Below are positions 1 through 27,272 of a stretch of 27,272 bases of DNA, in pieces. This DNA comes from Candidatus Thorarchaeota archaeon (lineage in GTDB: Archaea; Asgardarchaeota; Thorarchaeia; Thorarchaeales; Thorarchaeaceae). How positions within the stretch are numbered: position 1 is the first letter of the stretch; every line of letters starts with the position of its first letter. The translations under genes were made by a program, and so were the position numbers. The DNA lies in the NCBI GenBank assembly GCA_016839445.1, contig JAEOUG010000054.1:1-27272 (forward strand), read 5' to 3'. The notes under the pieces were generated by a model. That model was not told the DNA's origin. It saw only the letters and a program-made list of their open reading frames with translations, and did not search any database.

Positions 1-163
1 GAGGTCTATACACCCCGAACGGTAGATGAGCTAGTCCAGAGGGTTCGAATCCATCATAGGCTATCGGATTCTTCTTCGTTTCCAGGAGTTCCCTCAATTC
101 AGGCATCGTCACTATTTCTTCGCCAACCCCGGCGATTAGCTTGACTCGTTCATCAAGGTTCAT
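1..163 (-). CDS. tyrS: Tyrosine--tRNA ligase, N-terminal 54 aa (runs off the left edge of the window)
   Basis: Manual translation from ATG at 163: MNLDERVKLIAGVGEEIVTMPELRELLETKKNPIAYDGFEPSGLAHLPFGVYRP. The EEIVT..EL..LL and YDGFEPSG..H motifs are the archaeal/eukaryotic TyrRS N-terminus, with a variant HIGH motif. Not in the ORF track. Confidence 0.9.
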   Translation of the reverse strand, partial: MNLDERVKLIAGVGEEIVTMPELRELLETKKNPIAYDGFEPSGLAHLPFGVYRP

Positions 164-187
164 AGCAACCGAGGAGATGCCTACCTC

Positions 188-200
188 ACTTAACTTTTCT
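188..200 (-). promoter_or_regulatory. Putative BRE/TATA element for tyrS (leaderless transcript)
   Basis: Minus strand AGAAAAGTTAAGT lies about 25-37 nt upstream of the ATG, the typical archaeal spacing for a leaderless mRNA. There is no SD motif next to the start. Confidence 0.45.
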
Positions 201-226
201 CCAATATGGCCTGAAAGGGGCAGAGA

Positions 227-249
227 CCAGCCGGACGTGCTCCGGCTGG
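227..249 (-). terminator. GC-rich hairpin downstream of the giant-protein operon (terminator or 3' stabiliser)
   Basis: Perfect 9-bp inverted repeat CCAGCCGGA-cgtgc-TCCGGCTGG, 13 nt past the stop at 263. It is followed on the minus strand by a pyrimidine run (TCTCTGCCCCTTTC). Confidence 0.5.
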
Positions 250-262
250 CTAGTCTGTGATT

Positions 263-3200
263 CTAGTCGAGGTCAATACCTAGGCTGTCAAGCAGCGCAT
301 CAAGGTCAGCCTTGGAGAGGCTCTTCGCCTCTTCAACAATTACCTCAATCTCCTCAGGAGCCATGCCCTTCTTGAGTAGCTTCTCCTTGAGGTCCTGCAG
401 TTCACCAGGTGTCTCCTCGAGACGTAGTTCCTCACGGGCTGGTGCTTCCTTGACAGGTTTCGCCAAGGCATCCGCTCTCCTTGCCTTCTCCTGATCAATG
501 ACCTCCTTGAGGAAGCCAGGCCTCTCACTTGGCCTCATTCTGGCCAGGTCCGTCCTGAATGCCTCAATCTCGGCTTCTCCGAGGCCCGTGATTGACGCAA
601 GCTCCTCGAGGAGCTCGTTCACTTCGGGCACTGTGGTCACGATGGGTTCTGGAGCCACTTCAGCCTCAACCTTGGACAGCTTCAGAGCGTCTAGGTCTTC
701 ATTGACGATGGCCAAGGCAAGTGCCAATCTGGTTGGAGCACTGGCAGGCTTAGGAACTCGACCCTTGGCAAGTGCGCGAATCATGCGATTCAGCTCGCGA
801 ATGCCCTTCGGTACACTCCATACCTTGACGTACGCCAGAAGCAAGAAAGCTATGAGAATCAGACCAGAACCTACTCCGTAGGTAAGAGCCTGCTGGAACT
901 GCTGGCCTGAGCTGACATCCGACTTGATGACAAGCACTCTGAACTGAGTCACGTAGTCCTGCTTCTCAAACGTGATTGTCACGTAGAAGGTTCGACCGAT
1001 GTTGGAGGCTCCTGCCTGGAAGAATATTGTGTAGGTGCCCTCTTCATCAATCGTGAGATCCTCAAAGAACGTGACATTCTGCTGGTCGTAGTCAATTGTG
1101 ATGTTGGCTCCGGAAATCCCTATTTGATGATCGAGGTCGAAGTAGGTGAACGTGAGACTCTCTGACCTCCCCGGTATCGTCTCCACTGTCAGGTTCCCAT
1201 GGATCAGGGTCGTCAGAATGGGCCTGATAGTCAAGTCGAGATGGAGAGGGCCTAGCAGGTACTTAGTTGTGGAGAATATGATGTCAAACGCGTACGTACC
1301 GTAGGGCAGGTCACTGGCCAGCGGCAGGATATAGATGTCACCGACGAGGTCCAACTCAATGCTGCCCAATTGCACCGAGTGGGCCACTCCAATGACATCC
1401 GTGACATTCGAGTTGTCAAGCAGATTCCTGACGAAGTACTCGACCTCGATGATGTCATAGATTGCAGCCGAGTATGTTTCCGGCCCGACGATCTCTGCCG
1501 GTGTCGGGTAGATCTCTATCTTTGCAGTGTACGTCCGAGTTGTGTAGTTGGTGAGGTCGAACCGAACGACTAGGTCGTAGAGCCCTGGAACCTCGACTGT
1601 GAGCACGACCTCAACTGTGTAGTACCCAGATCCAATGTCTGTGACGTAGCCCAGACCGCCTACCCAAGCAGCGAACACATTCGCATTTTCAATTCCCGCG
1701 TCATGCTGGACGTCGTAGTAGTAGAAGGTGTATGTGAGATTGTATCCTGTGTAGTTGCTCTTCGTGACTGTGTCAACAGAAACCTCGGTAGGTATTGGAA
1801 GGATTGTCACGATGATTGACTTCAGTCCAGTGGCGTATCCCGGTTTCTCGGCCCTCAGTCGAAGATAGATTGACTGTGACGCCAGAGAGCTGATGTCAAT
1901 GTCTCCACTGTATGTTCCGTTGCCTTCAGGGTAGAGAGTCCCATTCAGAGACCCGAGAGTGTATCTGACTGTGGCTCCAGTGATGAGTACGCTGTTGTAT
2001 GTGTCGTTGTAGTAGACTAGTATGACCAAGCGATCGCCGAAGTATACCGTGACTATTGTGCTACCATCTGAAAGACGGACTTCAGTCGGGATTGGCACGA
2101 CATTGATGTCGATTGTGTTCTCCAGGAATGCGTGGTTCAATTCGACTGCGCGGATTATCAACGGATATTGACCAATCGCGAATCCCGTCACATCAAGGCT
2201 GCCCTGGTACAGTCCAGGAGTGGCAGTTGGGGTCAGAGCATACACAGAGCCATTCCACTCCATCGTTACAGTGGCACCTGTGACCGGTAGGCTGCGTATT
2301 GTGTCATTCAGATATACGTTGAATACGAGCGTAGTGTCAATCACAACACTATACACAGACTGGCCAGGAAGGATTTGACCGGTGGCCTTGTCAACTACCA
2401 AGGTGAAGGCCTTTGTCCGAGGCTGATAGAACTCCCTGGTGAAGGTGATCTGAGGGGAGAATGTACCGAAGTCGGCATCGGCTGTGTCCAAGAGGAGGCC
2501 ATAGTAGCCACCCACAAGCTCAGTGAAGTTGTAGATGGTGCCGCTCCACAGGAGGGTTGCCTCACCATCTATGACAGGAGTGCCATAGAAGACCTCAATG
2601 GCTTGGAAGGTTATGTTGACAGACTCTCCCCAATCAGCGAAGTACGCTGTCTTGCCCATGATGATTTCAACCGTCGAGGCGCCAGGTTGTACAGACACTG
2701 TCGCAATGGCAGACTGGTAGAAGGTCTTCTCGCTCCAGACATGGAAGGTGTATTTCTGAGAGAGCAATCCTTCGGTAGTGAGGGTTAGTAGATAGACCCC
2801 GTTTCCAACCTCCTCAACTGCGTAGCCGGTTCCTGCAACCAATGTCCAGTCGGTCTCAATCGTTGCACCCTCAAGGAGCAGGTTGTGGTCGAAGTCCTTC
2901 AGGAGCAAGGTGACTTCAATAGGCACACCAATTGCGGTGGAACCCGCAGGAGGTGCTTGAGCAAGCAGAGATGTCTTGACCAGGTTGATTGCCGCTGGAA
3001 CGCCTAGGGTCGTCCTGGATGCATAGAAGGGCGTTCCGCTCCTAGATAGAGTAAGGTCGAAGAACACAAGTCCTGTGTCACCAAACACCGTCGTGTTGAT
3101 GGACACTCGATAGAGACCGCCGCCTAGCAGCTCCAGGGAATAGCCTGAGATGCTGCCGTTCACACTTGTTATGAGGACTGTTGCCCCGTCGATTCCTCCT

Positions 3201-6200
3201 CCAGAGAGGTAGTCGATGTAGCTGAACTCGAGCGTTATGTTGTCGAAGTACGGAGTCTCAGCGACAAGCGGGAACAGAATCTGTGTAGGTCGCTCGACCG
3301 TAGTGGCCTTGGTCACAGTGCTGCGAGGAGCGTAATAGGGGCTTCCACTACTGGCATCAATGGCCAACTGGATCTCATACGCTGAGACCAGTCCCGTCGG
3401 GTTCAAGATGGTTGAACTGAACCGGATCTCGTAGTACGTTGGGTTGTTGATGAGTGTGTAGTCGCCTGAGGCGATGAGGGTGTGTGACGGACCGTGAGTC
3501 AGAGTGATGTGGGACTTGTCTATGGTGATCTTAGTCCCCGTAAGGAAGTCCGTGTATCTGAACCTGAAAACGATCTCTTCCAAGAACGGCGTTTCTCCGG
3601 GAGTCTGTGTGATGAGGATCTGAGTGACCCTCTGGGTGACTCTCGCGATGATGTTTCTCGTTCCACCAAGGTAGAACGGCTCACCGGAGTAGGAGATTGT
3701 CACAGTAAGGCGATACTTCGCAGGCGCTCCTAGCGCGGTGCTGTCGACCTCAATGAGGTAATTGCCCTCGCCCTGATAGCTGACCCAGTAGTTTGAATTC
3801 AACACAAGTGCAAAAGTGCCGTTAGCAGTCACAGTCACTGTGGCACCCGGTATGCCCCGCCCCGTACTATCATCAGTGTAGGATACAACCAGAGATACGT
3901 TGTCGAGATAGGGAGTTGGGTCCGGACTGTCGTATCCAATCTGCGTGCTGCGCTTCAGAACTGAGAAGTCGAAGACCTCCACTCCGTTTGCGAAGGTAGC
4001 ACTTGCATGGACCACAGTGGCAGTAATCGAATAGACTCCATCTGACGCAAAGGCAGTAGTGTTAATCACCACCACGAAGATCCCGTCACCATAGAACTGC
4101 ACGCTGTACTTGTCAGCTGCGATGTTCAGAGTGAGAGTACCAGTCATTCCGAGATTGGTGCCAGCAATCAGGTCTGTGTACAGGAAGGTGATAGTTACAT
4201 TATTGCCCCACTGGCCTGGAGCGAAGCTCGCGTGTGTCAACTGAGTCGCTCGTAGGATGACCGTAACAGTGAACGACCTACTACCCACAGACGCGTAGAA
4301 TGGCGCACCCGTGAATGTCACATTGAGGTGGAGGATGTGCACGCCCACGCTACCCAGACTGCTCGTGTCGATGTACAAGGTGAACACTCGGGTTCCAGAG
4401 TTGTAGGACATGGTGAATGACACGCCAAGATCATTCAGGCTGACAAGCACCTGACCGGAGTTCGGAATCCTTGTCGAGGTCAAGGTGTCAACGTAACTGA
4501 ACGAGAAGACTGCATCCTCACCGTAAGGAGTTGAAGCCACAGGGGAATAGTCGATGTAGGTGGGCCTATCTAGCACAACCAATGTCACGACCATCGTGCG
4601 GTTCTCATAGAGAGGTGATACGCCCTTTTCCCACATGAACCTGAGCTCGAACCTGAAGGTGTCTGTGCTTGGGAAGAGCGAGCTATCAAGCTGGAAGAAG
4701 TAGGTTCCCGGAGTCGTGCCAGACTCATATATGATGAAGTCAGACTGAGTGACTGAGTGCCCTGCATCCAACGGAGTTACTGTGACGAAGACATGATACG
4801 AGTCATTGTCGATGCGTTGGGCACCAATCATATCCCAATAGACCGCACTGAAGACGAATGTGTTCTGATAATACGTCGCCGTTGGGGCCTGCTCAAGATA
4901 CAGGTCTGTGTCCGTACCGGTTATGCGAACCGATGTGTTGATTGTCTGGCTGTAGAACTTGTCCACTGCACCAATCCATTCAATGTCAATCGTTAGGTCC
5001 TTCCAACCTATAGACCCCCATTGAAGTGTTGGGATGCTGATGTTGTAGTGACCTGTTCCAAGCAACGAGTCTGCGCTTGTGTAGATCACCGCGCCCAGCT
5101 CTGAAGTGGATACAGTGACTCTCACTTCGCTGGTACCATTACCAATGCCCACCCTGAGATCTGTGTCCTGGTAGAAGACAAGCACGGTGATTGTGCCACC
5201 ATAGGGTGTCTGAACGATTGGGTCATCAAGGACAAACAGGGTGTTGCGTTTGCGAATCTCCACACCGATGTTGAAAGTGTGATTCTGGTAGTTGAACTTC
5301 TCAATATTGAAGGTCACTGTAATCAGATTCGTACCAGTAAGAGGATCGTCGGACTGAGTGTATATCGTGATGTTGTAGGTCCCTGGGGATAACTCATCTA
5401 CAGTGTAGTTCTTGTCTCCGGACTCGTGGAAGTCAGTCCAGTTACAGGTTATCGAGTAGTTGGAGTTCTGGATAGGAGTCCCATGATCGAAGTCCGTCCA
5501 AGTCAATATGAAGGAAGCAGACTCGCCAAGAGGAATCGAGAGCTCGTTCGAGGTGTAGGAAATGGTGTTGTATATCTCTCGCACATCAACATACATGACA
5601 AGGCTCTGAGGCTCCACAAAGGGTTTCTTCGCCGTAATCTCGATGGGGTACTCTCCAATCGGCATTCCGGCCGTATTCAACTGGAACTGGTAGACGCCAG
5701 AACCGATGGGTGTGAGAGAGAAGGGATTTGCCCAGTCACACGAAATCGTTGCGCCAGTTATCCCTGTTCCATTCACGTTTTGGAATCGAACTCTGAAAGT
5801 CTGAGTGTCTCCGACCGGACCCGATATCCCAGGGTACTGTGGAGATGTCAGTACGGCTGCGTAGTTCACATTGATTGTGAGCGCCGTGCTGGCCGGGTCA
5901 AAGCTGGGGTGAGCCCAGTCTAGATCCATGACATACTGCCCCTTGCCAGGAAGCAAGGATGTGTCGACTACCTTGGTGTACTGCCCATTCCCGCTGTCAT
6001 CGAAGTCTTCGGAACCGAGAACCCAATCAAGAGTCAGAGTTCCTCCGGAGACAAGAACTGAGCTGTCAGTGTCCTCTGCCTCCATGATAATGAGAAGCAA
6101 GTCACCGAAGGTCACATTCGTCGTCAGTGTGGAAACAGCATCGGTCGGATAGACAAGAGCAAGATCAGAGTTGTGTCGGATTCTGAATGGTCTCTTGAAG

Positions 6201-7999
6201 AAACCAACAGAAGTCCAGTCGCCACCAGCACCCACATTGTTGGTGTTTGCCTGAATCATCCATTCACCTGCAGGCGCAGTACCACCAGGGAAACTGATTG
6301 ACGATGTAGTGGCATACCCTGAGCCATCCACCGTTTCAGTGTACGTGTTCCACACGCTACCATCAGGTCTGTAGACGGTGATGTTAACCTCGGAACCGGT
6401 GAAGCCAGGACCGAGATAGACTCGTATCTGAGTTGAATCTTCAGCTCTGAGCTCAACATCTCTCTCCCAGCTATCTCCGTCCCAAAGACGTAGATCCGTA
6501 ATCATGTTAGGAGATGTGCTGAGAAAACGCCAGTATCCATATCTTCCTGCCTCAGTGGCTATCGCGTATGCCGATATGTTGACATAGCCATCACCAGGCG
6601 CCCCACCAGTCCACCCGCTAGTGAGATTGGTTGACGGTGCAAGCGGCTTCGCTACGAAGTAGACATCGCGGTCAAGAGGCAGCGTTTCGTTGAAGAAGTA
6701 GCGATTAACGTAGCCTGTTGGTATGTTTGCCCTAAAGTACGAAGTGAAGTTGGCCGCAGTTCCGTTCAGGATGACAAACTTCTCGCCGTAGGATGTAGGA
6801 CTAATCTCGTACACGCTGCTGATGTCCAGCCGTCGCGCAAATAGGTTGGCTGAAGCGTCGAACTCCACCTTGATGACGGTGTTAGGATTCGGAGTAGAGG
6901 GAGTAGGAGTCCAGGTGAACACGAGATTCACTGGGCTTGTGTCCCATGGTGATGAAGGAACCTGAGTAATCGATGCTTGCCCAGGAGTGGGGCCGTCACT
7001 AACACTCAGACCATTCATCTCTAGATTGATGTCCGTTGGGTCGACAAGTGTCTTCATGAAGAGCTGGAAATTGTCAAACCTCGCCAGAGGACCGATCTCT
7101 GGGGCATATCCCACGACCTGTGTGCTCCAGAGCCCAAGCTCTGCAAGAACTGTGTTGTCTGTGAAGACAGAAGGATTGATAGTGATCAGGCCGGAATTGT
7201 ACCAGGTTTCCTCTGCGTCTATCTGCTCAAACACCTTCTGCCAGACATACTGGGATTCCACACTGAGATATAGACTGAATGACCCTGTCATGCCATAGTG
7301 AGTGTCATCCTGAGTATCAGCCCAGTAGTCCACCGTGAAGCCTGCCCAGACCACCGCACCCCTGTCGATGGTGGCCGTCTGACGTACCCATGCCCTTTCA
7401 TTGTCATAGTAGAACGGGGCACTCGTGCTATCGGAGTTAATCTCAAGCTCGACACAATCGTTTCCAGCACCGTGGCCGTCAGTGCGAATCAGTCCACTTA
7501 CAGTACTGTAGCCAGCATTCGACGTGGGCACAATACTCCAAGGTGATGTGCCACTCTCGAAATCGGGGTTCTGGAACCAAGTCCTGTTCTCAGTCAGCCC
7601 CGTGATTACCACATCAGCTTGATAGGCCTCCCAACCAACTCCCATAGTAACTCCAGCAGTAAAGTCAGTGGTGCCAGATCCTGGGATGTATTCCAGTTCA
7701 CTGTCGGAATAGCTACTCGTGCTGTTACCGAATTCAGAGCCGATCAACGGCGCATTCGTGCCAGACCACTCTGTCCAGCCCTGTTCAGTAAGCACGAACC
7801 GATGGAGTTCTTCGTTCGGGCCAAGCTCGATGAACTCACCGTTGCCGAGGTCTACAAGCCTCACATCCTCTGAATCACCAGATCCGGGGCTGCTCCCGGG
7901 GGTGAGATAATTGGAAACGATGTTTGGCGTGAAGGCCATAGGAAGCAACATGACTGCTGCAAAGAACAGCAGTGCAATCATCTGTCTTCGAGCTTTCAC
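263..7999 (-). CDS. Giant single-pass cell-surface glycoprotein A (2578 aa): signal peptide, head domain, 17 Ig-like repeats, TM, 184-aa cytoplasmic tail
   Basis: The N-terminus MKARRQMIALLFFAAVMLLPMA is a signal peptide. The ectodomain is T/S/Y/G/V-rich with many NxS/T sequons and a recurring ~100-aa motif. TM ALTYGVGSGLILIAFLLLAYVKVW lies at ~818-889, followed by a charged helical tail. The GTG start overlaps the upstream TGA (GTGA), and GGAGG at 8009-8013 is 9 nt upstream. Confidence 0.9.
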   Translation of the reverse strand: MKARRQMIALLFFAAVMLLPMAFTPNIVSNYLTPGSSPGSGDSEDVRLVDLGNGEFIELGPNEELHRFVLTEQGWTEWSGTNAPLIGSEFGNSTSSYSDSELEYIPGSGTTDFTAGVTMGVGWEAYQADVVITGLTENRTWFQNPDFESGTSPWSIVPTSNAGYSTVSGLIRTDGHGAGNDCVELEINSDSTSAPFYYDNERAWVRQTATIDRGAVVWAGFTVDYWADTQDDTHYGMTGSFSLYLSVESQYVWQKVFEQIDAEETWYNSGLITINPSVFTDNTVLAELGLWSTQVVGYAPEIGPLARFDNFQLFMKTLVDPTDINLEMNGLSVSDGPTPGQASITQVPSSPWDTSPVNLVFTWTPTPSTPNPNTVIKVEFDASANLFARRLDISSVYEISPTSYGEKFVILNGTAANFTSYFRANIPTGYVNRYFFNETLPLDRDVYFVAKPLAPSTNLTSGWTGGAPGDGYVNISAYAIATEAGRYGYWRFLSTSPNMITDLRLWDGDSWERDVELRAEDSTQIRVYLGPGFTGSEVNITVYRPDGSVWNTYTETVDGSGYATTSSISFPGGTAPAGEWMIQANTNNVGAGGDWTSVGFFKRPFRIRHNSDLALVYPTDAVSTLTTNVTFGDLLLIIMEAEDTDSSVLVSGGTLTLDWVLGSEDFDDSGNGQYTKVVDTSLLPGKGQYVMDLDWAHPSFDPASTALTINVNYAAVLTSPQYPGISGPVGDTQTFRVRFQNVNGTGITGATISCDWANPFSLTPIGSGVYQFQLNTAGMPIGEYPIEITAKKPFVEPQSLVMYVDVREIYNTISYTSNELSIPLGESASFILTWTDFDHGTPIQNSNYSITCNWTDFHESGDKNYTVDELSPGTYNITIYTQSDDPLTGTNLITVTFNIEKFNYQNHTFNIGVEIRKRNTLFVLDDPIVQTPYGGTITVLVFYQDTDLRVGIGNGTSEVRVTVSTSELGAVIYTSADSLLGTGHYNISIPTLQWGSIGWKDLTIDIEWIGAVDKFYSQTINTSVRITGTDTDLYLEQAPTATYYQNTFVFSAVYWDMIGAQRIDNDSYHVFVTVTPLDAGHSVTQSDFIIYESGTTPGTYFFQLDSSLFPSTDTFRFELRFMWEKGVSPLYENRTMVVTLVVLDRPTYIDYSPVASTPYGEDAVFSFSYVDTLTSTRIPNSGQVLVSLNDLGVSFTMSYNSGTRVFTLYIDTSSLGSVGVHILHLNVTFTGAPFYASVGSRSFTVTVILRATQLTHASFAPGQWGNNVTITFLYTDLIAGTNLGMTGTLTLNIAADKYSVQFYGDGIFVVVINTTAFASDGVYSITATVVHASATFANGVEVFDFSVLKRSTQIGYDSPDPTPYLDNVSLVVSYTDDSTGRGIPGATVTVTANGTFALVLNSNYWVSYQGEGNYLIEVDSTALGAPAKYRLTVTISYSGEPFYLGGTRNIIARVTQRVTQILITQTPGETPFLEEIVFRFRYTDFLTGTKITIDKSHITLTHGPSHTLIASGDYTLINNPTYYEIRFSSTILNPTGLVSAYEIQLAIDASSGSPYYAPRSTVTKATTVERPTQILFPLVAETPYFDNITLEFSYIDYLSGGGIDGATVLITSVNGSISGYSLELLGGGLYRVSINTTVFGDTGLVFFDLTLSRSGTPFYASRTTLGVPAAINLVKTSLLAQAPPAGSTAIGVPIEVTLLLKDFDHNLLLEGATIETDWTLVAGTGYAVEEVGNGVYLLTLTTEGLLSQKYTFHVWSEKTFYQSAIATVSVQPGASTVEIIMGKTAYFADWGESVNITFQAIEVFYGTPVIDGEATLLWSGTIYNFTELVGGYYGLLLDTADADFGTFSPQITFTREFYQPRTKAFTLVVDKATGQILPGQSVYSVVIDTTLVFNVYLNDTIRSLPVTGATVTMEWNGSVYALTPTATPGLYQGSLDVTGFAIGQYPLIIRAVELNHAFLENTIDINVVPIPTEVRLSDGSTIVTVYFGDRLVILVYYNDTYNSVLITGATVRYTLGSLNGTLYPEGNGTYSGDIDISSLASQSIYLRLRAEKPGYATGLKSIIVTILPIPTEVSVDTVTKSNYTGYNLTYTFYYYDVQHDAGIENANVFAAWVGGLGYVTDIGSGYYTVEVVLTVEVPGLYDLVVRFDLTNYTTRTYTAKIEIYPTPAEIVGPETYSAAIYDIIEVEYFVRNLLDNSNVTDVIGVAHSVQLGSIELDLVGDIYILPLASDLPYGTYAFDIIFSTTKYLLGPLHLDLTIRPILTTLIHGNLTVETIPGRSESLTFTYFDLDHQIGISGANITIDYDQQNVTFFEDLTIDEEGTYTIFFQAGASNIGRTFYVTITFEKQDYVTQFRVLVIKSDVSSGQQFQQALTYGVGSGLILIAFLLLAYVKVWSVPKGIRELNRMIRALAKGRVPKPASAPTRLALALAIVNEDLDALKLSKVEAEVAPEPIVTTVPEVNELLEELASITGLGEAEIEAFRTDLARMRPSERPGFLKEVIDQEKARRADALAKPVKEAPAREELRLEETPGELQDLKEKLLKKGMAPEEIEVIVEEAKSLSKADLDALLDSLGIDLD
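920..6180 (-). repeat. 17 degenerate tandem protein repeats (~95-115 aa; beta-sandwich/Ig-like) in protein A
   Basis: Consensus by eye: pyG..v.f.f.Y.D....gI.gA.v...w.....gnG.Y.i.idT..l...g.y.l.i....fy......i.v..r.T. Examples: PYLDNVSLVVSYTDDSTGRGIPGA, PYFDNITLEFSYIDYLSGGGIDGA, YFGDRLVILVYYNDTYNSVLITGA. Boundaries are approximate. Confidence 0.8.
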
Positions 8000-10900
8000 T
8001 CGTCCATCCCTCCTATCTGGTCAAGCAGAGCATCTATCTCTGCCTTCGTGAGGTGCTTGGCTTGTTCTATCATCAATTCAGCCTCTGATTCTTCAATGCC
8101 CATGGAGAGCAGTTTCTTTCTCAGTTGCTCGAGCTCCTCGTCAGAAAGACCAACAGGGGCGGCCTCCTCAACAGGAACCTCCTCGACGGCCTCAGCCAAC
8201 TCCTTAGCGCGCCTCGCACGTTCCTGCTTCAGAACCTCGTTGATGAAGCCAGCACGTTCACTTGGCCGCATCTTGTCGAGATCTGTTCGGAGAGTGTCTA
8301 TGTCCGCGTCAGTGAGTCCGACAACTGTGGCCAGCTCTAGGAGAAGGTCTTCAACATCCATCACGGTCACATCTACGGTGGACAATGCGATATCATCCTG
8401 AGTCTTCTTGATGCCGACTGGCGCCAGGTCCTCATTCATGATAGAGAGAAGCATCTCTCTCCTGCGGTGGACATTCGCGGGCCTAGGAATTCTTCCCTTT
8501 GAGAGCGCACCAACCATCCTTCTGAGAATTCGAAGGAGCCTAGGCACAGACAGGACTCTGAAGTACAGAACCGCCAGCCCAGCTATGGCCAGAATCAACA
8601 TGGTACCCCACTGGAATCCGGCAATAGCCAGCTCCTGTCCGGGGCTTAGTGAAGGATAGATGTCCAGTTCAACAATGCCCACTTGATAGTCTACCTTCCT
8701 TAACTCAATCCGTAGACTGTAGTATGCCAGGTTCGGAGCCCGGAACGCAAGAGAATAGCTCCCATTGCCATAGTTCACATCGAGTTCTGTGACGCGGGTG
8801 AGTCCTTGCTCAAGCGCGCTGGCCGAGATAACGCTGATCTCTGCGTCAGGAATTTGCAGACCGTGATCTATGTCCGTGAAGGTCACATTGACAAAGAACG
8901 TTTCACCAACATAGAGAACTGCTGGAGCGGGTGTGTGTGTGACTGTGGTTGCGATTCTTCTTATTGTCAGCGAGACGTCGATTTGAGCGCGAGAGTAGTT
9001 CCCTCGTGATATCGAGATTCGTAGAGAGTAGGGCGCATCGCGGTCCTGTAGCGGAGATGCCAAAGCAGCCTCCGTTGGACCAAACCGATAGGAGCCGTTT
9101 CCGAGATTGGTCAGAGGTACAGTGCCAAACTCCCAGACAGCAACAGCATCAGCGTCAGTGATCCATTCGCTGTTCAGGCTGTCCCAGTAGGAGAACAGCA
9201 TTGTATAGTCATCATAGACAGGAACAATCAGAGAGTTCTCCGCCTGCATGATTGTAGGTATGGGCTGAACGAGCAGCTTCACAAGTGTCGTGGAGAACTC
9301 GTAGTTGTCCTTCCTGAAAGTGACGGAAATGCTGTGCGGGACGCTGCCGGCCGTCACGAGAGACGTGTTGAGAGTCAGAGAATAGGTACCACCACCGAGG
9401 TCCACCAGAGAGCCTCTGAAGCTCTCAAGAGTATAGTTGGTGACCGCACCCGGAATGCCCTCCACAGCGTGTGTGTCGTTGAAGAGGAAGTAGAATGTGA
9501 CGTTGGTTCCGTAGTAGCCGCTGAGTGTGGCTTCAGTAAGAATAACGGCCTCGGTTTCAATCCTTTCGATTGAGAGCGTGTACTGTACCGAGGAGGGAGC
9601 ATAGCCGCCCTTTGAGCTAGAAATGGTGACCACCCAGTCGCCCACACTTAGGTAGCTAGTGTTGATGTAGGCAGTGTAGTAGCCAGGCGTCACATCCTCA
9701 ACAAGAGTGCCGACAACCCCCTCGCCTACGCCGAAGGTGACATTGGCACCAACGACTGGGAGTCCAAGGTCAGTGTTATTGAGATAGACTGTGATTTCCG
9801 CTATGTCTCTGAAGTTCACAACAACCAATGACTCGGTTATCGGGAGGGTCTCTGTGGAAACCTCTGTGATCTCTATCGAAATTTGAGTGCTGACGCTCTT
9901 GAAGTTGGGTGATGATGCCTGAATCAATATGTAGTAGAGACCCACATCGGCCCCACTCACGACCATGTATCCGACGTATTCGCCATCCAAGGCAGACCAG
10001 TCTAGAGTACCAGTTCCGCCAATCCAGCTGTAGGTCACAAGAGCAGGGGGCTGGATAGCAGTATCATTAGCGAGGACGAGATAGTCAACACGAATCGTGA
10101 CTGTGAGCCCGTCCACGGCACTTGTTGGGAGTAGGGACGCAGAGATTTTGGCAGGAATCTTGTCGATCCGAATCTGGAAGTCCCTTCTTCGGGTCTCGTA
10201 GTTAGCGAGTGTACACTCAACACTGATTGTATACTCTCCAGCAGTGAGTTCTCCTGTGTAGATAGAGGCGTTGTAGATTCCTGGAAGAACCTCGGTCATC
10301 AGGACCCACTCTGTAGAGAGGGTCAGATTCACTGCCGCCCCAATGACAGGAGCGCCTGTTCTGGCATCAGTGACGTTCGCTTGGAAATGAACCACGTCGC
10401 CAAATGAGGGAGTAGTGGGCCAGAATGTCAGCTCAATCTGAACTGGAACAGCTGCTAGAACGATGTCCACCTCGATGGACTGGCTCTGATGCAGAAACAG
10501 AGAGGCATTGATAGTGAAGCGATAGCCTTGAGCGGCCAAGAGTGATGTGTCAATTGCTATCTGATAGAGCCCACTGCCACCTCCGAGAGGAGTGATAGGT
10601 GCAGCGGTGCCGTAGAGAGCCGTCCAGTCTGTGACCACTGTGGCTCCGTCAATTCCAGTGTCGAACTCAATAGTCCTGTATGAGATGTTCGCATAGACAG
10701 TGTCGCCCAGATAGTAAGTCACTCCTTCTGGAAGAGTGAAGGTCAGTGTTGTGGAAACAGGATTCACGATGAGGGAGAAGTCGACACCTGTGATGTTCTG
10801 ATAGTAAGGAGCTCCTACCCACTCGAAGTCTGCTGTGAAGTTGTAGAGACCAAGGCCAGGGAGGGTGTTTGTGTCAATCAGGACTGTGTATGTACCATCA

Positions 10901-13900
10901 AGGTTGTCTACAAACCAGTATGTGAAGCCTCCTGTTTCGGGACTATCGATGGTCACGTCTGCACCGATGATTGGTGCTCCTGTGAGGTAGTCGCTGAACC
11001 TCAGCAAGGCAGTCATGTTGAAGTAGTAGTATCCTGGAGGAGTCTGTAGCACCGTTACCTGAGTGGAGCGAGCTTGAATGTCTACCTCTGTAGAGGTTGT
11101 GGAGTTTCCGTAGTAGGGAGTGACATCACCCCAGTAGAAGAGGACGAAGATAGGATGTCCCTCCACAAGAGCAGAAGTGAGAGTCAGAGAGTTGACTTGG
11201 ATGGTGTAGACACCGTCCGCTCCAGTGAGAGTATATTGTCCATCAGCTATCACTGTGCCAAGACCATGAGAGAGTATGAGATTGGCCTTTGTGAGAACGA
11301 TCCCAGTTCCATCTAGTTCATCAGTGATGGTTATCTCGAAGCTCACGTCGGATCCATAGGGAGTGTTCAGTGGAGACTTCGACACGCTTAGGCTTGCGGG
11401 ACGTCGTGAGACCTCAATGCCAACATTGCGGACTCGTGTTTGATAGAATGGTTCGCCTGAAGTCCACTGTGCAGTGACAGTGATTGTGTAAGGGCCGAAG
11501 TTGCCAAGCGCGTTAGTGTCGATTCTGATTCTGTAACTTCCGTCAAGGAAGTCGTCAACCCAGTAATTGACTCCAAGAGCGAGGGTTTCGTCGGCCGCCG
11601 CACATGCAATCGTGATGGTTGCGCCGTCAATCCCTGCGTCAGTGTTGTCATCGATGTAGTATACGGTGATGTTGGCCTGAGTCAAGAACGGAGCAAGGTC
11701 AGGAAGATCGCTGGTGAGCTGCGTCCTCCGGATGACAATCGAGAGGAAGAATGAATCAGTGGCATCTGAGCAGTACCTGCTTCCTCCGTACTCCATGGAT
11801 ACGTTAACTGTGAATACGCCCAATTCGCCGAAGACAATAGTGTTGAGATGGAGAGTATAGAGACCATTACCAAGATCATCAACAGAGTAGTAGCCCACTA
11901 GGCCTGCATCCAGAGTGAGGGTTCCCCCGCCCATCAATGCAGTTGAGTAATCATCCAGGTCACGATATGTGAAGTTGAGGTGCAGAACGTTCCCATACTG
12001 GACAGGAGCATATGAACCGTGTGTAAGACTTGTATACCGATCTCGAACGGTTATTGGTATGGAGATGCTGGTTCTGTTTTGATAGAATGGGCTTCCTACC
12101 CACTCAGCGTTAACCAGAATCGAGTGACTCCCGGGTGTGAAGACGGAAGTATCAATCTCAATGTAGAAGATGCCAGTAACGTCGCCATCATAGTAGATCG
12201 TGAAGCCATATCCGGTGACGCTGATTGTGAGCTCTAGACCATTCAATATGGGTTGCCCTGAGAGCGAGTCTCGGAACACTATACTGAGGTTCACCAACTC
12301 GTCATAGGGAGTCACAGGGATCGGACTCCAATCGAGGGTGGTGAGACGGCTTACTGTGGTGATGGTGATTAGAATGACCTGATTCTGATAGTATGGCAGC
12401 TGCCCACTGGTCCAGTTGAACCAGATGCGAAGCTCGAGGTCTCCGAGGCCAGAGAGGAGGCCTGTGTCAAAGAGAATCCTGTACTCACCGGGATTCGTGA
12501 TTGCATTTACCTCGGAGATTGTCATATCACTCTGAGTGATTGACTCTCCTGCAGTCAACACGTCTATGTAGATGTGAACGTTACCTGCGAACAGACCAGT
12601 TGTGTTCACGATGCCACCGTTGGCGCCAACGTCGAAGAACACGATGGTGAAGCTAACATCCTCGTCATATGGTGTGACTACGGGGCTCTCACCCAAGAAG
12701 ACGTCAGTAGGTGCAGCGGTTATGACAACACTTGTAGAGACCCATAGGTTGGAGTACTTGGTGTTGACACCTACCCAGTTCATGTAGAAGGTAAGGCCAA
12801 CGGTTCCTACGTCACCCCATTGATCCGCAGGAAGGACAATCGTGTAGAGCCCCTCAGGTGAAATGCTAACCACATAGAACGTCGGCGATGGCAGCGTTGG
12901 GCTCGTGATAATGAGCTGCACAATTCCACCAGGAGTGGTTCCGTTCACAATGCCCGTGTCCGCGTCGACGTCGTAGTAGACCAGATTGACGGTGATATTC
13001 CCAGTGAAGGGAGTTGGGTCAACTGCGTTATTCAAGTACATTGATGTTAGGTGCGTCCGGAGCTCAACTGTGACAATGAAGCTATGGTTCTGGGCCCCGT
13101 ACTGCTCTACCTGGAAGAGAATGTCATAGGTGCCCAGGGGGTCATCGTCTGCGGAATTGATGCTAACCCTGTAGACACCTGGAGTCGCGGTCTCAGTGAC
13201 CGTGAAGTCAGACCAATTACAGGAGATTGCAGATTCCGCCCCACTGATTGGAGCCTTCAGGTCTGTGTCCCTGTAGGTGATTGTGAAGGTGGTTGTGTAA
13301 CCCACCGGGAGAGAGAGGAAACTGGATGACGGAATAGCTGAAGTATGTAGCTCTCGAACGTCAACTGAGAGGATGATAGAAGTGGGATCGTGGAAATTCT
13401 TCTTCGCAGTTATGAGAATGTTGTAGATGTCGAGAGCAACTCCTGTGGTATCGAGACTCAGGGTGTAGTAGCCTGGAGCTCCTGGTGTCACGCTATAGCT
13501 CTGTGTCCAGTTGCATGTGATTCCTGCTCCAGTGATTGGCTGAGAGTTCATATTCTCGAAGTAGAGCTCCAGTTCTGCCGAATACCCACTTGGCACATCA
13601 ATCCCCGGTGCATCTGAGGAGTACAAGTCAGTCTCATAGATGACGTTTATCGTGAACGATTGAAGGATGGAATCATAGAACGACTTGCTCCAGGAGAAGT
13701 CGACCTCAAACTGCCCATTGGTGCCCAGAGTCCCTGTGTCCAGATTCAGGCTGTACTCGCCTGTACCCATGTCGTTGGCTGTTCCTGACCCGAAGTCGCC
13801 TGAGTACTGCATCACTCCGCCGGCCAGCAGATCACCATTGTCCGTGTCATTGACACGTAGTTGAATGAACACCAGATCTCCGTACGTCACATTGACAGAC

Positions 13901-15804
13901 CATGTAGTCTTGGCACTGATGGGATACTTCACAGATACCTGAGTGCCATGCTCAATACTGAAGGAACGTCTGAAATAACCCACATTGTGGACGTACCCAG
14001 TCGACGACTCGTCAGTCACAAATGCCTGTACCTCCCAGTCGCCTACGTCAGCAGTCACTGCGTCGAGGTTCACATATCCCGATGTGGCCAGACCGCCAGC
14101 ATCGACAACAGCCTGTAGCGTATCCCAGACAACACCACTGGAATCGTATATGACAAACGTGACGATGTCGCCCTCATACGCAGATGAGAGGGTAGCTCGG
14201 AACCTAGTGTCCTCGTCAGCCCTGAAGGTCCCCGTAGGTACCCAAGAAGTAGCGTCATCGTCCCAGACGCTCAGACCGGAAATCATGTTCGGCGATGTAC
14301 CTCGTAACATCCAAAGGCCATTCGGATCATCTAAGCCCACGGAGTAGACAGATACATTCAGGACGCCGTCACCGGGGTCTCCAAGCCACCAATTGCTTGT
14401 GAGATTGGTGAACCGGTGGAATGGCTCAGATACGAAATTGATGTCGCGATTCAATGGGAGACTCACGTTGAAGAAGTACTGACTCCCATAGCCGCCCGGA
14501 ACTGAAACATAGAAGTTGGTTTCCCAAGATACGGTACTCGCGTTGGAAACTTGGTAGTTGTCTCCCACAGTGAGCAACTCGGTGTTACCAATCGTTGGGC
14601 TTAGCAGACGACGTGCGAAGACCCAGACATTGACATCTATGTTGACATTGATATCGAAATCCGGATCGGGCGGAAATGGTGAGGGAGTCCATGAGAAGTT
14701 GGCATATGCAGCCCCTGATGACCATGGTGTAAGCGGCTCATAGTAGGCGGTACCCAGCCCGAAGACAGGATCCAATCCGACAATGACGTTGTCGACATCA
14801 ACTCCATTCATCTGTAGGTTGACATCTTCGGGTGTGGCCTTTGCTGTGATGTAGATTAGGATGTTGTCGACACGCGCTCTCGGATTGATGTCTGGGCGCC
14901 ACCACTCTAAGGCAGTGGTTCTGAGACCTGCCCAGATCGACACATTCGGCAGGCTCATGACAGACGGGTCCACGCTGACGAAGCCTGTCGAGTACCATAT
15001 ACCGTCATCAGCGATTGCATCAAATGGGATGCTCCACAAGTACTCGCCGCCGTTGTCAGGGTCGCCGACGGAAACGAAGACCTCAAAGAAACCTGTCATG
15101 TATCCAGCCCAAGCGACATCAGCCCAATAGTCAAGTGAAATGCCGAGAGAGGTCACGTCCCCACGATCAATAGTGAGGTTCTGGACCATGTAGGCCTTGT
15201 CACCTACATCATACCAGTCGCCGTACAGGCCACCGCCTGCGTCGTAGTAATAACCATCCATGTAGAAGTAGGCTGCACCATCTCCTGTTCCATGTCCGTC
15301 TGCTTGCCACTGGGATGTGAGGGCATTAGTATAGGACGGACCGAACGCTGAAGCAATGTCATCGGTCTCAAAGGACCAACTCGAGCTGTCGTCGAGGCCG
15401 GAATTGTCAATCCACGTTCTGTTCTCAGTTATGCTTGTTATGTCAGCATAGACACCATAGCTCTCCCATCCCTCGCCGAGCGGTACAGAGAGATTCGCGG
15501 TAGACAGTGACGAAGTGCCTGAGTCATAGTCCATGCTTTCATCGACAAACGTGTCCACGCGGATGCCAGATTCGTTTGCGAGAAGAGGATCTCCCGTCCC
15601 AGTTCGACCTGTGGGCACATCAGAGAGTCGATACTCATAGACAACCTCATCGGGAGCCACTTGAATCAACTCACCGTTTGAGAGTTCGACAGTCTTGCTT
15701 CCCGCAGAGCCAGTGTTCGCATTCAATGAAGATGGCGTCATCATGACACCCATCATCAATGGCACAAACACAAGCAGCAGTCCTATCATTCTCTTTGGCC
15801 GCAT
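7996..15804 (-). CDS. Giant single-pass cell-surface glycoprotein B (~2602 aa), full-length paralog of protein A
   Basis: Start reassigned from 15870 to ATG 15804: MRPKRMIGLLLVFVPLMMGVMM is a signal peptide and AGGAGTG (SD) lies at 15811-15817. It is collinear with protein A (GWE..ENRTW, TIDRG.V, W(S/T)WTP-like, SPNMI, RTDL..MRPSER.GF). TM at ~8551-8616. Confidence 0.9.
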   Translation of the reverse strand: MRPKRMIGLLLVFVPLMMGVMMTPSSLNANTGSAGSKTVELSNGELIQVAPDEVVYEYRLSDVPTGRTGTGDPLLANESGIRVDTFVDESMDYDSGTSSLSTANLSVPLGEGWESYGVYADITSITENRTWIDNSGLDDSSSWSFETDDIASAFGPSYTNALTSQWQADGHGTGDGAAYFYMDGYYYDAGGGLYGDWYDVGDKAYMVQNLTIDRGDVTSLGISLDYWADVAWAGYMTGFFEVFVSVGDPDNGGEYLWSIPFDAIADDGIWYSTGFVSVDPSVMSLPNVSIWAGLRTTALEWWRPDINPRARVDNILIYITAKATPEDVNLQMNGVDVDNVIVGLDPVFGLGTAYYEPLTPWSSGAAYANFSWTPSPFPPDPDFDINVNIDVNVWVFARRLLSPTIGNTELLTVGDNYQVSNASTVSWETNFYVSVPGGYGSQYFFNVSLPLNRDINFVSEPFHRFTNLTSNWWLGDPGDGVLNVSVYSVGLDDPNGLWMLRGTSPNMISGLSVWDDDATSWVPTGTFRADEDTRFRATLSSAYEGDIVTFVIYDSSGVVWDTLQAVVDAGGLATSGYVNLDAVTADVGDWEVQAFVTDESSTGYVHNVGYFRRSFSIEHGTQVSVKYPISAKTTWSVNVTYGDLVFIQLRVNDTDNGDLLAGGVMQYSGDFGSGTANDMGTGEYSLNLDTGTLGTNGQFEVDFSWSKSFYDSILQSFTINVIYETDLYSSDAPGIDVPSGYSAELELYFENMNSQPITGAGITCNWTQSYSVTPGAPGYYTLSLDTTGVALDIYNILITAKKNFHDPTSIILSVDVRELHTSAIPSSSFLSLPVGYTTTFTITYRDTDLKAPISGAESAISCNWSDFTVTETATPGVYRVSINSADDDPLGTYDILFQVEQYGAQNHSFIVTVELRTHLTSMYLNNAVDPTPFTGNITVNLVYYDVDADTGIVNGTTPGGIVQLIITSPTLPSPTFYVVSISPEGLYTIVLPADQWGDVGTVGLTFYMNWVGVNTKYSNLWVSTSVVITAAPTDVFLGESPVVTPYDEDVSFTIVFFDVGANGGIVNTTGLFAGNVHIYIDVLTAGESITQSDMTISEVNAITNPGEYRILFDTGLLSGLGDLELRIWFNWTSGQLPYYQNQVILITITTVSRLTTLDWSPIPVTPYDELVNLSIVFRDSLSGQPILNGLELTISVTGYGFTIYYDGDVTGIFYIEIDTSVFTPGSHSILVNAEWVGSPFYQNRTSISIPITVRDRYTSLTHGSYAPVQYGNVLHLNFTYRDLDDYSTALMGGGTLTLDAGLVGYYSVDDLGNGLYTLHLNTIVFGELGVFTVNVSMEYGGSRYCSDATDSFFLSIVIRRTQLTSDLPDLAPFLTQANITVYYIDDNTDAGIDGATITIACAAADETLALGVNYWVDDFLDGSYRIRIDTNALGNFGPYTITVTAQWTSGEPFYQTRVRNVGIEVSRRPASLSVSKSPLNTPYGSDVSFEITITDELDGTGIVLTKANLILSHGLGTVIADGQYTLTGADGVYTIQVNSLTLTSALVEGHPIFVLFYWGDVTPYYGNSTTSTEVDIQARSTQVTVLQTPPGYYYFNMTALLRFSDYLTGAPIIGADVTIDSPETGGFTYWFVDNLDGTYTVLIDTNTLPGLGLYNFTADFEWVGAPYYQNITGVDFSLIVNPVSTTLTFTLPEGVTYYLGDTVYANISYRTIEFDTGIDGATVVTDWTALYGTAAPITPLGGGSGLYQIAIDTSLLAAQGYRFTINASLFLHQSQSIEVDIVLAAVPVQIELTFWPTTPSFGDVVHFQANVTDARTGAPVIGAAVNLTLSTEWVLMTEVLPGIYNASIYTGELTAGEYTISVECTLANYETRRRDFQIRIDKIPAKISASLLPTSAVDGLTVTIRVDYLVLANDTAIQPPALVTYSWIGGTGTLDWSALDGEYVGYMVVSGADVGLYYILIQASSPNFKSVSTQISIEITEVSTETLPITESLVVVNFRDIAEITVYLNNTDLGLPVVGANVTFGVGEGVVGTLVEDVTPGYYTAYINTSYLSVGDWVVTISSSKGGYAPSSVQYTLSIERIETEAVILTEATLSGYYGTNVTFYFLFNDTHAVEGIPGAVTNYTLESFRGSLVDLGGGTYSLTLNTSLVTAGSVPHSISVTFRKDNYEFSTTLVKLLVQPIPTIMQAENSLIVPVYDDYTMLFSYWDSLNSEWITDADAVAVWEFGTVPLTNLGNGSYRFGPTEAALASPLQDRDAPYSLRISISRGNYSRAQIDVSLTIRRIATTVTHTPAPAVLYVGETFFVNVTFTDIDHGLQIPDAEISVISASALEQGLTRVTELDVNYGNGSYSLAFRAPNLAYYSLRIELRKVDYQVGIVELDIYPSLSPGQELAIAGFQWGTMLILAIAGLAVLYFRVLSVPRLLRILRRMVGALSKGRIPRPANVHRRREMLLSIMNEDLAPVGIKKTQDDIALSTVDVTVMDVEDLLLELATVVGLTDADIDTLRTDLDKMRPSERAGFINEVLKQERARRAKELAEAVEEVPVEEAAPVGLSDEELEQLRKKLLSMGIEESEAELMIEQAKHLTKAEIDALLDQIGGMDE
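8660..13950 (-). repeat. 17 degenerate tandem Ig-like protein repeats in protein B
   Basis: Same consensus as protein A, e.g. PFLTQANITVYYIDDNTDAGIDGA, YYGTNVTFYFLFNDTHAVEGIPGA, YVGETFFVNVTFTDIDHGLQIPDA. Boundaries are approximate. Confidence 0.8.
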
Positions 15805-15902
15805 ATGGTACACTCCTAAACAGGTATAGTCGTCACTATCCGCTGGACAGACGCAAGAAGGCATCACCACTATATGAATGGATGCTCTGTAAAGCCGACT
15901 CT

Positions 15903-15928
15903 ATAATTCGAGTTTTGTTTCGAATTAT
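15903..15928. promoter_or_regulatory. Perfect 9-8-9 inverted repeat upstream of the giant-protein operon (operator-like)
   Basis: ATAATTCGA-gttttgtt-TCGAATTAT in the AT-rich 166-bp spacer between the protease gene and protein B. It overlaps a TTATAG element on the minus strand. Confidence 0.5.
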
Positions 15929-15970
15929 CGTTACTATGACAAATGAAACACGTTCTCGAAATTCCGACAG

Positions 15971-18142
15971 TCAGCTTGGATGGACTCTTCGTCTGAGGAC
16001 AATGACCACTCCAGCGAGTGAGAGCACAGATACCGTCACAGCTGCGCCCACAACCAGAGGATTGAGTCCTTCGCCCAAGGGCAGACGTAGCAGCCCACCT
16101 TCCGCCGAGTTCATAGCCCAATCCCAAGCCACAAGCCAGACTGTGGCGGCCTCATCATAGACTACTGGATCTATGACGCAGCTCCAGTTTCCTCCTCCAT
16201 ATTCACAGGGGTACACAAGCGGGGTTGAGTTATCCACCTGAACATAGACTGTGACATTCTCTAATCCAGCAGTATCGTCAGTCACCGTGGCCCAGTATGT
16301 GAAGCTGTCTGTTGATGGACGCGCAGGTATTGTACCCCACCGCTGTATCATTGGGGCCACAGAATCATGTCTTGAGTATATCATGCGCTTACTCCAGTCT
16401 CGAGCCTTGCAGAGCATATCATAGCATTTCAACCAGTCCATCTGATTGTAGGCTTCTCGCGCCAAGTCGAAGCAAGTCAGCGCATTCTGTTCGGCGAGAA
16501 GAGTCTCCTCTCGGTCGGTAGGCTCGACGAAGGTTTGTCTGTACTGGAACTCATCCCAGGTGAGTGCTTCCATCTGGTCCAGAAACGTCCCCTGTACCCA
16601 GTCTTTGTCGAAACTGGAAGTGCCATTGTGGTCAGCGAAGTAACCCATCGGGCCATAACTGAAGTCACCTGTATAGTGCTCATGAACCCATGTGTGTCCG
16701 AAGCCAACTGCGTGCATCGACTCGTGAAGTTGTACTGAAGACACGCCGTTCCTTGGCGTTACGTTGTCAGAACGATAATAGCGCTCCCATGATTTCCAAA
16801 TCACAGTCTGGCCGCCAAACTCGCCATTGTAACCCAGACCAGTGTAGGTGCCGTCTCCGTAGTACATCACCATGTTCTGCTTAATGAAGACAACACCAAA
16901 GACACTGACAAGATCAGGACCTGTAGGGATGCGGTAGGGTCGGACAACTTCATAGATATAGTTGAACATCTCTCCTCCGTCTACTTCAGTGACTCCTTCC
17001 TCGTTTACCGATGCCGAACGCCAGAAGGTGTAGTTCCAAGCGGCATCTTGGTTGATGTCGACGAAGTCCAACTGGACATTCCAGTCAATGAAGGGATAGA
17101 GCTCCTCAAGGTGATGCTGCTGCATCTCCGCATCTGTGACCCAGCGAAGGCTATCTACAGAGATTCCGCTCTCGACATCCATGCAAACCACTGTCACCCG
17201 AAGCTCGCCTGAGGTCACATACTTCGCCGGGCTGTGCTGCACAGGGAACAACAGAAACGAAACTATGTCAAACATGTAATTGCGGAGATACACACTGAGC
17301 TGGTTGACACCGGTGGGTGTTCCAAGATCAACCTCAGCAACCTTGTCCTCGAGATCCTTCGTCCAATGATCGTAGTCAGCCCCTATGTAGTCCTGCCACC
17401 AGATACGAGCCCAACGAAGGTACCACTGATTTGCGGATGGATCCAGAGCGTAGATGTTCCCTCTGCCACCGAATCCTGCGTACTGCATCTCGAGCGGCGG
17501 ATTTAGGTCGTGGTCAAACTCAAGTCGGAACCAGTCCTGCATCATCCCCGTGTCGGGATCCTGTGCCGCATAGTCATACCAGTGTTCTAGCTCATGCCCT
17601 GGAGTATCCATGCTTGAGAAGTTGAGAAGATACAGGTTGTATCCCAAGCTTGGTGGTGCGACACAGGGATGCTCCATGAGCCAGTCTTCAAGAGCAATCC
17701 CGTCAATTGCCCGACCATCGCGCGGATTGAAGACCCTGATGGGAGTGCCTGGGTCCCCTCTCTGAATGGAGAGTGCGCTACTATTGAGCTTGGTGCCAAT
17801 GCCTGTTCCGTTAACCGAATTATCGAGAGCAAACGCCCGAAGGGCTGAGGAGTAGCTCTCGTTTGCGTAGTGAATCTGATAATCGAAGTTGTAAGTTATC
17901 CCGACATCATCTGTCTGGTGTAGGCGAGAAGCGGGCATGGTGTTTAGGAGAGTGTCTTCATTGATGTTGTCGGCATCATAGTCGACGAGAATGACGTTGA
18001 GCGTCCAATCCCTCTCGATATATACCAAATCTTGTGACGGAGCATAGGTAATATCGTGTGACGGCTTTGCCTCCGGCACGGTGCCTAGAGGTAGAGTCGC
18101 AGCTAGGAGAACCAAGACGGCAAAGAGCGCAGCACGAGCCAT
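15971..18142 (-). CDS. Secreted, C-terminally membrane-anchored zinc metalloprotease (metzincin), 723 aa
   Basis: Signal peptide MARAALFAVLVLLAATLPLG. The motif HESMHAVGFGH (16694-16726) fits HExxHxxGxxH, with a Met-turn-like GPMGY shortly after. A short helical bundle and an Ig-like domain (ATVTDDTAGLENVTVYV...AWDWAMNS) follow, then TM PLVVGAAVTVSVLSLAGVVIVL and RRR. Confidence 0.88.
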   Translation of the reverse strand: MARAALFAVLVLLAATLPLGTVPEAKPSHDITYAPSQDLVYIERDWTLNVILVDYDADNINEDTLLNTMPASRLHQTDDVGITYNFDYQIHYANESYSSALRAFALDNSVNGTGIGTKLNSSALSIQRGDPGTPIRVFNPRDGRAIDGIALEDWLMEHPCVAPPSLGYNLYLLNFSSMDTPGHELEHWYDYAAQDPDTGMMQDWFRLEFDHDLNPPLEMQYAGFGGRGNIYALDPSANQWYLRWARIWWQDYIGADYDHWTKDLEDKVAEVDLGTPTGVNQLSVYLRNYMFDIVSFLLFPVQHSPAKYVTSGELRVTVVCMDVESGISVDSLRWVTDAEMQQHHLEELYPFIDWNVQLDFVDINQDAAWNYTFWRSASVNEEGVTEVDGGEMFNYIYEVVRPYRIPTGPDLVSVFGVVFIKQNMVMYYGDGTYTGLGYNGEFGGQTVIWKSWERYYRSDNVTPRNGVSSVQLHESMHAVGFGHTWVHEHYTGDFSYGPMGYFADHNGTSSFDKDWVQGTFLDQMEALTWDEFQYRQTFVEPTDREETLLAEQNALTCFDLAREAYNQMDWLKCYDMLCKARDWSKRMIYSRHDSVAPMIQRWGTIPARPSTDSFTYWATVTDDTAGLENVTVYVQVDNSTPLVYPCEYGGGNWSCVIDPVVYDEAATVWLVAWDWAMNSAEGGLLRLPLGEGLNPLVVGAAVTVSVLSLAGVVIVLRRRVHPS

Positions 18143-18166
18143 AGCCAGAGTAAGAGAGGCCGAGAG

Positions 18167-18173
18167 ATATTAA
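18167..18173 (-). promoter_or_regulatory. Putative TATA box for the metalloprotease gene (leaderless)
   Basis: Minus strand TTAATAT ends ~25 nt upstream of ATG 18142, with no SD before the start. Confidence 0.5.
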
Positions 18174-18227
18174 CAATCTGGTTCCCGTAAGCCTTGGGAA
18201 CGGCGCCATTCTGTATATATCCACATA

Positions 18228-18235
18228 TTATATAT
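18228..18235 (+). promoter_or_regulatory. Putative TATA box driving the candidate structured RNA
   Basis: TTATATAT in a strongly AT-rich patch, ending 26 nt before the first base of the predicted closing helix at 18261. Confidence 0.45.
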
Positions 18236-18260
18236 TAGGAGCTATCATCACTGTGGTCAC

Positions 18261-18377
18261 GTGCGTCGGCTGAAGAGAAACTGCTTCGACTCATCCAAGA
18301 GCCCGAGCGGCTGCTGCACTCGTTTCCGCAGGCGAGTGCGTCGACAACTTCGATCCCCAAGAACCTAGCCGGCGCAT
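18261..18377 (+). ncRNA. Candidate structured non-coding RNA (multi-branch, ~117-155 nt), family not recognised
   Basis: An 11-bp closing helix (18261-18271 with 18367-18377) encloses three hairpins: 18281-18310, 18316-18339 and 18340-18354. Several G-U pairs work only on the + strand. TATA upstream, T-tracts downstream. Confidence 0.5.
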
Positions 18378-18390
18378 ATCTCCTCACGCT

Positions 18391-18417
18391 ATCTCCTCTC
18401 CTCCTTTTTCTTTTTTC
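18391..18417 (+). terminator. Archaeal-type oligo-T terminator candidate
   Basis: Pyrimidine tract ending CCTTTTTCTTTTTTC (T5 at 18405-18409, T6 at 18411-18416). No + strand protein gene lies upstream of it. Confidence 0.5.
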
Positions 18418-18488
18418 ATCTCAATGACTCTGATGCAGGTACTCTTAAATTGCGGTCGCGATTGTCGCCGCCTCTTGGAGAACTACCT

Positions 18489-19928
18489 ATGCCTGCAGCT
18501 AAGAGGCCCTCGCTCAAGGAAGTCCTAGACATCAAATCTGTGGCAATTGTAGGTGTGTCAGCCAAGCTTGGGTACTACTGGGTTCATTCGATGCTCCAGT
18601 GGGACCATGAATTGGATGTGCATCTCGTATCGGTCAAGGGAGGCGAGGTCATGGGTAGAAGAATCTTAGAGTCCCTCGAAGAAGTCCCGGGCTCTATTGA
18701 CTACGCAATCGTCGCGGTCCCGTACAAGTACGTTCCCCAGACATTGAAGGAAGTCAGCATGAAGGGTGCCAAGGGAGCTACGGTCTTCACAAGTGGATTC
18801 TCCGAGCTGGGTACTCCGGATGGTCAGAAGCGTGAAGATGAGCTAAGGCAACTTGTGCAGAGTCTCCCGACTCGGGTTCTGGGGCCCAACTGCATGGGTC
18901 TAATGTACCCGAAACTGGGCTTTGCGTTCATGCCCACCGTGAAGCGGCTACCAGGAAGTGTGGGCTTCGTATCGCAATCAGGCGGCGTCGCAATTGCCAC
19001 CTACACTGCGGGCGTCGAGTCAGGAGTAGGCTTCAGCAAGCTGTTCAGTTTTGGAAACCAAATCGACATCACACCATCGGAGATTCTCGAGTACTTTGCT
19101 GATGACAAAGAAACGAAGGTTGTTGGCGGATACATTGAAGGAACCCGACATGGGAGAGCTATGCTTGATGCCCTCTCGAAGCTTGCTGTCAGGAAACCGG
19201 TAGTTGTGTTGAAGGGCGGACGATCTGAAGAAGGGTCTCGAGCGGTGTCTTCCCATACAGGTGCGCTGTCGGGAAGTCGCCAAATCTGGGATGCAGTCTT
19301 CAAGCAGGCAAACATCCAGGTTGTCACAACCCTTGAAGACCTGGTGGCTACACTGAGCGTGTTCTCACTGAGCCCTCCACCCAAATCGAGAAGGCTAGGA
19401 CTTGTGGCGATCAGCGGCGGCACCAGTGTGATCTACACAGATCTGTGCATCGAGCACGGTCTTGAGGTTCCACGGACGTCGCAAGCAACAATCGACAAAC
19501 TAGATCCTCTCATTCGAGACGTGGGTACGGGTCTAGGCAATCCCATAGACCTGGCAGCGGATTACTACCAAGACCAGACGGTCTCAGAGGTGGTTGACAT
19601 AGTCGGTAACGAGGACAGGTTCGATTCGCTCATTCTAGAGGCCGATGTTCACAACATGCATCAAGTGGCTACCATCATGGGGGCTGCCGACTTTCTGCCA
19701 GATTACTGGAGGGCAATGGCAAGGGCAGGGAAGAAGGTGGCCGACAGACTTGGGAAGCCCGTGCTTGTCTCAGTACCAGAGGTGGCGTATCCAATTCCCA
19801 GGGCTGCCGCGTGGAATGTGTTCATAGAGGAGGGGCTTCCAGTCTTTAGGAACACTCGCGAGGCAGTATCTGCTCTGGCTAGAGTATGTGAATACTACGA
19901 GACAAGGGACAGGCGAGAGGCCAGCTAG
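18489..19928 (+). CDS. Acyl-CoA synthetase (ADP/NDP-forming), alpha subunit (CoA-binding plus two ligase-CoA domains)
   Basis: Motifs SVAIVGVS, IDYAIVAVP, FTSGFSELG, RVLGPNCMG, VSQSGG, SFGNQIDI, LKGGRSEEGSRAVSSHTGALSG (phospho-His at 19254-19256), SGG and NPIDL. Start moved to ATG 18489 (GGAG at 18477-18480; TTAAAT at 18445-18450). There is no ATP-grasp domain. Confidence 0.92.
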   Translation: MPAAKRPSLKEVLDIKSVAIVGVSAKLGYYWVHSMLQWDHELDVHLVSVKGGEVMGRRILESLEEVPGSIDYAIVAVPYKYVPQTLKEVSMKGAKGATVFTSGFSELGTPDGQKREDELRQLVQSLPTRVLGPNCMGLMYPKLGFAFMPTVKRLPGSVGFVSQSGGVAIATYTAGVESGVGFSKLFSFGNQIDITPSEILEYFADDKETKVVGGYIEGTRHGRAMLDALSKLAVRKPVVVLKGGRSEEGSRAVSSHTGALSGSRQIWDAVFKQANIQVVTTLEDLVATLSVFSLSPPPKSRRLGLVAISGGTSVIYTDLCIEHGLEVPRTSQATIDKLDPLIRDVGTGLGNPIDLAADYYQDQTVSEVVDIVGNEDRFDSLILEADVHNMHQVATIMGAADFLPDYWRAMARAGKKVADRLGKPVLVSVPEVAYPIPRAAAWNVFIEEGLPVFRNTREAVSALARVCEYYETRDRREAS

Positions 19929-20542
19929 GCCTTCACAAACCAGTTCACCAGTTGAGCATTGAGGCCGTTCATCTCGAGAAGTGCCTCTAGGTAGTCTCTC
20001 CGCTTGGGCAATAGCCAGACATGCTGCATCTCGAAGTCAAAACCCACTATCTTGATGGCAGACTCTACAGGATTGGGCCTGAAGGCAACATAGCCGAAGA
20101 GCACAGTCAGGCCTAGGAAAATCATGTACGGATACACCCATCCTGCGATAGGTTGCCCAGCCCATACATCACTCCCTGCAAACATGAGCGCGAAGACCGT
20201 TGAGCCGAACATGATTGTCGCCAGACATGTTGCTAATCCACGCATTCGAAGCTCCGCCTCATCTGTGATTTTGTGGTCCTCACACACTTCGACGAGGAAG
20301 GTCTTTTGCTGAGGGCGTTCGCCTGAACTCCTTCCGTGGTACGTGAAGGAAGGATTCCAGCGAGAGCTTAGTAGGTGTTGGCTCCTCGATCCAGTGGTTA
20401 TCTGCATCAGAGCCTTGGCCGGAGCGCCACAGACCGGACAGAATTCGGGGAATCTAAGTCTGCTGATCTTCACGCGGACAATTGGCCTATCAGAGTATCT
20501 CCTTCGTCTGGACAATAGTCTGTCACTACCGTTGCTTGGCAT
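19925..20542 (-). CDS. Hypothetical membrane protein with a putative Cys3His zinc site and two TM helices (205 aa)
   Basis: FPEFCPVCG ... VCEDH; hydrophobic segments GLATCLATIMFGSTVFALMFAG and WVYPYMIFLGLTVLFGYVAF. ATG start; the stop overlaps the convergent synthetase stop. Confidence 0.8.
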   Translation of the reverse strand: MPSNGSDRLLSRRRRYSDRPIVRVKISRLRFPEFCPVCGAPAKALMQITTGSRSQHLLSSRWNPSFTYHGRSSGERPQQKTFLVEVCEDHKITDEAELRMRGLATCLATIMFGSTVFALMFAGSDVWAGQPIAGWVYPYMIFLGLTVLFGYVAFRPNPVESAIKIVGFDFEMQHVWLLPKRRDYLEALLEMNGLNAQLVNWFVKA

Positions 20543-20579
20543 CTCTAAACCGCATAAATAGGTCTGTCGAACAAGGAAA

Positions 20580-21725
20580 TCAGAAGCGTAGTAGTGGGTG
20601 TGTTGTGTCGTAGTGACCTAGTGCGAGATGGTTGATGTGTTCCTGCAGACTGCGTGATGCAAGAACAGGGCTGGTTGGTCTGATGGAACGGTCCTCTGTT
20701 GTGGCAAGCTCAAACCCCAGGTCAGAGAAGCAAGTCCTGATGCGTTCCAGTCCCTGCAGGTCGGTCCGGAGACCTAGGCCCAAAGCGGATAGAATCTGAG
20801 AACCGTAATGAGTGCTCCAGAGCCCCCTCAGATAGACTCGACTCGCACGAAGTGGAACTCTTAGCTCGTCTATCTCTCTTTTCCTCTGTTCGACCAAGGC
20901 AGGTATAAGACGAGAGGCCCCGGTCCTCCTCATCAGCTCAGTGTCCAAGAAGAGAGTAGATCCACCTCTCGATATCTGCTTCTCAAGAAGTTCGAGCGCA
21001 CGTTCATGGATTGTGTTGATGGCCTCAGCGTAGCTCATGTGGCTACTTGTACCCTCGAGAAGATCTTGCGGGTTACCATCATAGCCGCTTAGCTCCCCCA
21101 GACCGAGACCTACCATCATCCCGCGCTGCGCCGAGAACCAGTCGTCCCGGGATACTCGCACAAGAACTGACTCAATGCGAGATCTTGTCATGTGCCATTT
21201 CTCAGCTGCGAAGGACTCGTACCCCATCCAGATGATGACTGGAAAGCCACTCCACCGTACGCGGTCCGTTCTCATCAGATAGATCTTCTCCTCAATCTGC
21301 TTTCTGGTCAGCAACCATATGAGAATCGCATCCGCTGTAACGACAACCGAAGAATCCAGATACAGCAAGGCTCTACCAAGGACAGGAGTGATATCTAGGT
21401 GTCTGAGTGTCTTGTTGAATGACAGGTCGATCTGCTGCAGTCTAGAGTTGCCAGCAAGAGGCCACAGATCTAATGATTCGAGCCTGTTCTCACGGGCGAT
21501 AATCGATTCTAGCTCTGAGCATGTGCTCAGAGGATTCAGGTCAACGGTCCCTAGTGCATTGCGTGAGAGGTCCAGAATGGTGAGGTTCTTACAGTGAACT
21601 AGGTCCGAGAGGTCTACCTCTTTGGCGTGCATGTTCCTGAAGCGAATCTCAGTTGCATCAGCCGGATACTCAGGCGCTTCCTGACGGCCGAAGTCCCCGT
21701 CATGCTTTATTCGAATCGAATTCAT
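20580..21725 (-). CDS. Cytoplasmic leucine-rich-repeat protein (~381 aa) with a helical C-terminal domain
   Basis: About four 22-23-aa LRRs: EVDLSDLVHCKNLTILDLSRNAL / GTVDLNPLSTCSELESIIARENRL / ESLDLWPLAGNSRLQQIDLSFNKTL / RHLDITPV. Start moved to ATG 21725 (MNSIRIK) because the longer ORF overlaps the upstream gene. No signal peptide or TM. Confidence 0.85.
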   Translation of the reverse strand: MNSIRIKHDGDFGRQEAPEYPADATEIRFRNMHAKEVDLSDLVHCKNLTILDLSRNALGTVDLNPLSTCSELESIIARENRLESLDLWPLAGNSRLQQIDLSFNKTLRHLDITPVLGRALLYLDSSVVVTADAILIWLLTRKQIEEKIYLMRTDRVRWSGFPVIIWMGYESFAAEKWHMTRSRIESVLVRVSRDDWFSAQRGMMVGLGLGELSGYDGNPQDLLEGTSSHMSYAEAINTIHERALELLEKQISRGGSTLFLDTELMRRTGASRLIPALVEQRKREIDELRVPLRASRVYLRGLWSTHYGSQILSALGLGLRTDLQGLERIRTCFSDLGFELATTEDRSIRPTSPVLASRSLQEHINHLALGHYDTTHPLLRF

Positions 21726-21787
21726 CTCTCTGCCCTGACCTGCACGGGCAATGAGCCTTTGGACTTCAATGTTTGCCTGAATCTCGC

Positions 21788-24700
21788 CTAGCCTTCCAGT
21801 GGGGGTAGACCGCCCGTAACAGGAATCAGATGTCCCTTTGTCACAGCATCCAAGACACAACGGTAGGCTCTCAGCTCTGTGTAGCCCAGAAGCACGACAG
21901 ATCGCACAATCTGCTCTGGTGACAATCCGTGGTCAATCTCCGTTGACGCGAATGCGTCCATCACCGGCCTCAAGTGGTCTGGTATCGTCTTCTTGACGCC
22001 CACATATTTGTCGAGCAGAGCGCCATCGAAGTAACTCTCAAAGAGTGGGTCAAGCACGTTTCTGACCGATTCAGACACTTCAGGGGTCAGACCGGTCGGC
22101 CTTGCGATGTGCTCATCCGAGTCGTATAGGCCACCGACTGCCCGCGCGAAATCCTCAAGGTTCTCTTTGAGCCTCTGTGAAGCTGGGTCAACTGTGATAA
22201 TAGCAAAGATGAGTTGCTCTGACTGGACGGCTGTGATGGCTTCCGTTATGGGAATGGCAGTCCATATTGGCTCGCTCATGGAGAATTCATCCCGGAAGTG
22301 GGATATGGCAGATATGAACGAACCCAGCATTGATTCCTGGAAGACTCCCTTGAGCACCTTGGAGTATACTGACAGTCCTGTGAGCCTCTGAATCGTGAGG
22401 AATCCAAGTAGGTTCTTCACATCGTCGAACCTAGATTTGAGCCCAATAAGCTCAAGGTTCCTTCGAGCCATCACTGACATGTAGTATCGACGGCCGTAGG
22501 TGAGCCCAACACCCACCAGCAAGAGAGCCAGACCTCCAAGGAAACCGGCTCTGAAGGCAATGGCATACAAGGAGCCAGCGTCTGGTACAGTCAACTGGAT
22601 GCTACAGACAGCCGCATCATAGAACGGTATCGTGATGCTGATCTCTATCTCATACTCGCCTGCTGCAAGATCTGAGACGTTGAAGGCGGCCTCCCACCAG
22701 CTTCGAGCAAGGTTAGGACTGAAGGAAACGATTTGCGACGAGAGATTCCCAATGACTGCTGCGCCAGCCAGAATGGCATAGCCGTTATCCTGGTCGTAAA
22801 GGTGGACAGCGGCAGTGAACTCCTCCTCGTCGTCGATGCTCACGCTCGGGGTATGAGGGAAGGCAGTTATCCCATGGTGTACTTCGAAGGCCTGAAGCCC
22901 ATAGGCAACCTCTGTTCCGTTCCTCCAGAATACGACCGAGGCCCACTGACCGATAGAGGCGTTGACTGGGCCGAGAGTCAGGGGCGTTGTGAAGGCCAGG
23001 CTAGAATTGACGACTGAGATGTTCTCTGAGCTCCAAACGGAGCCCGTTGGTTCAAGGATCTCGAAGTATACATCGTTGACTTGACCGACAGTCTGGCTTG
23101 CTGTGCCTATGGTAGCAGAACACCGAAGACGACTATTGCTCCTGAAAACATAAGCTGAAACCCAATGCGAGCTCTCCGGAGGCCAGTCTTCCGTGCTGAC
23201 TTCATATGCGTAGTTGGGAGATTGGCACTCGAATGTCCACCATCCAGCCGACCCAACAAGCCCTGAGGGCACGTGGACACAGCCAACACATGGAATGCAG
23301 GCCTGAGTCACGTCGCTCCCTAGGGGATCCATTACTGCCTCCAGAACCCAGTCGGTCGGATGGATAATCGATAGAGAGAGATCCTCAGCTTCGGCATATG
23401 ATTCGACATAGTAGCACCAAGTGACCGTTGACGGCTCGTTGACTTCTACAGTGAATGATGTCCCTTGTGTTTCGGAACTTGCGGTTGGGGAAGAGCTACC
23501 AAATCGACTCATCCGCGTGACAGCTGCAGAGAACTCGAATGATACCGTAGTATTGGCGGTCACAGTGACTGGAATAGAAACAAGGGTCCAGTAGGTGTAG
23601 TTCAGCACTACGCTCCCTTGACCCTCGTGTCCTGCAAACTCGACGCTCCCAGAGAAGGAGTTGGAGGCACTCAGATCCACACTCTCGAAGGTCGGTGCGT
23701 CTTGCGCTACGAGCGAAACATCATCCAGAAGGAAGGTCAGGTACTGCCCGTTTGTGGCATCGCCATCGAGATCCGGGTCGTCAATAGGAATCTGGATGTA
23801 GCCACCCGGTGTGTCAATCTTGAGAGACACTCTCAGTTCGAACACCGTGGGGCATGAAGGAATGCTGAGCTGAGTAGGACCCAGAGCTAGCCATTCTCCA
23901 CGGCCTGTTATGTTTGTAGGATCAATGCTCCAGGACCAGAGCTCAGTAGAGCCGTTTAGGACTTCGACCGTGAAGTCAAAGAGGCCAGCGAAGTTCTCAC
24001 CTATCGGACCATGCAGATACTGGTAGCCAAGGTCAAGAATGAAGTCCTCGTTGTGTTCATAGTTCTGAATCGTCTGATACCAGTATACTCTCGTACCGTT
24101 ATAGTGCCTGAAACCGTCTGGTGTGGTCACCTCATAACCTTCATTCTCGATAGTAACGTAGCCGTCATCTGCCAGAGAATACGATGTCCGCTGTCTTCCC
24201 AAGCCAGAGATGATCTCGCGACGCGCGGCCCATCCATACGGAGCATACACTCCATCACCATACCAATCCACATTCGTTCCGGGATTCCCGTCTTCGAAAG
24301 AACCATTGAGAGCAATCAGGCGTTTCAGGTTTCGAACCGTGACTGTGACTTCACTCCCACGCCAGCCAAGGGGGCCTCTGAACACATCGAAGCTGTAAGT
24401 GTAACCTCCGGAAGCGTGGAGATCTTCGTCACCCGCCGTGTCTGTGAGGTCCTCTTCGAATTCGTAGTAGTGACTCAGGTATGGCTCCGTCCCGGCGAGG
24501 ACGGCAAGATAATCGCTTCTGATTTCATCCAAGTTCCTCTCTACGGACCAGAACCTAAACTCATCGACGCGTCCGACTACGAAGGAACTTGTTCTCGCTG
24601 CGGAGTTCATGATGTTGTTCTCTGTGTGTCGTCCGATGGTAGAGGTGTACCAGCTAGTAGACGCCGCATCTACCACAGGAAGGGTTTCTTCGTCGCCCCA

Positions 24701-25327
24701 GACGATAGTCAGGTCATTAGAGGTCTCATTCCAAGTAATCGCGATGAAGTACCAATGGTGAGGAACCCAGTCGTTCTTGTTCCCTGTGAGAGAGCCGTCC
24801 CCACCCCAATCCAGAACTAGGCGTCCTAGCTGCCATCGCGTCTCGAAGTCTTGATCCTGTCCCCAGAATCGCCCTGTCGCAGCTTCCTCTGTCCACATCA
24901 GCCAGAGGGATATGGTTCCCGCCACGCCGCTGAAATCTGCGCTCCCACCCTCTCCTACGAGGAAGTAGTCACCCGAACATTCAGCCGATCTTAGATTCCC
25001 AGGAGCACCTGCCGGCAACCATACTTCACCGGTAGGGTATGGGTTGACGTCCGTGCGTGCGTGGGTGTACAGAGTGGGCTCTGAAGGTACTGCCCTCTCC
25101 TCTACAACGACAGGGTCCAAGATTCCTGAGTAAGGCTGTAGATAGTCCTGGGCCGGACCATACGCAAAATCAGAGGAGGATGACGAGAGTGTTATCCTAG
25201 GCAGCACGACGGGACCAGTGTAGGCGGGAAGCGGTAGACATGCTAGAACCATACATGCGAGAAGTGTGACGGTTGGCCCGCAATGCCGCAATGTTTCTTG
25301 ACTCCCACTCTGGTTGTATGCAACCAT
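21788..25327 (-). CDS. Receptor-like single-pass membrane protein C (1179 aa): LamG/ConA-like domain, head homologous to proteins A/B, one Ig-like repeat, TM, cytoplasmic longin-like plus winged-helix-like domains
   Basis: LamG-like motifs GTISLWLMW, WYFIAITWN, GRVDEFRFWSVERNLDEI and HYYEFEEDLTDTAG. TM FRAGFLGGLALLLVGVGLTYG at ~22492-22556. The tail LLGFLTIQRLTGLSVYSK..ESMLGSFISAISHFRDEF matches the Asgard longin-like pattern. The start codon is uncertain (25327 or 25252). Confidence 0.82.
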   Translation of the reverse strand: MVAYNQSGSQETLRHCGPTVTLLACMVLACLPLPAYTGPVVLPRITLSSSSSDFAYGPAQDYLQPYSGILDPVVVEERAVPSEPTLYTHARTDVNPYPTGEVWLPAGAPGNLRSAECSGDYFLVGEGGSADFSGVAGTISLWLMWTEEAATGRFWGQDQDFETRWQLGRLVLDWGGDGSLTGNKNDWVPHHWYFIAITWNETSNDLTIVWGDEETLPVVDAASTSWYTSTIGRHTENNIMNSAARTSSFVVGRVDEFRFWSVERNLDEIRSDYLAVLAGTEPYLSHYYEFEEDLTDTAGDEDLHASGGYTYSFDVFRGPLGWRGSEVTVTVRNLKRLIALNGSFEDGNPGTNVDWYGDGVYAPYGWAARREIISGLGRQRTSYSLADDGYVTIENEGYEVTTPDGFRHYNGTRVYWYQTIQNYEHNEDFILDLGYQYLHGPIGENFAGLFDFTVEVLNGSTELWSWSIDPTNITGRGEWLALGPTQLSIPSCPTVFELRVSLKIDTPGGYIQIPIDDPDLDGDATNGQYLTFLLDDVSLVAQDAPTFESVDLSASNSFSGSVEFAGHEGQGSVVLNYTYWTLVSIPVTVTANTTVSFEFSAAVTRMSRFGSSSPTASSETQGTSFTVEVNEPSTVTWCYYVESYAEAEDLSLSIIHPTDWVLEAVMDPLGSDVTQACIPCVGCVHVPSGLVGSAGWWTFECQSPNYAYEVSTEDWPPESSHWVSAYVFRSNSRLRCSATIGTASQTVGQVNDVYFEILEPTGSVWSSENISVVNSSLAFTTPLTLGPVNASIGQWASVVFWRNGTEVAYGLQAFEVHHGITAFPHTPSVSIDDEEEFTAAVHLYDQDNGYAILAGAAVIGNLSSQIVSFSPNLARSWWEAAFNVSDLAAGEYEIEISITIPFYDAAVCSIQLTVPDAGSLYAIAFRAGFLGGLALLLVGVGLTYGRRYYMSVMARRNLELIGLKSRFDDVKNLLGFLTIQRLTGLSVYSKVLKGVFQESMLGSFISAISHFRDEFSMSEPIWTAIPITEAITAVQSEQLIFAIITVDPASQRLKENLEDFARAVGGLYDSDEHIARPTGLTPEVSESVRNVLDPLFESYFDGALLDKYVGVKKTIPDHLRPVMDAFASTEIDHGLSPEQIVRSVVLLGYTELRAYRCVLDAVTKGHLIPVTGGLPPLEG

Positions 25328-25457
25328 GCTGGACTCGATACCGTACTCTCACTGTACAGCATCATCCCGGCGCCAGCAGAAAACATACGTGTGCTAGCTA
25401 TTTCAGGAAATGTGGTGTGAACTGAAACGCCAAAAGAATGAGAAATCGGCCTTGGAT

Positions 25458-26924
25458 CTAGGTGAGGCCGACCTTCTCGTTGAACTCGACTATCAGTTTG
25501 TCGATTTTCGGCGTGAGCTGCTGGATGTTCTCCCAGTACGCCGGGTAGTCGTACCACTGAGCATTGAGCTCATCGAGCCCGAACTTCTGCTGCTCTATCC
25601 ATGTGAAGTACTTCAAGTGGTGCACTCTCTTACGATCATAGTGGTCCAGCTCAATCATGGCATCAGTCTTCTGAGCCATCAGGTGACCATAGTAACCGCG
25701 GATTGCATCATCCCTGGTGTACTTCCCGTGTGCGGCTCTTGCTTCTCTGAGCCGTGATTCATAGAGCTCCATCGAGTCCGTGAAGACAGTAAGAACGACA
25801 TCGTTCTCCGTGAGCTCATAGTACTGGGCAAACTTGATGCTCATCAGTAGGTTCGCAATGCTAGAGATTCCTAGCAGGTCTAGCTGATTGACAATGTCCG
25901 CCGGGGCCCCGATGTCCTCAATCAGGAACTTGCGGCCCGCAGGCTCGTTGAACAACCTGATGATGTTCATTGGGTCATTATCGTCGATGGCGATGATCAT
26001 GTCGGTGTTGCGCACATTATGAATCCATGGCACATGTTTGTCGCCTATACCCTCGATTCGGTGAGCCCCGTAGCCGTTAAGCCACAGAGTGGGACACTGT
26101 ACTGCCTCACCAGCTGCAATCTTGCTAGTGGGCTCGTACTGCTTCATGAAGTCGCCACAACCGAGGGTTCCCGCAGAACCGGTCGTTAGACAGACACCTT
26201 GGTACTTGCCCTTACCGAGCTCCTTGTCGAGCACCTCAACCATGGCATTGCCTGTGACATCATAGTGGAACAGGTAGTTGCCGAATTCACTGAACTGGTT
26301 GAAGACGAAGATGTTCTCTCGAGTCTCGCGGAGATGCCAGACCATGTCGTAGATCTCCTTGACATTAGACTCGCTGCCCGGAGTCTTGATGATCTCTCCA
26401 GCAACAGTATTCAGCCAATCAAAGCGTTCCTGACTCATCTCCTCTGGCAGAATCGCGATGCTCTCGCACGCGAGTAGGGTGGCGTCGTATGCTCCCCCTC
26501 TGCAGTAGTTCCCTGTTGATGGCCAAACAGCCTTGTGGAAGGTTGGGTCGAACTGACCTGTGACCAGCGGCGGAACCAGGCAACCAAAGGTCGCGCCCAC
26601 TTTGTGTGCCCCCGTTGGGAAGTACTTCCCCACCAGGGCGATAATCCTTGCATCAACTCCGGTGAGTTCGTGTGGGATCTCCATGTAGTTCGGCAGCTCA
26701 CGGAAGAGGCCTCCCTGGGCAACAGGCTCATTCTTCCATGTAATGCGGAACAGATTCTCCGGTGTGACGTCCCAGAGACCCTTCTTCTTCAAGGCGGACC
26801 TAATGGAGTCAGGGATCTTCTCAGGATGCTTCATTTGGTCATATGTAGGAATAACGATGCTGCGTTCACGACACCGCTCGACAGTGCGCTTCAACTGCTC
26901 CTCGTTCTTAGTCAGGTCAATCAT
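25458..26924 (-). CDS. PLP-dependent enzyme, fold type II (tryptophan synthase beta / cysteine synthase superfamily), substrate unknown
   Basis: FPTGAHKVGA (PLP lysine at 26601-26603), WPSTGNYCRGG, NQFSEFGN, TTGSAGT (phosphate loop) and HRIEGIG. ATG 26924 is preceded by GAGAGG; GTG 26939 is an alternative start. Confidence 0.9.
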   Translation of the reverse strand: MIDLTKNEEQLKRTVERCRERSIVIPTYDQMKHPEKIPDSIRSALKKKGLWDVTPENLFRITWKNEPVAQGGLFRELPNYMEIPHELTGVDARIIALVGKYFPTGAHKVGATFGCLVPPLVTGQFDPTFHKAVWPSTGNYCRGGAYDATLLACESIAILPEEMSQERFDWLNTVAGEIIKTPGSESNVKEIYDMVWHLRETRENIFVFNQFSEFGNYLFHYDVTGNAMVEVLDKELGKGKYQGVCLTTGSAGTLGCGDFMKQYEPTSKIAAGEAVQCPTLWLNGYGAHRIEGIGDKHVPWIHNVRNTDMIIAIDDNDPMNIIRLFNEPAGRKFLIEDIGAPADIVNQLDLLGISSIANLLMSIKFAQYYELTENDVVLTVFTDSMELYESRLREARAAHGKYTRDDAIRGYYGHLMAQKTDAMIELDHYDRKRVHHLKYFTWIEQQKFGLDELNAQWYDYPAYWENIQQLTPKIDKLIVEFNEKVGLT

Positions 26925-26966
26925 GTTCGTGCCTCTCACAGACAGCTACCGTGAGAGACTGCAGCC

Positions 26967-26983
26967 CATGAAAAAGCCTTTCG
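26967..26983 (-). promoter_or_regulatory. Putative BRE/TATA for the PLP-enzyme gene
   Basis: Minus strand GAAAGGCTTTTTCATG: a purine BRE followed by a T-rich box, about 30 nt upstream of 26939. Confidence 0.35.
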
Positions 26984-27173
26984 ATGGGACCTATGAAGGC
27001 GCCTTGCCTCTTAGAGACAGATTATTAATGGAAGCTCGCCGCAGTCCAGACTATAGTTAAGGGGAACATACCCAAAGGTACGACAACCTGAACAGAGTCG
27101 TAGTCGCACTACTCATGGATGGCGAATCTGGGTAGCGATGTGATCCCACAACCCTGGCTGGTGGTTTGACTAG

Positions 27174-27272
27174 ATGCCTAAGAGTGATGATAAACACGTA
27201 TACGTATTCGGCGACAGGAAGGCCGAAGGAAACGCTACAATGAAGAACAAGCTGGGAGGTAAGGGCGCCTCC
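27174..27272 (+). CDS. ppdK: Pyruvate, phosphate dikinase, N-terminal 33 aa (runs off the right edge of the window)
   Basis: Manual translation MPKSDDKHVYVFGDRKAEGNATMKNKLGGKGAS matches the canonical PPDK start (K.VY.FG...AEG...MK..LGGKGA). A GGTGG SD lies upstream. Not in the ORF track. Confidence 0.88.
   Translation, partial: MPKSDDKHVYVFGDRKAEGNATMKNKLGGKGAS

Follow-up and report, generated by a model that had tools for sequence, protein, structure and literature searches.

We analyzed a stretch of 27,272 nucleotides (the window hereafter) of a Candidatus Thorarchaeota contig, which encodes two giant surface proteins, giantA and giantB, a membrane-anchored protein with an HExxHxxGxxH motif, a small membrane protein, a leucine-rich repeat (LRR) protein, and a third, shorter relative of the giants, designated the short paralog (Table 1). 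A sequence-only reading of the window had described these genes as lying all on the minus strand, which is correct for the genes that it named, although an acetate-CoA ligase gene within the same span is encoded on the opposite strand. The stop codon of giantB overlaps or abuts the start of giantA, and the start of the LRR protein is located 62 nt downstream of the short paralog stop codon.

Table 1. Genes and protein features in the window
Feature	Position	Strand	Length	Remarks
giantA	263-7999	-	2578 aa	ORF; type-I surface glycoprotein
giantA head	6140-7999	-		residues 1-620
giantA stalk	~920-6139	-		17 Ig-like repeats
giantA TM	833-889	-
giantA cytoplasmic tail-1	266-832	-
giantB	7996-15870	-	2624-aa ORF	giantA paralog; probable start M23 = 15804
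giantB head	~13918-15804	-
giantB stalk	~8626-13917	-		17 repeats
giantB TM	~8545-8625	-
giantB tail-1	7999-8541	-
HExxH protein	15971-18142	-	723 aa	membrane-anchored putative zinc metallopeptidase
HESMHAVGFGH motif of putative protease	16694-16726	-
putative protease TM helix	15998-16054	-		followed by 7-aa tail
acetate-CoA ligase alpha-type gene	18450-19928	+		unrelated; inside span
CxxC membrane protein	19925-20542	-	205 aa	two predicted TM helices
LRR protein	20580-21860	-	381 aa from likely start	ORF; likely start M46 = 21725
short paralog	21788-25327	-	1179 aa	begins with signal peptide
short paralog LamG/ConA-like domain	24521-24940	-		sub-threshold match
short paralog head	~22868-24367	-		homologous to giants' head
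short paralog single Ig-like repeat	22631-22822	-
short paralog TM helix	22493-22564	-
short paralog cytoplasmic tail-2	21791-22492	-
tail-2 longin-like N-terminal domain	22151-22450	-		no direct Pfam match
tail-2 C-terminal subdomain	21791-22102	-	~100 aa	conserved in family

A hydropathy scan detected an N-terminal hydrophobic segment and one C-terminal transmembrane (TM) helix in each of the four surface proteins (giantA, giantB, the short paralog, and the putative protease), with tails of approximately 189, 181, and 234 aa in the first three and of 7 aa in the last. Their ectodomains contain 42, 45, 13, and 10 N-glycosylation sequons, respectively, in excess of the means obtained after shuffling (21.8, 21.9, 6.4, and 4.0), and the cytoplasmic tails contain none. 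GiantA and giantB share 32% identity across their full length. The short paralog was aligned with giantB by BLAST over approximately 250 aa only (E 7e-11), and its family profile matched the giantA head profile in hhalign at 99.9% (E 2.8e-33, 662 columns), which bears out the claim that the three are homologous type-I membrane proteins with a common head. By an iterated HMM, 17 stalk repeats were found in giantB and 16 in giantA, along with a gap at 2150-2271 that is as long as one repeat, and the short paralog gave one weak match (residues 836-899, domain E 0.0028); the stalks of 17, 17, and 1 repeats proposed earlier were thus recovered. Repeat i of giantA best matched repeat i of giantB at 12 of the 17 positions, and the mean diagonal score of this comparison was 92 versus 41.9 off the diagonal, indicating that the repeat array predates the duplication that gave rise to giantA and giantB. 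The giantA orthologs are 2564-2588 aa long among 20 aligned proteins (alignment of 2633 columns) and 2552-2600 aa long in the listed same-length set, and most genomes yielded a single ortholog of each giant. At threshold, the surface proteins matched no Pfam or NCBIfam family, no Pfam family was found for their heads even at relaxed E values, and sequence and profile searches of solved structures gave no PDB match for the protease, tail-2, giantA, or the short paralog, in line with the prediction that these proteins do not fall into an already characterized family.

The tail of the giants (tail-1) is acidic, is helical by composition, and matches no known family. It is the best-conserved part of these proteins: in the 23 best same-genus matches the giantA tail shows 67-77% identity, above the 56-61% or 43-45% of the head, and conservation over 19 giantA orthologs was 0.67 for the tail, 0.53-0.60 for the head, and 0.58 for the stalk. 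Tail-1 is present on 2-7 proteins per genome in all 24 same-genus genomes studied and also in a sister-family genome (G025), on open frames reaching 6555 aa, and was not detected at E 1e-5 in any of the 15 genomes searched from other families. Searching its own genome with the tail-1 HMM yielded no clear soluble relative and two small ORFs at E ~0.004. An internal duplication in tail-1 was considered and found to be unsupported (13.6% over 19 columns).

The tail of the short paralog (tail-2) belongs to a family of 126 clusters (E 0.001) among 1.84 billion representatives, in which it is mostly C-terminal in proteins of 1000-2300 aa; the anticipated conservation of both kinds of tail among orthologs was confirmed and extends to paralogs. 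An HMM of the tail-2 N-domain matched 10 other proteins encoded in this genome, 9 of which have soluble-type architectures, and hhalign connected the N-domain with this soluble family at 98.15% (E 6e-14, 97 columns). One soluble member scores 26.2 bits on Pfam Fuz_longin_1 (PF19036), a borderline value against the cut-off of 26.1. PF19036 is found on 68 of the 120 listed orthologs of this member, which are close kin of one another, and tail-2 matched this PF19036-bearing orthogroup at 89% (E 2e-6, 87 columns). Because this profile link runs via Asgard proteins carrying a Fuz/MON1-type longin, the "longin tail" of the sequence-only reading is supported indirectly, through a transitive connection but not through a direct match (0 families at E 10 for tail-2, and 0 of 34 members at E 1), and we refer to the N-domain as longin-like. 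The Pfam Longin family (PF13774) had no match in the genome, which is uninformative since the control genomes were also silent. One relative carries an Arf/Roc GTPase domain and, after it, a domain of this type. Roadblock/LC7 (PF03259) homology of the N-domain was rejected (hhalign 6% over 37 columns, against 10 roadblock proteins encoded in this genome), and a winged helix in the C-terminal subdomain is not supported (0.2% versus the wHTH of the soluble relatives). In the ESM Atlas, the only clusters obtained with the homologues P0013 and P0173 were from Thorarchaeota; a TrmB-bearing cluster at 0.76 serves as a lead only.

The LRR protein comprises approximately four leucine-rich repeats and a conserved C-terminal domain of approximately 250 aa, for which no Pfam family was found even at relaxed E values. 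Its repeats fall just below or below the cut-off of 27 bits for LRR_4 (26.9) and LRR_8 (24.4). The protein also matches another protein of the same genome, C71, over several repeat stretches (whole-protein E 1.1e-48), and C71 scores 135 bits on LRR_8. The tandem LxxLxLxxN repeats are conserved in 17 orthologs and the N-terminus has no hydrophobic segment, so that its description as a cytoplasmic LRR protein stands; on the contigs listed, its paralogs are not beside other tail-2 proteins. The 205-aa protein contains a CxxC...C..H motif, its position being kept in two other genomes (G009 and G001). It had been called a Zn-site membrane protein, and the predicted helices agree with the second half of this name, while the basis for a zinc site is one CxxC plus C..H only.

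The putative zinc metallopeptidase consists of a signal peptide, a large ectodomain, and a C-terminal β-sandwich-like module, and its HExxHxxGxxH motif (H473, E474, H477, G480, and H483) is fully conserved in all 25 aligned homologs. A candidate Met-turn, PMGY, follows 16 residues past the third His (M499 in 22 and Y501 in all 25 homologs), and we take its Met-x-Tyr to resemble the Met-turn of astacin and serralysin. No Pfam or NCBIfam family was reached at cut-off, and the sub-threshold matches among the 25 homologs were to metzincin families only (M66 in 4, M10 in 4, astacin in 4, M11 in 3, reprolysin_3 in 2, and M54 in 1); hhalign against Asgard M54 gave 77% over just 26 columns around the motif. 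The protein has the invariant motif in common with the metzincins (astacin, matrixin, M66, and archaemetzincin M54) and may share their Met-turn, but no relatives are known for its large flanking domains. Accordingly, the earlier description as a membrane-anchored HExxHxxGxxH protein was verified by the motif, the C-terminal TM helix, and the 7-aa tail, whereas "metzincin" agrees with the motif region and reaches no family threshold. A role for this anchored protein as a sheddase would be speculation.

Gene order was compared in the 24 same-genus genomes and G025. GiantA and giantB are adjacent in 16 of the 24 and in G025, the protease gene flanks giantB in 13, and the LRR gene adjoins the short paralog in 14. 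In 7 genomes a single contig carries all five surface and cytoplasmic genes in the same order, and in some others there are pieces that fit this order. The genes are therefore linked in same-genus relatives, as had been expected, but the linkage picks out no "system", since unrelated genes show the same conservation, namely that for the acetate-CoA ligase within the block and those for a PLP enzyme and a tRNA synthetase beyond it; in G003, for example, the block is flanked by genes for a tRNA synthetase, lipid genes, PPDK, and the PLP enzyme. Because same-genus synteny also spans such unrelated genes, adjacency alone is weak functional evidence. Beyond the genus, the giantA-giantB linkage was preserved in G025, but the other genes were apart from it: the protease gene is 6 kb from the giants, behind GAPDH, MFS, and ABC genes, with four unrelated genes between, and no LRR/short paralog pair was seen close to the giants within the 18 kb inspected. 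The short paralog had a single weak match in G025 (E 1.4e-10), whose placement was not listed.

On balance, we favor the view that the locus encodes type-I surface glycoproteins of one modular Thorarchaeota family and that its genes are organized in two pairs and not as one proven machine. The members of this family share a plan of a common head, an Ig-like stalk, and one TM helix, joined to either of two conserved cytoplasmic tails. In the first pair, giantA and giantB would be ancient tandem paralogs expressed from one transcript, with length-matched 17-domain stalks and homologous helical tails; they most likely act jointly, forming long glycosylated rods in the cell envelope, and their tails may dock to some cytoplasmic partner. 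In the second pair, the short paralog would display a lectin-like head on the cell surface and a longin-like domain in the cytoplasm. From the fusion of soluble relatives of this domain to an Arf/Roc-type GTPase, we infer that tail-2 provides a small GTPase, or regulators of it, with a platform tethered to the membrane, and the adjoining cytoplasmic LRR protein is a candidate adaptor for the short paralog. The anchored HExxHxxGxxH protein would most simply be an extracellular peptidase of a peptide-using lineage that is located beside the giants by chance.

Proteins of the longin-like class form platforms for small GTPases (PMC10933270). The profile link to Fuz_longin_1-bearing Asgard proteins gives tail-2 a likeness to longin and roadblock GTPase platforms (Mon1-Ccz1/Fuzzy-type longin, MglB, and Ragulator), but tail-2 is part of a large surface glycoprotein, located after the TM helix at its inner end, and that paper does not use the word "transmembrane". 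Eukaryotic single-pass adhesion receptors such as integrins and cadherins are alike in layout only (a long glycosylated ectodomain, a TM helix, and a conserved tail); Pfam/NCBIfam and PDB sequence searches found no homology of the window proteins to these families, and the comparison is an analogy. A limited literature search found no published description of such a layout. Cultured Asgard cells of the Lokiarchaeia have no ordered S-layer and bear unidentified protruding surface proteins, and the present locus supplies concrete candidates for such proteins in Thorarchaeota. Within it, ectodomains of a single homologous family are connected to either of two distinct, conserved modules in the cytoplasm. 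Should these tails have binding partners in the cell, recombinant tail domains would allow a test of whether the surface is linked to the GTPases or trafficking-like proteins of Asgard archaea. A bolder version, which we regard as unlikely, is that these proteins are outside-to-inside coupling receptors, in which the longin-like tail would recruit or regulate an Arf/Rag/Rab-like GTPase on engagement of the lectin-like head, with the LRR protein as adaptor, while the tail of the giants would tie surface rods of 60-70 nm to machinery in the cytoplasm, for instance the cytoskeleton or membrane-remodeling proteins. If true, this would represent a prokaryotic forerunner of receptor-to-small-GTPase signaling.

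The preferred reading of a modular family has to be weighed against a purely structural one, in which the giants are S-layer-like envelope proteins with a canopy and pillar, their tails serve only for anchoring or assembly, and they have no connection with their neighbors, namely the short paralog, the LRR protein, and the protease. This is a strong rival for the giants, even though as a whole we consider it doubtful. PySLP, the colossal S-layer protein of Pyrobaculum arsenaticum, is described as a 292-kDa protein with an N-terminal lattice region, a pillar of 19 Ig-like domains, and a C-terminal TM helix (bioRxiv 10.64898/2026.08.21.746120), and the giants are close to it in size and layout, in which a head and an Ig pillar are likewise followed by one TM helix at the C-terminus, when compared by description only. 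Their near-invariant length and fixed 17-domain stalk are more readily expected of a spacer in a lattice than of a variable adhesin, and the heavy sequon load and the single ortholog of each giant in most genomes point the same way. However, PySLP is one gene and the giants are a paralog pair, and the PySLP homologs described in the same preprint end in a short basic tail, whereas the tails of the giants are acidic, helical, conserved, and approximately 185 aa long. In addition, tail-1 is common to other giants of 2000-6500 aa, giantA has no PDB sequence match at E 1 and no solved S-layer protein was matched, and the S-layer-free surface described for cultured Lokiarchaeia also argues against a lattice.

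We consider it improbable that the six genes form one adhesion/signaling assembly, with the metallopeptidase acting in the shedding or maturation of the receptors and the LRR protein as the binding partner of a tail. The sequence-only reading, which proposed a transmembrane assembly, is supported as to homology, tails, and linkage, and both the five-gene order and the position of an anchored protease with its catalytic motif outside the cell, next to giantB, would suit it. Nevertheless, the conserved linkage extends to the housekeeping flanks and to an oppositely oriented metabolic gene within the block, and the cluster lacks the protease in two genomes: in G001 the giants, the LRR gene, and the short paralog are together with the protease on another contig, and a search with the protease of the window found no ortholog in G013 (92% complete). 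In addition, the arrangement in G025 is a further argument against a single unit. Adjacent, mutually homologous giant genes were noted in Thorarchaeota by Wu et al. (2022; PMC8813620), who cover proteins of >3000 aa and tie a Heimdallarchaeum pair to a transposon; the passages on these tandem giants give no topology, tails, or function. The idea that giantA and giantB are likewise the cargo of an "aloposon"-type mobile element was rejected as hardly credible. The giants are approximately 2600 aa long, and neither of the marks of such elements, integration at a tRNA site and a MinD/ParA gene set upstream, was seen: no tRNA gene is present in the window, and the genes scanned included no MinD/ParA-type gene. 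In contrast to the transposon-linked pair, giantA and giantB reside in a stable chromosomal block, with the same chromosomal place and housekeeping flanks in G003, a gene order kept across the same-genus genomes searched, and an even base composition (GC 0.507-0.534).

The two giant surface proteins (giantA and giantB) and their short paralog lie in the window with a putative zinc metallopeptidase (the HExxH protein) and an LRR protein, and GC content is even throughout (0.507-0.534), with no tRNA gene found in the window. Homologs carry names in public sources that put the organism in Candidatus Thorarchaeota, and the sequence occurs in marine-sediment habitats. The acetate-CoA ligase (ADP-forming) alpha-type gene is the lone opposite-strand gene in the middle of this surface-protein block, and no beta-subunit gene for it was found in the window. 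The PLP-dependent enzyme distantly resembles cysteine synthase (cysK E 2e-21, far under the cut-off) and, at 493 aa, is much longer than a typical CysK.

Genes of the window
Feature	Position	Strand	Remarks
giantA	263-7999	-	2578 aa ORF
giantB	7996-15870	-	2624 aa ORF
HExxH protein	15971-18142	-	723 aa
Acetate-CoA ligase alpha-type gene	18450-19928	+	Succ_CoA_lig E 5e-46, TIGR02717 E 4e-92
CxxC membrane protein	19925-20542	-	205 aa
LRR protein	20580-21860	-	probable start M46 at 21725
Short paralog	21788-25327	-	1179 aa
PLP-dependent enzyme gene	25458-26939		493 aa; beyond short paralog

A Kyte-Doolittle scan gave giantA, giantB, the short paralog, and the HExxH protein each a hydrophobic stretch at the N-terminus and a single TM helix towards the C-terminus, with basic residues directly C-terminal of the helix in all four and predicted cytoplasmic ends of ~189, ~181, ~234, and 7 residues, respectively. 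Their ectodomains contain 42, 45, 13, and 10 N-x-S/T sequons, against shuffle means of 21.8, 21.9, 6.4, and 4.0, while the tails contain none. The predicted topology and the confinement of sequons to the outside fit glycosylated ectodomains and cytoplasmic tails, and for the three paralogs this agrees with the type-I membrane layout proposed in the sequence-only reading.

Pfam and NCBIfam searches assigned the giants to no family, and sequence comparison with solved structures gave no match; the two proteins are colinear with each other over their entire length at 32% identity. BLAST joined the short paralog to giantB over ~250 aa only (E 7e-11); however, hhalign of a profile of its family (14 members of 1111-1261 aa) against that of the giantA head gave 99.9% over 662 columns (E 2.8e-33), which bears out the shared head claimed for the three proteins. 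For the claimed stalks of 17, 17, and 1 repeats, the iterated repeat HMM found 17 units of ~100-110 aa in giantB and 16 plus one unit-sized gap in giantA, and the single repeat of the short paralog (residues 836-899) is weak. Repeat i of giantA has repeat i of giantB as its best match at 12 of 17 positions, with a mean score of 92 on the diagonal vs 41.9 off it, so the array predates the giantA/giantB duplication. The membrane-proximal part of paralogs on contig C23 matches models for Big_1, Filamin, YtkA, MG4, and CarboxypepD_reg, so the stalk repeats are predicted to be Ig-like beta-sandwiches. The short paralog has an extra N-terminal LamG/ConA-like domain, which is sub-threshold (22 bits vs 27.6) and for which no further relatives were found in its own genome.

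The cytoplasmic tail of the giants (tail-1) is their best-conserved part. Identity across its 23 best same-genus matches is 67-77%, whereas for the giantA head it is 56-61% in nine genomes and 43-45% in a further seven. Averages across 19 aligned orthologs were 0.67 for the tail (0.73 and 0.76 for its two helical blocks), 0.53-0.60 for the head, and 0.58 for the stalk. The expectation that the tails are conserved among orthologs was thus confirmed for tail-1. It was present in all 24 same-genus genomes and in G025, a genome from the sister family, and was not found in the 15 genomes of other families searched; each genome has it at the end of two to seven proteins, with open frames of up to 6555 aa. 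Tail-1 had no Pfam match and no clear soluble relative in its own genome, and an internal duplication within it was not supported on testing.

The tail of the short paralog (tail-2, the residues after its TM helix) belongs to a small family: a search of 1.84 billion representatives gave 126 clusters at E 0.001, and the tail is mostly C-terminal in proteins of 1000-2300 aa. Three proteins carry it in its own genome; same-genus genomes gave 3-11 short-paralog matches each when matches to the head and to the tail are counted apart. The last 100 residues of tail-2 are also conserved but yielded no assignment. As for the longin tail claimed earlier, tail-2 had no direct Pfam match (longin models matched 0 of 34 family members at E 1), but a profile link to Fuz_longin_1 (PF19036) proteins did emerge. 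An HMM built on the first 120 residues of tail-2 (the N-domain) retrieved 10 further own-genome proteins at E < 0.004, and tail-2 aligned with nine such relatives over 97 columns (hhalign 98.15%, E 6e-14). One relative scores 26.2 bits on Fuz_longin_1 (cut-off 26.1) and also matches Intu_longin_1, and a second reaches E 0.0014. In precomputed annotation, PF19036 occurs in 68 of 120 listed orthologs of the first, all close kin, and hhalign of tail-2 with this orthogroup gave 89%, its 87 columns taking in the stretch matched by Pfam. Taken together, the tail-2 N-domain is probably longin-like, at residues ~960-1060 of the short paralog. A roadblock identity was rejected, as own-genome roadblock proteins gave only 6%.

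In several of the N-domain relatives the domain stands by itself at the N-terminus and is followed by a TrmB-type winged helix; others have it after TPR repeats (one protein) or after an Arf/Roc GTPase domain (one protein). The latter, L035 (G000:C140:997-2949; 650 aa), joins an Arf/Roc-type small GTPase domain (122-255) to the N-domain homolog (361-478), a hint that this domain class may work with small GTPases. In L032 (G000:C35:1802-6370), a 1522-aa surface protein, a divergent copy (1213-1269, E 2e-4) lies near the C-terminus, so the longin-like tail would occur on a wider range of protein types than the phmmer counts reveal. L030 and L034 (G000:C114:6094-8360) are adjacent genes for soluble proteins that combine the longin-like domain with a TrmB-type winged helix, and one of the two reaches the Fuz_longin_1 threshold.

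All 25 homologs of the HExxH protein retain H473, E474, H477, G480, and H483, and M499 (22/25) and Y501 (25/25) follow 16 residues downstream of the motif. Sub-threshold Pfam matches among the 25 members fall in metzincin families (M66 4, M10 4, astacin 4, M11 3, reprolysin_3 2, M54 1); comparison with nine Asgard M54 proteins gave hhalign 77% over 26 columns only (controls <=0.2%), and every named homolog is a "hypothetical protein". The protein is a metzincin candidate at the motif level, outside any described family. Its position is the sole pointer to a sheddase role, and a peptidase role in nutrition or maturation is no less likely. The last ~140 residues (module plus TM helix; window 15998-16400) recur on at least seven other own-genome proteins and look like a shared membrane-anchor cassette. 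These recurrences are C-terminal, on contigs C111, C98, C147, C164, C26, and C188.

The LRR protein was predicted to be cytoplasmic, and neither a signal peptide nor a TM helix was detected in it. Its 17 orthologs (40-44% identity) have in common ~4 LRRs and, at the C-terminus, a conserved domain of ~250 aa that matched no family.

Gene order was counted over the 24 same-genus genomes. The giants are adjacent in 16, with no counter-example seen, the remainder being interrupted by contig ends; the protease lies next to giantB in 13, the LRR gene next to the short paralog in 14, and all five genes lie in window order on one contig in seven (G003, G006, G009, G011, G014, G015, and G019). G001 and G013 keep the giants, ligase gene, 205-aa gene, LRR gene, and short paralog together without the protease, whose ortholog lies inside another contig in G001 and was not found with this query in G013. 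In G025, of the same taxonomic order, giantA and giantB are adjacent, but between them and the protease lie GAPDH, MFS, ABC ATPase, and one unassigned gene, and their surroundings yielded no LRR/short-paralog pair. The proposed linkage thus holds within the genus, but housekeeping genes are equally kept. Because the ligase gene (63-64% identical) and the 205-aa gene hold the same places in G009 and G001, and the PLP enzyme gene adjoins the short paralog in G001 and G003 too, the block is inherited as one unit along with its housekeeping genes. Within the genus, adjacency is accordingly weak evidence of function, tightly spaced same-strand pairs excepted. Beyond giantA, G003 has tRNA synthetase and lipid genes.

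In the best-supported reading, these tailed surface glycoproteins make up a modular family comprising two functional pairs. The giantB stop codon overlaps by 4 nt (window 7996-7999) with GTG, the earliest start available to giantA; a later Met used by gene callers (P0257, 2572 aa) leaves a gap of ~14 nt, and in relatives ~11-165 nt separate the giantB tail match from the giantA head match. The overlap and short gaps suggest co-transcription and perhaps coupled translation. Joint assembly of the giants into long rods would fit their matched fixed-length stalks and overlapping or abutting genes, and such rods could be either an S-layer-like canopy or adhesive/receptor fibres. The colossal S-layer protein of Pyrobaculum arsenaticum, PySLP, shows that an archaeal S-layer protein can have the size and layout of the giants, but its cytoplasmic tail is short and basic, unlike tail-1 with its ~181-189 residues (bioRxiv 10.64898/2026.08.21.746120). 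Cultured Lokiarchaeia, according to two papers, have no ordered S-layer and bear complex surface proteins (PMC9834061, PMC12993045).

For the short paralog, which would place a lectin-like head outside and a longin-like domain with GTPase-fused relatives in the cytoplasm, the most likely mechanism would be that of a membrane-tethered GTPase platform. Asgard roadblock and longin proteins are described as GTPase platforms in one paper, where the word "transmembrane" does not appear (PMC10933270). In the literature searched, we found no description of tail-1 or tail-2.

A longer giantB of ~2900 aa with a head insert occurs in G001 (C2:58875-67475) and G013 (C26:68108-76729), and homologs of this length contain NHL/six-bladed beta-propeller Pfam domains. 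These two genomes are the same ones that have no protease beside the giants.

Follow-up and report, generated by a model that had tools for sequence, protein, structure and literature searches.

Two adjacent genes on the minus strand of a Candidatus Thorarchaeota archaeon MAG, referred to as A and B, encode giant type-I membrane glycoproteins that are the products of an ancient tandem duplication. Their common ancestor carried 17 repeats, and neither copy has gained or lost a repeat in any sampled lineage. The window, i.e. the whole stretch of DNA that was analysed, has a length of 27,272 nt (GCA_016839445.1, contig JAEOUG010000054.1, forward-strand positions 1 to 27,272). The explanation that we favour, with a probability of about 0.55, is that these ancient tandem-duplicated 17-repeat glycoproteins are co-made as a non-redundant pair, most likely a heteromer, holding sugar-binding heads. 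B and A would be produced in equal amounts from one coupled message, would act jointly as such a pair, and would keep their heads at a constant height above the membrane, as part of a stalked surface coat on cells without a classical S-layer. The cryo-ET view of a cultured Lokiarchaeon, described below, agrees with such a coat. The A/B family may make up surface structures of the Asgard relatives of eukaryotes. The locus provides concrete candidates for the Asgard surface, comprising a conserved, coupled, stalked pair of ca. 2600 aa each and a wider family of giant proteins with the same tail.

The two proteins have the same order of parts from the N-terminus, namely a signal peptide, a CBM-like jelly-roll head, two β-sandwich domains, the 17-repeat stalk, one transmembrane helix, and a helical tail of ca. 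190 aa (Table 1). The sequons, 42 in A and 45 in B, are N-terminal to the transmembrane helix with one exception in B, and the cytoplasmic tails have none. The open frame of B extends to 15870 (ORF 7996..15870, minus strand), but the ATG at 15804 is the likely start because the resulting N-terminus resembles those of the orthologues. The database call for A places its start six codons downstream of the GTG at 7999.

Table 1. Features of the A/B locus and the neighbouring gene M
Feature	Position	Strand	Description
Gene A	263..7999	-	2578-aa type-I membrane protein; start GTG at 7999, overlapping the B stop
A head, jelly-roll domain	7040..7771	-	Residues 77-320; CBM-like; AF2 model and VIA-align
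A, two further β-sandwich domains	6152..7039	-	Residues 321-616; the second with a weak MG2 match only
A stalk	917..6151	-	Residues 617-2361; 17 β-sandwich repeats, 95-116 aa each
A transmembrane helix	824..916	-	About residues 2362-2392
A cytoplasmic tail	266..823	-	ca. 186 aa, helical; best-conserved segment
GTGA overlap, B stop codon/A start codon	7996..7999	-	Layout of translational coupling
Gene B	7996..15804	-	ca. 2602-aa paralogue of A; ATG at 15804 taken as start
B mature N-terminus and head	13927..15735	-	P0002 residues 46-648; homologous to A head
B stalk	8650..13926	-	P0002 residues 649-2407; 17 repeats
B transmembrane helix and cytoplasmic tail	7999..8649	-	
Gene M	15971..18142	-	723-aa membrane-anchored protein, HExxHxxGxxH motif

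The A head was modelled by AF2 with a pLDDT of about 90. Its residues 133-318 superimpose on solved CBMs in VIA-align with Z scores of 12-13.5 and root mean square deviations of 2.6-3.9 Å over 126-166 aligned residues; the matches are the alginate-binding CBM 8zqf (Z 13.5) as well as 2zew, 4bj0, 2xom, and 1gui (Z 11.5-12.6). This part of A hence has the fold of the jelly-roll CBMs (CBM4, CBM16, CBM22, CBM61, and 8zqf), which is also that of MAM domains, but differs from the CBMs in having only 9-15% sequence identity to them and no Pfam CBM match, either with the whole proteins or with pieces. Judged by fold alone, the heads are predicted to be sugar-binding. Pfam searches with whole A and B gave no family at E ≤ 0.01, and those with head and tail pieces at E ≤ 5 gave sub-threshold matches only (e.g. 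MG2, E 0.019). A Foldseek search with the 713-residue A head model returned generic multi-domain matches (TM 0.1-0.2).

The original prediction counted 17 repeats in each protein and paired repeat n of A with repeat n of B. BLASTP places A and B in a single collinear alignment with 854 identities in 2652 positions (32%), 5% gaps, and a score of 1147 bits (E = 0). An iterated repeat HMM, trained on the window's A and B, finds 17 contiguous repeats in B, and 16 strong repeats plus a weak one at position 16 (2166-2260) in A. When applied to orthologues outside the training set, it detects 17 repeats in 19/19 B and 14/20 A sequences; the remaining six A orthologues have 16 repeats, with a stretch as long as one repeat left unmatched at position 16. 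A stalk of 17-repeat size (1736-1766 aa) is present in all 39 fetched orthologues. The count is thus borne out for both proteins, repeat 16 of A being the weak one.

The pairing of repeats holds as well. With single sequences, B_n is the best match of A_n at 12 of 17 positions, and A_n is that of B_n at 13. When position-specific profiles derived from 21 A sequences are used, the A_n profile scores highest on B_n in 16/17 cases, the exception being A13, which scores highest on B14, and each B_m is best matched by the A_m profile (17/17). The mean identity is 32% for A_n/B_n versus 25% for n ≠ m, and the repeats inside one protein are ca. 25% identical. Repeat lengths also agree by position, with repeat 5 being the longest in both A (115-122 aa) and B (118-122 aa). 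The four motif pairs given as examples of the register (e.g. PTLQWG/PADQWG and KSHITLTHG..GDYTL/KANLILSHG..GQYTL) lie in HMM repeats 4, 5, 7, and 9 of both proteins. Repeat 1 of A is modelled by AF2 as a seven-stranded sandwich with a pLDDT above 90. As contiguous arrays of ca. 100-aa β-sandwiches, the stalks belong to the general class of tandem Ig-like/β-sandwich repeat surface proteins; none of the Pfam Ig-like families Big_1-Big_13, PKD, Cadherin, and FN3 matches at gathering score.

That A and B stem from an old whole-gene duplication, as originally proposed, is supported by the counterpart that each repeat position has in the other protein, and by the head-domain tree, in which A and B lie on opposite sides of one branch (SH-aLRT 98). 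The A and B copies of a second family, represented in the tree by one sampled genome, fall on their respective sides, and the duplication is older than the two sampled families. The equal repeat count of A and B results from inheritance from this duplication. The segment after the last repeat is 215-221 aa in all but one of the 39 orthologues. B occurs in two size classes of about 2564-2618 and 2879-2914 aa, a difference that is confined to the head; the first repeat begins at 601-643 in the shorter class and at 909-947 in the longer. Specifically, an insert of ca. 290 aa is present in the head of B only, in about half of the lineages, and one insert-bearing B has precomputed Pfam matches to PF01436, PF13449, and PF17170. 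Conservation among orthologues is highest in the tail (56-58% identity), about 45-57% in R1-R9, and only 37% in R17. Conservation is lowest in the membrane-proximal repeats (37-49%), which would act as a spacer.

In a given genome, 1-14 other giant proteins also terminate in a cytoplasmic tail of the A/B type; their repeat counts range from 9 to 33 (9, 21, 22, 23, 30-31, and 33). A pair of sister paralogues within a single genome differs in this respect, one having 9 repeats and the other at least 27. The statement that repeat arrays readily expand and contract applies here only in part: repeat number is evolvable in this superfamily, but the diverged repeats of A and B offer no DNA recombination substrate. 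Direct repeats in the A/B DNA do not exceed 33 nt and tandem arrays are absent, hence the stalks lack a substrate for slippage or unequal crossing-over, and part of the A/B stasis may be mutational rather than selective. On the other hand, since repeat number is evolvable in the superfamily, the absolute stasis of A and B suggests constraint. As neither count varies, the proposed selection for matched height is inseparable from selection on each stalk's own length.

Among the matches listed, at least 44 genomes of the class have B directly followed by A on the same strand. B and A also have the conserved adjacency and stop/start overlap of a coupled pair, the 4-nt overlap being present at 17 of the 20 fetched B-to-A junctions and, with the window, at 18/21; G045 and G024 have the same overlap. 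In G060, the pair is duplicated as a unit (B'-A'-B-A). The searches detected neither A nor B in G038, G042, G082, and the closed genome G010. The A/B locus is dispensable. An A-B heteromer is made plausible by the coupled translation, by the joint duplication of the two genes, and by their being absent together. Against it, the equal count is explicable by descent alone, and the tandem position follows from tandem duplication. A multimer prediction with the two heads (A residues 30-484 and B residues 50-515) scored 0.00 relative to a mark of 0.32, in a single run without controls that gives no verdict.

A possible, though distinctly less probable, alternative is that A and B are independent surface proteins that do not interact: their heads would bind different ligands, their equal stalks would be frozen inheritance, and their co-transcription would be a leftover of the tandem duplication. 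Such independence agrees with the positional orthology of the repeats, which shows that the count was inherited, with the DNA devoid of recombination substrate, and with the gain of the head insert by B alone. Unequal stalks in the tandem C/D pair described below, and G024, where B is broken into four ORFs beside an intact A, point in the same direction. Against independence stand the exact 4-nt overlap at 18/21 junctions across the class, the duplication as a unit in G060, and the constancy of both stalks beside the 9 to 33 repeats of their sister paralogues. Among the matches listed, with contig ends checked for part of the partial ones, no intact copy lies on a contig that extends past a missing partner, except in G024. 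Two apparent losses are assembly effects: in G045, B runs off the contig end, and in G019, a stretch of 100 N interrupts A. The single-contig genome G058 has A and B only as scattered fragments, with an in-frame TGA in A.

Within the tail-sharing superfamily, E and F, which follow each other as another coupled pair, have 23 repeats each under heads of 3527 and 1139 aa, and an uncoupled tandem pair, C then D, has 22 and 21. This contrast lends indirect support to the proposed side-by-side subunits; there are three pairs compared for count, and the counts within the C-F clade are shared by descent. The tandem C/D pair hence tolerates unequal stalks. Coupled pairs (17/17 and 23/23), an uncoupled pair (22/21), and unpaired members (9 to 33) together form a natural test of equal stalk lengths.

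It is unlikely, in our estimate, that A and B serve as pillars under an S-layer-like canopy, i.e. a two-component lattice in which the stalk determines how wide a pseudo-periplasm is, in the manner of SlaA/SlaB or of tetrabrachion with its bound protease. Like archaeal S-layer glycoproteins (8c8o and 8qox), A and B have Ig-like arrays, many N-glycosylation sequons, and a C-terminal membrane anchor, their architecture is invariant, and SlaA/SlaB are two gene products acting together, as is proposed for A and B. Strong matches (best E ≤ 4e-136) occur in 69/87 genomes of the class, and a protease-like gene adjoins the locus. The matches listed by the fold searches include 8c8o, an S-layer chain of N. 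maritimus (E 4.9e-10 in Foldseek, but with a generic TM of 0.13), and SlaA/SlaB 8qox (Z 11.0, but with a root mean square deviation of 21.9 Å). A and B differ from these glycoproteins in the much longer stalk, in the large conserved cytoplasmic domain, and in the absence of the locus from closed genome G010. A conserved 190-aa cytoplasmic tail is not known as a feature of S-layers. In addition, one imaged Asgard archaeon, a cultured Lokiarchaeon, has no ordered S-layer by cryo-ET and bears protruding complex surface proteins whose identity was not known (PMC9834061).

An equally improbable reading places A and B at the core of a superfamily of giant transmembrane receptors specific to Asgard archaea, in which the shared tail would couple the distant head to the cell interior, e.g. 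to the actin-based cytoskeleton or membrane-remodelling machinery, and coupled pairs (17+17 and 23+23) would be obligate heterodimers with matched stalks. If this were true, prokaryotes would have a counterpart of integrin-like adhesion receptors, and the 'complex surface proteins' on Asgard cells would be identified in molecular terms. Like the subunits of the integrin α/β heterodimer, A and B are two type-I membrane proteins, each with a large ectodomain of several domains, a single transmembrane helix, and a cytoplasmic tail; the likeness extends to obligate pairing only if A and B pair. They differ in being mutual paralogues, and in their tails of ca. 190 aa, which are helical and common to many proteins. 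No integrin β-propeller or I-like domain was found by Pfam on A and B or by a fold search of A's head, and these searches gave no integrin match by sequence or by fold, hits to an integrin chimera (E 0.55-1.8) being noise.

As for the tail itself, eight columns are fixed differently in A versus B, and 42 are conserved in both. Because as many as 14 proteins in one genome share it, the tail cannot confer A-B specificity; it would instead link to a cytoplasmic partner common to all family members. Weaker relatives of the tail module occur on large proteins in other Asgard families. Searches of the tail against PDB, as a single sequence and as a profile, gave a best E of 0.0062, which was treated as noise. 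Two further candidates were rejected: the best structural match in VIA-align (Z 7.2 over 60 residues) is inside the noise range for helical models, and the ESM Atlas matches (best score 0.86, HAMP-like clusters at 0.82-0.84) are below the lead level of 0.9.

That the pair is a molecular ruler, with the 17-repeat length measuring or setting the size of another structure, is very improbable: it draws on the invariance of stalk length only, lacks a known partner that would be measured, and is at odds with the 21-23 repeats of the related pairs, and the membrane-proximal repeats are the least conserved, as in a passive spacer.

Aside from these systems, A and B are comparable to giant bacterial repeat adhesins in having thousands of residues of tandem β-sandwich domains and a distal ligand-binding head, the function of which is predicted for A and B. 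The tetra-repeat of a 'large adhesion protein' (6xi3) aligns to A residues 497-713 with a Z score of 11.7 in VIA-align. The presence of several giant genes in a row is another likeness; tandem Giant1-5 genes have reportedly been found in a study of Apilactobacillus kunkeei (PMC12863079). Bacterial giant adhesins use type-1 secretion or sortase anchoring, whereas the anchor of A and B is a C-terminal transmembrane helix, followed by a conserved tail in the cytoplasm. Other differences are that the A/B repeats are old, ca. 25% identical, frozen in number, and outside Pfam Big or any other repeat family, and that A and B form a translationally coupled pair of paralogues. The A/B family has no Pfam or PDB sequence match, full-text literature searches found no paper on it, and within this scope it is undescribed. 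It is specific to Thorarchaeia-like Asgard archaea. A single-protein locus scan of genome contigs gave no relative; the relatives came from a separate genome search.

Gene M lies directly upstream of B in many relatives. Its residues H473, E474, H477, G480, and H483 are invariant in 11/11 aligned orthologues and form the zinc-binding motif of metzincins. Comparison with known metzincin families and structures gave no match, with Pfam Astacin at E 0.78 and no PDB sequence match for either a single sequence or a profile, and ESM Atlas placed M in its own Thorarchaeota cluster (0.98), with nothing informative further. Speculatively, this membrane metalloprotease-like protein may process or accompany the A/B pair. 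RNA evidence for the locus consists of one 233-nt contig at 8051-8283, covering the transmembrane helix/tail region of B, from a single RNA run, and could be DNA carry-over; the parts without coverage are not thereby silent. The DNA-run matches to the locus are mostly from sediment, estuary, mangrove, and soil metagenomes.

The window, contig C14 of a 2.9-Mb MAG with a completeness of 89.8%, has three successive genes on its minus strand: M, which is metalloprotease-like and membrane-associated, and the neighbouring giant paralogous surface-protein genes B and A. The closest database proteins carry the source label Candidatus Thorarchaeota. The TGA stop of B and the start codon of A share the sequence GTGA, and an AT-rich spacer of 167 nt separates M from B. 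The locus has one exact match in a metatranscriptome library, a 233-nt contig, which is a weak hint of expression.

Features of the locus, in window coordinates
Feature	Coordinates	Strand	Details
A	263-7999	-	GTG start
N-terminal hairpin	7820-7860		
B	7996-15804	-	open frame extends to 15870
Metatranscriptome match	8051-8283		exact, 233 nt
N-terminal hairpin	15660-15700		
M	15971-18142	-	723 aa
Probable surface protein, upstream	20580-21860	-	426 aa; leucine-rich-repeat matches sub-threshold
Probable surface protein, upstream	21788-25327	-	1179 aa; Laminin_G_3 / concanavalin-like match sub-threshold

A single BLASTP alignment covers A and B end to end (identity 854/2652, gaps 5%, 1147 bits). 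When tiled with an iterated repeat HMM, B yields 17 repeats without interruption, and A yields 16 strong repeats and a weak one at position 16. Because A and B themselves were the training set of this HMM, it was then run on orthologues from outside that set. All 19 B orthologues have 17 repeats, as do 14 of the 20 A orthologues, and the remaining six have 16 and a one-repeat-sized hole at position 16. With repeats counted from the head side, Smith-Waterman comparison of single sequences finds B_n (repeat n of B) to be the best match of A_n at 12/17 positions, and the reverse at 13/17. Position-specific profiles raise the matched-position best scores to 16/17 (A_n on B_n) and 17/17 (reverse). 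Mean identity is 32% for A_n with B_n, against 25% when the positions do not correspond, and repeats of the same protein are about 25% identical to each other. Hence, the original prediction of 17 repeats in a shared register is confirmed, the count by HMM tiling of window proteins and orthologues and the pairing by both kinds of score, and its example motifs are correct.

Neither the A nor the B repeat count varies. Among the fetched orthologues, the stalk spans 1736-1757 aa in all A and 1744-1766 aa in all B, and the region after the last repeat, which comprises the transmembrane helix and the conserved helical cytoplasmic tail, measures 215-221 aa in all but one. Repeat arrays had been presumed to expand and contract readily. 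This premise is weakened for A and B, whose DNA contains neither a tandem array nor any repeat exceeding 33 nt. The superfamily sharing the tail, which serves as an internal control, ranges from 9 to 33 repeats. Specifically, the same HMM counts 22 repeats in type C (three genes), 21 in D (four), 23 in E (two), 23 in F (one), 30-31 in G (two), and 9, at least 27, 30, and 33 in H (four). In the tail tree, H is sister to A+B (91/83) within a 100/100 clade, and a single genome contains a sister pair of H genes (100/99), one with 9 and the other with at least 27 repeats. Therefore, repeat number shifts fast in the relatives but not in A/B.

The head tree places A and B on opposite sides of one branch (SH-aLRT 98), and each side holds the corresponding copy from a second family, represented by one genome. 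The duplication thus predates the family split, as expected of the old duplication originally proposed, and the equal count is inherited. Both the duplication and the stasis of A and B are solidly established. In the tail tree, by contrast, the A and B tails of the second-family genome (L027, G001:C33) are nearest relatives (94/89), a pattern that gene conversion limited to the tail may explain.

Matches to A at E <= 1e-50 occur in 79 of 87 genomes of the class; 69 are strong (best E <= 4e-136) and the rest are paralogue-level. By our reading of the listed rows, 44 genomes have B immediately before A on the same strand. Among these rows, contig ends being checked for only some partial ones, no intact A or B lacks its partner on a continuing contig except in genome G024, where a fragmented B, in four ORFs (312, 287, 915, and 1418 aa; 17 repeats in total), stands beside an intact A (L035, contig C3). 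In the same genome, an unrelated opposite-strand gene lies between B and M. Two other apparent gene breaks were rejected as real losses, being assembly effects, and genome G058 has fragments only. M, B, and A are all absent from the closed genome G010, and were not found in G038 (99% complete), G042, and G082. The 20 fetched B-to-A junctions comprise 17 overlaps of 4 nt, two of 1 nt, and one 4-nt spacer. The order B'-A'-B-A in genome G060 shows that the two genes were duplicated together. In the tail, eight alignment columns are fixed differently in A and B, and 42 conserved columns are shared. Translational coupling, unit duplication, joint absence from several genomes, and the A/B-specific columns point indirectly to A-B binding. 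A and B are likely a working pair, and a physical heteromer is plausible; the suggested role as a molecular ruler is unsupported.

Equal counts recur in a second coupled pair. E followed by F overlaps by 4 nt in both genomes examined and has 23 and 23 repeats, with heads of 3527 and 1139 aa; B followed by A, also overlapping by 4 nt, has 17 and 17; and C followed by D, with gaps of 66-195 nt, has 22 and 21. That coupled tandem pairs have equal counts and the uncoupled pair unequal ones is suggestive, for three pairs in which the C-F counts are shared by descent. The translationally coupled E (about 6200 aa) and F (about 4000 aa) are located at L039/L038 (G045:C6) and L044/L045 (G067:C75).

M has matches in 61/87 genomes. 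Ten of 19 fetched genomes have it immediately upstream of B, and by our reading of the listed matches the same arrangement holds in about 31 genomes of the class. The protein carries a signal peptide and has both an Ig-like region and a transmembrane anchor at its C-terminal end. Its zinc motif HExxHxxGxxH (HESMHAVGFGH-type) is invariant in 11/11 aligned sequences, and no Pfam or PDB match to M was found.

Residues 1-713 of A were modelled with AlphaFold2 (31-row alignment, mean pLDDT 87.9). The model has an N-terminal hydrophobic helix, a conserved hairpin of low confidence (residues 47-59), a large jelly roll (residues 77-318), two beta-sandwich domains, and repeat 1 as a seven-stranded sandwich. 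The hairpin, with the consensus VDxGxGxxIxxxPxExL, is kept in most B orthologues and in many of those of A, and is absent from 7/20 A orthologues; it could be a docking strand. In a fold search against 48,161 PDB representatives, residues 133-318 resemble carbohydrate-binding modules and MAM domains (Z 12-13.5, rmsd 2.6-3.9 Å over 126-166 residues), and residues 497-713 resemble adhesin extender repeats and complement MG domains (Z about 11). The model of the last 239 residues (42-row alignment, pLDDT 80) has eight helices after a transmembrane helix, and structure and sequence searches with the tail gave no informative match. Sequons lie ahead of the transmembrane helix (42/42 in A, 44/45 in B), with none in either cytoplasmic tail. 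Orthologue identity is highest in the tail (56-58%), about 45-57% in repeats R1-R9, and 37-39% in R17 and the transmembrane helix.

Thorarchaeia genomes have 1-14 giant ORFs each, of 1850-6208 aa, that terminate in the tail module. The window's own genome (G000) has a third such gene on contig C88 (L005:3-2297, + strand), cut by the contig end, whose tail clusters with those of type C (22 repeats). In another family of the phylum, large ORFs of 1122-4511 aa terminate in parts of the module, with 6-8 matches per genome. At these loci (L053-L056, G133:C15, G133:C28), the shared part is transmembrane, juxtamembrane, and three-helix, and some genes stand in tandem rows. The juxtamembrane part is found in three more families. 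Full-text literature searches turned up no account of the A/B family. More broadly, A and B belong to a so far undescribed superfamily of giant type-I surface proteins in Asgard archaea that share one cytoplasmic module. A cultured Lokiarchaeon is reported to have no ordered S-layer and to show complex surface proteins of unidentified nature (PMC9834061).

B falls into two size classes about 290 aa apart, the difference being confined to the head; among the sampled orthologues, this insert never occurs in A. The long forms, 2879-2914 aa (L009-L012, L014, L016, L020, L023), make up about half of the sampled B, and the long-form protein P0086 has precomputed Pfam matches to NHL repeat PF01436, PF13449, and PF17170.

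Follow-up and report, generated by a model that had tools for sequence, protein, structure and literature searches.

What kind of element occupies the intergenic region upstream of an acyl-CoA synthetase gene in a Candidatus Thorarchaeota archaeon, and what might it do for the cell? The region in question, positions 18228–18417 on the + strand of contig JAEOUG010000054.1 (assembly GCA_016839445.1; the window analysed here is the whole stretch of 27,272 nucleotides), was described in a first-pass annotation as a structured RNA, equipped with a promoter and a terminator of its own, that could be either a discrete small RNA or a riboswitch- or attenuator-like leader of the synthetase gene. The comparative analysis set out below indicates that it is very probably a small RNA gene in its own right. 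In the model developed here, 18259 to about 18416 (+) would be a stand-alone gene for a structured RNA of about 130–155 nt, with its own TATA box and an oligo-T end, and we consider it somewhat better than an even bet that the best overall explanation is a stand-alone small RNA whose single-stranded tail masks ribosome-binding sites.

The fold of the window's own copy provides a starting point. The helix that closes the structure (P1) pairs GUGCGUCGGCU at 18261–18271 (core GCGUCGG at 18263–69) with AGCCGGCGCAU at 18367–18377 (core CCGGCGC at 18369–75) over 11 bp that include two G-U pairs, just as first proposed, and within it the hairpin P3, GCACUCGUUU/AGGCGAGUGC at 18316–18339, likewise contains the 10 bp attributed to it. 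The minimum-energy fold of 18228–18417 (+) reproduces all four of the helices originally drawn (P1–P4), with a folding energy of −56.4 kcal/mol (z −2.40, 4 of 200 shuffles as good); for the core alone (18255–18385, +) z is −2.70 and a single shuffle in 200 does as well. The − strand folds no better than chance (z +0.10, 103 of 200 shuffles as good) and many of the conserved G-U pairs would become A-C mismatches if read on the opposite strand, so that the assignment of the RNA to the + strand stands. The single-sequence fold is thus only modestly better than chance, and it is comparison between genomes that gives decisive support.

Searched with a covariance model (designated R1), 22 of the 28 genomes of the window's genus each yield a single full-length match; one genus genome without a match is 71% complete (G022). 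The window copy matches R1 at 18259–18388 (+), across model positions 1–128 of 128, with a score of 84.7 bits (E 1.8e-17), and this is the sole match in its genome; a strict end-stem pattern also occurs only once in the 2.9 Mb of that genome. When the 22 genus copies were aligned with MAFFT without reference to structure, 15 of 22 pairs showed compensatory changes, a result reached in none of 500 shuffles, and 93.2% of cells in P1, the core of a short hairpin and P3 could pair, compared with 29–44% in controls in which the pairings were slid along the alignment. Fitting the copies to the model instead gives 21 compensatory pairs out of 33. These counts overstate the independence of the observations, since the 22 copies come from related genomes of a single genus. 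Individually, P1 is paired in 94–97% of cells and includes compensatory changes, whilst P3 is 92% paired with seven of its eight pairs compensatory (structure-blind alignment) and carries a near-invariant loop region, GUUUCCGCAGGC, that does not vary in the genus alignment.

The remaining two helices of the original drawing fared differently: the four-helix fold holds for P1 and P3 on the + strand but not for P2 and P4, which are not conserved (49.8% paired, with 105 of 500 shuffles reaching as high a value). P4 (GUCGA/UCGAU, 18340–18354, +) is present in the window copy and in a few divergent copies only, and at 56.9% paired does not rise above shuffles. As first drawn, P2 and P4 reflect how this single sequence folds; as helices they are not conserved. 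The place of P2 is taken in the consensus by a short conserved hairpin at 18299–18312 (+), consisting of GCC/GGC plus a G-U pair in the window copy, where it is weak; across the genus its 3-bp core is 92% paired in the structure-blind alignment, and seven of its eight pairs show compensatory changes in the model-fitted alignment. In most copies the stretch equivalent to 18340–18354 may pair instead with that equivalent to 18286–91, forming a tentative long-range P2 that is 87.8% paired in the model-fitted alignment but is not recovered in the structure-blind one.

The RNA corresponds to none of the catalogued classes that were searched. The original remark that it matches no known family was borne out by both Rfam and ARAGORN: Rfam (version 15, 4227 models) gives no match at gathering score anywhere in the window and none in the 20 loci with family members, and a permissive scan of 18100–18520 returns just a fragment of the Lysine riboswitch on the − strand (a score of 13 bits, the cut-off being 30; E 0.53). 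ARAGORN finds no tRNA or tmRNA gene in the window. A C/D box sRNA is rejected, as neither a C box (RUGAUGA) nor a D box (CUGA) lies at the ends of the 22-copy consensus, judged by eye from the alignment, and the sequence GUGAUGC is found internally in some copies only. An H/ACA sRNA is similarly rejected: P1 is followed by UCUCCUCACC and not by an ACA box, with CACA found 7–10 nt past the stem in two copies out of 22. Nor is it a Y RNA by the evidence of its genome (89.8% complete), in which the TROVE domain (PF05731) has no match although positive controls were matched. A small protein-coding RNA can also be set aside: the reading frame from the GUG of P1 ranges from 3 to 58 codons, being of five codons or fewer in 9 of 22 copies and lacking a start codon in 4 of 22, and the longest ORFs lie on differing strands and in differing frames from copy to copy. 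On sequence comparison this is an uncatalogued gene, probably for a folded small RNA, for which a covariance model is now available.

What are the likely limits of the gene? A scan for sigma-70-type promoters and hairpin terminators was set aside as not applicable to an archaeon. The candidate promoter is a TATA-box-like element, TTATATATT, at 18228–18236 (+), the position at which a promoter signal had been reported (TTATATAT, 18228–18235), its end 26 nt upstream of the start of P1. TATATTA is the form of the element in most relatives. All 22 genus copies have it, its distance from the stem does not vary among them, and scripted measurement across 49 family copies places its 3′ end 24–26 nt upstream of the GCG of the stem in most of them; the position of the TATA box would put the transcription start at the foot of P1. 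At the other end, the T5-C-T6 tract is found as reported, at 18405–18416 (+), and is likely to be an archaeal terminator, termination at polyU motifs being described for archaea (PMC10450193). A run of at least five Ts occurs within 45 nt past P1 in 15 of the 22 genus copies and a run of at least four in 20, whereas only 0.3–0.7% of 30-nt windows in the genome contain a T5 run. We infer from these signals the promoter, start site and terminator of the RNA gene. A look-up of sequencing runs listed no RNA run that contains the stretch. Mapping of read contigs, down to 80% likeness, yielded one DNA-type contig on 18534–18698 and none from three metatranscriptome runs, and is uninformative on expression either way.

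The 3′ tail of the window copy, UCUCCUCACG at 18379–18388 (+), resembles an anti-Shine-Dalgarno sequence and is followed by a second CU-rich copy that can be read at 18390–18404 (+). Most copies have the tail in the form UCUCCUCACC, which is near-invariant across the 22 genus copies; throughout the genus the tail is free of G (the first 20 nt past P1 contain 2% G) and is predicted to be mostly unpaired. The 3′ end of 16S rRNA from a genus member reads GGAUCACCUCCU, of which the tail is a permuted and not an exact copy.

The RNA is not confined to the genus. A further 27 copies could be scored in 13 other genera, bringing the family to 49 copies in 14 genera, and common to these are the TATA box, a near-invariant 8-bp end stem (GCGUCGGY/RCCGRCGC), a variable, G-poor interior and a CU-rich tail. 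The 8-bp core of P1 is paired in 48–49 of the 49 copies and its sequence is nearly constant, whilst the interior differs from genus to genus (mean G content 0.16) and is mostly unstructured outside the window's genus. In the other genera the tail is CU-rich with a different sequence, three of the four copies scored in one genus (g25) have no CU-rich tail, and T-tracts of five or more are much less regular (6 of 27 copies). A pattern combining TATA box and stem matches in 9 of 85 genomes of the taxonomic family and in none of 314 genomes from elsewhere in the phylum, and its reversed control matches nowhere. Covariance searches reached less far: R1 run class-wide under stricter filters recovers the genus copies only (22 of 87 genomes), a second model (R2) gives only weak matches in 40 genomes (E 0.05–0.5), two of eight of which proved real, and R2 without filters finds nothing real at 23 synthetase loci. 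As the wider family was found by way of the regions upstream of the left-hand gene and a regular expression, the sample is biased towards copies that lie next to that gene and retain the GCGUCGG...CCGRCGC stem. Among the genomes searched, the apparent RNA family has members only in a single family of the Thorarchaeota (Asgard archaea).

If this is a small RNA gene, it must be distinguished from elements that would serve its neighbours. To the right, on the same strand, is the gene for the alpha subunit of the ADP-forming acyl-CoA synthetase (18489–19928, +; Pfam CoA_binding_2 and Succ_CoA_lig), which we place outside the RNA unit, with a likely Shine-Dalgarno sequence, GGAGA, at 18477–81 (+). 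The RNA lies 70–100 nt upstream of the synthetase in all 22 genus loci and in three loci of another genus, the UCUCC of its tail is complementary to GGAGA, and it has the general form of a riboswitch or attenuator: a multi-helix fold closed by P1, a T-tract after it and a metabolic gene downstream on the same strand. Archaeal terminators are often only 30–80% efficient (PMC10450193), so some read-through is plausible, and a cis-acting leader could work by conditional read-through of the T-tract, with the CU-rich tail hiding GGAGA. Against this, a conserved promoter-like block that probably belongs to the synthetase gene itself, CAGGTACTCTTAAAT (18436–18450, +), separates the T-tract from the start codon; synthetase orthologues both with and without the RNA have it 37–63 nt ahead of their ATG. 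Of the 27 copies outside the genus, the synthetase follows just three, all in one other genus; six genera have copies that face a converging ORF, with no synthetase nearby. In hypothetical read-through transcripts the thermodynamically predicted probability of pairing between tail and Shine-Dalgarno sequence is at most 0.25 at all 22 loci and mostly near 0, and two UCUUC variants of the tail are without any clear compensating change in the Shine-Dalgarno sequence. The pattern of conservation is also the reverse of that of a ligand-binding aptamer, in that here it is P1 that stays constant throughout the family and the interior that is replaced; and unlike riboswitches and attenuators, the RNA has a putative promoter between fold and gene, and has relatives that are not upstream of any gene. 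The leader proposed in the first-pass annotation is for these reasons unlikely, whilst its alternative, a discrete small RNA, gains from the occurrence of a single copy in 22 of 28 genomes, from covariation, from the fixed spacing of TATA box and stem and from the T-tracts that follow the tail.

To the left, and divergent from the RNA, is the gene for a 723-amino acid probable secreted metallopeptidase of the metzincin type (15971–18142, −). Its protein has a signal-peptide-like N-terminus, and all of 120 homologues carry the motif HExxHxxGxxH; the protein itself has no Pfam family and no match among sequences of solved structures, and Atlas returns its own cluster only. RNA and protease gene point away from each other at 21 of the 22 loci in the genus and beside all the copies that turned up in other genera, and this divergent arrangement, with the RNA 90–310 nt upstream of the start of the protease gene, is the sole context kept over the 14 genera. 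An element that serves the protease gene would account for this constancy; it could, for instance, be a divergent promoter-associated transcript that tunes the gene, through the act of transcription or through the RNA produced, either in cis or by base-pairing with the protease mRNA. Such a role is nevertheless very unlikely: the left-hand gene has its own TATA-like element about 25–30 nt before its ATG, and the RNA was not seen upstream of nine orthologues, two of them in the window's genus. Duplex energies between the RNA and the 5′ region of the left-hand gene were also no better than those of shuffles (mean z −0.34), in a crude test (14 of 22 loci, 20 mononucleotide shuffles each) that is best read as uninformative, some of its segments having probably been defined from the wrong TATA element. 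The notion that the locus is a chance structure or a conserved spacer without function, which could draw on single-sequence z scores of only −2.4 to −2.7, is scarcely credible in view of the 15 of 22 compensatory pairs in the structure-blind alignment (0 of 500 shuffles), the single copy per genome and the family-wide signature.

How, then, might a stand-alone small RNA act? The likeliest action, which we put forward tentatively from the composition and constancy of the tail, is the masking of ribosome-binding sites by its invariant part, UCUCCUCAC. The unpaired, G-free tail (UCUCCUCAC(C)), together with the C-rich unpaired motifs AUCCUC and AUCCCC, would pair with ribosome-binding sites of the GGAG/GGUGA type and so block the initiation of translation, in the manner of the Methanosarcina mazei small RNAs sRNA41 and sRNA154, and the GC-rich end stem, nearly invariant in sequence and enclosing two well-supported hairpins in the window's genus, would protect both ends of the RNA or serve as a handle for a protein. 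Sites of this kind are in use in the genome: of 973 confident starts, 41% have GGAG, GAGG, GGUG or GUGA at −14 to −10, compared with 15% for a control stretch. The tail can pair with only about five contiguous bases of the consensus Shine-Dalgarno sequence. The exact 10-mer complementary to it occurs 10 times in the genome, where 6.1 occurrences are expected, and a handful of complementary 9-mers lie 5–10 nt before likely starts; these sites are too few and too similar to Shine-Dalgarno sequences in general for targets to be named. Base-pairing with target mRNAs is a hypothesis, drawn by analogy.

The analogy has clear limits. Masking of ribosome-binding sites by small RNAs has archaeal precedents in sRNA41 and in loop 2 of sRNA154 (PMC5867862). 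The likenesses are an intergenic RNA gene of its own, a stable fold that leaves a pyrimidine-rich stretch unpaired and complementary to ribosome-binding sites of the GGAG type and, in the window's genus, a position beside genes of central carbon and acetyl-CoA metabolism. There is no homology in sequence or structure, Rfam giving no match, and the candidate seed of the Thorarchaeota RNA is its 3′ tail instead of a hairpin loop and its end-stem sequence is invariant. The Thorarchaeota RNA, moreover, comes from an uncultured Asgard lineage. Separate transcription, a property of RNAs of the sRNA41/sRNA154 type, is indicated at the level of sequence by the TATA box, the T-tracts and the relatives without a downstream gene on the same strand. 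A second comparison is with the RsaE/RoxS-type small RNAs of Firmicutes, which carry UCCC motifs in hairpin loops. These too present unpaired C-rich motifs that fit a G-rich Shine-Dalgarno sequence (here AUCCUC, AUCCCC and UCUCCUC) and are poor in G overall, but they belong to another domain of life and show no homology, the Thorarchaeota RNA is not known to have a context of Hfq-type or other chaperones, and the motifs here are of the CUCC/CCUC kind.

One feature, the near-invariant sequence of the end stem, is unexplained by base-pairing with mRNAs and points towards a protein partner. A somewhat doubtful alternative to tail-mediated masking is accordingly worth setting out, in which a dedicated protein would bind the 8-bp helix and the RNA would act as a scaffold or decoy, its pyrimidine-rich interior and tail titrating an Sm-like protein or the ribosome, a role broadly comparable to that of Y RNAs or protein-sponge RNAs. 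Such a role would suit an end stem that is conserved in sequence as well as in pairing (48–49 of 49 copies, 14 genera) around an interior that has been replaced, the G-poor and mostly unstructured interiors of the other genera and the U-rich 3′ end in the window's genus. The constant neighbour offers no obvious partner, however, since RNA binding is not to be expected of a protein with a protease motif and an N-terminus resembling a signal peptide, and TROVE (Ro) was not found in the 89.8%-complete genome. A more far-reaching version, which we regard as rather unlikely, would make the RNA the first example of a class of ribonucleoprotein RNAs peculiar to Asgard archaea, in which a protein grips the 8-bp helix whilst the G-free interior and tail, with their likeness to the 3′ end of 16S rRNA, act as general decoys for Shine-Dalgarno sites or the small ribosomal subunit; given its constant association with the protease gene, such a decoy could set global translation in step with the breakdown of extracellular protein.

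Returning to the stand-alone gene that we favour, its wider interest lies in the lineage in which it occurs. Asgard archaea are the closest known prokaryotic relatives of eukaryotes and, to our knowledge, almost nothing is known of RNA-based regulation in them; our search of the literature on small RNAs of Asgard archaea or Thorarchaeota found no paper describing any. The locus represents a well-defined RNA gene with comparative backing, having a putative promoter, a covarying fold, an invariant single-stranded motif and a putative terminator, and is a candidate for a new Rfam family. It also serves as a reminder that not every leader-like fold in front of a metabolic gene is a riboswitch. With copies in 14 or more genera, always beside the same gene, probably for a secreted protease, the RNA may provide an entry point to small RNAs that mask ribosome-binding sites in Asgard archaea, and it bears on whether the fermentation of proteins and peptides in these organisms is controlled after transcription.

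The RNA lies within a 346-nt gap with divergent genes on both sides, that on the left (15971–18142, minus strand) encoding a 723 amino acid protein with no Pfam family and that on the right (18489–19928, plus strand) the alpha subunit of an ADP-forming acyl-CoA synthetase with CoA_binding_2 and Succ_CoA_lig domains. When the sequence was re-read, every helix and signal described in the first-pass annotation was found in place on the plus strand: the end stem P1 (18261–71 with 18367–77; 11 bp, two G-U pairs among them), P2 (18281–310), P3 (18316–39; 10 bp) and P4 (18340–54), together with TTATATAT (18228–35), which ends 26 nt upstream of P1, and a T5-C-T6 tract 3′ of the fold (18405–16). The structure drawn there is also the minimum-energy fold of 18228–18417 (−56.4 kcal/mol, z −2.40, with four of 200 shuffles equally good). 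Since the core (18255–18385) has a folding z of −2.70 and the reverse complement one of +0.10, the single sequence folds modestly better than chance and does so on the plus strand only, in agreement with the strand originally called.

A BLAST-type search among relatives recovered the 3′ half of the element from nine genus genomes, at 72–78% identity, and alignment of the flanking sequence placed the entire element at the same position in those relatives. The covariance model R1, for which ten copies were used, found exactly one full-length match each, scoring 47–148 bits, in 22 of the 28 genomes of the genus, the genomes compared being without exception metagenome-assembled and incomplete; a class-wide search with R1, run with stricter filters, recovered the genus copies alone (22 of 87). 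In the model-fitted alignment 93.4% of cells are paired (31–37% in slid controls), with compensatory changes in 21 of 33 pairs. As this alignment is biased towards R1, the count was repeated on a structure-blind MAFFT alignment, in which RNAalifold identified 11 bp of P1, 3 bp at the core of a short hairpin and 8 bp of P3. These helices are 93.2% paired against 29–44% in slid controls, and 15 of their 22 pairs show compensatory changes, counts that are non-independent because the genus genomes are related. In four of five measures the observed value was reached by none of 500 shuffles; in the fifth, a tally of further pair types, it was reached by 25. Homologue search and covariation thus uphold two of the four helices originally proposed, P1 and P3. 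P2 and P4 are not conserved: together they are 49.8% paired on the blind alignment, with 105 of the 500 shuffles as high. In place of P4 a long-range helix may tentatively be drawn, as the P4 segment could pair in this way in most copies (AUCGGU with AUCGAU); it shows hardly any variation, fails to form in some copies and does not appear in the blind RNAalifold result. The many conserved G-U pairs in both alignments again support the plus strand, and the copies in the genus hold no conserved ORF. On this comparative evidence the element is a structured plus-strand RNA that is non-coding and present in single copy.

All 22 genus copies carry a TATA-like block, ATATTATATTA, at fixed spacing, its 3′ end lying 24–26 nt upstream of the GCG of P1 in most of them. 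Given the geometry of archaeal promoters, this spacing would fit transcription beginning at the base of P1; as the organism is archaeal, scans for bacterial promoters and terminators are inapplicable. Immediately 3′ of P1 lies the tail, UCUCCUCAC(C), which is more strongly conserved than any other part of the element, is predicted to be unpaired and is nearly free of G. By script count, a run of at least five Ts is found within 45 nt 3′ of P1 in 15 of the 22 genus copies, and of at least four Ts in 20. In the window's own genome the background is low: of 10,770 30-nt windows sampled, 0.3% contain a T5 run, as do 0.7% of 460 such windows outside long ORFs. The enrichment of T-tracts after the tail is plain from these counts, although binomial figures for it are too strong because the related genomes are not independent. 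PolyU motifs are the cis element for archaeal termination, with an efficiency often of only 30–80%, according to PMC10450193. The rarity of five-T runs in this genome would itself fit a role of oligo-T in termination, such runs being avoided at other sites. From these features we infer a promoter, start site and terminator for the RNA gene. The reading of the element as a discrete small RNA therefore stands up well, on its single copy per genome, covariation, fixed TATA spacing and T-tracts, and we consider a stand-alone gene highly probable. The window copy alone has a second CU-rich repeat, TATCTCCTCTCCTCC (18390–18404, plus strand), between tail and T-tract, and owing to this repeat its RNA is separated from the synthetase ATG by 100 nt rather than the 70–91 nt seen in relatives.

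Rfam returned no match in the window at gathering scores (one chance fragment only at permissive thresholds) and none in 20 loci holding family members, and ARAGORN found no tRNA in the window, bearing out the earlier remark that the RNA matches no recognised tRNA, 5S rRNA, SRP or riboswitch motif. No description of small RNAs of Thorarchaeota or Asgard archaea was found in the literature listings and abstracts searched. We therefore regard the RNA as a probable new family among archaeal intergenic regulatory small RNAs.

Further copies were located with a second covariance model, R2, and by searching the regions upstream of left-gene orthologues. Related elements occur in 13 further genera, where 27 copies were scored, giving with the 22 of the genus 49 scored copies in 14 genera; two others, a short-interior variant and a possible variant, were spotted by eye. 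Common to the 49 are a TATATTA-type box upstream and an 8-bp stem, GCGUCGGY/RCCGRCGC, which is paired in 48–49 of them and nearly invariant in sequence, compensations being rare (for example, G-C to A-U in one genus). The interior of 56–98 nt is G-poor (mean G 0.21 in the genus and 0.16 elsewhere; C 0.28–0.30), and the pyrimidine-rich tail has 2–6% G within its first 20 nt across the family. One other genus (g25) has a conserved CA- and CU-rich stretch, GACUCCACACACAC, inside the loop and lacks the CU tail in three of four scored copies. In another (g29; loci L144, L145, L148 and L150), a conserved ACTGAAAAACAGTGAGGCGATCGGTGGCTCTTTCACCGGGTCACC with hairpin potential lies directly 3′ of the CU tail and may belong to a longer RNA in that genus. 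The combined pattern TATATTA-N19-29-GCGTCGG-N56-86-CCGRCGC occurs in nine of the 85 genomes of the GTDB family and in none of 314 genomes of the phylum's other families, a reversed-pattern control gave no matches, and the window's own genome holds a single instance of the stem pattern. By coordinate comparison, all nine matches adjoin the left gene. The link between RNA and left gene is biased by the way in which copies outside the genus were found, but the unbiased genome-wide searches (R2 and the combined pattern) agree with it. The element is not universal: it was not seen upstream of nine left-gene orthologues, two species of the genus included.

The first-pass annotation had also considered an attenuator or riboswitch-like leader of the synthetase gene. 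Synteny within the genus cannot decide this question: in all 22 loci the synthetase ATG lies 70–100 nt downstream of the RNA, and 21 have the left gene in divergent orientation, the remaining contig being too short to judge. Between T-tract and ATG, however, lies a strongly kept block, CAGGTACTCTTAAAT (18436–50, plus strand), that is also found 37–63 nt upstream of the ATG in RNA-free synthetase orthologues from two species of the genus and many other genera; since it persists there, it looks like the synthetase's own promoter. Outside the genus, the synthetase is downstream of only three of the 27 scored copies, in six genera the ORF that follows runs towards the RNA, and in others the gene that follows is unrelated or separated from it by hundreds of bases. 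Across the family the end stem is conserved and the interior replaced, the opposite of an aptamer, and in all 22 hypothetical read-through transcripts the predicted probability of pairing between the tail and the GGAGA ribosome-binding site is at most 0.25. Some transcripts may read through the T-tract, but these four results (block, context in other genera, conservation pattern and low predicted tail pairing) make a leader or riboswitch improbable. After the CAGGTACTCTTAAAT block comes a short inverted repeat (CGAGG...CCCTCG in most relatives); the two span 18436–18476 (plus strand), are kept before the synthetase ATG in many genera whether the RNA is present or absent, and are likely to be promoter and regulator-binding site of that gene. 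In another Thorarchaeota group (L087–L091 and L093) the synthetase orthologue lies beside another gene, and upstream of its ATG are ~250 nt of intergenic sequence that differ from those here, are strongly conserved and may hold another RNA or regulatory element.

As to how a stand-alone RNA might act, Shine–Dalgarno motifs are in use in this genome: GGAG, GAGG, GGUG and GUGA are most frequent between −14 and −10, and of 973 confident starts 41% have such a motif, compared with 15% for a control stretch. In a genus member the 16S rRNA terminates in GGAUCACCUCCU, and the tail, UCUCCUCACC, holds CUCCU and UCACC, both halves of this anti-Shine–Dalgarno sequence in swapped order. Additional unpaired C-rich stretches, AUCCUC and AUCCCC, are also conserved. 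The simplest model, which we put forward tentatively as a hypothesis, is that the tail and these stretches would pair with the ribosome-binding sites of target mRNAs and so block translation initiation. Such masking is described for Methanosarcina mazei sRNA41 and loop 2 of sRNA154 in PMC5867862, and the action proposed here would be the same. Against it, contiguous complementarity of the tail to a consensus site is only ~5 nt, and a search for tail-complementary sites in this genome yielded no target mRNA that could be named. An end stem of invariant sequence is also more readily explained by a protein handle than by a role in base-pairing, and would suit the main rival to masking, a protein-bound scaffold or decoy, which we think rather unlikely. 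A Ro/Y-RNA-type system is not supported, no TROVE gene having been found in this 89.8%-complete genome.

Several observations concern the rRNA of the genus, in which archaeal SSU rRNA genes are present. The near-invariant hairpin loop UCCGCAG (18323–18332, plus strand) is complementary to CUGCGGA (2980–3002 of a relative's locus, L054), the 3′ side of the final 16S rRNA hairpin, immediately before the anti-Shine–Dalgarno tail; by rough estimate a 7-nt match to a 40-nt region is at about chance level, and the loop is not retained in other genera. At another locus (L057; G015:C73:13812–16104) the match to the 1478-position 16S rRNA model extends over 2293 nt, which suggests that this gene contains one or more insertions or introns.

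The left protein has ~150 homologues, mostly from Thorarchaeota and annotated as hypothetical throughout. Its N-terminus is a hydrophobic stretch resembling a signal peptide, and it contains HESMHAVGFGH at residue 473 and a second motif, HELEH, at residue 183. The former fits HExxHxxGxxH, the extended zinc-binding motif of metzincin metallopeptidases, which all 120 homologues fetched contain. Pfam gave only a sub-threshold match to Astacin (E 0.78), with no family above threshold, and a sequence search for a relative of solved structure found none. These features point to a secreted zinc protease, probably a Thorarchaeota-wide metallopeptidase outside any Pfam family. Three other large minus-strand ORFs in the window, encoding a 2624 amino acid product (7996–15870), a protein with weak leucine-rich-repeat matches (20580–21860) and a 1179 amino acid protein with a weak Laminin_G_3 match (21788–25327), seem to be large proteins, surface-bound or secreted, that cluster around the protease gene. 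In the genus, the RNA gene would thus sit between the gene for an extracellular protease and that for an ATP-yielding synthetase of amino-acid fermentation, a theme that is suggestive, nothing more.
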